In this document: positions 1 to 34,522 of the stretch, one piece after another
Position numbering within the stretch: position 1 is the first letter of the stretch
How the letters are laid out: each line of letters opens with the position of its first letter
Assembly (NCBI GenBank): GCA_036794765.1
Contig: DAIRGB010000002.1
Span: 1-34,522, forward strand
From: Patescibacteria group bacterium
GTDB lineage: Bacteria; Patescibacteriota; JAHJAL01
Direction of reading: 5' to 3'
Length of the DNA: 34,522 nt
Translations under genes and position numbers: made by a program
The notes under the pieces: model-generated
Told to the model about the DNA's origin: nothing
The model's input: only the letters and a program-made list of their open reading frames with translations
Databases searched by the model: none

Positions 1-2
1 AA

Positions 3-536
3 TTGTCTTTTTGGGACAAAAAATGGGAAGAATTGGCGGTGAGGATAGTAAAGAAACGGAAAATGTTTATCAGATTTGTAAATGATAAGGCAAAAGGATA
101 TTTTGAAAAATTATTCGTTGGTGGTGGAAATTTGCAAGTGGAGTATATGAGAGCTAATTGGCAGGAAAGTGGTGTAACTTTGGTAGAATTTTTGTCCGGT
201 ATGATTGATAAAGAATTGAGATATGGTTCAACATTAATTGGTCCGCATCGTGATGATTTAATAATAAAATTACAAGGGAAGAAAATTGATCAAGTTGGTT
301 CCAGAGCGCAAATGCGTTTGGCGTTGTTGTCTTTAAAAATGGCGGAGGCGGATTATATTTTTCAAGAAAAACAAAATTATCCGATTTTATTGTTGGATGA
401 TATTTTTTCGGAGTTGGACGAAATTAATAAAATGAAAGTGATAGAATATGTGCAGGACAAACAAACAATTATTACTACTACCGAAATTGATAAGATGCTG
501 GATTTGTCCAAAATTGTTATGATAAAGGTTGAATAA
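3..536 (+). CDS. recF: DNA replication/repair protein RecF, C-terminal part (5' end is outside the window)
   Basis: The frame is open from the window edge. It contains RecF-type motifs (LIGPHRDDL; Walker-B-like PILLLDDIFSELD). A DUF721 gene follows, as in the canonical recF neighbourhood. Confidence 0.85.
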   Translation: MSFWDKKWEELAVRIVKKRKMFIRFVNDKAKGYFEKLFVGGGNLQVEYMRANWQESGVTLVEFLSGMIDKELRYGSTLIGPHRDDLIIKLQGKKIDQVGSRAQMRLALLSLKMAEADYIFQEKQNYPILLLDDIFSELDEINKMKVIEYVQDKQTIITTTEIDKMLDLSKIVMIKVE

Positions 537-550
537 TATAAATAAGAAAA

Positions 551-853
551 ATGGAAAAAATTGGGGATATTTTACAGAAAAAATACCAAAAAAAGTCGGC
601 CTTAACATTGTCTCAAATGCAAAGTATTACTATATGCAGTTTTTGGGATAAAGTAATGGCGGATATAGACAATAAATATGTGACAGAAAGTAAGGCCTTG
701 AGTTTTAAAAATGGTTTGTTGACTGTAGGTGTTAGTCATTCAGGAACGATGATGGAGATACAGTTTTTGGAAATGATTGTTTTGGAAAAATATGAAGAAA
801 TTGTGGGGGAAAAAGTTGTGGAAAAAATCAAATTTAAAATCGGTATGTGTTGA
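551..853 (+). CDS. DUF721 (DciA-like) small protein
   Basis: 100-aa ORF 14 nt after recF. The C-terminal pattern (NGLLTVGVSHSGTMMEIQF...KIKFKIG) is typical of DUF721 proteins found next to recF. Confidence 0.7.
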   Translation: MEKIGDILQKKYQKKSALTLSQMQSITICSFWDKVMADIDNKYVTESKALSFKNGLLTVGVSHSGTMMEIQFLEMIVLEKYEEIVGEKVVEKIKFKIGMC

Positions 854-883
854 TGATTTTGTAGTTTTATAATCTTGATTTTT

Positions 884-891
884 TGTATAAT
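884..891 (+). promoter_or_regulatory. Extended -10 box TGTATAAT upstream of the VirD4-like gene
   Basis: Exact TGnTATAAT match about 45 nt upstream of the start. No convincing -35. AT-rich background makes chance matches likely. Confidence 0.3.
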
Positions 892-934
892 TCTGTTATA
901 TTTTTGATATTAACTCAATTTTTGGTTAAAAAAG

Positions 935-3190
935 TTGATGAATAATTTGGATAACAATTTAGAAGTAAAAGAATATATTGTAAAATTGCCTCAACAGACT
1001 AGTTTTCAGGTAGAGGTGTTTAGTGATTTTTTGAATACTTTGTCAAAAATCTTGAAGGGTGTGCCGTTTTCCTGGACTCTAAATATGATTAATAAGAGGA
1101 TTTTTTATACGGTAAAGGTGTCCTCAAGGTATTATAGCGTTATGGAAAACCAGTTGTATTCGGTTTTTCCAAAAATTGAATTGGAAGAGGTTAAACGTAA
1201 TATCAGTCCGAAAAATATTGAAGGGGTGGCAAGAGCGGTTTTGACTTTGAGACACGGGGATTTTTATCCGTTTTTGTTGTTTAATCAGTTGGAAGGATCG
1301 TTTTTAGCCGATTTTTATAATCAGTTTAATCGGTTGGCGGTGACAGATGGCTTTTATTTTCAGGTAAAAATAAGGCCAATGGATAACGACCAAATGATAT
1401 TTGTTATGAAAAGGTCGTTGGCTTTGACATTGAAGCGAATTAGAGAAAGATTTAATTTTTTGGATATATTGTTTTCTAAAAAATCATCGAATGAAGTTCG
1501 TAATAAAGCTTTGGTGGCGGCAAAGGAGAAGAATAAGCAAAATTTATATTATACCGAAATTGATTTATTGATTTTTGCGGAAAATTACCAGATGGCGCAG
1601 GCGAAGTTGGAGCCGATTGCGCAAGTTTTTCAGAAATTGGAAAGTGAATTCAATGAATTTTCTTATAAAATAAAACCGGTTACTAGGGTTGATTTGGAGG
1701 AAATTACTTCGTTGAATTTTAGTAAAAAATCAATGTATATGACGGCGGACGAGATTAGTACTTTTTATCATTTTCCGCCTGACACGGATGCGGTGCCGAA
1801 TTTGTACAAAATTTTGTCTCCAAAAGCAGAGCCACCGTTGGGTTTATCAACTCCTGATAATACGCCGGCGGAAGAGTTGTGTGTTTTTGCCAGGACAAAT
1901 TATCGAAATATCAAGGAGTTGTTTGGAATAAAAAGAAGAGATAGGGCCAGACATATGTATATTATTGGTAAGTCTGGTTCAGGAAAATCGAAAATGCAGG
2001 AATTGTTGATAAAAAGTGATATTGAAAACGGTCATGGTGTTTGTGTGATTGATCCACATGGTGATTTGATTGAAGATATTATTCCTTTTGTTCCACAAAA
2101 TCGGATTAAAGATGTAATTTACTTTAATCCGGCTGATGAGGCTTTTCCAATATCTTTTAATCCGATCGAAAAAGTTGATCCGGTTTATCGGCAACAAGTG
2201 GCAATCGGTTTTATAGAGATTTTTAAAAAAGTATTTGCGGCCAATTGGTCACCCAGACTGGAACATGTTTTGCGGATGACGGTGCTGGCTTTGTTGGATG
2301 CTCCGAAAGCTTCTGTAATGTCGATATTATTATTGTTGACTGATCGAGAGTATCGTCAGGAAGTCATTAAAACGATTAATGATCAAGTGGTAAAGAATTT
2401 TTGGACAAATGAATTTGCCAGTTGGTCGGAAAGATTTGATTCGGAAGCAATAATGCCGATATTAAATAAAATTGGTCAATTTGTTTCCAATGGTTTGATT
2501 AGAAATATCGTTGGGCAAGAAGAGAATAAGCTGGTTTTTTCGGAAATCATGAATAATCGGAAAATCTTGTTGGTAAAATTACCAAAAGGAATATTGGGAG
2601 AGGAAAATACTTCTTTGTTGGGTTCGATGATAATTACCAAAATATATCAGGCAGCGTTGGCGCGGGCGGATGTGCCGGAAAGTCAGCGCGTTCCTTTTTA
2701 TTTGTATGTTGATGAATTTCAAAATTTTGCAACGGATTCTTTTGCCAATATTTTGTCTGAGTCGAGAAAATATAAGTTGAGTTTGACGATAGCTCACCAG
2801 TATGTGTCGCAGTTGTCTGATGTGGTGCGTAAAACGGTGTTTGGGAATGTTGGTTCGATTGTTTCTTTTCGATTGGGTCCGGAAGATGCATTGTTGTTGG
2901 AAAGAGAATTTGAACCCCGTTTTAAAGCGGCTGATATTACCAATCTGGGTGTGCAGGAGGTTTATCTAAAATTATCAATCAATGATGAGGTAAAAGAGGC
3001 ATTTTCGGCACGAACTTTGGATGCGGTGACCGTGACTACGTCTTTCAAAGATGAGATTGTAAAAAATACACAGCAAAATTATTGTAAAACCAGACAAGAA
3101 GCGGAAAGAGAAATCAGTCGGGAAAAATCCAAAGAGATGGAAGTATTGGAAAAATTAAAAGAAGACAATTTTTCCGCCCCGATTTTATAG
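935..3190 (+). CDS. VirD4/TraD-like (type IV coupling protein family) P-loop NTPase with a ~330-aa uncharacterised N-terminal region
   Basis: Walker A IIGKSGSGKS, HGVCVIDPHGDL, Walker B FYLYVDEFQNF and LTIAHQY, as in TraD/TraG/VirD4 ATPases. The start may be TTG 935 or ATG 938. Confidence 0.8.
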   Translation: MMNNLDNNLEVKEYIVKLPQQTSFQVEVFSDFLNTLSKILKGVPFSWTLNMINKRIFYTVKVSSRYYSVMENQLYSVFPKIELEEVKRNISPKNIEGVARAVLTLRHGDFYPFLLFNQLEGSFLADFYNQFNRLAVTDGFYFQVKIRPMDNDQMIFVMKRSLALTLKRIRERFNFLDILFSKKSSNEVRNKALVAAKEKNKQNLYYTEIDLLIFAENYQMAQAKLEPIAQVFQKLESEFNEFSYKIKPVTRVDLEEITSLNFSKKSMYMTADEISTFYHFPPDTDAVPNLYKILSPKAEPPLGLSTPDNTPAEELCVFARTNYRNIKELFGIKRRDRARHMYIIGKSGSGKSKMQELLIKSDIENGHGVCVIDPHGDLIEDIIPFVPQNRIKDVIYFNPADEAFPISFNPIEKVDPVYRQQVAIGFIEIFKKVFAANWSPRLEHVLRMTVLALLDAPKASVMSILLLLTDREYRQEVIKTINDQVVKNFWTNEFASWSERFDSEAIMPILNKIGQFVSNGLIRNIVGQEENKLVFSEIMNNRKILLVKLPKGILGEENTSLLGSMIITKIYQAALARADVPESQRVPFYLYVDEFQNFATDSFANILSESRKYKLSLTIAHQYVSQLSDVVRKTVFGNVGSIVSFRLGPEDALLLEREFEPRFKAADITNLGVQEVYLKLSINDEVKEAFSARTLDAVTVTTSFKDEIVKNTQQNYCKTRQEAEREISREKSKEMEVLEKLKEDNFSAPIL

Positions 3191-3199
3191 ATATTGTGA

Positions 3200-3331
3200 T
3201 GGTGGTAAAAATATTTTGCACTCTTAAAAATTTTACTCATGATAACGCTGTGAATGACGATGGCTAAGAATCTTTTTTGACGCCCGGATCATTTGTAAAA
3301 TTTTTAAGAGTGCAAAATATTTTTACCACCA
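3200..3331 (+). repeat. Hairpin A1: 36-37 bp perfect inverted repeat (3200-3236 / 3295-3331) around a 58-nt loop of family A
   Basis: Arms verified base by base as exact reverse complements. The loop is tcatgataacgctgtgaatgacgatggctaagaatcttttttgacgcccggatcattt. It begins 10 nt after the stop of the VirD4-like gene. Confidence 0.9.
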
Positions 3332-3421
3332 GTTTTGGATTGGATGATTTTTTGTTAGAAGACACTTGCTGCTGGAGTGTCTTTCTTTTTATACTGTAGA
3401 TGTATATTTAATCAAAGGAAT

Positions 3422-3841
3422 ATGTCTTTAAAGACTTATTTTGTGGGGATTGCAATTTCAACTTTTTTGGCGTGGTCGGCGTTTTATTTGACTTTGACCA
3501 ATATTGATCCATTTGTAACAGATAAAGCCGGTATGGCGTCATTTTTTGTCAGTATGTTTTTGGGTATTTTAGGTTTGGTGATTTTGATTTTGATATATTT
3601 TCGTTCACGAGTATATTCGGTGGCAGAGTTGTATGAAAAAATGCCGGTGATTTTGCGTCAGGCTTTTCTGGTTTCTTTTTTTTCGACAGCGGTAATCGGA
3701 ATGCAGGCGATGAGGGTGTTGAGGTGGTGGACGGCTTTGATGTTGATGATTATTGTGATTTTGGTGGAAATGAGTTTTTATATAAATACTTTTAAGTTTG
3801 AGGAAATTAAAGAGTTGGAGAATGATGAGGAAAAAGAGTAG
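3422..3841 (+). CDS. Small polytopic membrane protein (about 4 TM helices), hypothetical
   Basis: ATG 3422 is preceded by aaggaa. Strongly hydrophobic segments throughout. The GTG 3377 start in the ORF track is less likely. Confidence 0.6.
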   Translation: MSLKTYFVGIAISTFLAWSAFYLTLTNIDPFVTDKAGMASFFVSMFLGILGLVILILIYFRSRVYSVAELYEKMPVILRQAFLVSFFSTAVIGMQAMRVLRWWTALMLMIIVILVEMSFYINTFKFEEIKELENDEEKE

Positions 3842-3859
3842 TTATTGTGATTTGCGACC

Positions 3860-3960
3860 GCAAACTTGAATTATGTGAATTTAATATTTTTTAAACTAGA
3901 TGTTGGGATTGATGAGTTTGTAACAGTAAAAAATATTAAATTCACATAATTCAAGTTTGC
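3860..3960 (+). repeat. Hairpin B1: 33 bp perfect inverted repeat (3860-3892 / 3928-3960) around a 35-nt loop of family B
   Basis: Arms verified as exact reverse complements. The loop is aaactagatgttgggattgatgagtttgtaacagt. It begins 19 nt after the stop of the membrane-protein gene. Confidence 0.9.
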
Positions 3961-3986
3961 TACTCAAGTATTTTTGCAGTGTTCTT

Positions 3987-4102
3987 AAATTTTCAATTTA
4001 TAATTTTCAATCAATTTAAAATTACTCAATGTTTCAATGTTTGTAAGTTGAAAATTGGCTTATTAAAAATTGATTGAAAATTAGAAATTATAAATTAAAA
4101 TT
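3987..4102 (+). repeat. Element D1: imperfect inverted repeat built from AT-rich heptads (aattttN / Naaaatt), with a loop containing aaattggctta
   Basis: A 17-bp perfect core (4001-4017 / 4067-4083) has outer heptads paired across a 6-nt bulge. It ends 8 nt before the pheS ATG. Confidence 0.6.
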
Positions 4103-4109
4103 ATTCTAT

Positions 4110-5147
4110 ATGTGGGAAAGATTGGAAAAAATTCGGCAGGATGCTTTGAGTGAGATAAAAAAGATTAAGGAATTGGCGGTTTTGGACGAGACGAAAATAA
4201 AGTGGTTGGGGAGAAAAAGTGAGTTGACGGAATTGCTGAGGGGTTTGGGAAAAATTTCTCCGGAGGAGAGGCCAAAAATTGGACAAAAGACCAATGAGAT
4301 AAAAAGAGAGATTGAGCAAGCTTTGGATAATATTAAAATTGTTTTGCAACAAAAAGAGAATGATCGATCTTTGACGGCCGATTTGTTTGATGTGACGTTA
4401 CCAGCTCGTGATGCTAGAATTGGCCATTTGCATCCTTTGACCAGAACAATGTTGGAATTGGAGGATTATTTTGGTCGGATGGGTTATATGATTTATGAAA
4501 CGGAAAATTTGACCAATGAGTATGAAAATTTTGAAGGGGTGAATATTCCGGCTGATCATCCGGCGCGGGGAATGTGGGATACGTTTTGGGTAAAGGGGGA
4601 AGAGAAAAATAAAGGAAGATTGTGTATGGCGACTCACACTTCAGCTTTTCAAAATCGGATATTGCGGGAAAATAAGCCTCCATATAAGGCAGTGGCGTTG
4701 GGCCGATGTTTTAGACGGGAAGCGACTGATGCTACCCATGAACATACTTTTTACCAAATTGAAGGGGTTATAGTTGATAAAAAATTATCTGTTGGCAATT
4801 TGAAAAAGACTTTGATGGATATGGTGCAGTATATTATTGGTAAAAGAGTGCCGATCAGATTGCGTCCGAGTTATTTTCCGTTTGTGGAACCGGGGTTTGA
4901 GGTGGATGTGCAATGTGTAAAATGTCAGGGTAAAGGTTGTGGAATGTGCAAGGGCAATGGTTGGATCGAGATGTTGGGGGCGGGGATGATTCATCAAAAT
5001 GTGTTTGTGGAAGCAGGTTATAAAAGAAATGAATGGACAGGTTTTGCTTATGGTCCGGGATATGATCGGTTGACGATGATGCGTTATGGTATTACGGATA
5101 TTCGACATTTCTTTAACAGTGAACCGGAATTTATCGAGCAATTTTAA
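4110..5147 (+). CDS. pheS: Phenylalanine--tRNA ligase alpha subunit
   Basis: Class II core motifs (HPLT, FRRE..DATHEHTFYQIEG, FPFVEPGFEVDV, GAGMIH), plus the CxxC...CxxC knuckle seen in Bacillus-type PheS. ATG 4110 is preferred over TTG 4074, which lies inside repeat D1. Confidence 0.95.
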   Translation: MWERLEKIRQDALSEIKKIKELAVLDETKIKWLGRKSELTELLRGLGKISPEERPKIGQKTNEIKREIEQALDNIKIVLQQKENDRSLTADLFDVTLPARDARIGHLHPLTRTMLELEDYFGRMGYMIYETENLTNEYENFEGVNIPADHPARGMWDTFWVKGEEKNKGRLCMATHTSAFQNRILRENKPPYKAVALGRCFRREATDATHEHTFYQIEGVIVDKKLSVGNLKKTLMDMVQYIIGKRVPIRLRPSYFPFVEPGFEVDVQCVKCQGKGCGMCKGNGWIEMLGAGMIHQNVFVEAGYKRNEWTGFAYGPGYDRLTMMRYGITDIRHFFNSEPEFIEQF

Positions 5148-5177
5148 ATTAATAGCGACGTGAAATGTTATTTTGTG

Positions 5178-5304
5178 GTTTGTGTAAAATTTTTTGGTAT
5201 TTAATATTTTGCTCATGATAACGCTGCGAAGGACGATGTCTAAGAACCTTTTTGACGCTCGGATCATTCGCAAAATATTAAATACCAAAAAATTTTACAC
5301 AAAC
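5178..5304 (+). repeat. Hairpin A2: 35 bp perfect inverted repeat (5178-5212 / 5270-5304) around a 57-nt loop of family A
   Basis: Arms verified as exact reverse complements. The loop is tcatgataacgctgcgaaggacgatgtctaagaacctttttgacgctcggatcattc, differing from the A1 loop by 6 substitutions and 1 indel. The arms are unrelated to the A1 arms. Confidence 0.9.
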
Positions 5305-5351
5305 GTATTTTATGAGATTGGTTTAAATAGCAAAATTTTAAGAGGAATTTT

Positions 5352-7787
5352 ATGTTGTACTCATATAATTGGTTGAAAGATTATTTGGATGAAGAGGAAT
5401 TGAAAAAGCAAAAATGGACGGCGGAGAAGATTGGGGAGAGGGTGTCTTTGACCAATTGGGAATGCGATGGGGTGGAGAAGATTAGATTTTCCTGGCCGGG
5501 AGTGGTGATTGGAAAGGTTTTAAAAGTTGATAAACATCCCAATGCCGACAAATTGAGTGTGGCGATGGTGGATGTAAAGAAAGAAAAATTACAAATTGTG
5601 TGTGGGGCCAATAATTTGGCCAAGGGAATGTTGGTGCCGGTGGCTTTGGTGGGGACGAAATTGAAGGAAGGTTTTGAGATCAAAGAAATAGAGATCAGAG
5701 GGGTAAAAAGTACCGGGATGATTTGTGCGGCGGAGGAGCTGGGTTTGGAAGAAAAATCGAGTGGGATTTTGGATTTGGGAAAGGATTTACCGATAGGGGT
5801 GGAATTGGATAAGGCTTTGACTTTTGATGATGAGGCTTTGGAGTTTACTATATTGCCCAATCGTCCGGATGGGATGGCAATGATTGGGATGGCGAAAGAA
5901 ATCGGATTGGCGACGGGAGTAAAGTATTTTGAGCCAAAATTCAAATTTAAAGAAAATAGTGCCAAAAAGATAGACAATATGTTGGAGGTAAATATTAAGG
6001 ATCCGGAAAATTGTCATCGATATTCAGCGCGAGTGATTGATAATGTAAAAATTAAAGAATCGCCGTTGTGGTTAAAAAGAAGGTTGATTGTGGCCGGGAT
6101 GCGGCCGATTAATGCGGTGGTGGATATTACCAATTATGTGATGTTGGAATATGGTCAACCGATGCATGCCTTTGATTATGATTTGCTGATCGGACATAAA
6201 ATTTTTGTCCGAAAGGCCAAAAAAGGTGAGAGGATAGTGACGCTTGATGGTCAGAAAAAGATTTTGAGTGATCATGATTTGATTATTGCTGATGAAAAAA
6301 GACCTTTGGCATTGGCGGGGATTATCGGGGGCGAGGATAGCGGAGTGTTAAATAAAACCAAAACTATTGTTTTGGAAAGTGCGAATTTTGCCAGGCAAGT
6401 GATAAATAATACTAGTCATGAACAGGGTGTGGCGACTGATAGTTCGATCAGGTTTGGGAAGGGATTGCCGGCGAGTTGGACTATTAAAGCTTTAGAAAGA
6501 GCAACGTATTTGATTGTAAAGATTTGTGGTGGCGAGGTGGTGCGAGGAATGATTGATGTGCGTTCAAAGAGATTGTTGAAAAATGAGATTGAATTGGAGT
6601 ATGAATATTTGAATTCATTTTTGGGAGTGGATGTACCAAAGACTGACGTAAAAAGAATATTGAAGGATTTGGGATTTGAAATCGGGAAGTTTGGTGATGA
6701 ATCTTTGTCGGTAACTGTTCCGGATGACAGGATTGACGTGGAAGGTGCCGAAGACTTGATAGAGGAGGTGGGTAGGATTTATGGTTATGACAAAGTGCTG
6801 GAAACGACTTTTTCGATGGCGGTGGATTTGCCGCGGCCGGAAAAAAAGCGTCAATATAGAAATAAAATAATAAATTATTTTTTCAATAAGGGCTGGTCGG
6901 AAGTTTATTCTTATAGTTTTGTGACCGGGAAAAATGTTGTTGATTGGGGCTTTGAATTGGAAAATAGTTTTGAGTTACTCAATCCGTTGGATCAGGATTT
7001 GAAATATTTGCGGCAGTCGTTGGTGGCGGGATTGGTGGAAAAATATCGAAAGTGGTCGAAATATGATGAGGTAGTGCAGATATTTGAATGGGGGAAGGTT
7101 TATTCCAAACTGGATAAAGATAAAGAGAGGACGAAAATAGGACTGGTGTGGGGCGAGGACAAAAATGCAAAGGATTTGTTTTTGGCGGTCAAAGGTTTGG
7201 TTGAGGGTATATTGGCGCTAGGGGGAAGGAAAATCGAGCAGTTTGAATTGAAACGGGCGGAACAGATTGATGAACAGATCGAATATTTACACCCGGTGAA
7301 TAGTTTGGTGATTGTTGATGAGCATGGGCGGATTTTGGGTTCATTTGGTTTGCTACATCCGAGAATATGCGGAAATGAAAAATTGAAAAAAAATTTGGTA
7401 TATGGTGAATTTGATTTGAATAATCTGGTGGAAAATTTTGATGAAATGTATCGATATCAGGAATCGTCAAAATTTCCGGTGTCAAAATTTGACGCGGCGT
7501 TTTTGGTTGATTGGGAAGTGATGGCGAGGGATTTGATAAAAGAAGCCGAAGCGGTGGACAAAGATTTGCTTAAAAAAGTGGAAGTTTTTGATGAGTTTGA
7601 GATTGATGGTTCAAAGTTTAATGTTGAAAGTTTGAAAGGAAATACTGGGCGAAAAAAAAGTGTGGCTTTGCGTTTTTATTGGCAGGCGGAGGATCGGACT
7701 TTGTCGGATGAGGAGGTTAATGGTTTGATGGAAAAAATATATAGTGTGTTGAAAGATAAGTTTGGGGCGTTGTTGAGGGATAGGTGA
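5352..7787 (+). CDS. pheT: Phenylalanine--tRNA ligase beta subunit
   Basis: 811 aa. N-terminal MLYSYNWLKDY, a tRNA-binding (EMAP/OB) domain, B3/4 and B5 regions and a C-terminal FDX-ACB-like end. RBS agagga lies upstream. Confidence 0.95.
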   Translation: MLYSYNWLKDYLDEEELKKQKWTAEKIGERVSLTNWECDGVEKIRFSWPGVVIGKVLKVDKHPNADKLSVAMVDVKKEKLQIVCGANNLAKGMLVPVALVGTKLKEGFEIKEIEIRGVKSTGMICAAEELGLEEKSSGILDLGKDLPIGVELDKALTFDDEALEFTILPNRPDGMAMIGMAKEIGLATGVKYFEPKFKFKENSAKKIDNMLEVNIKDPENCHRYSARVIDNVKIKESPLWLKRRLIVAGMRPINAVVDITNYVMLEYGQPMHAFDYDLLIGHKIFVRKAKKGERIVTLDGQKKILSDHDLIIADEKRPLALAGIIGGEDSGVLNKTKTIVLESANFARQVINNTSHEQGVATDSSIRFGKGLPASWTIKALERATYLIVKICGGEVVRGMIDVRSKRLLKNEIELEYEYLNSFLGVDVPKTDVKRILKDLGFEIGKFGDESLSVTVPDDRIDVEGAEDLIEEVGRIYGYDKVLETTFSMAVDLPRPEKKRQYRNKIINYFFNKGWSEVYSYSFVTGKNVVDWGFELENSFELLNPLDQDLKYLRQSLVAGLVEKYRKWSKYDEVVQIFEWGKVYSKLDKDKERTKIGLVWGEDKNAKDLFLAVKGLVEGILALGGRKIEQFELKRAEQIDEQIEYLHPVNSLVIVDEHGRILGSFGLLHPRICGNEKLKKNLVYGEFDLNNLVENFDEMYRYQESSKFPVSKFDAAFLVDWEVMARDLIKEAEAVDKDLLKKVEVFDEFEIDGSKFNVESLKGNTGRKKSVALRFYWQAEDRTLSDEEVNGLMEKIYSVLKDKFGALLRDR

Positions 7788-7811
7788 AACAATATTTTGT
7801 TGGGATAAATT

Positions 7812-7840
7812 AAATAATCCGGTAACGGGTTATTTTTTTG
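7812..7840 (+). terminator. Intrinsic terminator of pheT
   Basis: aaataatccg-GTAA-cgggttattt stem (one U-G pair, GNRA-type tetraloop) running into a T-run. Confidence 0.7.
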
Positions 7841-8037
7841 TTTATAAATTTGGTTAGAAGTATTGCTTATTTGTTGGATAGATGGTCTGGTATAGTGAAA
7901 ATGCAATATAGGCTTGTTAAAATACTAATTTGAAATTATTATTTATAGTGCCTTGTTATTTAAAAACTTAGTATAAAAATTTTTAAAACTTTGTTTAGAA
8001 TGCAAGGCGAATTCACATGAAGGGTGCGTGATAAAAC

Positions 8038-9120
8038 ATGAAGAAAATATTTTTATTTCTTCAAATTTTTCTGACGGCTGGAGCGCTGTCAATTTTTTTA
8101 TTGAATGGTTGCGGAGGCGGAGGTGGGGGAGGCAGTACAATTGCTGATCCTCAACCGACATTTACTGCGACATTTTCTACTCCTGTTTTTACCTTCACAC
8201 CTATTGCCTCGGCGACGGCTGGGGCAACCATGACTTCAACAGTAGTGTCGGCTACTGTGACCGCTACTGTAACTAAAACGGCGGCTCCGACGGCAATTTC
8301 TCCGTCTGTGACTGGAAAAATTATGGGGATGTTTTTCGGTTCCGCGGTCAGCGGGGCTAGTGTTACCTTGGGTAGTGAATCTGGCACAACGGATACCCAG
8401 GGTAATTTTTTAATTGCCGGAACAACGGGGAGGATGGTGATAAAAATGGGAGGCTATTATGATTATAGTTTTCCAGTCACCTCCTCTACCTTGGAAATTT
8501 TGCTTGTTGGTGCCGATATGAACAACGTTTCATATTCCTCTTATTTTATAAGGGGAAATTCGAAACGTTGGTTAAAAATTCCTAAGTTTCGAATCAATGA
8601 AAATATAACTGCCGCGCAAGCGGCGGTTATTAAAAAAATAATTATTAATGAAGTATCTGCTCTGACCGGGAATTTTATTAAAGTTTCCGAGTCAGAAATT
8701 TTATCAACAGCTTCAACCGAGCCCGAACAGGGCGAGGTTGTTATTTCAATGGATAATGCGGCGACAAATTCGTTTGCAGAGTTATCATACTCTGGCAACG
8801 AAATTGTTGCCGTTAAAATAGTCCTCAGGGACGAGGACTTGTCTTTGAATGAATACTCATGCCGGACTATTCGGCATGAGTTAGGTCATATGATTGGGTT
8901 GAATCACCCCTTTGAAAGTTTGGGGTGGGATTCACCCGATTTACCGATTAGTGTGATGAACTACGTTAACGACAAAAAGAAGTACTCGTTAACGTATAGT
9001 GAGTTTGATTTGAAAACCGGTACACGAAAGTATAGCCGAGGGGCGGGAAACCAGCTTCCGGACTATGATCCAGATACGCCTCTCGGTAAAATAACAAAAA
9101 TAACAAAAATAATATTATAA
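8038..9120 (+). CDS. Secreted lipoprotein, metzincin-type zinc metalloprotease
   Basis: Signal peptide with lipobox LLNGC, then a Gly7 and Thr/Ala-rich linker. A CarboxypepD_reg-like segment (VTLGSESGTTDTQGNFLIAG) follows. Catalytic motif HELGHMIGLNHPF (HExxHxxGxxH) with downstream SVMNY. Confidence 0.75.
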   Translation: MKKIFLFLQIFLTAGALSIFLLNGCGGGGGGGSTIADPQPTFTATFSTPVFTFTPIASATAGATMTSTVVSATVTATVTKTAAPTAISPSVTGKIMGMFFGSAVSGASVTLGSESGTTDTQGNFLIAGTTGRMVIKMGGYYDYSFPVTSSTLEILLVGADMNNVSYSSYFIRGNSKRWLKIPKFRINENITAAQAAVIKKIIINEVSALTGNFIKVSESEILSTASTEPEQGEVVISMDNAATNSFAELSYSGNEIVAVKIVLRDEDLSLNEYSCRTIRHELGHMIGLNHPFESLGWDSPDLPISVMNYVNDKKKYSLTYSEFDLKTGTRKYSRGAGNQLPDYDPDTPLGKITKITKIIL

Positions 9121-9157
9121 ATAAAGATAAATACAAATAGTTTTTGTTATTTTTTTA

Positions 9158-9186
9158 GACCTGGAGAAATCCGGGTCATTTTTTTT
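9158..9186 (+). terminator. Intrinsic terminator of the metalloprotease gene
   Basis: gacctgg-agaaat-ccgggtc stem (one U-G pair) followed by a then T8. Confidence 0.7.
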
Positions 9187-9202
9187 GGGTTATTATACTG
9201 GT

Positions 9203-9208
9203 TTGACA
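9203..9208 (+). promoter_or_regulatory. Possible -35 box TTGACA for the asnS leader transcript
   Basis: Exact TTGACA about 30 nt upstream of the mini-ORF ATG. I could not find a good -10 at canonical spacing. Confidence 0.2.
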
Positions 9209-9238
9209 ATTATTATTAATATTTGTTAGTCTTTAAGT

Positions 9239-9289
9239 ATGAAAACTCAACGAAACAATAATTTTGATGCTAATAATAACTGGGCCTAA
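9239..9289 (+). CDS. Candidate Asn-rich leader peptide MKTQRNNNFDANNNWA (16 codons, 6 Asn) upstream of asnS
   Basis: ATG...TAA mini-ORF read directly from the sequence. There are two runs of three Asn codons. It is followed by overlapping alternative helices and an intrinsic terminator. No clear SD. Confidence 0.3.
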   Translation: MKTQRNNNFDANNNWA

Positions 9290-9328
9290 GGTTGCTGGGT
9301 AAATTGTTGTTTTCTAAAAAAATATTTT

Positions 9329-9355
9329 ACCGGGCGACTTTAGCTCGGTTTTTTT
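9329..9355 (+). terminator. Intrinsic terminator / putative attenuator in the asnS leader
   Basis: accgggc-gacttta-gctcggt stem (7 bp, one G-U) followed by a T-run. It lies downstream of a separate terminator for the preceding gene, so it is not needed for that gene. Confidence 0.55.
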
Positions 9356-9385
9356 GTGACAATTGGAAATTTGTTGGTTGTGGTT

Positions 9386-9491
9386 GGATTTTAATTTGAT
9401 GCAATTATTTTTAACTTTTTAAACAAGAGGTTGGGACCAATAAGAGCTTAACTGTAAAGAAGTTAAAAATAATTGCATCAAATTAAAATCC
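9386..9491 (+). repeat. Hairpin B2: 35 bp inverted repeat (9386-9420 / 9457-9491, one T:G pair) around a family-B loop
   Basis: The loop is aaacaagaggttgggaccaataagagcttaactgt(a). The only non-Watson-Crick pair is t9418:g9459. Confidence 0.9.
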
Positions 9492-9510
9492 TTTAGTAGG
9501 TATTGAGGCC

Positions 9511-9615
9511 GGATTCCAATTGAATATTATTTATTTAACTTTTTTAAACGAAATGTTGGGACCAATAAGAGCTTAACGGTAAAGAAGTTAAATAAATAAT
9601 ATTCAATTGGAATCC
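9511..9615 (+). repeat. Hairpin B3: 35 bp inverted repeat (9511-9545 / 9581-9615, one T:G pair) around a family-B loop, in tandem with B2
   Basis: The loop is aaacgaaatgttgggaccaataagagcttaacggt, with 4/35 differences from B2. The T:G pair (t9542:g9584) is at the position equivalent to that in B2. Confidence 0.9.
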
Positions 9616-9683
9616 TTTACTTGATCATAGATAATTTAATTTAAAAATAATTGGTAAGATAAAATTTTTATGGGGAGAAAAAA

Positions 9684-10976
9684 ATGGAGTATGCTTTGAC
9701 GAAAGATTTGAAGGATTATTTGGATCGAGAGGTGACGATGAAAGGGTGGGTATATAATTTTCGTTCCAGTGGCAAGATTATGTTTTTGCAGTTTCGGGAT
9801 GGTTATGGGTTTGTTCAGGTGGTGGCGAGTGAGGATGAGGTGGGGGCGGAAATTTGGCAAAAATTGGGAGAATTAGCTTTGGAAACTTCGATTGAGCTTA
9901 CGGGACGGGTGAGCAAACACCCAAGGAAAGAGGAATATGAAGTTCAGTTGGTGAGTTTGAAGATAGTGGGGACGAGTGTGGATTATCCGATTGGAAAAAA
10001 AGAACACGGGCCGGATTTTTTGCTGTCCAATCGACATTTGTGGCTGCGTAGTCAAAAACAGTGGGCGATTATGCGGATTAGGAATGTGGTGATCAACGCC
10101 ATTTATGAGTATTTGAATGAGCAGAATTTTATCAAAATAGATGCGCCGGTTTTGACGCCCAATGCTTGTGAGGGGACGACAACTTTGTTTGAATTGGATT
10201 ATTTTGATCAGGGGAAAGCTTATTTGACTCAGTCGGGGCAACTGTATATTGAGGCGGCGATTTTTAGTGTTGGGAGGTGTTTTGATTTTGGGCCGGTGTT
10301 TCGGGCGGAAAAAAGTAAGACCCGACGGCATTTGACGGAATTTTGGATGATGGATGCGGAGGCGGCTTATGTGGAACATACGGAAAGTATGAAAATTCAG
10401 GAAGGGAATGTGCGGCATATTATTCGTCGGGTATTGGAAAAGTGTCAGGTGGAGTTGGTAATTTTGGAGCGAGATATTGAAGCTTTGAAAAAAGCGGATA
10501 ATGATTTCAAAATTATGTCGTATGAAGAGGCGATTGCTTATTTGCAAGCCAATGGCTCGGATATTCAATATGGCGAGGATTTGGGGGCGGATGATGAGAC
10601 GATTTTGACTGCCAAAAGTGAGGTGCCGATTTTTGTTGATCGTTGGCCCAAAGATATCAAAGCGTTTTATATGAAAATCAATCCGGAAAATCCAAAATTG
10701 GTTTTGAACAATGATTTGATTGCGCCTGAGGGGTATGGTGAGGTAATCGGTGGTTCACAAAGGGAAGATAATTATGATTTGTTGTTGGAGCGAATGAAAG
10801 AAGAAAAACTTCCTTTGGATGATTATCAATGGTATTTGGATTTGCGGAAATATGGTAGTGTACCGCATAGTGGTTATGGAATTGGTTTGGAAAGAATGGT
10901 AGCTTGGATGTGCGGGGTGAAACATATTCGGGAGACTATTCCCTTTCCTCGCCTGATTTCGCGAATTTATCCTTAA
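9684..10976 (+). CDS. asnS: Asparagine--tRNA ligase
   Basis: 430 aa. N-terminal OB fold and class IIb core with FRAEKSKTRRHLTEFWMMDAE and GYGIGLERM. RBS ggggag lies upstream. Confidence 0.9.
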   Translation: MEYALTKDLKDYLDREVTMKGWVYNFRSSGKIMFLQFRDGYGFVQVVASEDEVGAEIWQKLGELALETSIELTGRVSKHPRKEEYEVQLVSLKIVGTSVDYPIGKKEHGPDFLLSNRHLWLRSQKQWAIMRIRNVVINAIYEYLNEQNFIKIDAPVLTPNACEGTTTLFELDYFDQGKAYLTQSGQLYIEAAIFSVGRCFDFGPVFRAEKSKTRRHLTEFWMMDAEAAYVEHTESMKIQEGNVRHIIRRVLEKCQVELVILERDIEALKKADNDFKIMSYEEAIAYLQANGSDIQYGEDLGADDETILTAKSEVPIFVDRWPKDIKAFYMKINPENPKLVLNNDLIAPEGYGEVIGGSQREDNYDLLLERMKEEKLPLDDYQWYLDLRKYGSVPHSGYGIGLERMVAWMCGVKHIRETIPFPRLISRIYP

Positions 10977-11000
10977 AATATTTTTTTATAAAGGTGCGGT

Positions 11001-11639
11001 ATGCTGGAAAAATGGGAGATAAGGGAGGGAAAAAAAGAATTGGAGGAGAACGAAAAGGCAAGGATACGGCTAGATAAGGCCAAGGCGATCGAGATTGTGC
11101 ATGGTGTAAAATTAAGGTTGTTTGGCGATTGCCATGATCGAGTTTGTCGGGGGCGTTATGATTTGACGGATGATTTTTTTAGTCGAAAAAATGGTGCGGC
11201 CAGTTTTTCTAAAAATTGTTTTACAGTTGATCCTGCGGCTAGGGGTCCAAAGAGAGTAAATCCGATTTTTGATGGACGTTTGTGTTGGCAAGAGTTGAAA
11301 TATCGGATTGAGGGAGAAGATAGTCATGGAATGAGAATTGAAGGGCAATTTTGGAAAGTAAAGCAGCTGCGGGAAAAGATATTGCAGTATATTGGATGGA
11401 AATCGGAAAAAATCAGGGAAATACATCCGGATATTTTTTATTCAGTGATATTGAATTATGGTAATTTGACAGAGGCTTTTCGGGATATTGGACAAAAATA
11501 CAAGATAAAATGGACCAATTATGATGAGATAATCGAAAAATTGGTGGCGGCGAATTTGTCGGATTATTTTATTGGTTGGATTACGGGTTCGTGTATAGGA
11601 AAAATCGAACGGCGGAAGAAGAGCAAAAAAACAACCTGA
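11001..11639 (+). CDS. Hypothetical protein (no domain recognised)
   Basis: 212-aa ORF co-directional with asnS, 24 nt downstream, ending in a terminator. No motif I can name. Confidence 0.5.
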   Translation: MLEKWEIREGKKELEENEKARIRLDKAKAIEIVHGVKLRLFGDCHDRVCRGRYDLTDDFFSRKNGAASFSKNCFTVDPAARGPKRVNPIFDGRLCWQELKYRIEGEDSHGMRIEGQFWKVKQLREKILQYIGWKSEKIREIHPDIFYSVILNYGNLTEAFRDIGQKYKIKWTNYDEIIEKLVAANLSDYFIGWITGSCIGKIERRKKSKKTT

Positions 11640-11653
11640 GATGGTTGTTTTTT
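11625..11653. terminator. Bidirectional terminator between convergent genes
   Basis: aaaaaacaacc-tgagat-ggttgtttttt: A-tract, stem and T-tract symmetric on both strands. Confidence 0.6.
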
Positions 11654-11696
11654 AGTGAACAGGAATTGAAAAATGAAAGGAAATAATAATATTTTG

Positions 11697-13025
11697 CTAA
11701 ATTTGGGGAGTTGTGATTGTTTTGTTTTTGCGAAAAAAACGAATCAGAAGAAGAATGGCCACTACTGTAAGTACAATAGCAAAGACAATGACAATAATGG
11801 CAATGATTATTGCTGGATAGAAAAAATAATTTGAAGATGAATTGTTGGTATAATTTTGTGTGATTTCGTTTTCAATATCATTCCATTGTTTTAGGTTGGT
11901 TTGGGCGTCAATTTGTTCGGTGGGAGTAATAAATTGATCGTCGATTGTAACTGAATAACCAGCAGTGACATCTACTGTTTGGTCGGCTGATTGGGTGGTT
12001 TGGACTATTCCTTCATAGACTTCGATGACTGAATTTTGCTTACCGGTGGCTACGGCGAATTTTGTTCCCTTGACCATAAAAGACCCATGCTGGGTGACTA
12101 GTCGCATTTTGTTGCCTGTTTTCCAAAAAGTACTAGCAACAGTTCCGTGTTCTACTCTAAAACCATCAGATGTTTTGCGAAGCAGGGTATTTTCCATCAG
12201 GATAAATTTGGTGCCATCGGAAAATTTTAAAATTACTCGGCCGTTGCCAGTTTTGATTTCGTCTCCCTCTTTCAAGGTGGCGCCGTTTTGACCTTCTTCC
12301 CAAACTCGATCGTAATCTACTAAATGACCATTGATATTGGTATTGCCTTCGCCGAAATTTAAATGATTGTTGAGGCTTTCAAGAAAACCGGTCTTTTTAT
12401 TTGAGTCACTGATTGAGACTTCGCCAATCACTTTTTCCATAATTGGTAGGGAGTGATCAATTCTTTGATTGAAATCATCGTTGGCCGATTGGTCGGAAAA
12501 ACTCATGTCGCTGGTGGCCGTTTTGGATAAAACGGCGGAGAAATTCATTGTTTCTGCTGAACCGCAATTTCCTTCCCAAGGGCATTTGGTATTTTCTGGA
12601 ATATCACTTGCCGAAAGATTCATGGTGCCTTGATCAATTGTCCCAGTTATTTTGGAATCAATATTCCAGGCAGCCAGTTCTATGCCATAGACACAAAAAC
12701 CAATCCGACCTGATAGTTTTCCGTTGATTTTGCCACTCTGGTCAATCTGGCCGGCAATATTGTTGTCATATTGAACGGTTAATAAGGATAATTGTTCGAA
12801 TGGTATCATTTCCCAACCAGTATTGATAGTAAAATTCGAGTTAATTATTTTGGTTGAGACATTTATTTCTTTGGTAAAGGAATTATTGTTGGCAGTTAAA
12901 ATGCCGGTATATTCTCCATCGTATTTGCTGGCAGCCGGAGTATGAGTGGGTAGAAAACAAAGAGAAAATAAAATTATCCCAATAATTTTCTTTAGCATAA
13001 ATTTTATTGTTAATTTTATAATCAA
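11697..13025 (-). CDS. Surface/secreted FecR-domain protein with N-terminal signal and C-terminal TM anchor
   Basis: Hydrophobic N-terminus. FecR-like segment (GNGRVILKFSDGTKFILMENT...VKGTKFAV). C-terminal helix AIIIAIIVIVFAIVLTVVAILLLI. The true start may be the internal Met at 12998. Confidence 0.65.
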   Translation of the reverse strand: MIIKLTIKFMLKKIIGIILFSLCFLPTHTPAASKYDGEYTGILTANNNSFTKEINVSTKIINSNFTINTGWEMIPFEQLSLLTVQYDNNIAGQIDQSGKINGKLSGRIGFCVYGIELAAWNIDSKITGTIDQGTMNLSASDIPENTKCPWEGNCGSAETMNFSAVLSKTATSDMSFSDQSANDDFNQRIDHSLPIMEKVIGEVSISDSNKKTGFLESLNNHLNFGEGNTNINGHLVDYDRVWEEGQNGATLKEGDEIKTGNGRVILKFSDGTKFILMENTLLRKTSDGFRVEHGTVASTFWKTGNKMRLVTQHGSFMVKGTKFAVATGKQNSVIEVYEGIVQTTQSADQTVDVTAGYSVTIDDQFITPTEQIDAQTNLKQWNDIENEITQNYTNNSSSNYFFYPAIIIAIIVIVFAIVLTVVAILLLIRFFRKNKTITTPQI

Positions 13026-13209
13026 TATCTGATTTTATTATAGACCTTTTCTTTATTTTCAAATATTGTTATCCAATATTTTTAGAAAACTAACAGGGGC
13101 TTTGATTGTTAACTAATTTAAAATCTGGGGAATAGTGGAATATCATTGGGAATAATAATACGATGGTAGGGTGAGTAGAAAATATAATTTGAATATAGAG
13201 GAAATAAAT

Positions 13210-14613
13210 ATGCTTGAACGAAAAAATGAAGTGGGAGTAATTGGATTGTCGGTGATGGGGGCTAATCTGGCGATGAATATTGCCGATCATGGTTTTAATA
13301 TCTCGGTTTTCAATCGATCTTCGGAAAAAACGGATAATTTGAAACGGAGTTATGCAAATGAGAATATGATGGCTTGTTATTCATTGACGGAATTTGTCGA
13401 GAGTTTGTCTGTACCTAGAAAGATAATTTTGATGATCGAGGCCGGTAACCCGGTGGATTTGGTGATAGAACAATTGAAACCATTTCTTCAAGCCGGTGAT
13501 ATAGTCGTGGATGGGGGTAATTCTTTTTTTCAAGATACAATCAGAAGAGAAAAATATTTGCGAGAGAGCGGGATAAATTTTGTCGGAATGGGCGTGTCCG
13601 GTGGAGAGGAAGGCGCGAGAAGAGGTCCGGCAATTATGCCTGGTGGTAGTGAGTTGGCTTGGAAAGAGTTGGAGCCGATATTGCAAAAAATCGCGGCCAA
13701 AGATTTTGATGGTAATCCTTGTGTGGCGCATATTGGCCCAGATGGTGCCGGTCATTATGTAAAAATGGTGCACAACGGAATTGAATATATCGATATGCAG
13801 TTGATTGCGGAGACTTATTGGCTCATGAAAAATGTGATGGGTTTGGATAATGAAGCGATGGCTGCGCAATTTGAGAATTGGAACCGAGGGCGACTCAATT
13901 CTTTTTTGATTGAAATTACGGCCAAAATTTTGCGCAAAAAAAACGAATCCGGTGTTTATGTAATTGATACGATTTTGGATAGTGCCGGCAACAAAGGGAC
14001 CGGGAAGTGGACTTCGATCGAATCTTTGAATTTGGGTACTCCATCTTTTGGTTTTGTCGGGGCGGTGTTGGCCAGATATGTTTCGGCTCATAAAGAACGT
14101 CGGTTGGCTATTTCGTCGCAGTATGAAAATGGAGGAAAAACAGAGAGTAGTCAAATTGATTTTAAACAATTGGAAAGTTCTTTGTATGTGGCTAAGATTT
14201 TGGCCTATGCTCAAGGTTATGAATTGTTGTTTTTTGCTGGAAAAGAGTATGGGTGGAATTTGAATTTTTCTCAGATATCGAGTTTGTGGCAAGGGGGGTG
14301 TATTATTCGGGCGGAATTTTTACAAAAAATTGCTCAGGTATTGGCGGAAAGTGGAGAGGATAAAAACCTGATGGAGATGGATTATTTTAAAGATATATTA
14401 CTGAAAGAAAGTGGTAATTTGCGAGAAGTGGTGATAGCTGCAATTCAAGCGCAAATTCCGATGGCGGCGATGATGTCTGGTTTGGTATATTTTGATTCAA
14501 TGAAAAGTGAGCGATTGCCTGCCAATTTGTTGCAAGCGCAACGGGATTTTTTTGGGGCACATACGTTTCAGACGGAAATAAATGGTCCATTTATGCACCA
14601 TCAATGGGAATAA
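13210..14613 (+). CDS. gnd: 6-phosphogluconate dehydrogenase, decarboxylating
   Basis: VGVIGLSVMGANLAMN Rossmann start, GMGVSGGEEGA, HYVKMVHNGIEY. ATG 13210 follows RBS gagga; the GTG 13171 start in the ORF track is less likely. Confidence 0.95.
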   Translation: MLERKNEVGVIGLSVMGANLAMNIADHGFNISVFNRSSEKTDNLKRSYANENMMACYSLTEFVESLSVPRKIILMIEAGNPVDLVIEQLKPFLQAGDIVVDGGNSFFQDTIRREKYLRESGINFVGMGVSGGEEGARRGPAIMPGGSELAWKELEPILQKIAAKDFDGNPCVAHIGPDGAGHYVKMVHNGIEYIDMQLIAETYWLMKNVMGLDNEAMAAQFENWNRGRLNSFLIEITAKILRKKNESGVYVIDTILDSAGNKGTGKWTSIESLNLGTPSFGFVGAVLARYVSAHKERRLAISSQYENGGKTESSQIDFKQLESSLYVAKILAYAQGYELLFFAGKEYGWNLNFSQISSLWQGGCIIRAEFLQKIAQVLAESGEDKNLMEMDYFKDILLKESGNLREVVIAAIQAQIPMAAMMSGLVYFDSMKSERLPANLLQAQRDFFGAHTFQTEINGPFMHHQWE

Positions 14614-15344
14614 GGAAAAAACATAATAATTTTGATTGGCGGGTAGCAAAAGATCAAGTGAAGGCAGCCAAGATTATTGGTCAAAACATTTCGGATGATT
14701 TGGCGAGGATGGGCGATGAGTTGGTTTTACTGTTGATTTCCGGTGGATCGACGCTAAAAGTGTTGGAATATATAGAAACTACGGATTGGACCAAAGTAAC
14801 ACTATTTTTTCTGGATGAAAGATATAGTATTGATAATTCTGATAGTAATTTTGCTCAACTTTTGCAGTTGGATTGGTGGGTGAAAGTTAGGGATTTGGGG
14901 GTTCGGTTTGTTGATAGTCGGGTATTACCTGGTGAAGATTTGGATGTTTTTTCCAGGAGGTTGGACAAAAATTTACAAAATTGGTTGGAAACTAATCCTA
15001 AGGGAAAAAAGATAGCAATCATGGGAATGGGATTGGATGGACACACGGCTGGCATATTCCCCTATCCGGAAGATCCGGATTTATTTGCCAAATTATTTGA
15101 TAATAAAAAATTTATTGTGTCACACAATGTTTTTGGTAAGAATAATTTTCCCCAAAGAGTGACGACAACATTTTGTTTTTTTGATTTATTGGATAAAAGT
15201 TATATTTATGTTTGCGGAGAAGAAAAAAGAGAAGCGTTAACTAAATTAAAGGAAAATAGGCTGCCAAAACATGAATTTCCGGCGGGGATTATTTATAATA
15301 TAAAAGACGTGCTTTTAGTAACCGATATTGATTTAGGAAAATAA
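14604..15344 (+). CDS. pgl: 6-phosphogluconolactonase
   Basis: ISGGST, FFLDERY and MGMGLDGHTAGIFP motifs. Overlaps the gnd stop by 10 nt. Confidence 0.85.
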   Translation: MGIRKKHNNFDWRVAKDQVKAAKIIGQNISDDLARMGDELVLLLISGGSTLKVLEYIETTDWTKVTLFFLDERYSIDNSDSNFAQLLQLDWWVKVRDLGVRFVDSRVLPGEDLDVFSRRLDKNLQNWLETNPKGKKIAIMGMGLDGHTAGIFPYPEDPDLFAKLFDNKKFIVSHNVFGKNNFPQRVTTTFCFFDLLDKSYIYVCGEEKREALTKLKENRLPKHEFPAGIIYNIKDVLLVTDIDLGK

Positions 15345-15347
15345 AAT

Positions 15348-16739
15348 ATGAATAAACAAGATAATCCGGTTGAATTTGTACTGTTTGGAGCAAGTGGAGA
15401 CTTGTCGAGGGAGAAAATATATCCGGCTTTGTTCAATGTTTTTGATCCGGAAAAACAATTCTCATATTTGGGTTATTCTCGGACTTATTTTTCTGATGAG
15501 GAATTTAAAAATCTAGTGCGAGAGGCGGTGCTCAAAAAATATCCGCAGGCCGATTTGAAAAAATTGACCGAGTTTGTCGGTCGTTTTCATTATATTTGTG
15601 GTTCGTATGATGCAGAAGGTATTGCTCAGCTTAAGCATACGAAGAAAAATGTTTTTCGTTATTATTATTTGGCAATACCATCTGATTTGGTTTTGATAAA
15701 AAATATTGTGGAGGGTTTGGATCATCATCGGTTGGTAAAAAAAAGCGTGATTGTTCTTGAAAAACCTTTTGGGTTTGACTATGACTCGGCGAAAAAATTG
15801 AATAATTTTTTACGAAGGTTTTTTTCGGAAGAAATGATTTATCGGATTGATCATTATTTGGCCAAGGATTTGGTGCAGGATATTTTGGCGTTGCGTTTTG
15901 CCAATCCGATTTTTGTGCCGGTTTGGAATAATCGGTATATTCAGGACATTACGATTAATATTTGGGAGAAGGAAGGGATTAGAAATCGTGGCCAATATTA
16001 TGAAAATTCCGGAGCGATCAAGGATATGATTCAAAATCATGCTTTGCAGTTGTTGGCTTTGACTTTGATGGAAAGGCCAAAAAGTTTGTCGTATAACGAT
16101 ATTGATATAGCCAAGACGAATATTTTTAAGAAAATAAAATTATTTACTTGTGGGCGGGGAATGCCGGTAATGATTGGGCAGTATCAAGGTTATCGGCAGG
16201 AGAAGTATGTTGACCCAAAATCATTGGTAGAAACTTTTGTTTCTATGGTTTTGGAAGTCGATCATGAAGATTGGCGGGGGGTTCCAATACACATAGTTTC
16301 CGGGAAGAAAATGGCAAGAAAAACTACAGATATTATTATCAATTTTAAAAATATTGAGCATTGTTTTTGGAATCAAAATCGGTGTCAAATCAAAAATAAT
16401 CAAATCAGAATAAATATCCAACCGCATAATGATATTCATTTACAACTCAATTCGGAGTTTGACCCGGCTTCCAAATGTGCGATTCCGACGGTGTTGCGTT
16501 TTGGTTTTGAGGACAATAAATTTATTTTGAAAGACTCGTATGAAAATGCTTTGCAGGATTTGTTTTGTCAGGATCGACTAACTTGTACCAATTCCAGTGA
16601 GATATTGCTGGCATGGAAGTTTATTGATCAAGTAATAAAGCTGTTGGAATCAAACAGGAAAGAAAAATTGGTTATTTATGATACAAAGAAATTGGTCAAA
16701 ATTTTGGAAAAAGAATCTTGTTTGGCCAAGAGAATGTAG
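15348..16739 (+). CDS. zwf: Glucose-6-phosphate 1-dehydrogenase
   Basis: FGASGDLSREKIYPALF NADP-binding start, EKPFG and the RIDHYLAKD active-site motif. Starts 3 nt after pgl. Confidence 0.92.
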   Translation: MNKQDNPVEFVLFGASGDLSREKIYPALFNVFDPEKQFSYLGYSRTYFSDEEFKNLVREAVLKKYPQADLKKLTEFVGRFHYICGSYDAEGIAQLKHTKKNVFRYYYLAIPSDLVLIKNIVEGLDHHRLVKKSVIVLEKPFGFDYDSAKKLNNFLRRFFSEEMIYRIDHYLAKDLVQDILALRFANPIFVPVWNNRYIQDITINIWEKEGIRNRGQYYENSGAIKDMIQNHALQLLALTLMERPKSLSYNDIDIAKTNIFKKIKLFTCGRGMPVMIGQYQGYRQEKYVDPKSLVETFVSMVLEVDHEDWRGVPIHIVSGKKMARKTTDIIINFKNIEHCFWNQNRCQIKNNQIRINIQPHNDIHLQLNSEFDPASKCAIPTVLRFGFEDNKFILKDSYENALQDLFCQDRLTCTNSSEILLAWKFIDQVIKLLESNRKEKLVIYDTKKLVKILEKESCLAKRM

Positions 16740-16780
16740 GATAATTTTAAATTTATTTATTTTTATAGGGAGAGAAAAAA

Positions 16781-17092
16781 ATGAAATACTGTGAAGCGTG
16801 TGGAATGCCGTTGACTAAACCGGAGGATTTTGCCGGTGGGGATGAAAATTCCCGGTTTTGTTTGTATTGTGTCAATGAAGATGGGAGTGTTAAAAGTTGT
16901 GAGGAAATTTTTGAGGGCGGAGTGCAATTTTTTATCAGTCAAATTGGTAATGATCGAAATTTGGCGGAAAAAATTACACGGAAAAATATGAATACACAAA
17001 GCTATTGGCAGGGCAAAGATTGTCCGGTATTGCGAGGTGAACAAGCGACTGACGAAGAATTTGCCGAGGTAATGAAAAAGTTGTCAGTATAA
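16781..17092 (+). CDS. Putative zinc-ribbon domain protein
   Basis: N-terminal CEACGMP...CLYC four-Cys ribbon. RBS gggagag lies upstream. Confidence 0.6.
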   Translation: MKYCEACGMPLTKPEDFAGGDENSRFCLYCVNEDGSVKSCEEIFEGGVQFFISQIGNDRNLAEKITRKNMNTQSYWQGKDCPVLRGEQATDEEFAEVMKKLSV

Positions 17093-17110
17093 TATCATTA
17101 ATTTATTTTT

Positions 17111-17824
17111 GTGAATAAATTACTAATTGTTTTTTGTTTGTTGGTTGGTTTGACTGGTTGTGGCGGGAGGGAAGAAAAAATGACGGAAGAACAGGCAAGA
17201 AAAATAGCGGAGAAAACTTGTATCAAGGGTGGGGAAGCGTTGGGGTCGGGGAGTTATAATCCCAATTCCAAGACCTGGTGGTTTGATGCCAATTTGAACT
17301 CGGTGCGTGAGGGGTGTAATCCGGCCTGCGTGGTAAATCAGGAAACTAAAAAAGCGGAGATCAATTGGCGTTGTACTGGTTTATATAAAGATGAAAATCA
17401 AGATGATAATTTTTCTTTTAGTAATAAACAGTTGGATATAGCTGTGCGGGAGTATTTGAGGTCTCAAGAGGATTTTTGTTGGCAGACGGTGGAAGGGAGT
17501 GAGAAGATTTGCGTTTTTGAAAGGCTGGACAGTAATCAACTGTTTCCGCACTATTTGTGGGTGCGTTGTGGAGAATTTACAAAAAATGGGGATAAAGTCG
17601 AGGAAAATAGCGGTTCTTCGTTGCCGGTAATGATTGATTATCCAAATGAATTATCTTTTTTTGATCAGGAAAAATTTAGTCACAAAATTCCTCGTGATGG
17701 CTCTTTGTACCTGGAAGATATCAAGGATATTTTTCCGGGTGAATTACAGAATTTGGTGTTGGAATATGATCCGACTAAAATTAATGAAGAAATATTGGTG
17801 ACAGCGAAAGCGAAAGTTGGTTGA
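17111..17824 (+). CDS. Hypothetical lipoprotein
   Basis: GTG start. Signal peptide with lipobox LTGC (MNKLLIVFCLLVGLTGCGG). Confidence 0.6.
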   Translation: MNKLLIVFCLLVGLTGCGGREEKMTEEQARKIAEKTCIKGGEALGSGSYNPNSKTWWFDANLNSVREGCNPACVVNQETKKAEINWRCTGLYKDENQDDNFSFSNKQLDIAVREYLRSQEDFCWQTVEGSEKICVFERLDSNQLFPHYLWVRCGEFTKNGDKVEENSGSSLPVMIDYPNELSFFDQEKFSHKIPRDGSLYLEDIKDIFPGELQNLVLEYDPTKINEEILVTAKAKVG

Positions 17825-17851
17825 TAAAAATATTTAGCATAAGTAGAAAAT

Positions 17852-17893
17852 AAAAAAACCGCGGAAATATTGATATGATTCAGCGGTTTTTTT
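17852..17893. terminator. Possible bidirectional terminator between convergent genes
   Basis: aaaaaaaccgc ... gcggttttttt with a 20-nt loop. A/T tracts lie on both sides. Confidence 0.45.
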
Positions 17894-17912
17894 AATCGTG
17901 TTTGACAATTGT

Positions 17913-19604
17913 TTATTTGGACCAGGCTCGATCCCAGTATTCTTGAACCATGCGGTGAGAATTGAAATAGGAGCCGTTTTTGGCAATGCAGTTTTTCATA
18001 ATTTGTATCCATTGGTCTTGATGGTTGTAAAAGAGAGGAACGATGTTTTTTTCTAGTTTGTCGTAGATGTTGTTTGCATCTTTGTGATCGCGTTCTTCAA
18101 CAGTAAGATTATTTTGGTCGTTGTGATTGTCGATCGACCAGCCAGTTGTTCCCTCCCCTTCGATTTCGGCTTCGGCCCACCAGCCGTCGATAGAACTAAG
18201 CGATGGGATGCCGTTGAGGGCGGCTTTCATGCCGGATGTGCCGGAAGCTTCCATGAGGGGAATGGGGTTGTTGAGCCAAAGATCTGCACCCTGAGTTAAA
18301 AATTTGGCTACCTTGATGTTGTAGTTTTCAAGATAAGCGATTTTGAGGTTGTCCTTGAAGTTGTTTTTGGTATGAAATATTTTTTTGATAATTTCTTGTC
18401 CTTCCAGATCACTGGGGTGAGCCTTGCCGGCGAAAATAATTTGGATAGGTCGAATGTTGCAAATTTGGCAGATTCTTTCCGGGTTTAATAAGATCAGGTC
18501 GGGTCGTTTGTAGCCGGTAATCCGGCGGGCAAAACAGATAGTAAAATAATCATTGTCCATTCCGGCGTTAGTAACTTGATTGGTAAAGTCGATCAAAGCT
18601 TTTTTGTTTTCTTTGTGAGCTTTAGCAATTTCTTCATTGGTAGCTTGGGTTAGATTGGAGAGTTGCTGAGGTTTTAATCGCCATTCGGGAGCATAGTGGT
18701 CAAAGATTTTGGCGAAGGGAGCGGAAACCCAAGATCCGGGGTGGGCTCCATTGGTGATGTATTCGATGTTGAATAAAGGGAAAATATTGCGGGAGACTTC
18801 GCCATGAATTTTACTGACAGCATTGATAAAACCTGATGATTGCAAGGCCAGTTGAGTTAGGTGAAAAAGGTTGTTGGAGATAGTAGTGGGGGGAAGTTCG
18901 TCGATGTAATGATTGAGATAGCGGTTGGCGATATCGATTGGAAAAAGATCGTGACCGGCGGGGACGGAAGTATGAGTGGTAAAAACGAGATGCGGTCTTA
19001 AAGATGACAGGTCGATTTGGCGAGAGTTGTTGAGTTTTTGGTTTAATTTGATAGTGAGAAGGGCGGAGTGTCCTTCGTTGAGATGATATTTTTTAATATT
19101 ATTAAATCCCAGTTTTTCCAATATTTCAAAACCGCCGATACCTAGGACGATTTCTTGACTTAATCGGTAGTCTTGATCTTCGCCTTTGTATAAATGACTG
19201 GTGAGATGGCGATCGTATTCGTTGTTGGAAGCGATGTTGGTATCCAAGAAATAGACGGGAATTTCAAAGCCGGTTTCTCCTTTAACAATATATTCCCAGA
19301 CTTGAATGGTGATTTCCCGATCTTGGATAAAAATTGTGGTTTGAGTGGGAATTAGCTTCAAATAGTCATTGATGCTCCAATTGGTAGGTTGAGCGTTTTG
19401 GTTGCCTTCTTTGTCAATTTGTTGGAAGAAATAGCCATGTTCGTTGAGCATGGTGATTGCAACTAGGGGTATCTCCAGATCGGCGCAAGACTTAATAGTA
19501 TCTCCGGCTAATATTCCCAAACCGCCGCTATAAGTGGGGATGGAGTTTCTGATTCCGACTTCCATACTAAAATAAGCGATCGAGAATTTTGTTTGATCAA
19601 GCAT
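17913..19604 (-). CDS. glgP: Alpha-glucan (glycogen) phosphorylase, short GT35 form
   Basis: FSMEVGI...YSGGLGILAGD N-terminus and the EASGTSGMKAALNG pyridoxal-phosphate region. Confidence 0.9.
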   Translation of the reverse strand: MLDQTKFSIAYFSMEVGIRNSIPTYSGGLGILAGDTIKSCADLEIPLVAITMLNEHGYFFQQIDKEGNQNAQPTNWSINDYLKLIPTQTTIFIQDREITIQVWEYIVKGETGFEIPVYFLDTNIASNNEYDRHLTSHLYKGEDQDYRLSQEIVLGIGGFEILEKLGFNNIKKYHLNEGHSALLTIKLNQKLNNSRQIDLSSLRPHLVFTTHTSVPAGHDLFPIDIANRYLNHYIDELPPTTISNNLFHLTQLALQSSGFINAVSKIHGEVSRNIFPLFNIEYITNGAHPGSWVSAPFAKIFDHYAPEWRLKPQQLSNLTQATNEEIAKAHKENKKALIDFTNQVTNAGMDNDYFTICFARRITGYKRPDLILLNPERICQICNIRPIQIIFAGKAHPSDLEGQEIIKKIFHTKNNFKDNLKIAYLENYNIKVAKFLTQGADLWLNNPIPLMEASGTSGMKAALNGIPSLSSIDGWWAEAEIEGEGTTGWSIDNHNDQNNLTVEERDHKDANNIYDKLEKNIVPLFYNHQDQWIQIMKNCIAKNGSYFNSHRMVQEYWDRAWSK

Positions 19605-19611
19605 AGATAAT

Positions 19612-19675
19612 AATTTTTTAATTTTTAATTTTTAATTTTTAAAACAAATTGGCTTAAACATTAAAAATTAAAAAC
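19612..19675 (+). repeat. Element D2: four aattttt heptads plus a 14-bp AT hairpin (19629-19642 / 19661-19674), with a loop containing aaattggcttaaaca
   Basis: Co-linear with D1 on the + strand (T-rich heptads, then aaattggctta, then ttaaaaatt). Lies just upstream of the glgP start codon. Confidence 0.6.
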
Positions 19676-19703
19676 AAATATTGAGTTGAGATGATAGAAA
19701 ATA

Positions 19704-20897
19704 TTATTTTTTGATTTTTATGACTCGGCCATCACTGGTGGTTTGGTAGGTAATTCCACTCCAGGTGATGCGGTTGGTGAGGTAGGTAGTCATGTAGCCG
19801 AAGATTTGAACCAGGCGAAAATATGGGGAAAGAATTATGTAAAGCGGGTATTTTGGTATTGGTCCCAATAGGGCATGGAGAGAAGCCAAGATCATTTCAA
19901 TTGCAATAAATACGGTGGGAATGTAGCCGCCAAATTGCCTAAAGGTGTATTCGTCAAATTGACTAAGGCTAAAGCTTATAACAAACCAAAAATAAAAAAT
20001 AAAATAATATAGATTGAGGAGCCCGAAAATAAAAAACCAGATTCTTTTGCGATAGAGTTTGAGGTACATTAATTGGCGAAAGAACCAACGGTTGTAAGTG
20101 TCGAAATCAGCTGAATGTGTAGTGGATAGACTGACAGCGGTTGGAACAAAAAGAGTTTGATGGTTGTTGTCTGACAAAATTTTGGAGAGACTGGTGTCAT
20201 CGGAGACGGAGCGAGACCAGTATTTGGCTACTTTTAATTTTTCAAAAGTTTTGTGGCGGATAGCAATAGATCCACCCCAAAGTAATGAAAATTTCATGAA
20301 GGATGAAGCAAAACAAAGTAGGGAGAAGATAATTGTGCTATTGAAAAGAAAAAATAGTTCTCCGATGCTATTGAAGGAGATTTTTGGCCAGTAATAGCTG
20401 GTGGTGGCGGTAATATTGGGATCGGAAAGAGGGAGGATTAGTTCGGTAAGCCAGTTGTTTTGGACGGTAATGTCAGCATCAGCAAAAACCAGAATTTCTG
20501 GGTGATTGGTGTGATTGAGAGCAGTTAGTAAATTTTGATTTTTTTGACTGCAGAGGCGGCAGGAATGAGCGACAACTAGTTTGGCATGCCGATGTCCCGA
20601 AATTACTTTTTTGATGTGTTGATAGGCGGGGTCGGTTTTGCTTTCAACGGCAAAGATTATTTCGTAGTTGGAATATTTTTGGGCGATAAAGCTTTTCAGG
20701 TGTTTATCGAGAGTGGAAGAGGTTCCTTTGACAGCAATAATTAGAGAACAAAATGGTTTAAGTTTTTGATCAAATTTGGGTCGGATGGTTTTCGGATAGT
20801 GATGTTTTTGGTAAAACCAGGTAAGAATAACGGAAAAAAAGTTGATGGAAAGGACGCTGACGGGTATTAGACAAAGTATAAAAAGAATTAGATCCAT
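19704..20897 (-). CDS. Membrane glycosyltransferase, GT2/GT21-like (ceramide glucosyltransferase / HpnI-like architecture)
   Basis: N-terminal TM, FADADI (DxD-like), GGSIAIR, SDDTSL and C-terminal TM helices. Confidence 0.7.
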   Translation of the reverse strand: MDLILFILCLIPVSVLSINFFSVILTWFYQKHHYPKTIRPKFDQKLKPFCSLIIAVKGTSSTLDKHLKSFIAQKYSNYEIIFAVESKTDPAYQHIKKVISGHRHAKLVVAHSCRLCSQKNQNLLTALNHTNHPEILVFADADITVQNNWLTELILPLSDPNITATTSYYWPKISFNSIGELFFLFNSTIIFSLLCFASSFMKFSLLWGGSIAIRHKTFEKLKVAKYWSRSVSDDTSLSKILSDNNHQTLFVPTAVSLSTTHSADFDTYNRWFFRQLMYLKLYRKRIWFFIFGLLNLYYFIFYFWFVISFSLSQFDEYTFRQFGGYIPTVFIAIEMILASLHALLGPIPKYPLYIILSPYFRLVQIFGYMTTYLTNRITWSGITYQTTSDGRVIKIKK

Positions 20898-20959
20898 CTG
20901 GTATAAAAAAATTATTGCTATAGATTATTTTGACATAATTGTTATCTTTTAGCAAAAAT

Positions 20960-22189
20960 TTACTCATACCTGAGGGCGGTGATTGGATCGAGATTGGCGG
21001 CTTTGTTGGCCGGATATAATCCGAAAATTATTCCAAAGATAGAAGCGACGACGAGGGATAAGATCACGGATATAGGAGTAATTTCGGGGCGGAGAGTCGA
21101 AAATATTTGGACCATCAAGGTTGTAAAATATCCAAGAAGGATACCCACAACTCCGCCGATAATAGTTAGGATGACAGCTTCGATTAAAAATTGAGTGCGG
21201 ATATCAGGTATGGTGGCGCCCAAGGCTTTGCGCAAGCCAATTTCACGAGTGCGTTCAGTGACAGAAACGAGCATAATATTCATTATACCAATGCCGCCGA
21301 CGATTAAAGAGATAGCGGCGATGGCTCCAAGTAAGATTGATAATATTCCTGTGATTTCTGAAAGAATGTCCAGGGCTTGTTTGATATCATAAATAGTAAA
21401 ATCGTCGTTGGCTGGGTCGGTGATGTTGTGGCGATTGCGCAAAATCGTGCCGATCTGTTGTTTGGCGATTTCCAAAGATTTGCTGTTGGTGGCTTGAATA
21501 TTGATATCAAAGAGATGATTAATACCTAGCAGTTGTTTCTGAGTAGTGGTAACAGGTAAATAGATGACTTTGTCTAGATCCACTCCGTCTTCATTGCCTT
21601 TGTCTTCGGTAATCCCGATAATTGTAAAATTGATTTGGTTAATTTTTATGGTTTGCCCGATGGCTTTTTGGTTGGGAAAAAGTATCGTGGTTACTTTGGG
21701 ACCAACTACAGCCAAACGACTTAAGCTATTAACTTCTTTTTCATCAAATATTCTGCCTTCGACAATTTTGACATTGCGAATGGTAAAATATTCTGCTGTG
21801 CTGCCAAAAACTGTGGCGTTCATTTCGCCCAGGGGAGAGGAGGTTTTGAATTGACCGCGAACTTCGGGGGCGACTAAGTCTATTGCGGTGCCGATCGAGG
21901 AATTTTTTAAAGCTTCGGCGTCGTTGTAGGTCAAGCTGGTGATACTTAATCCTTGTTGAGAGGGTGGAGCGGAAAATTCGCTGTCGGATTTCCCCGGGAC
22001 GACTACGATCAGGTTGTCACCGACAGTGGCTACCTGGTCCAAAATATAGTTTTCTGCGCCTTTGCCGAGAGCCATGAGAGTAATAACGGAAAAAATACCG
22101 ATAACAATGCCCAAAATTGTCAAAAATGCACGAATTTTATTTTTGAAGATGGCATTGACCGATATTTTTATTAATGATAGTAGGTCCAT
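20960..22189 (-). CDS. ABC transporter permease, MacB/FtsX family (paralogue 2)
   Basis: MacB_PCD-type periplasmic domain between TM1 and TM2. C-terminal FtsX motif GGIGIMNIMLVSVTERTREIGLRKALGA. Confidence 0.9.
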   Translation of the reverse strand: MDLLSLIKISVNAIFKNKIRAFLTILGIVIGIFSVITLMALGKGAENYILDQVATVGDNLIVVVPGKSDSEFSAPPSQQGLSITSLTYNDAEALKNSSIGTAIDLVAPEVRGQFKTSSPLGEMNATVFGSTAEYFTIRNVKIVEGRIFDEKEVNSLSRLAVVGPKVTTILFPNQKAIGQTIKINQINFTIIGITEDKGNEDGVDLDKVIYLPVTTTQKQLLGINHLFDINIQATNSKSLEIAKQQIGTILRNRHNITDPANDDFTIYDIKQALDILSEITGILSILLGAIAAISLIVGGIGIMNIMLVSVTERTREIGLRKALGATIPDIRTQFLIEAVILTIIGGVVGILLGYFTTLMVQIFSTLRPEITPISVILSLVVASIFGIIFGLYPANKAANLDPITALRYE

Positions 22190-22198
22190 AAAATTTAA

Positions 22199-23434
22199 TT
22201 ATTGGAAACGCAAGGCTTCAATGGGGTTCAATTTGGCGGCTTGGTTGGCCGGATATATGCCAAAGACTAAACCAAAAATGGTTGAAACGCTGATAGCCAG
22301 GAAAATAGACAATAATGACACAGAGGCTTTTAATGGCGTAAAGGCACTGATTAAAAAAGTTATGCTGGCGCCGGCGATAATGCCGATAATTCCACCTAGG
22401 AGAGTGATAAAGACCGCTTCAGCTACGAATTGCCAAAGGATGTCATTTTTTTTGGCACCAATTGATTTTCTCAAGCCGATTTCTTTGGTGCGTTCGGTGA
22501 CAGAAACGAGCATGATATTCATAATACCGATGCCGCCGACCAAGAGAGAAATAGAGGCGATGGCGGCTAGAAATAAGGAAAAGGCATTGGTGATATTGTT
22601 GACGATGGAAAGAGCTTCTTTGGTGTCATTGATAATAAAATCAGGTTTTTCACCGTCTTTAATGTTGTGGCGATTGCGTAGGATGTTTTTGGCTTGGTCG
22701 GCGGCGAGTTCAGTGGTGTTTTCCGAATCGGCTACAGCGGAAATACTATTTACGTAATTGATTCCCAAAATTAGTTTTTGAGCAGTGGTGATTGGAATAT
22801 AAACAATTTTGTCCAAATCGACACCGTATTGGCCCTGACCTTTTTCTTCGGTGATGCCTATTACTTTAAAATTATAGTTGTTGATTTTTATGTCTTCGCC
22901 TATACCGTCACTGTTGGGGAAGAGATCTGATTTGGCTTTTGGGCCCAGGACGGCAACTCGGCTTAAAGATTCGGTTTCTCTTTCTTCAAAGGAACGGCCG
23001 GAAACAATTTTGGTGTTGCGAATAGAAAAATATGAGGGTGTGGTGCCATAAAATTGGATTAGTTTTTCGTTGAAGACGGAAGACACGGCAACTTGGCTAC
23101 CGACAGTGGCAGTGGTGTCGGAGATATTGGGGGCTAGCGGGTTGTTTTTGAGGGCTAAAGCGTCGTCGTAAGTAAGGGTAGTGATTACAATACCGGAAAA
23201 GGAAGCGGGGGCGGAAAAGCCTTCTTCTTCTGGTGTTCCGGGGAAAATATTTACTATGTTGCTTCCCAAAGAACGGACTTTGTCCAGGATATAAGTTTGA
23301 GCGCCATCACCAAGGGCCATAAGAATAATGACGGACGAGATGCCGATAACCACTCCAAGAATACTTAGAAAAGTCCGACTTTTGTTGGATAACAAGGCTT
23401 GCAAGGCTAGTTTTAGGGTGACTGAAAAAGGCAT
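22199..23434 (-). CDS. ABC transporter permease, MacB/FtsX family (paralogue 1)
   Basis: Same architecture as the neighbouring permease. Motif GGIGIMNIMLVSVTERTKEIGLRKSIGA. Confidence 0.9.
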   Translation of the reverse strand: MPFSVTLKLALQALLSNKSRTFLSILGVVIGISSVIILMALGDGAQTYILDKVRSLGSNIVNIFPGTPEEEGFSAPASFSGIVITTLTYDDALALKNNPLAPNISDTTATVGSQVAVSSVFNEKLIQFYGTTPSYFSIRNTKIVSGRSFEERETESLSRVAVLGPKAKSDLFPNSDGIGEDIKINNYNFKVIGITEEKGQGQYGVDLDKIVYIPITTAQKLILGINYVNSISAVADSENTTELAADQAKNILRNRHNIKDGEKPDFIINDTKEALSIVNNITNAFSLFLAAIASISLLVGGIGIMNIMLVSVTERTKEIGLRKSIGAKKNDILWQFVAEAVFITLLGGIIGIIAGASITFLISAFTPLKASVSLLSIFLAISVSTIFGLVFGIYPANQAAKLNPIEALRFQ

Positions 23435-23465
23435 GGAGTAGTAATATTTGGATAATGGTAAATAT

Positions 23466-23762
23466 TTAATTTTTTGGTTTTGGTTCTTTGTCTTTGCCGC
23501 TAAATTTTCCCAGGTAGTAAGTAATTACAACGGCGAGAGTAGTGACGATGAGGGCGTACCAGATTTTGGCGAATAATTGATCTTGAGTGGGAAAATAGAT
23601 TTCAAAAAATGCTTTGATAGCGTCGTTCCAAGCCAGAGCAGCAACCAGACCAAAGGCTGAAGTGGCGAGAGTAAACATTTTGTCGGTTACGCTTTTTTTA
23701 ATTTCGGCCTGCTCTTTTTTTAATAACTGATATATTTTTTTTAGTTGGGGATCTTTGTTCAA
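23466..23762 (-). CDS. Small 2-TM membrane protein embedded in the ABC operon
   Basis: 98 aa with the motif LVAALAWNDAIKAFF. From memory only (unverified), it resembles the short conserved DUF5654-type membrane proteins. Confidence 0.55.
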   Translation of the reverse strand: MNKDPQLKKIYQLLKKEQAEIKKSVTDKMFTLATSAFGLVAALAWNDAIKAFFEIYFPTQDQLFAKIWYALIVTTLAVVITYYLGKFSGKDKEPKPKN

Positions 23763-23837
23763 GGTATTTTTATTAATATTTAAGTAAAAATTACTTGTGG
23801 AAAAATTGGGGATAAGTTTTATATGATTTGAATAGTC

Positions 23838-24602
23838 TTATTGGTTGCTGTCTTTGATTAAACTTGAAGTGGATATTTCTTGTCTGTTCCCGTTTTTGAT
23901 ATGGGGAACAACTTCATCTTTTTGGATAATTCCATCTCGCAGTCGAATAATTCTTTTGGCACAATTAGCAATATCTTCTTCATGGGTGACCATGACGATG
24001 GTGTTGCCGGATTGATTTATTTTTTCAAATAGATTGATAATTTCGACTTCGGTTTTTGAATCCAGGTTGCCGGTTGGTTCGTCAGCGAAAATAAGATCCG
24101 GCTGGTTGACCAGGGCGCGAGCGATAGCTACGCGTTGTTGTTGACCTCCTGATAGTTCATTGGGGAGGTGGTATAACCTGTCGGAAAGCCCGACGCTTTC
24201 TAGGGCAGTCAATGCTTTGTTTCGTCTCTCTTTGGCAGGAACACCGGCGTAAATCAGAGGTAATTCAACATTGTCTAAGGCAGAAGTGCGTGCCAGAAGA
24301 TTGTATGATTGGAAAATAAAACCGATTTTTTGGTTTCTAATGGAAGCCAGATCGTCATCGGAAAGATTATTGGTATTGTGTCCCAAAAAATTGTATGTGC
24401 CGCCTGATGCTCGGTCCAAGAAACCAATGATATTCATCAATGTTGATTTTCCTGAGCCGGAAGGACCCATAATGGCGACATATTCACCTTTATAAATATT
24501 TAGGTTTATTCCTTTTAAAACGTTTATTGTTAGTTTGTCCAGGTAATAATTTTTGGTAATGTTGTCCAATTCGATAACCGGGACTGGTGTTTGATTGTTC
24601 AT
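23838..24602 (-). CDS. ABC transporter ATP-binding protein, MacB/LolD type
   Basis: Walker [10 protein letters not shown], signature [15 protein letters not shown], Walker [13 protein letters not shown]. Confidence 0.95.
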
Positions 24603-24628
24603 AAATAGATATAGGTGAGGGATTTATT

Positions 24629-26521
24629 TTATTTTTTAAGAATAATTACTTCTTCTCCTTGTTTTAGACCATTGATAATTTCGGTTAGGCTGTTGCCGCG
24701 TAGGCCGATTTCGACTGGTTTGGTTGCTGTTGTATTTGTTTTTTGATCTTGTATAAATTCGATGACATTTTGTCCATTTTCTTTTTTGATTGATTGATTG
24801 GGTACGGCCAAAGCATTTTCTTTTTCAGCGGTAATAATTTCAATATTGGCGGTCATACCCGGTTTTATTTTTTCATCCTGACTTTCCAAGATTACTTTGG
24901 TTTTGTAATATACAACGCCTTGAATGATAGTGGCGGCGGGGTCGATTTTGACAACTGTACCATCATATTGTTTGTCTTTGGAAAAGGCATCAAAGTCGAT
25001 TAGGGTTTTATCACCGATTTTTATTTTGTCGATATCGGTTTCGGCGATGTCGGCATTGATTTCGAATTTAGCATTGGATTGGAGTTGGATGGCGGGATTG
25101 GCAGAGGTGCTTTGTTCTCCCAGACTAACATTGATTTGGGTAATTGTTCCATCGATAGGGGCGACGATTTGAAGATTGGAAAGTTGTGCTTCTATAACTT
25201 TACTGGCAGCAGTAGCTTGGGCGACTTGGGCCTGGGCGACAGCAATGGCAGCGGCGGTAGGACCGGCTTTTTTTAGTTTGAGTTGTTCTTGTTGAGTTTT
25301 TAGTTGATCTTCAGCGTTTTTAACTTGTTCTTGAGAGTTGTTTAGTTTGGTTTCGTTACCAATTTTGGTAGTAACAATATTTTCTTCAGCAGTTTTGGTT
25401 TGATTTTCTTATGATATGACTTGGTTTTTGGCGTTGTCGATAGAGGTCTGATTACTCATTTTGGTGTTCTCGATGGCATTGGAAAGATTTTGGGCACTGG
25501 TCAGATTGGAATTGGTAGTAGCTTCATTGCTGGATTGCCGACTTTTGAGAGTGGCCAAATCGGAAGCGGAAAAGAAATATTTGGCATTTTCGGAGTATAA
25601 AAAGAAATTGGTATTGTTTAGAATTTGACTGACAGTATTGATGTAGGCGATGGTGTCGTCGGTGGCTTTTTGGGTGTCGATTTCCGTTTTGGTGGTTTTA
25701 GCAAGATTATAGCTAGATAACGCGGTTTGATACTTGAATTTGGAGTCTGAAAGCAAATTATCACAGTTGGCAGTGCGGATAAAATCAATATTTTTGAAAA
25801 TGTTGTACCAGGTGTTGTTGTCAAATATTTCCTCGATATTGGCCTGGGCTGACAATTCGCTGATGAGAATAATATTGATTTGGTTTAGATTGCTGTCGAT
25901 AGTGTTAATCAGATTTTGTGATGTTTGGTTATTGATATTGGTAAGATTGGTGCGTGATTCGTTGAGTAGTTTTTGAATATTATTTAGATTAGTTTGGGCT
26001 TGTTGGTTGCTATTTTCGATTTCCTTTTTGGTTAATTCGTGATTATTTTTAGCGTTATCAAGAGTATTTTTGGCGTTTTGCACGTTCACTTCTTGAATTG
26101 AAATTTCTTCGGGGCGGTTACCTTCTTGAACTTGCTTGAGTTGAGCTTGAGCAACGGCGATGGAAGCGCGAGATTGGTTTAGTTGGCTGGTTATTTCATT
26201 TGACTCCAAACTAGCCAGAACCGTACCTTTTTTCACAGAATCACCAACTTTGACGTCAATGTTTTCTACGTTACCGGCACCTTTGAAGTTTAAGTTTAAT
26301 TCGTCAGCTGGTTTGATGGTGCCTGTTACTTCTACGCTTTGGCGAATATTTTGAATCTTCGCTGCTTCGGTAATGTAAGGTGATTCTTGAGGTTTGGAAT
26401 ATTGCCAATAGCCGATACCGATAACGGCTATTACTATGATGATTATGAGCCAGAGCCACCACCAGGATTTTTTCCTGGGTTTGAGAAAGTCGTTTGCTTG
26501 ATTATTTTGATCTTGAGCCAT
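24629..26521 (-). pseudogene. HlyD/MacA-family membrane-fusion adaptor interrupted by one in-frame TAA (25409-25411)
   Basis: My manual minus-strand translation shows the same frame continuing straight through the TAA. Upstream are the TM helix, lipoyl half 1 and a long coiled coil. Downstream are more coiled coil, lipoyl half 2 (IVAPIDGTITQINVSLGE), the beta-barrel and the membrane-proximal domain. There is no start codon or RBS just after the stop. Confidence 0.8.
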
Positions 26522-26591
26522 AATTAGGTAATTTAACGATAATATAAATTAATGTTGTGTAAGGAAAATATTTTTGATGCAGATTAAGGGA

Positions 26592-26837
26592 TTATATAGA
26601 ATGTTTTTTGGTTTGTGATTTTTCCAGAGTAGCTAGTTCATCGCTAATTGTCTTTAACAATTGACTGATCTCGTTTGTCTTAATTAATACTATACCGTGA
26701 AAATGCTCATTTTTGAACACGATAAATTGTTCACCGGTTTTAATGGACAATTCTTTGCGAAGTTTGGCTGGGATTACGATTTGGCCTTTGGGACCGACGG
26801 TGGTGGTGCCATAACATTGGGGTTTTTTTGGTAGCAT
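26592..26837 (-). CDS. AbrB/MazE/SpoVT-family DNA-binding protein, first gene of the export operon
   Basis: N-terminal swapped-hairpin motif TTTVGPKGQIVIPAKLRKELSIKTGE. Confidence 0.75.
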   Translation of the reverse strand: MLPKKPQCYGTTTVGPKGQIVIPAKLRKELSIKTGEQFIVFKNEHFHGIVLIKTNEISQLLKTISDELATLEKSQTKKHSI

Positions 26838-26880
26838 AGATATTGTGTTTTAGAAAAGTAAGAAAAGTTATACTTTTTAT

Positions 26881-26909
26881 ATAGTAATTGAAAAAGGTCT
26901 ATTGGTCAA
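26881..26909 (-). promoter_or_regulatory. Sigma-70-like promoter: TTGACC, 17-nt spacer, TACTAT (read on the minus strand)
   Basis: -35 is the complement of 26904-26909 and -10 the complement of 26881-26886, with an exact 17-nt spacer. It sits about 45 nt upstream of the AbrB-like start and just downstream of a terminator hairpin. Confidence 0.45.
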
Positions 26910-26911
26910 CA

Positions 26912-26945
26912 AAAAAAGAAAATTATAAAAATAATTTTCTTTTTT
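26912..26945. terminator. AT-rich 15-bp palindromic hairpin, probable terminator of the upstream minus-strand gene
   Basis: aaaaaagaaaattat-aaaa-ataattttctttttt. The T-run lies within or after the stem on the minus strand. Confidence 0.4.
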
Positions 26946-26967
26946 AAATAATAATTGATGTGCTTAG

Positions 26968-27390
26968 TTAGCTCGTTTTTCTGAATCTTTCTCGATATTG
27001 TCTGGTTGTAACAATTAGTCCATCTTTGTTTTGTCTACTTTCTCGTGTTGAGAATATCTGATCTTGTTGCTTGAAGCCTTCAATATGATCTTCGTTTTTC
27101 CAGATCAGATTAGAGGAAGGTTTTTGAATTTTTTTTTGTGATTTTTTTTCTTCCATTGATTTTTTTTCTTCCATTTCTTCGATGTTTTGTTTCCATTGTT
27201 CGATTCTTTTAAGAGTTAGTTTCACTTCGGGTGTTGGAGTTTTTTTGGCGTTACTATTTTTTTTGTCTTCGATTGCTTTTTCGCACTGTTTGCGATATTT
27301 TTCAAGGTATTTTTTGTGTGCATTTTCGATAATTTCTTTGCTGCTAGGGTTTGTTGAACTAACGATATTTTTTCTTTCTAAAGTGTCCAT
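26968..27390 (-). CDS. Hypothetical Lys/Glu-rich protein
   Basis: 140-aa ORF, highly charged, with a tandem MEEKKS repeat. No domain recognised. Confidence 0.45.
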   Translation of the reverse strand: MDTLERKNIVSSTNPSSKEIIENAHKKYLEKYRKQCEKAIEDKKNSNAKKTPTPEVKLTLKRIEQWKQNIEEMEEKKSMEEKKSQKKIQKPSSNLIWKNEDHIEGFKQQDQIFSTRESRQNKDGLIVTTRQYRERFRKTS

Positions 27391-27464
27391 GATTTGTGTA
27401 AGTAGATTTTAAACTAAAATAAGTAAACAATGTTTTTATAACATTAAATTGTTTATTAGTCAAC

Positions 27465-28229
27465 CTAGAGATTTTGATTGAGTTTTATATATAATAAAAA
27501 TTCTTTATTGCCTTTGGGGCCGAGGAGGGGGCTGGTGGTTTCGTTTATGATGGAAAAATTGTTTTCTTGACAAAATTGCCGGAAGTTTTTTTTGACGAGT
27601 TCGTGAATTTTGGGGTTTTTGACAACACCTTTACGTAAGTTTTTTGGTCCGGCCTCAAATTGGGGTTTCAATAAGCAAACAATTTTTAATTTATAATTTT
27701 TAATTTTTAAACAATTTTGGTTGAGATATTTGGAGAAGATTTTTTTTAGATGAGTCAATATTGTGATTATGGAGATAAAGGAGGTGTCGATGACTACAAG
27801 ATCGATTTTTTCAGGTAAGTTGTCCCAATGGCGGAAGTTGGTTTGTTCCAGACTGATTACTCGAGGATTGATTTTTAATTTGTCGGCGAGTTGGTGGGTG
27901 CCGACGTCGAGCGCAAAGACTTTTTTGGCGTCATTTTGTAGTAAGCAGTCGGTGAAACCACCGGTAGAAGCACCAATATCCAAACAAACGTAATTTTTGG
28001 GCTTGATTTTGAATTCTTTAAAAGCGTGTTCGAGTTTGAGACCGCCGCGGCTGACGTATTTTAGTGGTTGGTTAATGGTGATAATTGAGTTTTGATCAAC
28101 TGTTTGGGAAGGCGAAATCGCTTTTTGTTGGTTAACAAAAACAAGACCCAAGCGAATGGTTAATTGGGCTTGGGATCTTGTAGATGATAGTTGGCGCGAA
28201 ACTAATTCGAGATCAAGGCGTTGTTTCAT
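27465..28229 (-). CDS. tlyA: TlyA-family rRNA (cytidine-2'-O)-methyltransferase
   Basis: N-terminal S4-like region, YVSRGGLKL, CLDIGASTGGFTDCLL (SAM site), DVGTHQL, DTSFIS and LLKPQFEAG. Confidence 0.9.
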   Translation of the reverse strand: MKQRLDLELVSRQLSSTRSQAQLTIRLGLVFVNQQKAISPSQTVDQNSIITINQPLKYVSRGGLKLEHAFKEFKIKPKNYVCLDIGASTGGFTDCLLQNDAKKVFALDVGTHQLADKLKINPRVISLEQTNFRHWDNLPEKIDLVVIDTSFISIITILTHLKKIFSKYLNQNCLKIKNYKLKIVCLLKPQFEAGPKNLRKGVVKNPKIHELVKKNFRQFCQENNFSIINETTSPLLGPKGNKEFLLYIKLNQNL

Positions 28230-29542
28230 TTGGTTTTTTTGATTGAGACGTAGTTTGAGGAGTAAGGGTTAGTAGAATTGGTTAAATAAAATTTTATCTT
28301 GAAGTTGCAGGATGAAGTTTTTTCCAATTCTTCTTTAAATTCTTGATTAACAATTTCCATAATATTGAATGGTGCTTGAGGGGTGGCTTGGAATGATTTT
28401 TTGATTGTTTCTTGGGCTTTGCCATTTTTGTCGAGAAGAATAATTTCTGTCCAGCCGGCATAATCTGTATATAGTATATCGGTGTTATTTAGATATGGAT
28501 CAAAACCGTTGTTGATATTGATCTTTCTGGCTGAAATAGTTTGGTTTTCAACTGTTGATGTATTGTTTGGGGTGTAGTTGGAATATTGAGTGGAATATTG
28601 AGTGGAATATTGTTGGGAGGGGTATTGGTTGGTGTTGTTTACTTGATAGGAGTTGGCGGGAGGAGTGAGGGGTTTGAGGGCGGGAAGGTTTCTAAGAGCG
28701 GCTTCAAAAGCAAGTTGTTTGGCGGTGTGAAGATATATTGTATTTTTTGTGTTTTCATCAACGTATTGTTCGCCGTCTGATCCGTATTGGCTGTATCCGG
28801 TAGAAAAATGATTGGTAGAAAAACCAACATTGAAGCTGTTGTAATTGTCTTTATTGCAGATTGGGCTTTCTCCGTAGATTTGGGCGATCAAGTTACCAAA
28901 TTTGTCATATACTTTGATGCCAACGCGGTATATATATGATTGGTTGGAATCAGCCGTTCCAAAATTTATCGAAAAATTATTGAAACTTATTGAGGGATTG
29001 ATGTTGCGACTGTTGTTATTCAGAGTAATCCAACCGCAATCTTCGGAATATATATTGTAGTCAGGATTGCTAGAACTGGACATATTGTCCGGCATAACCC
29101 AGTTTACTCCTGATGGGATATTATTTATTTTGACTGAAGGGCCATCATATTTTTGTTCCAAAATATTTATCTTTTCACTGTGATTGGGAAAATCTTTGGG
29201 AATAAATTGATTGCTGGAAACAGTGGTGTTTTGTTTAAGATATGTATTATTGGTGTAATCGGGATTTTTGGCAAATGATGGTGTTGGAGAGATGAATTGT
29301 GATGCGATAATTGCGGTTACGACAGCTTTTTTTAATCCGAGAGATTCAATGACGGGGTATTTTTTTTCGAGGTTGTTCAAGTAAGTACAGGTATTACCAA
29401 TATGTTTATCAAGAAAACTTTTGGGAAATTGTTCGTTAAGTTTAGCGTCTAAATTGATAATTTCTTTGGGTGAAGAAGGGTTGTTATTAAAATCTCTTGT
29501 ATTGAGTTTGCCTTCGAATTTTTTTTGGGGGAAATTTTCCAT
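28226..29542 (-). CDS. Hypothetical Asn/Ser/Thr/Tyr-rich protein with one predicted TM segment
   Basis: 438-aa ORF. Its stop overlaps the tlyA start (ATGA). Contains a QYSTQYSTQYS repeat encoded by a 12-nt tandem repeat. Confidence 0.55.
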   Translation of the reverse strand: MENFPQKKFEGKLNTRDFNNNPSSPKEIINLDAKLNEQFPKSFLDKHIGNTCTYLNNLEKKYPVIESLGLKKAVVTAIIASQFISPTPSFAKNPDYTNNTYLKQNTTVSSNQFIPKDFPNHSEKINILEQKYDGPSVKINNIPSGVNWVMPDNMSSSSNPDYNIYSEDCGWITLNNNSRNINPSISFNNFSINFGTADSNQSYIYRVGIKVYDKFGNLIAQIYGESPICNKDNYNSFNVGFSTNHFSTGYSQYGSDGEQYVDENTKNTIYLHTAKQLAFEAALRNLPALKPLTPPANSYQVNNTNQYPSQQYSTQYSTQYSNYTPNNTSTVENQTISARKININNGFDPYLNNTDILYTDYAGWTEIILLDKNGKAQETIKKSFQATPQAPFNIMEIVNQEFKEELEKTSSCNFKIKFYLTNSTNPYSSNYVSIKKTK

Positions 29543-29636
29543 ACTTGAATGTATTTATTAATTTTTTTGGTTAAATTATTGTCTTTTTTATATCATAAAA
29601 ATGCTGATAAATCAAGGTTTATGGCGATTTTGTGAG

Positions 29637-29760
29637 ATTTTTTTATTACAATAAATATTTTTTTGCCATTTTTTAGACTCGGACAATATCTTTATGGAAG
29701 AGACTATTGAACTTAAACAAGTAAAAAATGGCAAAAAAATATTTATTGTAATAAAAAAAT
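29637..29760 (+). repeat. Hairpin E: 37-38 bp perfect inverted repeat (29638-29674 / 29723-29759) around a 48-nt loop
   Basis: Arms verified as exact reverse complements. The loop is agactcggacaatatctttatggaagagactattgaacttaaacaagt. It lies in the divergent intergenic region upstream of yebC. Confidence 0.9.
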
Positions 29761-29851
29761 TATTGTTAGTAAAAGGACAAGAGGTAGTTTTGGCAAAAAA
29801 TGGGGGTTTGGATTATAATTTAGATGATATTTACATATTAACGAAAAAAAT

Positions 29852-30580
29852 ATGTCCGGACATAGTAAATGGGCGAATATTAAACAAAGAAAGGGTGTGC
29901 AAGATGCCAAAAAAGCTGTTGTGTTTACTAAATATGCCAAGATGATTACAGTAGCGGCAAAAGACGGTGGCGGTGATCCGGAGACAAATTTTAAGTTAAA
30001 ATTGGCGATTGATAAAGCCAAACAGGTAAATATGCCATCGGATAATATTAAACGGGCGATTGAAAGAGGGGCTGGTGGTGGAAAGGATGATTTGCAGATT
30101 GAAGAAGTTGTTTATGAGGTTTATGGTCCGGAGGGGTCAGCGGCTTTAATAACTGTTTTTACTGATAATAAAAATCGTTCTTTGGGCGACCTAAAAGGTG
30201 TTTTTGCGAAACTAGGTGGATCTTTGGGAGGGATGGGGACGGTAAATTGGATGTTTGAGAAAAAGGGAGTGATTGAGGTTAAATCAGAGAGCATAAAAGA
30301 TATTGATGAAATAACTTTGGAAGCGATAGATGCCGGAGCAGAAGATGTAGAGCCGGACGAAGGAATTGTTTATTTCTATTGTCAGATAAATGACTTGATG
30401 AGAATGAAAGAATTTTTGGATGGCAAGGGGGTTGTGATCGAGTCGGCGGGAATGGTGAGTTTGCCGAAAAATACGGTTAAAATAGAAGGTGAAGAAAAGA
30501 AGGAAAAAGTGATAAATTGGGTGCAGACTTTGGAGGATTTGGATGATGTGGACAAGGTGGAGACGAATGTGGAGTTGTAG
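29852..30580 (+). CDS. yebC: YebC/PmpR-family transcriptional regulator
   Basis: MSGHSKWANIKQRKG N-terminus and full-length family-typical sequence. Confidence 0.93.
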   Translation: MSGHSKWANIKQRKGVQDAKKAVVFTKYAKMITVAAKDGGGDPETNFKLKLAIDKAKQVNMPSDNIKRAIERGAGGGKDDLQIEEVVYEVYGPEGSAALITVFTDNKNRSLGDLKGVFAKLGGSLGGMGTVNWMFEKKGVIEVKSESIKDIDEITLEAIDAGAEDVEPDEGIVYFYCQINDLMRMKEFLDGKGVVIESAGMVSLPKNTVKIEGEEKKEKVINWVQTLEDLDDVDKVETNVEL

Positions 30581-30585
30581 GGGTT

Positions 30586-30700
30586 ATTTCAAGTCCGAGG
30601 ATAAATTTTATATTTTTTAAACTTGATCAAAGGTTAGAACCAATTATTTTTGATCTTCGGGACAGGTAAAAAATATAAAATTTATCCTCGGATTTGAAAT
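30586..30700 (+). repeat. Hairpin C: 33 bp inverted repeat (30586-30618 / 30668-30700, one G:T pair) around a 49-nt B-related loop
   Basis: The loop is aaacttgatcaaaggttagaaccaattatttttgatcttcgggacaggt, with an internal 7-bp helix gatcaaa/tttgatc. The only mismatch is g30593:t30693. It begins 6 nt after the yebC stop. Confidence 0.9.
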
Positions 30701-30746
30701 AGAGTTGGAAAGAGGGAGAAGAAAATAATATAGGGTAAAGGGATAT

Positions 30747-31244
30747 ATGGTGAGGATATTGGGGATAGATCCTGGTTTGAGGACTACTGGTTATGCGGTG
30801 GTGGATTTTGAAGTTTTAAACTTGAAACTTGAAGCACAAAGTTCTAGAAATTGGGAGGTTGTGGATTACGGAGTGATTGATACTAATCCGGCAGACAAAT
30901 TGTCGAAAAGGTTGAAAGAAATTTATCAAGGAATTGAGGATATTATCGAAAAATATGGTCCCACAAGGGTGGCGGTAGAGAGTTTGTTTTTTTGTAATAA
31001 TCAAAAAACGGCGATGTTGGTAGGGCAGGCAAGAGGAGTGGTATTGTTGGCATGCGAACAAGCCGGATTGAATTTTTTTGAGTTTACACCGAGACAGGTA
31101 AAGCAGGCAGTGGTGGGATATGGCTTGGCGCCGAAAAATCAGATACAATTTATGGTAAAGGAACTTTATGATTTGGCAGAGGAACCGAGGCCTGATGATG
31201 CGGCAGATGCGTTGGCAGTATGTTATTGTTTGATGGTAAATTAG
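30747..31244 (+). CDS. ruvC: Crossover junction endodeoxyribonuclease RuvC
   Basis: ILGIDPG start, AVESLFF and DDAADALAV catalytic-acid contexts. Follows yebC as in many bacteria. Confidence 0.9.
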   Translation: MVRILGIDPGLRTTGYAVVDFEVLNLKLEAQSSRNWEVVDYGVIDTNPADKLSKRLKEIYQGIEDIIEKYGPTRVAVESLFFCNNQKTAMLVGQARGVVLLACEQAGLNFFEFTPRQVKQAVVGYGLAPKNQIQFMVKELYDLAEEPRPDDAADALAVCYCLMVN

Positions 31245-31278
31245 GTTTTGGGTGTTAGGTTCTAGGTTTTAGATTGGG
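31242..31278 (+). repeat. G/T-rich motif R1 (taggttttgggtgttaggttctaggttttagattggg), starting at the ruvC stop codon
   Basis: About 28/34 identical to R2 at 34385-34422. It has no self-complementarity. Confidence 0.6.
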
Positions 31279-31305
31279 AAATAATAAAGTTTTATTTAAA
31301 AAATA

Positions 31306-32769
31306 ATGAAGAAAGTTGGTAAAATATTGTATGTGGTGGCGGAGGCGGTTCCATTTGCAAAGGCTGGAGGGGTGGCCGATGTGGCTGGAGCTTTGCCGGC
31401 AGTACTAAAGAAACGAAATGTTGATATTCGGGTTTTTATGCCTTTGCATGGCGTAATTGATAAAACTAGTTTTCCGATGGAATTGGTGGTGGAAGGTTTG
31501 ACCGAGAAAGTGGGTAGGGTCGAATATAAATTTGATGTTTACAAAACAACATCTTACGAAGGAGTAGATGTTTATTTTTTGCATAATCATAAATTATTTG
31601 GTTCGAGAAAAAAAGTGTATGGTTATATAGACGATAACTTACGATTTTATTTTTTGAGTCGGATGGCTTTGAACTTTCTGAAAACAATCGATTGGCGACC
31701 GGAAGTAATTCATTGTAATGATTGGCATAGTGGAATTATCCCATATTTTTTGCGATACGATGATCAATTTAGTGAATTGGAGGATATTGCAACATTGTAT
31801 ACGATTCATAATTTGGCTTATCAAAAAGCGAATGTTCATGAGTATTATGTGAGATACGGAGATGATGATGGAATTGAATGGATTGAGTCAAATTTGTCTT
31901 CGGTGAGAAAACTAAATTTTGCCAAACGAGCGATCTTGAATGCGGATATGTTGAATGCGGTTAGTGATCAATATGCGGAAGAGATATTGACGGATGAGCT
32001 GGGTATGGGTTTGGAAAAAATTTTGAATAAGAGAAAAAAGAGATTGATGGGAATACTTAATGGGGTTGATTATTTTCGTTTTGATCCGATGGTGGACGAA
32101 TATTTGAAAGTCCATTTTGACGAAAATAATTTGGAAGGTAAAGAAGAAAGTAAAAGATTATTACAGAAGAGATTTAGATTGCCAATCGAGAAGGATGTTC
32201 CTTTGTTTGGAGTGGTTAGTCGCTTGGTTGGACATAAGGGGTTTGATTTGGTAAGCAGAGTGATCAAAATTTTATTGGATTTGCCGGTGCAACTGGTAGT
32301 GACTGGAACGGGGGAAAGACAATATGTTAGTTTGTTTCAAAAGTTGGCAAAAAAATATCCGAAAAAGCTGGCCGCCCACTTGGAATTGGATTTGGAAGTG
32401 GCAAGTCAAATATATGCCGGAAGTGACATGTTTTTGATGCCTTCAAAATTTGAGCCGTGTGGATTGAGCCAGTTGATTGCTTTACGTTATGGTTCGGTAC
32501 CGATAGTGCATAATGTAGGAGGGTTGTCAGATACTATTTCTGATTTTGACGTAATAACAAAGGAAGGAAATGGATTTGTTTTTGACAATTATCATGCTTT
32601 GAGTTTTTATGGAGCAATAGTTAGAGCGTTGGAACATTACAAGAACAAAGACGTGTGGATCCCTTTGGTTAAGAAAAATATGTCTCAGAGATTTTCTTGG
32701 GAAAAATCGGTGGATAAGTATGAAAGAGCTTATCAAAAAGCGAGAGAATATAGATTGGAAACGTTGTAG
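31306..32769 (+). CDS. glgA: Glycogen synthase (GT5)
   Basis: N-terminal AEAVPFAKAGGVADVAGALP (K-x-GG motif) and a C-terminal GT-B domain with FLMPSKFEPCGLSQL. Confidence 0.92.
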   Translation: MKKVGKILYVVAEAVPFAKAGGVADVAGALPAVLKKRNVDIRVFMPLHGVIDKTSFPMELVVEGLTEKVGRVEYKFDVYKTTSYEGVDVYFLHNHKLFGSRKKVYGYIDDNLRFYFLSRMALNFLKTIDWRPEVIHCNDWHSGIIPYFLRYDDQFSELEDIATLYTIHNLAYQKANVHEYYVRYGDDDGIEWIESNLSSVRKLNFAKRAILNADMLNAVSDQYAEEILTDELGMGLEKILNKRKKRLMGILNGVDYFRFDPMVDEYLKVHFDENNLEGKEESKRLLQKRFRLPIEKDVPLFGVVSRLVGHKGFDLVSRVIKILLDLPVQLVVTGTGERQYVSLFQKLAKKYPKKLAAHLELDLEVASQIYAGSDMFLMPSKFEPCGLSQLIALRYGSVPIVHNVGGLSDTISDFDVITKEGNGFVFDNYHALSFYGAIVRALEHYKNKDVWIPLVKKNMSQRFSWEKSVDKYERAYQKAREYRLETL

Positions 32770-32806
32770 GTGACAGGGCGGTGGTAGTTTCTTGTGTTTT
32801 TTTGAT

Positions 32807-32838
32807 AATACACTATATGTTTTTTAGTGTATTTTTTG
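32807..32838 (+). terminator. Intrinsic terminator of glgA
   Basis: aatacacta-tatgttttt-tagtgtatt followed by a T-run. Confidence 0.65.
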
Positions 32839-32907
32839 GTAATAAAATTGATTGATTATTTGTGTAAATATAATATGATTTGGTTGGTATTTGTTTAAAT
32901 TTTGTAT

Positions 32908-34383
32908 ATGAATAAAATGTTTGGGAAGTGGGGATGGATATTTGTGGTTGGTTTTTTGTTTATGTTTGGAGTGGCCAATGCTCAGGAGGTGTTAGATAGT
33001 GAAGAAAGAAAAAAGATTTTGACCGAAGTTGGTAAACAGATTGTTTTTGATGCCGGAGAGATATTTCCCGGGGCGAGTGAATATAAGGAGTTTCATTGGA
33101 GTTTTGCTGATGGTGGGAGTGCGGAAGGTTTAGGAGTTTTGCATAGTTATGTGAAACCAGGATACTATGAGGTGAATTTGCAACTGGTAAAGGAGAATGA
33201 GGAGAATTTTCAGAAAAAAATCGATGTATATGTTTATCAAGATTTGTTGTTGGGAGTGATTGATAATAGTGTTGATCGAAAGAAAATGGCTGAAATTGAG
33301 CAAAAGGTTTTTGATCAGGGAAAATTGTTGTGGGTGTTGGAGGGTGGTGAAACTTTTGATAATACCGATGGGGTGGCAGATATGGTGGTAGGCAATCAAG
33401 AAATATTAAATAAAGCCAAGGGTTTAATAATCTGGGGAAGAGGTGATTTTGGTTTGGATTTGTTGGTAAAATTGAAGCAAAGGAGTGCTAGCAATTTTAA
33501 TAATATAAATGTGGCGGTAGTTTCTGGCGGGCGTTTATCCAGTTTATTGAAAACTGCTGATTCGGCTTTTAATTTGGTTGCTCCTAATTCTTTGGTTTTG
33601 GTAGGTGAAAATGCGCTGGAAAATATTGATAGATTGGTGGATATTCAGTCTTTGGTGGATAAATTGGAAGAAGATAAGGTGAGTTATCAATTGGTTGGAA
33701 TAAAAGATAAATACAAAATCAGACCTTATAGTAGTTGGCAATTGATGTCGAGAATGGTGAGTTTTTCCTTATTCAAAGGAGTACCATTGTCAACAATATC
33801 TTTGATTCTAACAATACCCTTGATTGCTTTGTTGATTGTTTTTTCGCAACAAGTAGTGGGTATCAGAGCGTTTGGAATATATGTACCATCATTGATAACT
33901 ATTGCGTTTTTGGAGAGCGGAATTAGATATGGAGCTTTGGTTTTTTTGGTGGTTTTATTGACCGGAACTTTGGCCAGGATAATATTGCGGAAGCTAAAAA
34001 TATTATATTTGCCTCGGGTGGCTTTGATTTTGACAGTAGTTGCTTTTGGAATGTTGGTAATGATGGTGGGAGCGGCGTATTTTGATATTGCCGGGTTGAA
34101 AAATTTATCTATTGTGCCATTACTGACAATGGTAATTTTGACAGAAAAGTTTGTTTCGGCGCAGATAAGATATGGTTTTGGTTTGGCATTTCGTTTGACA
34201 GTCGAAACTTTTGTTTTGGCTGCGATTTGTTACTTTTTGTTGAGTTGGCAGACTTTGAGAGTGTTTGTAGTTTCTTATCCTGAGTGGTTGTTGGTGACTA
34301 TTCCATTGTTGTTGATTTTGGGTCGCTGGACGGGATTGAGATTAATTGAATATTGGAGGTTTAGAAGACTGGCGAAGGAATGA
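32908..34383 (+). CDS. Membrane protein: signal peptide, PKD-like extracellular domain and C-terminal polytopic (about 7 TM) domain
   Basis: MNKMFGKWGWIFVVGFLFMFGVANAQE signal. A PKD-like segment (FHWSFADGGSAEGLGVLHSYVKPGYYEVNLQLV). The last ~200 aa are strongly hydrophobic and reminiscent of the 7TM domain fused to inactive transglutaminases (unverified). Confidence 0.6.
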   Translation: MNKMFGKWGWIFVVGFLFMFGVANAQEVLDSEERKKILTEVGKQIVFDAGEIFPGASEYKEFHWSFADGGSAEGLGVLHSYVKPGYYEVNLQLVKENEENFQKKIDVYVYQDLLLGVIDNSVDRKKMAEIEQKVFDQGKLLWVLEGGETFDNTDGVADMVVGNQEILNKAKGLIIWGRGDFGLDLLVKLKQRSASNFNNINVAVVSGGRLSSLLKTADSAFNLVAPNSLVLVGENALENIDRLVDIQSLVDKLEEDKVSYQLVGIKDKYKIRPYSSWQLMSRMVSFSLFKGVPLSTISLILTIPLIALLIVFSQQVVGIRAFGIYVPSLITIAFLESGIRYGALVFLVVLLTGTLARIILRKLKILYLPRVALILTVVAFGMLVMMVGAAYFDIAGLKNLSIVPLLTMVILTEKFVSAQIRYGFGLAFRLTVETFVLAAICYFLLSWQTLRVFVVSYPEWLLVTIPLLLILGRWTGLRLIEYWRFRRLAKE

Positions 34384-34384
34384 T

Positions 34385-34422
34385 TAGTTTTTAGGTGCTA
34401 GGTTTCAGGTTTTAGTTTTAGG
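34385..34422 (+). repeat. G/T-rich motif R2 (tagtttttaggtgctaggtttcaggttttagttttagg), starting 2 nt after the stop codon of the last gene
   Basis: Second copy of the R1 motif in the same position relative to a + strand stop codon. Confidence 0.6.
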
Positions 34423-34522
34423 ATGCAAGATGGGAATGAGTGATTGATATTTTTTATTGATAATTTATAGACCTACTGCTAAATTAAATAAACAAAAATC
34501 CTACTCAAACTGACTTTTAAAT

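Follow-up and report, generated by a model that had tools for sequence, protein, structure and literature searches.

Intergenic hairpins with conserved loops and drifting, perfectly paired arms in a small clade of Patescibacteria

We describe here a set of intergenic DNA hairpins in a Patescibacteria genome that combine conserved loops with drifting, perfectly paired stems and a fixed orientation relative to replication, a design that is unlike known bacterial repeat elements. The window, by which we mean the whole analysed stretch of 34,522 nucleotides, contains seven of them (Table 1). We directly describe their anatomy, the constraint on their loops, the mirrored changes in their arms, their gain, loss and re-occupation of sites, their partial tandem copies, the rule that their orientation follows, and their patchy distribution. 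Tentatively, we read the hairpins as mobile, lineage-restricted DNA that would be recognised through the loop and folded from the G-rich strand, where it would probably act as single-stranded DNA (ssDNA) at the replication fork, with the two arms kept matched by template switching. We rate this reading at a little under an even chance.

Table 1. Position, structure and location of the seven hairpins in the window.
Element	Family	Position	Strand	Structure	Location
A1	A	3200..3331	+	5' arm 3200-3236, loop 3237-3294, 3' arm 3295-3331	
B1	B	3860..3960	+	34-bp perfect stem, 33-nt loop	
A2	A	5178..5304	+	35-bp perfect stem, 57-nt loop	pheS-pheT spacer
B2	B	9386..9491	+		First member of tandem pair; between asnS leader terminator and asnS
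B3	B	9511..9615	+		Tandem paralogue of B2
E		29637..29760	+	39-bp perfect stem, 46-nt loop	Between divergent genes
C	C	30585..30701	+	35-bp stem with one G:T, 47-nt loop	yebC-ruvC spacer

All seven inverted repeats of the original prediction are present at the coordinates it gave, with long, perfect stems of 31-39 bp. Whole elements measure ~100-130 bp, lie between genes and have AT-rich arms. The unbroken Watson-Crick runs of A1, B1, A2, B2, B3, E and C are 37, 34, 35, 32, 31, 39 and 26 bp long, and one G:T pair each (9418:9459, 9542:9584, 30593:30693) lengthens the stems of B2, B3 and C to 35-36 bp. The loops span 33-58 nt; in A1 an inner 5-bp helix (ATGAT/ATCAT) carries the pairing on to 3243/3288. 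Folding z-scores at the seven loci range from -9.9 to -12.8, and 0 shuffles fold equally well. The outer arm ends are unlike in every copy (TGGTGG, GCAAAC, GTTTGT, GGATTT, ATTTTT, TATTTC), and no shared sequence precedes the elements. As neighbours we find the housekeeping genes pheS, pheT, asnS, yebC and ruvC. A1 is located between the stop codon of a TraD-like gene (3190) and the canonical terminator of the same gene at 3358-3384, and E sits upstream of a predicted yebC promoter (TTGGCA-17-GATTATAAT, read from the sequence).

A hairpin scan (stems of at least 24 bp, at least 85% paired, loops of at most 100) gave 7 hits in the window's 34.5 kb; loci from unrelated bacteria, 1.29 Mb in all, gave 8, so that the window is ~30-fold denser. 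The same scan returned 0 hairpins in 58 kb of three related Patescibacteria that match the window in GC content and GC skew (|skew| 0.27-0.37). From this enrichment, together with the zero count in composition-matched relatives, we conclude that the elements are not a product of chance or composition. They were found again in separate assemblies from ENA, NCBI, Logan and JGI and are therefore not assembly artefacts either. One element occurs every 5-9 kb or so. The elements take up about 2-3% of these genomes, and their distribution among relatives is patchy and confined to a small clade of Patescibacteria (CPR). Streamlined CPR genomes are considered subject to strong reductive pressure; a share of this size in such genomes would make the elements either very effective parasites or useful. 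Rfam 15 gave no match over the window at gathering thresholds, and E-value scans of the seven loci gave only sub-threshold hits (plant miRNA precursors, WsnRNA46, and Phe_leader on the wrong strand). Among the called genes in ~290 kb of clade loci we found no transposase, HUH endonuclease, Y1_Tnp domain or other partner gene.

Comparison with related genomes bears out the inverse conservation pattern that had been proposed: the loop is constrained, the stem sequence is free, and the pairing is kept. Between the window and the related genome MAG180, A1, A2, E and C are ~10% divergent in their loops (21/209), compared to 26.1% of four-fold sites (428/1641). The stem substitution rate is roughly neutral in related MAGs. 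Across genomes and sites the C-family loops are 81-96% identical; the distal arms of this family fall to chance identity (0.46-0.58, with a null p99 of 0.62). The yebC-ruvC C element occupies the same site in four genomes, where the loops are 87-96% identical and the arms differ yet pair. At orthologous sites, purifying selection acts on the loops. At yebC-ruvC the C loop is constrained down to 81% YebC identity. Inert selfish DNA would not usually show such long-lasting constraint at orthologous sites, which suggests a function in place.

Within the window, the loop identities reported earlier hold as well (A1/A2 ~88%, B2/B3 ~31/35, B1/B2 ~24/35). The accompanying claim that the arms have no alignable sequence in common was overstated. 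The loop-proximal 6-8 bp are common to all families, with a T-run in the 5' arm, an A-run in the 3' arm and a C-G closure, and recent orthologues and paralogues do have homologous arms, clearly so when A1, A2, C and E are compared with their MAG180 counterparts, B2 with B3 and C86 with C95. Because the closing motif TTTTTTA-RA-C...G-TAAAAAA is common to B, C and E, and the apical GGTTGGGACCAAT to B and C, we assign B, C and E to one superfamily. The window C element scores 124 bits with covariance model R1. Together, the A family and the B/C/E family may form a lineage-restricted superfamily of non-coding hairpin repeats that behaves as mobile DNA, an assignment that we hold with not quite even confidence.

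The original prediction had allowed for a mechanism that keeps the helix perfect, and mirrored substitutions and indels in both arms indicate one. Over 141 stem columns we count 15 mirrored substitutions and a mirrored indel versus ~4 unmirrored changes. A1 differs from its MAG180 counterpart by 9 mirrored arm substitutions and one mirrored 1-nt indel. B3 and B2 are separated by 4 mirrored substitutions and mirrored 3-nt and 2-nt indels, with 0 unmirrored changes, and their loops differ at 4 positions. In E the arms are identical to those in MAG180 and the loop carries 4 changes. Compensatory double changes are found in 22/48 pairs of the C family and 19/35 pairs of the A family. The mirrored substitutions and indels thus point to arm-to-arm copying. 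According to the available text of PMC7202029 and PMC8604942, inverted-repeat arms are homogenised by template switching between them. In this family, templated copying between the arms has left an exceptionally clear natural trace over measurable divergence, which bears on the persistence of palindromes in genomes.

Individual copies come and go between relatives. A1 is present in MAG180 and absent from GCA_016294905. For B1, the orthologous spacer lacks the element in both MAG180 (L003) and GCA_016294905, so that it was gained in the lineage of the window. E is present in MAG180 and missing from two outgroups, L087 (YebC 93%) and L086 (YebC 81%), and is therefore a derived insertion. Sites are also re-occupied: between pheS and pheT, the window and MAG180 have an A element, and GCA_016294905 has one of the C family. 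Upstream of asnS, the window has B2 and B3, and MAG180 a different, F-type imperfect hairpin. Paralogues with common arm ancestry occur within genomes (C86/C95 at 0.71; B2/B3), and four loci carry partial tandem copies that consist of loop, 3' arm and flank and share one polarity. The filled and empty sites of B1, E and A1 gave no clear direct repeat as a target-site duplication, diverged flanks blurring the junctions, and no defined insertion footprint was seen at the compared sites. The original prediction had named recurrence and presence/absence polymorphism in relatives among its checks; we find both, and none of the contrary outcomes that it had named beforehand. Two of its ideas about the arms are not supported. 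No match to the arms is seen in the flanks or in the empty sites, which speaks against an inverted copy of flanking DNA, and the arms have no matches elsewhere and simply drift, which speaks against guide- or spacer-like sequence.

The genes dnaA-dnaN-recF lie just upstream of the window, which is therefore origin-proximal with + as the leading strand; its GC skew is +0.3 to +0.5. At 10/10 independent sites the loop is on the G-rich (leading) strand (two-sided binomial ~0.002), and the folded species indeed derives from the + (G-rich) strand, as had been predicted. The additional step from co-orientation with the flanking genes to an RNA is not supported. Eight of the 10 sites are co-directional with both neighbours, but in two genomes the C element between femAB and murE runs antisense to the pair, with a conserved loop and stems of 32/33 and 35/35, and E lies between two predicted divergent promoters, upstream of both. 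As an argument for RNA, the G:T wobbles are confounded by the extreme strand bias in mutation that the skew shows. Orientation appears to follow the replication strand and not gene direction, to judge from the femAB-murE element in its two genomes and from E. The strict link to the G-rich strand ties the elements to the extreme replication asymmetry of the clade.

In the reading that we favour, the unit would be the whole hairpin, made up of two AT-rich arms, a conserved stem top and a family-specific loop. Sequence specificity would reside in loop and stem top, which a putative trans-acting protein presumably recognises, and the remaining stem would only have to pair. The G-rich strand templates lagging-strand synthesis and becomes single-stranded for a short time in each round of replication, so that the hairpin would most likely be folded and acted on as ssDNA at the fork. 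Folding there would fix the orientation relative to replication and not to transcription. One arm would repeatedly be copied from the other by intrastrand template switching (quasipalindrome correction); any change in an arm, indels included, would be mirrored in its partner, and the stem could drift near-neutrally with the helix staying perfect. We infer three steps here, namely the ssDNA folding, template switching as the copying mechanism and mobilisation in trans. One may speculate further about a so far undescribed class of ssDNA mobile elements whose ends are set by structure, at the foot of the long hairpin, whose putative enzyme reads loop and stem top, and whose arms are re-templated on the lagging-strand template; this more specific proposal strikes us as doubtful. 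If true, it would be the mirror image of the logic of REPINs and MITEs, in ultra-small CPR genomes with extreme strand bias. To our knowledge, known bacterial repeats (REP/REPIN, MITEs, attC, IS200/IS605 ends) are all recognised via paired or terminal sequences. A loop-recognised family with free-drifting perfect stems would imply a different logic of recognition and cleavage, and probably a novel enzyme.

The main rival is a cis-acting structured RNA module, a possible but rather unlikely explanation in our view. The + strand hairpins would be part of mRNAs and offer a dsRNA stem, which would either be processed by an RNase III-type enzyme or hold up 3'-exonucleases, and a loop bound by a specific protein; they would uncouple or tune neighbouring cistrons, and copies would spread by duplication. 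The eight co-directional sites are in transcribed positions, with A1 between a stop codon and a real terminator, both A2 and C95 in the interval from pheS to pheT, C in that from yebC to ruvC, and B2 and B3 in the asnS leader. The purifying selection on the loops at orthologous sites and the strong stem covariation would suit an RNA, as would the better folding of the + strand loops of B1-B3 and C compared to their complements. The femAB-murE element argues against it, since it keeps its loop and perfect stem while antisense to both genes, as does the location of E upstream of both predicted promoters. Perfect stems of 31-39 bp with mirrored indels far exceed what selection for RNA pairing would give, and no Rfam family matches. 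Every stem wobble in the window is G:T on the + strand, but this asymmetry is expected from strand-biased mutation alone. The predicted inner-loop helices are G:U-rich, which fits RNA better than DNA, but they are without covariation: the C loop allows two alternative inner helices, each ~93% paired, with no both-side change and neither above shuffle controls. In the A family, the inner ATGAT/ATCAT helix is replaced by GCGAA/TTCGC in L094.

A host signal coupled to replication, serving the cell and not selfish, such as a priming or primosome-assembly site comparable to the single-strand origins of rolling-circle plasmids and phages, or another fork signal acting as ssDNA on the lagging-strand template, would share the strict tie to the G-rich strand, and the density and loop conservation at orthologous sites would fit it as well. 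To judge from the extreme GC skew, the G-rich strand is exposed as a single strand for long periods, and ssoA-type origins also have stems that vary, loop motifs that are conserved and a strict dependence on orientation. Still, we think this improbable. Relatives with the same skew and composition do without any such hairpin in their 58 kb, so the elements are no general requirement; single copies are gained and lost, families replace each other, and the ssoA CS-6 motif (TAGCGT) was not read on the relevant strand. That ordinary features were misread, be it intrinsic terminators, attC sites, a conventional MITE/REP family or chance AT-rich palindromes, is very improbable, even though the elements are intergenic, often start just past stop codons, lie in an AT-rich, low-complexity context and give weak Rfam hits to generic long hairpins (the plant miRNA precursors). 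The arms are here the variable and not the conserved part, the density is 30-fold over background with none in composition-matched relatives, attC-type R'/R'' core sites and extrahelical bases are missing, and the neighbours are housekeeping genes. Separate canonical terminators exist, with short GC stems and U-tracts, at 3358-3384 (directly downstream of A1), 7812-7835, 9158-9177 and 9329-9349, and the hairpins have no U-tract, as had been noted. An intrinsic terminator was ruled out on the 31-39 bp AT-rich stems, the 33-58 nt loops and the missing T-run.

Several known systems resemble the mobile hairpins of our preferred reading in part. Integron attC sites are likewise recognised by structure as a folded single strand, strand-specifically, and lie just after stop codons. 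They differ in having conserved R''/R' core sites at the stem base, extrahelical bases, a terminal loop that varies and a setting in cassette arrays beside intI, compared to a conserved loop and housekeeping neighbours here. The attC assignment was rejected: the stem bases carry no RYYYAAC or GTTRRRY motifs, the stems have no bulges, and the neighbours are pheS, pheT, asnS, yebC and ruvC. The ssoA origins of rolling-circle plasmids are long imperfect hairpins whose stems vary between plasmids and whose loop motifs are conserved. They share the variable stems, conserved loops and action as ssDNA in one orientation only; unlike our chromosomal, multi-copy elements they are plasmid-borne, occur once per replicon and carry RSB and CS-6 motifs, neither of which was found in the elements.

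In the available text of PMC5027513 and PMC6006769, ssDNA hairpins of IS608 and ISDra2 (IS200/IS605 family) and of PATEs are recognised on the lagging-strand template. The likeness extends to an orientation bias relative to replication and to target duplication, which those elements lack and of which we saw no clear case; the difference is that they have two short, subterminal hairpins of conserved sequence, one at each end, and defined tetra- or pentanucleotide targets, whereas we see one long hairpin with a conserved loop and no such target. A PATE of the IS200/IS605 type was ruled out by the single long hairpin per element and the absence of a common preceding sequence. Quasipalindrome-templated mutation, as far as the available text of PMC7202029 and PMC8604942 describes it, accounts for mirrored changes and perfect arms without selection on each pair. 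It is a process and not an element, and leaves the loop conservation, the spread and the fixed orientation unexplained; spacers can be inverted by it as well, and we saw no loop in inverted orientation.

REPINs, reportedly described by Bertels and Rainey in 2011 as REP sequences mobilised by RAYT, a Y1 HUH transposase, are thought to act as ssDNA hairpins with a single trans-acting enzyme. They too are ~100-nt intergenic, non-coding hairpins with two inverted arms and many copies per genome, in which arm pairing is kept by compensatory change. In REPINs, however, the arms (REP with a GTAG head) are conserved and recognised and the spacer varies, whereas here conservation lies in the loop and stem top, and it is the arms that drift. 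A REP/REPIN assignment was rejected, given no conserved REP arms with a GTAG-type head and the unlike outer arm ends, and no RAYT (Y1 HUH) gene was found among the called genes in the ~290 kb of clade loci. Bacterial MITEs (Correia/NEMIS, RPE, ERIC, Nezha) are also small, non-autonomous and intergenic, can fold into hairpins, and show insertion polymorphism between relatives and lineage restriction. In MITEs the terminal inverted repeats are conserved within a family and target-site duplications occur, whereas here the repeats are not conserved and no clear duplication was seen, and we know of no report of a strict orientation relative to replication for them. A MITE was rejected because the terminal repeats are not conserved, the distal C arms lying at 0.46-0.58 (null p99 0.62) versus 0.81-0.96 for the loops. 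Only very recent orthologues or paralogues have arms in common.

The seven inverted repeats A1, A2, B1, B2, B3, C and E were indeed all found where the original prediction had placed them (Table). Their Watson-Crick runs extend without a break over 26-39 bp and close loops of 33-58 nt; in B2, B3 and C one G:T pair each extends the stem to 35-36 bp. The folding z values lie between -9.9 and -12.8, and for each hairpin none of 200 shuffles came near. A uniform hairpin scan furnished seven hits in the 34.5 kb window versus eight in 1.29 Mb of unrelated loci. Because the same scan gave no hairpins in the composition-matched loci L100-L102 (related Patescibacteria, 58 kb, equal GC content and skew), composition is not the cause. 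The prediction that the hairpins are not canonical terminators also held: short GC-stem/U-tract terminators sit elsewhere, and A1 lies between the stop codon of its upstream gene and the conserved terminator of that gene.

The A loop, shared by A1 and A2, has 57-58 nt and reads TCATGATAACGCTG...ACGCYCGGATCATT. B1-B3, C and E have the junction TTTTTTA-RA-C...G-TAAAAAA in common, B and C additionally GGTTRRRACCAAT. In every family, the loop-proximal end of the 5' arm has a T-run and the 3' arm an A-run. A covariance model trained on six C copies scored C copies at 77-124 bits, and B1-B3 and E at 40-46 bits on the + strand versus 31-38 bits on the - strand. By these scores, B and E appear to be related to C, weakly but directionally. 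Covariation within the C loop was not significant.

Table. Positions of the hairpins and of other features in the window and in loci of relatives
Feature	Sequence	Coordinates	Remark
A1	window	3200-3331	3' arm 3295-3331
A2	window	5178-5304	
B1	window	3860-3960	
B2	window	9386-9491	
B3	window	9511-9615	
C	window	30585-30701	
E	window	29637-29760	
A-family relative	L094	5038-5145	GCA_016294905
A-family relative	L086	18317-18423	GCA_016294905
A-like hairpin	L005	7176-7344	
A-like tandem hairpins	L089	4284-4516	
Partial tandem C copies	L085	10878-10936	
Partial tandem C copies	L094	9317-9470	
Partial tandem C copies	L095	about 11000-11070	
Partial tandem C copies	L096	9516-9726	
Match to A1 3' arm	L003	9805-9820	empty B1 site
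GC-stem/U-tract terminators	window	3358-3384; 7812-7835; 9158-9177; 9329-9349	last two flank leader ORF
F hairpins	window	3985-4099; 19615-19674	
F hairpins	L003	9831-9966; 15280-15430	
F hairpins	L094	9060-9145	
F hairpins	L096	1092-1257; 9930-9993	
TAGTATA-loop hairpin	L094	9150-9180	
TAGTATA-loop hairpin	L096	about 9880-9910	reverse complement
TAGTATA-loop hairpin	L098		spacer
Candidate attenuator	window	9186-9356	
Leader ORF	window	about 9240-9290	
asnS	window	9684-10976	
DciA homologue	window	551-853	
TraD/VirD4-like ATPase	window	935-3190	
YknX/CzcB-like gene	window	24629-26521	minus
SNP groups	window vs L002	25409-25457; 26066-26089	

The window comes from an uncultured member of the Patescibacteria (CPR). 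Two ENA assemblies contain matching contigs, one identical to the window and one 99.9% identical; the nearest named genome is GCA_049322675 (MAG180, a 'Patescibacteria group bacterium' MAG; loci L003, L085 and L096), with about 90% identical DNA. Between the window and MAG180, 26.1% of the four-fold degenerate sites differ (428/1641), and about 10% of the positions in the A1, A2, E and C loops (21/209). Across the 141 stem columns, 15 substitutions and one 1-nt indel are mirrored, against about 4 changes that are not. Between B2 and B3, which are tandem paralogues, we saw 4 mirrored substitutions together with mirrored 3-nt and 2-nt indels, and no unmirrored change. Mirrored indels are beyond independent mutation, and therefore one arm must have been copied from the other. 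PMC7202029 and PMC8604942 document the homogenisation of inverted-repeat arms by template switching between them, and we infer that this process operates here. Over longer periods the identity of the distal arms decays to chance level, with C loops still 81-96% identical. RNAalifold finds compensatory double changes at 22 of the 48 C-family pairs and at 19 of the 35 A-family pairs. The arms of recent copies are related (0.75 for the recent C pair Cw/Cm, 0.71 for C86/C95 from one genome, and also B2/B3), showing that the copying of an element takes the arms along together with the loop. The central claim, conserved loops on variable arms as the inverse of MITE/REP architecture, is thus correct in that loops are held while arms drift; it needs amending in that the stem top is conserved and recent copies share their arms.

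The expected presence/absence differences among relatives were found for E, B1 and A1, each of which is missing from the same site in some genomes. The spacer that carries E in the window and in MAG180 lacks it in L087 (YebC 93%) and L086 (YebC 81%). B1 is missing from MAG180 and GCA_016294905, A1 from the latter. The yebC-ruvC spacer contains C in four genomes and not in more distant ones. Elements are also exchanged: the pheS-pheT spacer of the window and of MAG180 carries an A element, that of GCA_016294905 a C element, and upstream of asnS stand B2 and B3 in the window versus another, imperfect hairpin in MAG180. At four loci a full C element is followed by partial copies, which begin with the 5' arm's T-run and extend through the loop and the 3' arm into about 25 nt of flank. 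Their constant polarity suggests a directional process, for example slippage or re-initiation. Copies in L005 and L089 are probably more distant A-family members. The L005 hairpin, from a relative with 66% identical PheS, has a 48-bp perfect stem and a 73-nt loop that includes GTGTGAATG...CTAATAAT, whose resemblance to the A-loop middle makes such membership possible; in L089 an A-like hairpin with the loop GCTCATAAAC...GATATTCGCT occurs twice in tandem.

No target-site duplication was visible at the filled and empty sites compared, and the arms matched neither their flanks nor the empty sites. The latter result does not agree with the idea that arms arise by inverse copying of flanking DNA, since likeness to the 120-nt flanks occurred only beside a tandem copy and empty sites lack arms. 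Nor is there support for arms as spacers or guides: across about 1.6 Mb of sequence they matched nothing else, save for one stretch of 16 nt. This exact, nearly palindromic match (GCAAAATATTTTTAC-type) joins the A1 3' arm and the empty B1 site of MAG180, and it could represent the remnant of an arm, or else a short palindrome favoured as a target.

Among the housekeeping genes of the window (recF, dciA, TraD/VirD4-like ATPase, pheS, pheT, asnS, gnd, zwf, macB, yebC, ruvC, glgA), recF is directly preceded in MAG180 by dnaA and dnaN; hence the presumed origin lies a few kb away from the window's start, and + is the leading strand. The GC skew is +0.13 to +0.57 per 1 kb, except +0.03 at 12-13 kb, and independent of gene strand. 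Extreme skew on one strand, whatever the gene strand, was also seen in L003, L085-L087 and L094-L102, and hairpin-less relatives in the wider clade are equally skewed (|skew| 0.27-0.41). Every one of the 10 independent sites whose family is recognisable has its loop on the G-rich strand. Co-orientation with the flanking genes, which had been stated for the folded + strand species, was confirmed at 8 of these 10 sites for both neighbours and fails in the femAB-murE spacer of two genomes. There, both genes lie on the C-rich strand (Pfam), and the C element, being on the G-rich one, runs antisense to the two of them. The stems pair at 32/33 (GCA_016294905) and 35/35 (MAG180). Both copies keep a conserved loop on unrelated arms, and tandem partial copies accompany each. 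The deeper relatives L098 and L100-L102, inspected for the same spacer, are genomes without any elements. E lies between two predicted divergent promoters, TTGATT-17-TATAAA and TTGGCA-17-GATTATAAT, both kept in relatives without E. Together, the antisense C elements and the position of E argue against a module that works as a sense-orientated part of host mRNAs. The exclusive G:T wobbles, put forward as a sign of + strand RNA or ssDNA, are non-discriminating, because the skew implies C-to-T change on this strand. The data, from few sites, favour an orientation rule tied to replication.

We tentatively read the hairpins as lineage-restricted mobile DNA, probably acting single-stranded on the lagging-strand template, with arms kept perfect by template switching. 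This reading draws on gain, loss and replacement, on arms being copied along, on the patchy distribution among equally skewed relatives, on the replication-strand orientation and on the conserved loop with its drifting stem. Recognition would proceed via the loop, leaving the stem free to drift. The main rival, a cis-acting structured RNA, agrees with most genomic positions and with the loops' long-term constraint; we consider it less likely. A host replication signal is improbable, as close relatives manage without the elements.

Two known systems come closest: REPINs with RAYT, whose conserved arms are missing in our hairpins, and the single-strand transposition of IS200/IS605 (PMC5027513, PMC6006769), whose conserved subterminal hairpins and fixed targets are missing as well. 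In Rfam, at gathering and E-value thresholds, only generic long-hairpin models appeared, below threshold, and no family matched; among the literature hits listed, no such elements are described. The feature is real and, by these searches, undescribed. We place it with the bacterial palindromic repeat elements as a variant, and the chance that it represents a new kind of mobile element is substantial.

Other assignments were tried and rejected. The likeness of GGTTGGGACC to a T-box core found no T-box hit in the Rfam scan. The A1 loop contains an ORF of 19 codons on the minus strand that the 1-nt indel in A2 interrupts, so the loops are not coding, and the promoter-like TTGACG (A) and TTGATC (C) lack a conserved -10 box across copies. 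The nick site of phiX174/pC194 is CTTG/ATA; the similar AACTTGAT of the C loop is absent from B loops and part of a predicted helix, so the likeness is taken as coincidence. The A-loop pattern occurred only twice in viral contigs, both times by chance in coding sequence, and not at all in JGI metagenome contigs; the B-loop pattern had no hit in viral contigs. A BLAST comparison of C and A1 with phage and plasmid collections found no match. No candidate partner protein was found among the window genes examined (DciA, TraD/VirD4-like ATPase, aminoacyl-tRNA synthetases, pentose-phosphate enzymes, MacB and others).

Near the origin, recF is followed by the DciA helicase-loader homologue and the 751-aa TraD/VirD4-like coupling ATPase, with A1 directly 3' of the latter gene. 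The membrane-fusion gene of the MacB operon (YknX/CzcB-like) is broken into ORFs of 86 and 370 aa in the window and whole (630 aa) in MAG180 and in L002, the 99.9% identical strain; 9 of the 11 SNPs between window and L002 are grouped in this gene region. Upstream of asnS, whose product is identified by the NCBIfam equivalog model as asparagine--tRNA ligase, lies a candidate ribosome-mediated attenuator, conserved in MAG180. Its 16-codon leader ORF, MKTQRNNNFDANNNWA, contains six Asn codons and is located 3' of a TTGACA promoter-like box, between two terminators. A family of imperfect hairpins, F, is built of short repeats of the AATTTCCAATTT/TTTTCAATTT type with the motif AAATTGGCTTA/AAAGGCTCAATTT and tends to precede the starts of genes closely (pheS, murE, a glycogen-phosphorylase-like gene). 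Finally, a small conserved hairpin with a TAGTATA loop, found upstream of murE in three genomes, coincides with a promoter-like TTTACA-17-TATACT on the murE strand.

Follow-up and report, generated by a model that had tools for sequence, protein, structure and literature searches.

Two long hairpins in a 34,522-nt stretch of DNA from a Patescibacteria group bacterium (the whole stretch is called the window here) carry loops that are nearly the same, and a first-pass annotation described the arms around these loops as completely different. How can perfectly paired arms change while the loop between them is kept, and what kind of element has this form? The two hairpins, A1 and A2, are members of a family, called A here, of small palindromic DNA repeats that are restricted to one CPR (ultra-small bacteria) lineage and are probably mobile.

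Structure of the A1 and A2 hairpins

Both hairpins have the long, perfectly paired arms that had been reported, 37 bp in A1 and 35 bp in A2. The helix extension ATGAT/ATCAT proposed within the loop can be seen in both copies, beyond a 2x2 mismatch. The two loops were found to align as described, with 51 matches, 6 mismatches and 1 gap. Three direct RACGMY repeats can be read from the loop sequence.

None of the hairpins is expected by chance. Perfect hairpins whose arms reach 20 bp or more number 7 in the window and 0 in 100 dinucleotide shuffles, which gave no arm longer than 14. Fold z-scores lie between -10 and -13, and the loop by itself has no stable fold (z ~0). Elements of family A measure 125-133 bp. 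A1 is placed between the stop codon of a TrwB-like gene (3188-3190) and the terminator of that gene, which is 100% identical in the Patescibacteria genome MAG180. A terminator scan called no intrinsic terminator at A1 or A2.

Distribution of family A

Copies of the loop exist outside the window, so the family is not just a local duplication of two copies. Elsewhere, the family was found only in closely related Patescibacteria MAGs, as three further copies of full length, a partial one and a distant one. Full-length matches to the core are found only in MAG180, in contigs L012 (two copies) and L013 (one copy). The partial copy lies at the end of contig L002, and the distant copy was detected in L017 with a covariance model. 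One copy, A3, is located in a divergent spacer, 28 nt upstream of rlmD. Copy number is low, at 2 per 34.5 kb.

Several searches define this distribution. A first, stricter exact pattern for the A core gave no match in genome contigs or metagenome contigs. A two-block pattern matched MAG180 and, by chance, one coding region of a Solibacteraceae contig (L014). A second pattern run on JGI metagenome contigs also had no match. A match in a viral contig (L015) was also set aside as chance, being inside a coding sequence and without arms. BLASTN against phages and plasmids returned nothing. When covariance model R1 was run over all loci, it gave no further A copies, only weak cross-matches to C2-type hairpins and the L017 copy.

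Membership of a known non-coding RNA or ribozyme family had been named as the finding that would overturn the repeat reading. No Rfam family fits in covariance-model searches, and the whole window has 0 matches at gathering score. In E-value mode, the hairpins attract generic plant and animal miRNA-hairpin models, far below gathering score, and a few weak unrelated models. Searches for tRNA and tmRNA found none. A ribozyme or box C/D loop was considered and rejected: UGAUGA occurs in B1 only, is not kept in B2 or B3, and no consistent C/D boxes are present.

Sister families in the window

Two further families in the same window, B and C, have an architecture in common with A (Table 1). Across the three families, each element is a single hairpin with perfect, AT-rich arms of 31-42 bp around an asymmetric core of 33-61 nt, and all elements are 100-133 bp in size. 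A tandem half copy of C2 is present in L016. A relative with 81% YebC has the C2 core at the corresponding site, with 43/49 identity, and the rest of its intergenic DNA cannot be aligned, which suggests that at least one sister family is under constraint at the level of the host.

Table 1. Positions of hairpin elements and associated features in the window.
Feature	Position	Strand	Remarks
A1 hairpin	3200-3331	+	37-bp perfect arms, 58-nt loop
A1 left arm (37 nt)	3200..3236	+	perfectly complementary to 3295-3331
A1 core/loop (58 nt)	3237..3294	+	conserved ends TCATGATAACGCTG and ACGCCCGGATCATT
A1 loop mini-helix ATGAT/ATCAT	3239-3243 / 3288-3292
A1 right arm	3295..3331	+
A2 hairpin	5178-5304	+	35-bp perfect arms, 57-nt loop
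A2 left arm (35 nt)	5178..5212	+
A2 core/loop (57 nt)	5213..5269	+
A2 right arm	5270..5304	+
TTGTG motif	3194..3198	+	1 nt 5' of A1 hairpin foot; candidate insertion target
TTGTG motif	5173..5177	+	abuts A2 hairpin foot
Conventional intrinsic terminator of upstream TrwB-like gene	3358..3384	+	context, outside the A1 element
B1 sister-family hairpin	3860..3960	+	34-bp arms, 33-nt core; absent from MAG180
B2 sister-family element	9386..9491	+	tandem with B3
B3 sister-family element	9511..9615	+	arms diverged from B2 arms, each element still paired
C1 sister-family element	29637..29760	+	39-bp arms, 46-nt core; divergent intergenic region; ortholog in L016
C2 sister-family element	30585..30701	+	35-bp arms, 47-nt core; yebC-ruvC spacer

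Divergence and pairing of the arms

The first-pass annotation rightly described a family of repeats in which the core is conserved and the arms are long and perfectly paired. Contrary to that description, however, the arms of A1 and A2 are not unrelated. Their global alignment shows 66% identity, and its score was matched in 0 of 1000 shuffles that preserve composition (p<0.001). They also have a common layout, in which a G-containing outer box is followed by AAAATATTTT, 6-8 variable nt, AATATTTT and then the loop. The outer ends vary among copies (TGGTGG, GTTTGTG, TTGAATG, CTGTTTG).

The relative conservation of arms and loops depends on which copies are compared. Between paralogs, arms are 62-76% identical versus 84-92% for loops. 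In the ortholog pair formed by A2 and its counterpart in L012, conservation is higher in the arms (94-97%) than in the loop (88%), and in orthologs loops are no better conserved than arms or flanks.

Changes in the stems are paired. Among five copies, 16 of 40 stem pairs carry double compensatory changes, a number of two-sided changes reached by 0 of 500 shuffles; slid controls gave 2-5. About half of these changes are of transversion type and G.U pairs are rare, which suggests templating at the DNA level. Mismatches compatible with G.U pairing number 2 on the sense strand and 2 on the antisense strand and are thus uninformative on the strand of function. Judged by such sequence comparison, the arms are fast-diverged relatives whose paired state is kept by compensatory change.

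A process of this kind is known. Template switching homogenises the arms of inverted repeats and creates compensated stems, and such quasi-palindrome correction accounts for perfect arms, double substitutions in one step and the scarcity of G.U intermediates (PMC8794818, PMC8604942). It is a mechanism of maintenance and not an element family, however, and leaves both the dispersal of the elements and their conserved core unexplained.

The arms show little sign of acting as guides or spacers. When all arms were compared by blastn-short with 170 kb of related sequence, only AT-rich matches of 12-16 nt were returned. The best of them, 16 nt between the A1 arm and the empty B1 site in L012, is probably an effect of composition.

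Turnover between related genomes

Evidence for mobility is provided by presence or absence at identical sites between genomes that are ~90% identical. B1 is precisely missing from L012, where the flanks are 88-91% identical, and A1 is missing in L003 and L002. The empty sites hold neither arm nor core. Filled and empty sites were compared for A1 between the window and L003, and for B1 between the window and L012; neither comparison showed a flanking direct repeat, and so no target-site duplication is seen.

Sites may also be occupied in different ways. The copies that the window and MAG180 have at the A1 site show 65% arm identity and differ in their immediate flanks, beside sequence that is 100% identical. 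The two hairpins flank opposite sides of the GTTTGGAAC block and are thus probably independent insertions, in a three-way alignment that is short and for which an alternative from MAFFT puts both hairpins at one position. Family A occupies the spacer between pheS and pheT in the window, L012 and L002; in L003 this spacer has a C2-type copy.

A flanking motif and strand polarity

Of 13 independent elements, 9 have a short motif, TTGNG, whose end lies 0-3 nt 5' of the hairpin foot, versus a background of 3% (P ~1e-11, for a motif that was defined post hoc). It pre-exists in both empty sites; for instance, TTGTG is found at the unoccupied position equivalent to A1 in the relative L003 (TTTTGTGA|GTTTGG). 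The additional contigs from MAG180 and relatives (L019-L022) contributed no new elements for an independent set.

The elements are oriented uniformly. GC skew is +0.2 to +0.5 throughout, and the polar strand is the G-rich strand in 12 of 12 independent elements on 6 contigs. The G-rich strand corresponds to the lagging-strand template when the direction of replication is taken from GC skew and the upstream dnaA/dnaN. For most copies transcription and replication are co-oriented, and one element alone separates them clearly: a C1-like element in L019 (7507-7637), which is antisense to both adjoining genes. Preference for the lagging-strand template, recognition of DNA secondary structure and insertion that leaves no duplication are properties of IS608 and ISDra2 (PMC5027513, PMC6006769).

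The evidence of mobility, the TTGNG motif and the strand polarity are all absent from the first-pass annotation.

A proposed model of movement as single-stranded DNA

Families A, B and C together are, on balance, somewhat likely to be lineage-restricted, small, non-autonomous mobile DNA elements of one Patescibacteria clade that move via single-stranded DNA. Movement would take place at the replication fork, with the element as folded single-stranded DNA. The mobilising enzyme would be of HUH type (IS200/IS605 TnpA or RAYT-like) or functionally similar, and would be encoded elsewhere. It may read the shape of the hairpin together with the conserved ends of the core (TCATGATAACGCTG ... ACGCYCGGATCATT), with no fixed terminal repeat. 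The perfect arms would be upheld by template switching within the element (quasi-palindrome correction), by selection for foldability, or by both; template switching is probably what keeps them perfect.

Because insertion is mostly 4-30 nt past stop codons, the elements are co-transcribed as long 3'-UTR or intercistronic hairpins. In this form they may secondarily affect mRNA processing. Since the arms are homologous and kept paired by compensation, the family is best seen as a variant form of a well-known type, the selfish intergenic repeat, and not as a new RNA gene or promoter.

A transposase, RAYT or recombinase gene was found neither in the window, by Pfam searches of 29 of the 31 predicted proteins (those other than pheS and pheT), nor in ~110 kb of related contigs, and no excision junction or circular intermediate was observed. 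A more far-reaching version of the model, considered unlikely, is that the elements form an undescribed class of fork-targeted 'whole-element hairpin' transposons in CPR, with stems that drift under templated self-correction and an enzyme that reads geometry and the apical core; less likely still, they would be orphan stem-loop RNAs for a Nop/Tas-like or other RNA-guided protein encoded elsewhere.

Alternative explanations

Long stem-loops inside operons may also be kept because they are useful as RNA. The elements would then be host-selected, cis-acting stem-loops in intercistronic regions or 3'-UTRs (RNase III sites, 3'-end stabilisers, or a means of decoupling pheS and pheT), and mobility would be incidental or absent. 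Strong covariation in the stems, a conserved apex and the start of most copies on the sense strand, shortly past a stop codon, are consistent with this idea, as are the filling of the pheS-pheT spacer by one or the other family in all close relatives and the retention of the C2 core between yebC and ruvC down to the 81% relative. The stems, however, are Watson-Crick perfect with almost no G.U, and their few transition mismatches are equal on both strands, unlike what RNA-level selection would produce. Genes diverge on either side of A3 and C1, both genes beside the C1-like copy run antisense to it, and A1 is followed by a good, conserved terminator. The loop lacks a stable fold and in orthologs is not conserved beyond arms and flanks, and close relatives have empty sites with no visible replacement. 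Selection of this kind is rather unlikely to be the main explanation. An RNA acting in trans is far less probable, whether a dispersed stem-loop guide RNA of TIGR-Tas type or another small RNA. The stem-loop tigRNAs of CPR have palindromic stems conserved in sequence only beside the loop (PMC12045711; bioRxiv 10.64898/2026.09.09.750476); these variable stems surround a loop with box C/D motifs and two spacers. Family A resembles them in its stems, and its loop length (57-58 nt) is within a plausible range. Its units are nevertheless scattered singly among housekeeping genes and form no array; copies share 84-92% of their loop sequence and differ by scattered point changes, not by two variable spacers of 8-12 nt; and repeated CCA...UG boxes are missing, as is a CUU at the stem base. 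The Pfam searches of the same 29 window proteins gave no Nop/Tas match, two hairpin-adjacent proteins of unknown function had no Tas match in PDB sequences, and the adjacent RuvC is a canonical 165-aa resolvase in a yebC-ruvC(-ruvAB) context. The two hairpin-adjacent proteins, considered as Tas candidates, were unlike Nop/Tas: that of 360 aa at 8038-9120 is a lipoprotein with a HELGH metalloprotease motif, and that of 438 aa at 28226-29542 is of low complexity.

The remaining possibilities concern DNA. An outward-facing promoter had been suggested; as a sigma-70 promoter it would have TTGACG in the loop and a -10 in the right arm and would drive the downstream gene. A2 does contain TTGACG-16-AATATT (9/12), and A3 is close upstream of rlmD in a divergent spacer, but no match outside A2 passes, in A1 either. 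TTGACG is replaced by TTAACG in the MAG180 ortholog of A2, and promoter matches in 3100-5450 are at chance level (12 observed versus 8.6 +/- 3.0 expected). The genes pheS and pheT are, moreover, normally co-transcribed, and the promoter reading is highly improbable. Origin in situ, in which a core or its local duplication gained arms when template switching copied the local flank in inverted form and nothing transposes, is equally doubtful. Long perfect stems can arise by template switching (PMC8794818), and the outermost 5 bp of the B1 left arm (GCAAA) match the empty-site sequence. On the other side, neither arm nor core is present in empty sites, the arms are homologous between different copies and the same core occurs on unlinked contigs. 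Finally, the hairpins could be host signals on the lagging-strand template, such as priming or primosome-assembly sites (sso-like, the complementary strand carrying an AGCGT-like motif in its loop) or sites for nucleoid or replication proteins. Their uniform polarity relative to replication and the three RACGMY repeats agree with such a role. CAGCGT/GAGCGT in the loop resembles CS-6, TAGCGT, of ssoA origins, but in only 5 of 6 nt. With presence or absence between near-identical genomes and no regular spacing on the chromosome, a host signal is very unlikely.

Comparison with known mobile elements

Elements moving as single-stranded DNA, as in the favoured model, would be most like IS200/IS605 elements and their non-autonomous derivatives, PATEs. 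These also leave no target-site duplication and show lagging-strand-template polarity; they insert beside a short specific sequence that is kept in the empty site, and are recognised by DNA secondary structure with no conserved terminal repeat, as the present elements may be (PMC5027513, PMC6006769). IS200/IS605 elements differ in having a TnpA (Y1) gene, for which no counterpart was found in the window or in ~110 kb of related contigs, and two distinct, short, imperfect subterminal hairpins with guide and cleavage tetranucleotides. Here a single perfect hairpin of 31-42 bp makes up the whole element, and insertion would be targeted to TTGNG, at a distance of 0-3 nt from the foot.

REP/REPIN-RAYT systems (GTAG- or CGTC-tagged, PMC3733652) are likewise palindromes in intergenic DNA, marked at the 5' foot by a short conserved tag, with stems that vary in sequence between families and presumed action of an HUH enzyme on folded single-stranded DNA. 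REPs, however, are G+C-rich, imperfect palindromes of 20-40 nt with tiny loops and high copy number, whereas the present elements measure 100-133 bp, have AT-rich perfect arms around a large conserved core, and occur in few copies. The tag-like motif here is TTGNG, and no RAYT gene was seen in the window or the ~110 kb of related contigs.

Classical MITEs (Correia/NEMIS, ERIC, RUP, Rickettsia RPE) are similar in being non-coding, intergenic and ~100-150 bp long, in forming long hairpins, in being multi-copy and co-transcribed with their neighbours, and in their presence/absence polymorphism between strains. In MITEs the terminal inverted repeats are conserved from copy to copy, and the target site is duplicated (e.g. 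TA). In the hairpins described here the arrangement is the reverse: the termini differ between copies, the centre is conserved and no duplication is seen.

Stem-loop TIGR arrays of CPR share the type of host, stems that vary from unit to unit and an asymmetric loop of tens of nt. In the present case no tas gene, array, spacer pair, box C/D or CUU was found, and the loop is conserved between units.

Significance

The genomes of CPR/Patescibacteria are regarded as streamlined and repeat-poor, and here a hairpin family turns over between genomes that are ~90% identical. If the single-strand, lagging-strand-targeted mechanism is true, it would extend HUH-style transposition to a new substrate shape.

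The elements place double-stranded RNA stems of 35 bp inside essential operons, in pheS-pheT and yebC-ruvC. Searches for structured RNAs or stem-loop TIGR arrays could be misled by them, as the pattern of variable stem and conserved loop is the same. They can serve as strain-level markers. They also explain assembly breaks; for instance, contig L002 ends within an A loop.

Hairpin families and their structure

The hairpins of families A, B and C form a genuine family of palindromic intergenic repeats, restricted to one lineage, rather than a new class of RNA. Three points are unusual in a CPR genome: their arms are not conserved yet are perfectly self-complementary, they appear to insert next to a short motif, TTGNG, without duplication, and they have a uniform replication-strand polarity.

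The two A hairpins described in the first-pass annotation are indeed present, and its comparison of their loops is reproduced: 51 positions match, 6 mismatch and one is a gap. On either strand, A1 and A2 have folding z-scores between -10 and -13; folded alone, the A loop gains no stability over shuffled sequence. The window has seven perfect hairpins whose arms reach 20 bp or more, against none in 100 dinucleotide-preserving shuffles. In the sister families B and C, perfect arms of 31-39 bp, ending in TTTTTTA/TAAAAAA, enclose cores (loops) of 33-47 nt, and AGGTTGGGACCAAT is common to the B and C2 cores. B2 and B3 form a tandem pair whose arms have diverged from each other, yet pairing is kept within each. 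An Rfam search of the window and the elements found no family.

Hairpins and associated features (window coordinates unless a related contig is named)
Feature	Location	Strand	Description
A1 hairpin	3200-3331	+	perfect arms 37 bp, loop 58 nt
A2 hairpin	5178-5304	+	perfect arms 35 bp, loop 57 nt
B1 hairpin	3860-3960		architecture as in A
B2 hairpin	9386-9491		architecture as in A
B3 hairpin	9511-9615		architecture as in A
C1 hairpin	29637-29760		architecture as in A
C2 hairpin	30585-30701		architecture as in A
C2 core	30620-30666; L016 10720-11020; L017 10720-10870; L018 3966-4120; L003 4774-4886		
Intrinsic terminator	3358-3384		canonical, perfectly conserved; downstream of A1
TTTCAAT/AATTTTTAA repeats	3985-4099, 19615-19674, 27683-27730		e.g. 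upstream of pheS

Arm homology and compensation

The A1 and A2 arms had been called unrelated, a description that fails on global alignment: they are 66% identical, and none of 1000 composition-preserving shuffles scores as high. Across the five full A copies, each arm aligns as A/T boxes AAAATATTTT and AATATTTT with 6-8 variable bases between them. Paralogous copies are 62-76% identical in their arms and 84-92% in their loops.

The A stem is kept up through compensation. RNAalifold identifies 17 double-change pairs in it. In the arm helix alone, both sides have changed at 16 of 40 pairs, a count reached by none of 500 shuffles (slid controls gave 2-5), and 94.5% of cells are paired. G.U pairs are nearly missing, and transversion-type substitutions account for roughly half of the double changes.

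True orthologs change at roughly the background rate, unlike the copies at the A1 site. Between the window and contig L012 of the related genome MAG180 (GCA_049322675.1), the A2 arms are 94-97% identical (one compensated pair, one mismatch) and the loop 88%. Against the related contig L016, C1 has identical arms and 4 of 46 loop differences, and C2 differs at 6 of 35 arm positions, all compensated, and at 2 of 47 in the loop. The C2 core (AACTTGATCAAAGGTT...TTTGATCTTCGGGACAGG, with internal complementarity GATCAAA/TTTGATC) is retained in the yebC-ruvC spacer of four relatives, the most distant having 81% YebC identity, where the arms degrade or change. Such retention suggests constraint exceeding neutral drift.

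Distribution and evidence for mobility

Further A copies, which the first-pass annotation had proposed to look for, are present outside the window, and the core turned up only in very close relatives. MAG180, with 88-91% DNA identity to the window, carries positional counterparts of both A1 and A2 on L012 and a third copy, A3, on L013/L019. A partial copy is found at a contig end in L002 (PheS identity 90%) and a distant one in L017 (YebC identity 81%). The L002 contig breaks off within its A2 loop (8290-8340), which is consistent with inverted repeats breaking short-read assemblies. Relatives with PheS identity of about 71% have no A copy, and JGI metagenome, phage and plasmid collections gave no match to the A core. 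A match in a viral collection was a chance match within coding sequence.

Evidence for mobility is provided by differing alleles. The B1 site is clean-empty in MAG180, and both L003 and L002 are without A1. The window and MAG180 copies at the A1 site share just 65% arm identity and differ in their immediate flanks; the following 100 nt are 100% identical. Against the empty L003 allele these copies flank the GTTTGGAAC block on opposite sides, which makes two independent insertions some 10 nt apart probable; the three-allele alignment is short, and MAFFT gives a same-site solution for it too. In the pheS-pheT spacer, the site of A2 in the window, L003 has a C2-type element, and L016 contains a C2 half copy in tandem.

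Synteny between the window and MAG180 ends exactly at the B2/B3 tandem (window 9386-9650, L012 1-265), past which L012 differs after a common GGATTTT. The A1 right arm (3304-3319) has a 16-nt exact match, TGCAAAATATTTTTAC, to the empty B1 site of MAG180 (L012 5724-5739). This is the best off-element match among all arms and probably reflects AT composition.

Candidate insertion target and strand polarity

Flanking direct repeats are absent from the elements. A TTGNG pentamer ends 0-3 nt 5' of the hairpin foot, or outer base, in 9 of 13 independent A, B and C elements, against 3% in the same test on the window sense strand (P ~1e-11); the motif was chosen post hoc, with the data already viewed, and is still significant after a several-thousand-fold correction. 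Since TTGNG is also found at both empty sites (TTGTGA|G in L003, TTGCGATT|GC in L012), it appears to act as a target rather than as part of the element.

A tandem pair of similar 9-10-mers, GATTTTATA(G) and GATATTGTGA, lies immediately left of A1 (3180-3199). The L003 equivalent is one ATTTTGTGA, the end of the upstream gene, and C1 is adjoined by a near-identical CGATTTTGTGAG (29625-29636). The 9-10-mers beside A1 may have arisen by duplication during insertion, or they may mark an extended target sequence that is preferred.

GC skew is very strong and of one sign over the window (+0.20 to +0.49 in 3-4-kb windows) and all related contigs (+0.24 to +0.53 in 3-kb windows), far exceeding typical bacterial values. 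It is replication-linked, because it persists through the minus-strand gene block at 17.9-29.5 kb. Together with dnaA/dnaN directly upstream, the skew indicates that the + strand is the leading-strand sequence, and hence the lagging-strand template. The polar strand of the elements is the G-rich strand in 12/12 independent elements (p ~0.002 from within-family consistency alone). Because a C1-like copy (L019 7507-7637) is antisense to both of its neighbours, which are minus-strand genes, and A3 and C1 stand between divergent genes, polarity follows replication better than transcription; only a single case cleanly separates the two.

Proposed mechanism

The A, B and C hairpins may be non-autonomous elements that move as folded single-stranded DNA, a proposal made because their features in combination resemble those of IS200/IS605-family and REP/RAYT elements. 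In these systems, a folded structure replaces a conserved terminal repeat, no duplication is made, a short specific target stays in the empty site, and polarity is that of the lagging-strand template (PMC5027513, PMC6006769, PMC3733652). All four properties appear to be combined here, with TTGNG as the candidate target. However, known IS200/IS605 ends are two distinct subterminal hairpins, whereas here one hairpin spans the element.

Among the mechanistic steps that we infer, sequence specificity of the substrate would lie in the conserved ends of the core, TCATGATAACGCTG and ACGCYCGGATCATT. Intra-element template switching, which makes inverted-repeat arms uniform and introduces compensated substitutions in a single step (PMC8794818, PMC8604942), would best account for the perfect arms, and selection for foldability may play a part as well. 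A search of the available sequence found no mobilising enzyme.

Alternative explanations

The main rival, unlikely in our judgement and compatible with mobility, is an RNA hairpin selected by the host. Most copies closely follow stop codons, the pheS-pheT spacer is occupied by one family or another in all close relatives, and the yebC-ruvC site of the relative with 81% YebC identity has a C2 core that matches at 43/49 positions. However, the stems are Watson-Crick only, some copies are antisense or in divergent spacers, empty alleles exist, and ortholog loops are conserved no better than arms. It is very improbable that the elements are stem-loop tigRNAs. CPR genomes carry these, and the description of variable palindromic stems conserved just near the loop is superficially matched, but the defining features tested are absent: there is no array, variable spacer pair, or box C/D or CUU motif, and no tas gene among the 29 of 31 predicted window proteins searched with Pfam.

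An outward promoter in the core, as first suggested, is hardly credible either: the match occurs in A2 alone and is gone in the A2 ortholog, and promoter-like matches in the A1/A2 region are not enriched over chance. Both A loops contain a minus-strand promoter-like match (3239-3266, 5215-5242; TAGCCA/TAGACA-16-TATCAT, 9-10/12). The invariant ATGATA block supplies its -10 as reverse complement, and transcription from this match would run antisense into the upstream gene.

Genomic setting

The window begins directly downstream of dnaN/recF in this Patescibacteria (CPR) genome. Genes flanking the elements are all housekeeping, and Pfam searches of 29 of the 31 predicted window proteins show no transposase, integrase or Nop-domain protein. 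The stop codon 9 nt before A1 belongs to a TrwB-like gene.

A single 630-aa membrane-fusion (YknX/RND-MFP-like) gene is found in MAG180 (L016 4684-6576) and L017. Its window counterpart (24629-26521) is represented only by two ORFs, of 86 and 370 aa, that a gap separates, and a disruption or frameshift may have affected the gene in this genome. The MacB/FtsX permease genes (20960-23434) are two tandem paralogs with ~70% DNA identity (repeat families D1, D5, D8, D11). The TTTCAAT/AATTTTTAA units belong to a separate, degenerate repeat class of AT-rich imperfect palindromes and direct repeats, of which L012 has a differing version at the equivalent place (5578-5713).

Follow-up and report, generated by a model that had tools for sequence, protein, structure and literature searches.

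Two long hairpins, B2 and B3, lie side by side upstream of asnS in a chromosome from the Patescibacteria. We analyzed them within a 34,522-nt stretch of DNA, which we will call the window, and in related genomes. We think that B2 and B3 are probably tandem copies of a dispersed, lineage-restricted family of palindromic repeats, and that their arms are kept paired by arm-to-arm copying of DNA. What is unusual about these repeats is their polarity: the loop is conserved and the arms are variable. Otherwise, they are akin to known dispersed palindromic repeats. They make up an abundant and unannotated class of repeats in this lineage of Patescibacteria.

The window is ordinary chromosome from near the origin. 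It includes recF, dciA, a TraG-like ATPase, pheS, pheT, and asnS, as well as pentose-phosphate genes, ABC/MacB genes, yebC, and ruvC. Synteny with dnaA-dnaN is seen in two of the related sequences (L004 and L014). By their homologs, AsnS, YebC, and PheS assign the window to the Patescibacteria (CPR), near Falkowbacteria and Magasanikbacteria.

Tandem hairpins upstream of asnS

B2 (9386-9491) and B3 (9511-9615) are adjacent hairpins of about 105 nt each, with 19 nt between them (Table 1). In B2, a stem of 35 bp closes a loop of about 36 nt, and B3 has a 36-bp stem around a 33-nt loop. The surrounding 260 nt (9371-9630) fold at -101 kcal/mol (z = -11.2), and none of 200 shuffled sequences were as stable. 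The coordinates, anatomy, and spacing of the pair had been proposed in an initial annotation of this DNA, and inverted-repeat and folding analysis confirmed them. The annotation was also correct that the two loops differ at 4 positions and that B2 and B3 have a T·G wobble in common. Within the loops, a 23-nt core (GTTGGGACCAATAAGAGCTTAAC) is identical in B2 and B3, with 0 such matches expected by chance.

An assembly duplication had been raised as an alternative explanation for the tandem pair. An independent assembly (L016, ENA ERZ724101) has the same arrangement, base for base, so the pair is not an artifact. Also, five Logan de Bruijn contigs end inside the right arm of B3, which is the behavior that is expected of a real inverted repeat.

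Table 1. Hairpins of the window and the component parts of B2 and B3.
Feature	Position	Strand	Remarks
A1 hairpin	3200..3331	+	Perfect stem of 37 bp and loop of 58 nt; flanked by a stop codon and a canonical terminator
B1 hairpin, family B	3860..3960	+	Perfect stem of 34 bp; a 154-aa gene on one side, pheS on the other
A2 hairpin	5178..5304	+	pheS-pheT spacer
B2 5' flank box (TTGTGGtt)	9378..9385	+	Matches the enriched TTGNG motif; this flank accompanies the arm in L001y
B2 left arm	9386..9420	+	
B2 loop	9421..9456	+	Core GTTGGGACCAATAAGAGCTTAAC at 9430-9452
B2 right arm	9457..9491	+	Pairs with the left arm at 97% complementarity; one T·G
Spacer, 19 nt	9492..9510	+	Holds the B3 5' box TTGAGG (9503-9508)
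B3 left arm	9511..9546	+	
B3 loop	9547..9579	+	Core at 9555-9577
B3 right arm	9580..9615	+	Outer ~22-30 nt survive in the relative L002, where a gene replaces the rest
C hairpin	29637..29760	+	Upstream of yebC; perfect stem of 39 bp; the loop can be aligned to B and D
D hairpin	30585..30701	+	yebC-ruvC spacer; B/C/D superfamily, core GGTTAGAACCAAT

B2 and B3 are not the only such hairpins. We identified seven inverted repeats in the window whose stems are 30 bp or longer and whose loops are 32-58 nt, as compared to 0 in 100 shuffles that preserve dinucleotides. All seven are intergenic, at a density of about one per 5 kb. They are 101-132 nt long, and their stems (34-44 bp) are A+T-rich. When aligned, the centers of the B, C, and D loops form a single superfamily, with the pattern TTTTTTA-AAC...GGTTGGGA...G-TAAAAAA or, with GTTGGGA in the middle, TTTTTTA-AAC...GTTGGGA...G-TAAAAAA; D has an extra internal segment. 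The window has 4 occurrences of the anchored core motif, versus 0.11 expected. A1 and A2 have a common 58-nt loop that is distinct from the B/C/D loop, and the architecture is alike, so we consider them a parallel family. Only the centers are common: in B1, B2, D, C, A1, and A2, the outer arms bear no relation to each other. The loop consensus in the initial annotation, which was based on B1, B2, and B3, fits those three copies but does not hold in relatives, as L001x has TTGAAGAT and GTTGGGA is missing from L014h.

Many of the hairpins have a G/T-rich box on their 5' side. In 9 of 14 hairpins, a TTGNG box occurs in the 15 nt 5' of the stem, versus 9% of background 15-mers. All of the oriented copies (about 9 independent loci, including those from relatives) are in the sense direction relative to the neighboring genes; because these loci are near the origin, and are probably on the leading strand, orientation relative to transcription cannot be separated from orientation relative to replication.

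Could the pair regulate asnS? asnS (9684-10976) encodes a class II synthetase of the Asp/Lys/Asn type (tRNA-synt_2 in Pfam), and its homologs are annotated as asparagine--tRNA ligase. B2 and B3 lie after the leader terminator and 68 nt before the start codon, which is where an asnS-specific riboregulator (an attenuator, a T-box-like sensor, or a translational operator) might be located, and the initial annotation implied a link to this gene. However, among relatives whose AsnS is 91% identical, L001 has one hairpin and L002/L003 have none, and yet all of them keep an Asn-rich leader and its terminator. This leader is a separate conserved ORF of 16-17 codons, 6-7 of them for Asn, and the Asn codons pair with a downstream segment that precedes a U-tailed terminator (a leader-peptide attenuator). 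Since relatives lack the pair, B2 and B3 are not needed for the regulation of asnS. Furthermore, the B/C/D loop superfamily adjoins unrelated genes (pheS, yebC/ruvC, and dnaN/recF), and the ribosome-binding site is outside the hairpins. This comparison gives no support to the implied link, and an asnS-specific riboregulator seems extremely unlikely.

The long hairpins do not look like intrinsic terminators either, as their A+T-rich stems of 34-44 bp are followed by at most 3 T. Canonical terminators, which are G+C-rich and U-tailed, are present separately (at 9158-9177, 9329-9349, 7812-7835, and 3358-3384), so the long hairpins are not this organism's terminators.

Gain and loss of hairpins among relatives

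Sequences from the same strain (L010, L011, and L015-L020, including L016; at least 99.9% identical) have 0 differences from the window in any hairpin. We also compared the window to three sets of more distant relatives: Betzabe_MAG180 (L009/L045), at about 92% nucleotide identity; the lineage of L002, L003, and L078-L080, at about 84% identity; and the lineage from SRR21359064 (L001, L014, and L077), at about 80% identity. In addition, L081 encodes a YebC that is 81% identical.

At the asnS locus, L001 has a single hairpin whose outer 7 bp are the same and whose arms are otherwise about 60% identical. In L002 and L003, the asnS leader is kept, a 202-aa gene replaces B2 and most of B3, and the outer part of the right arm of B3 remains. 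L001 also contains a B2-like left arm with its 5' flank (L001y; 88% identity over 42 nt) downstream of asnS, at the end of the contig, which is a non-orthologous site.

The other hairpins show similar turnover. In the SRR21359064 lineage, the A2 ortholog is present (in L014), and A1, B1, and C are missing at the orthologous sites (as seen in L014; C was checked in L077). This lineage also has a B-like hairpin between dnaN and recF, whose loop lacks GTTGGGA. A1 and B1 are missing at the orthologous sites in L078 as well. C is present in L009 and missing in L077 and L081. In the pheS-pheT spacer, where the window has A2, L078-L080 have a D-type hairpin and a truncated tandem copy of it, so that two lineages carry an A-type hairpin here and a third carries a D-type one. 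The arms of the window's D and of the D-type hairpin in L078 align with a score of 35.5, which exceeds shuffled sequences but does not improve on the generic similarity to B2 (33.5). Overall, we found presence/absence differences at orthologous sites in L001, L002, L014, L077, L078, and L081.

Tandem copies, whether full or partial, are a recurring feature. Besides B2/B3 and the pair in L078, L009 has a second, partial copy of D (D', with the loop and the right arm but no left arm) in tandem with the first. L081 has another family of hairpin (at 18317-18533), with a full copy and a loop-and-right-arm copy in tandem. These recurrent duplications at hairpin sites fit with replication trouble at hairpins. 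We propose that B2 and B3 themselves arose by tandem duplication.

Two arms appear to be solo: a left arm in L001 and a right arm in L002. We considered the idea that arms are inverted copies of the local flank (palindrome extension), but the solo arms are better read as remnants of deletion or replacement. The alignment of the solo arm in L001 is ambiguous because the arm contains the self-complementary sequence CAATTG.

The turnover of these hairpins raises the question of whether they are classical MITEs or REP/RAYT-type elements, which would be moved by a transposase that acts on terminal inverted repeats. Like MITEs, they are small, non-coding, palindromic, intergenic elements in multiple copies (seven in 34.5 kb) with presence/absence polymorphism, and a B2-like copy is found at a second site in L001. 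They also resemble REPs and BIMEs, which are extragenic palindromes with a short 5' tag, are oriented, are found in many copies, and are often paired or clustered; in particular, the short TTGYG tag recalls the GTAG tag of REPs (PMC3733652). However, the outer ends of the arms, where a transposase would be expected to act, are unrelated between copies, and only the center is conserved, so the hairpins do not have conserved terminal inverted repeats. We also found no target-site duplications: the two flanks of the same copy align with a score of 11.4, as compared to 11.2 for flanks from different copies (standard deviation 4.0). REPs are imperfect palindromes of 20-40 nt, with a GTAG/CGTC tag and with stems that are conserved across the family (PMC3733652). 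In contrast, these hairpins are 101-132 nt (three to five times the size of REPs), with a TTGYG box. Finally, none of the ORFs in the 34.5-kb window is a transposase or RAYT gene. We consider a transposase-driven origin of this type to be quite unlikely.

Beyond the clade, database searches turned up little. The fixed-spacing pattern for the B loop had 0 matches in 185,579 species-representative genomes and JGI metagenome contigs. A looser B/D pattern gave 53 genome matches, but only the one in Betzabe_MAG180 is real, and the others are without hairpin context. Among IMG/VR, phage records, and plasmid records, there was no real match to the B/D pattern (three viral matches were due to chance). 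Similarly, the A-loop pattern had 0 matches in viral and metagenome contigs, and the B2-B3 region had no blastn match in phages or plasmids. The arm sequences, considered as possible spacers or guides, had 0 exact matches in IMG/VR. A search of the whole window against Rfam gave nothing at the gathering score, and searches by E-value gave only sub-threshold hits, on both strands, to models of plant miRNA precursors, which are generic hairpins.

Mirrored changes in the arms

The left arms of B2 and B3 differ by 4 substitutions (TT>CC and TG>GA) and by indels of 3 nt (GCA) and 2 nt (TA). In a structure-aware alignment, the reverse-complemented right arms show exactly the same pattern of substitutions and indels. 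One difference is not mirrored: the loop-proximal run of T is one T shorter in B2, and the partner run of A is unchanged, which leaves an A·A mismatch or a bulge at the loop end. The initial annotation described arms that differ at about a third of positions, with complete compensation. The arms do differ, including by indels, but at about a quarter of positions; and the compensation does extend to all of the substitutions and both indels, with the 1-nt difference in the T-run as the exception.

The D hairpin and its ortholog in L009 give a second example. In the left arm, GGA is replaced by AAG and TA by AT, and both changes are mirrored in the right arm. A G·T pair in the window's D is A:T in L009. 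In the asnS regions of relatives, the hairpin in L001 has two uncompensated transitions, and L002 and L003 have no hairpin. The C hairpin shows the reverse pattern, as between the window and L009 there are changes at 0 of 39 arm positions and at 4 of 46 loop positions. Thus, neutrality of the arms is not universal. The instances of mirrored changes, from the B2/B3 paralogs and the D ortholog pair, are small in number. Among the near-identical strains, there are no one-arm variants in any hairpin that would show the copying.

To quantify the pairing, we examined 12 hairpins with 401 bp. About 97% of these are Watson-Crick pairs, with 11 exceptions, some of which are at stem ends. On the sense strand, the residual mismatches include 5 A·C and 3 G·U; a single ancestral site accounts for two of the latter. 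Three G·T mismatches occur in the window's own hairpins, and each reads as G·U on the sense strand.

The initial annotation had left two explanations for the mirrored changes: selection on the helix or templated correction of one arm by the other. The evidence favors the latter. Mirrored changes and indels of multiple nucleotides, near-perfect complementarity, and the lack of a strand preference among the mismatches are the features of template switching at quasipalindromes. Independent point compensation is not expected to regenerate a 3-nt indel exactly. Published work has documented that template switching generates perfect hairpins and keeps them so (PMC8794818, Mönttinen & Löytynoja 2022; Ripley model), and symmetric indels that preserve inverted repeats have been reported (PMC13155455). 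As with B2/B3 and D/L009, this kind of correction turns an imperfect repeat into a perfect one in a single event and mirrors substitutions and indels of multiple bases. But quasipalindrome correction is a mutational process and not an element, and it leaves the conservation of the loop and the dispersed families unexplained. Here, it is inferred from the pattern of changes.

Alternatively, the hairpins might be cis-acting RNA elements of the sense transcript, such as sites for RNase III, mRNA-stabilizing structures, or binding sites for a loop-specific protein, so that compensation would reflect selection for an RNA helix. Every copy is sense-oriented and lies within or beside a transcription unit, and A1 is between a stop codon and a canonical terminator. 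That all three G·T mismatches in the window are G·U on the sense strand is also consistent with an RNA role. The D loop, which is kept over deep divergence, provides further hints: its GTTRGRA segment varies only from R to R and can still pair with a U-run, and its core contains C(UUCG)G. We view the R/R variation opposite the U-run, the C(UUCG)G, and the sense orientation as weak hints of an RNA role. On the other hand, stepwise selection would not readily produce mirrored dinucleotide changes or mirrored indels of 3 nt and 2 nt, and about 97% Watson-Crick pairing over 401 bp far exceeds what is needed for the stability of a helix. Across relatives, A·C mismatches (5) outnumber G·U mismatches (3) on the sense strand, which is the opposite of what tolerance of wobbles at the RNA level predicts. 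Nor is the inside of the loop strongly structured: the predicted internal helices of the B loops are weak and show no covariation, and a GUUGGG/CUUAAC helix in the B loop is not maintained in B1 or L014h. (The D-loop helix is invariant across the lineages that we compared.) Last, the elements come and go between close relatives, and they have no match in Rfam above threshold. RNA-level selection as the cause of the compensation is possible, but we doubt it. An RNA role is compatible with templating at the DNA level, so the two are not exclusive.

We therefore return to arm-to-arm copying of DNA, which we would describe as follows. Each element consists of a G/T-rich 5' box (TTGYG), an arm of 34-44 bp, a conserved loop that is specific to the family, and the reverse complement of the arm. 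The elements lie in the sense orientation in intergenic regions, inside or beside transcription units, and copies are gained, lost, duplicated in tandem, or shortened between close relatives. The sequence of the arms would be nearly neutral and would turn over quickly. Changes in one arm would be copied to the other by intrastrand template switching at the quasipalindrome, during replication or repair, and selection might additionally purge variants that are not paired. The core of the loop would be held by purifying selection, presumably because it is a recognition site for a protein or an RNase, on either the extruded DNA or the transcript.

These hairpins are a clean natural case of long arms that diverge near-neutrally and yet remain exact complements by way of mirrored multi-base changes and indels, which is the predicted signature of template switching. 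This bears on how far "compensatory" covariation can be taken as proof of selection at the RNA level.

The loop core and comparison with known systems

At yebC-ruvC, four lineages retain the D-loop blocks AAACTTGATCAAAGGTT and TGATCTTCGGGACA with little or no change, even where the identity of YebC is as low as 81%, while the arms and the surrounding spacer cannot be aligned across those same four lineages. In the orthologs from L009, L077, and L081, the core is kept and the arms are replaced. For instance, the arms of the ortholog in L077 are entirely different, and in L081 the core is still present with a weaker stem. In the D loop, the window has GTTAGAA where L009 has GTTGGGA, which is the form in the B core. 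The retention of the D core beside unalignable arms implies either that it has a function or that it was repeatedly re-homogenized from other copies. Judging from these alignments, the loop core appears to be under purifying selection. Our reading is that the core would be a conserved recognition module at the apex, which is presented on a long stem, either as a DNA hairpin or cruciform or as RNA. If the loop does prove to be a recognition site, this would point to a hairpin-specific protein in very small genomes.

More speculatively, these repeats might represent a hitherto undescribed class of hairpins in CPR bacteria, each with an apical module of about 30-60 nt on a long stem that evolves freely and corrects itself. 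Such a module could conceivably have a dedicated protein, either a mobilizing enzyme that is specific for hairpin loops or an RNA-binding or processing factor of a post-transcriptional regulon, although we would not bet on it. It may be, and we suggest this only tentatively, that the class was not noticed previously because short-read assemblies break at the hairpins. These hairpins systematically fragment short-read metagenome assemblies, and this may bias the reconstruction of CPR genomes.

Among known systems of hairpins, TIGR arrays look the most tempting: they occur in Patescibacteria, and their stems diverge within an array, with conservation next to the loop motifs (PMC12045711; bioRxiv 10.64898/2026.09.09.750476). 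If B2 and B3 were stem-loop tigRNA units of a TIGR-Tas system, which are RNA guides and are frequent among CPR bacteria, this would account for their tandem arrangement, and the two systems have in common the CPR phylum and freely varying palindromic stems with conservation restricted to beside the loop. The loop of a TIGR unit should contain two modules, at most 15 nt apart, each with a box C (3 nt), a 9-nt spacer, and a box D (2 nt). We searched 12 hairpins with a regular expression (CCA, CGA, CTA, CAA, or CTT for box C; TG or CG for box D; spacers of 8-10 nt) and found no consistent unit on either strand, just sporadic matches that are due to chance. Instead of box C-spacer-box D modules, the hairpins have loops that are conserved where spacers should vary. 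Also, the units are single or paired rather than in arrays, and the CUU motif at the stem's base is limited to the B2/B3/L001x lineage. Pfam, along with a PDB sequence search of the unannotated ORFs, did not identify any Nop/Tas protein in the window. Given the conserved loops and the lack of box modules, of an array, and of a tas gene in the window, we rejected membership in the TIGR system, which is very unlikely.

The conservation of these hairpins is central and not basal, and their stems have no bulges. This separates them from the attC sites of integrons, which have R''/R' core sites (RYYYAAC...GTTRRRY) at the hairpin's base, a variable center, and extrahelical bases. Elements such as the IRE and boxB of phage lambda present a conserved apical sequence on a short stem (5-10 bp) that tolerates wobbles and bulges. 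Like our hairpins, they are multi-copy cis elements with a conserved apex, and the sequence of the stem is free as long as it pairs. However, the stems that we describe are 34-44 bp and are almost perfectly Watson-Crick.

The systems that are closest in kind are ERIC/IRU from enterobacteria, Correia/NEMIS from Neisseria, and RUP/BOX from pneumococcus. These are non-coding elements of about 100-150 bp that form long hairpins, that lie in intergenic regions within transcription units, and that are polymorphic in presence between strains. Some of them are substrates of RNase III or RNase E and affect the stability of mRNA. In those families, conservation between copies extends over the whole element, arms or terminal repeats included, and target duplications are made by Correia elements. 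In the hairpins from Patescibacteria, target duplication is not seen and each copy has its own arms. The polarity of conservation is inverted, with conservation confined to the loop and the base pairs next to it.

A candidate attenuator upstream of asnS

The 5' region of asnS contains a candidate ribosome-mediated attenuator, which we propose from the sequence (see the table). Six of the 16 codons in the short leader ORF encode asparagine. A downstream segment, AAATTGTTGTTTT, is predicted to pair with the stretch of Asn codons, and it is followed by a U-tailed terminator. Two relatives from different lineages, L001 (~80% identity; ORF MEKRRNNNLNGDNNWA) and L002 (~84% identity; ORF MKTQGNNNLNNGNNNWA), retain all three elements: ORF, pairing, and terminator. 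We found no description of a leader-peptide attenuator for asnS in the literature that we searched.

Closer to the gene, there is a sigma-70-like match (TTGGAA-17-GATAAT) that overlaps the outer end of the right arm of B3, the hairpin nearest to asnS. The TTGGAA lies in the portion of the B3 arm that is still found upstream of asnS in L001 and L002. This match may be a proximal asnS promoter.

Features in the window
Feature	Position	Description
Family-A hairpin A1	3200-3331	perfect stem (35-37 bp for A1 and A2)
Family-A hairpin A2	5178-5304	perfect stem (35-37 bp for A1 and A2)
Inverted repeat upstream of pheS	3985-4099	imperfect, A+T-rich; arms of 49 nt, 80% complementary
Candidate asnS attenuator region	9203-9356	
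TTGACA	9203-9208	part of the candidate attenuator region
asnS leader ORF	9239-9289	16 codons, MKTQRNNNFDANNNWA
Terminator of asnS leader	9329-9349	U-tailed; T-run extends to 9356
Sigma-70-like match	9607-9635	
Split RND-MFP-like gene	24603-26521	

Other inverted repeats in the window and its relatives

The family-A hairpins share a 58-nt loop, TCATGATAACGCTG.GAA.GACGATG.CTAAGAA...GACGC.CGGATCATT. Searching JGI metagenome contigs and IMG/VR with this pattern gave no matches. A1 follows a stop codon and precedes a canonical terminator. Another inverted repeat adjoins the hairpin B1, immediately upstream of pheS; at the corresponding place, L014 (from the same lineage as L001) has a different hairpin, of 22 bp.

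In several relatives, a complete hairpin is followed after 25-35 nt by a second, incomplete copy (L009, 10734-10964; L081, 18317-18533; L078, 4774-4940). The second copy comprises either the loop and right arm only or a truncated left arm and half of the loop. With only a loop and right arm in the second copy, the single left arm would have two right arms available as pairing partners. The arrangement may have arisen incidentally through replication slippage, or it may be a genuine device for alternative pairing.

Reading the sequence of L004 (a relative that shares dnaA-dnaN synteny and whose AsnS is 80% identical) by eye, we noticed an apparent tRNA gene enclosed by 22-nt inverted repeats with 3 mismatches (11492-11594). 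The putative tRNA gene would therefore be the "loop" closed by a long leader-trailer stem.

A split gene and assembly breaks

A membrane-fusion (RND-MFP-like) gene is a single 630-aa ORF in L011 (1143-3035), which is from the same strain as the window, and in L009 (4684-6576), but it is split into 370 aa and fragments in the window and in L010. L011 differs from the window by just 11 substitutions and no gaps, and 9 of the 11 are clustered at 25409-26089. The split may reflect strain-level pseudogenisation or a local assembly error.

Contigs from short-read de Bruijn assembly begin or end inside hairpin arms: at position 1 of L015 and L017-L020 (window position 9586), at both ends of L001, and at the 3' end of L014. 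The hairpins systematically fragment this lineage's assemblies, and they are probably under-represented in public MAGs.
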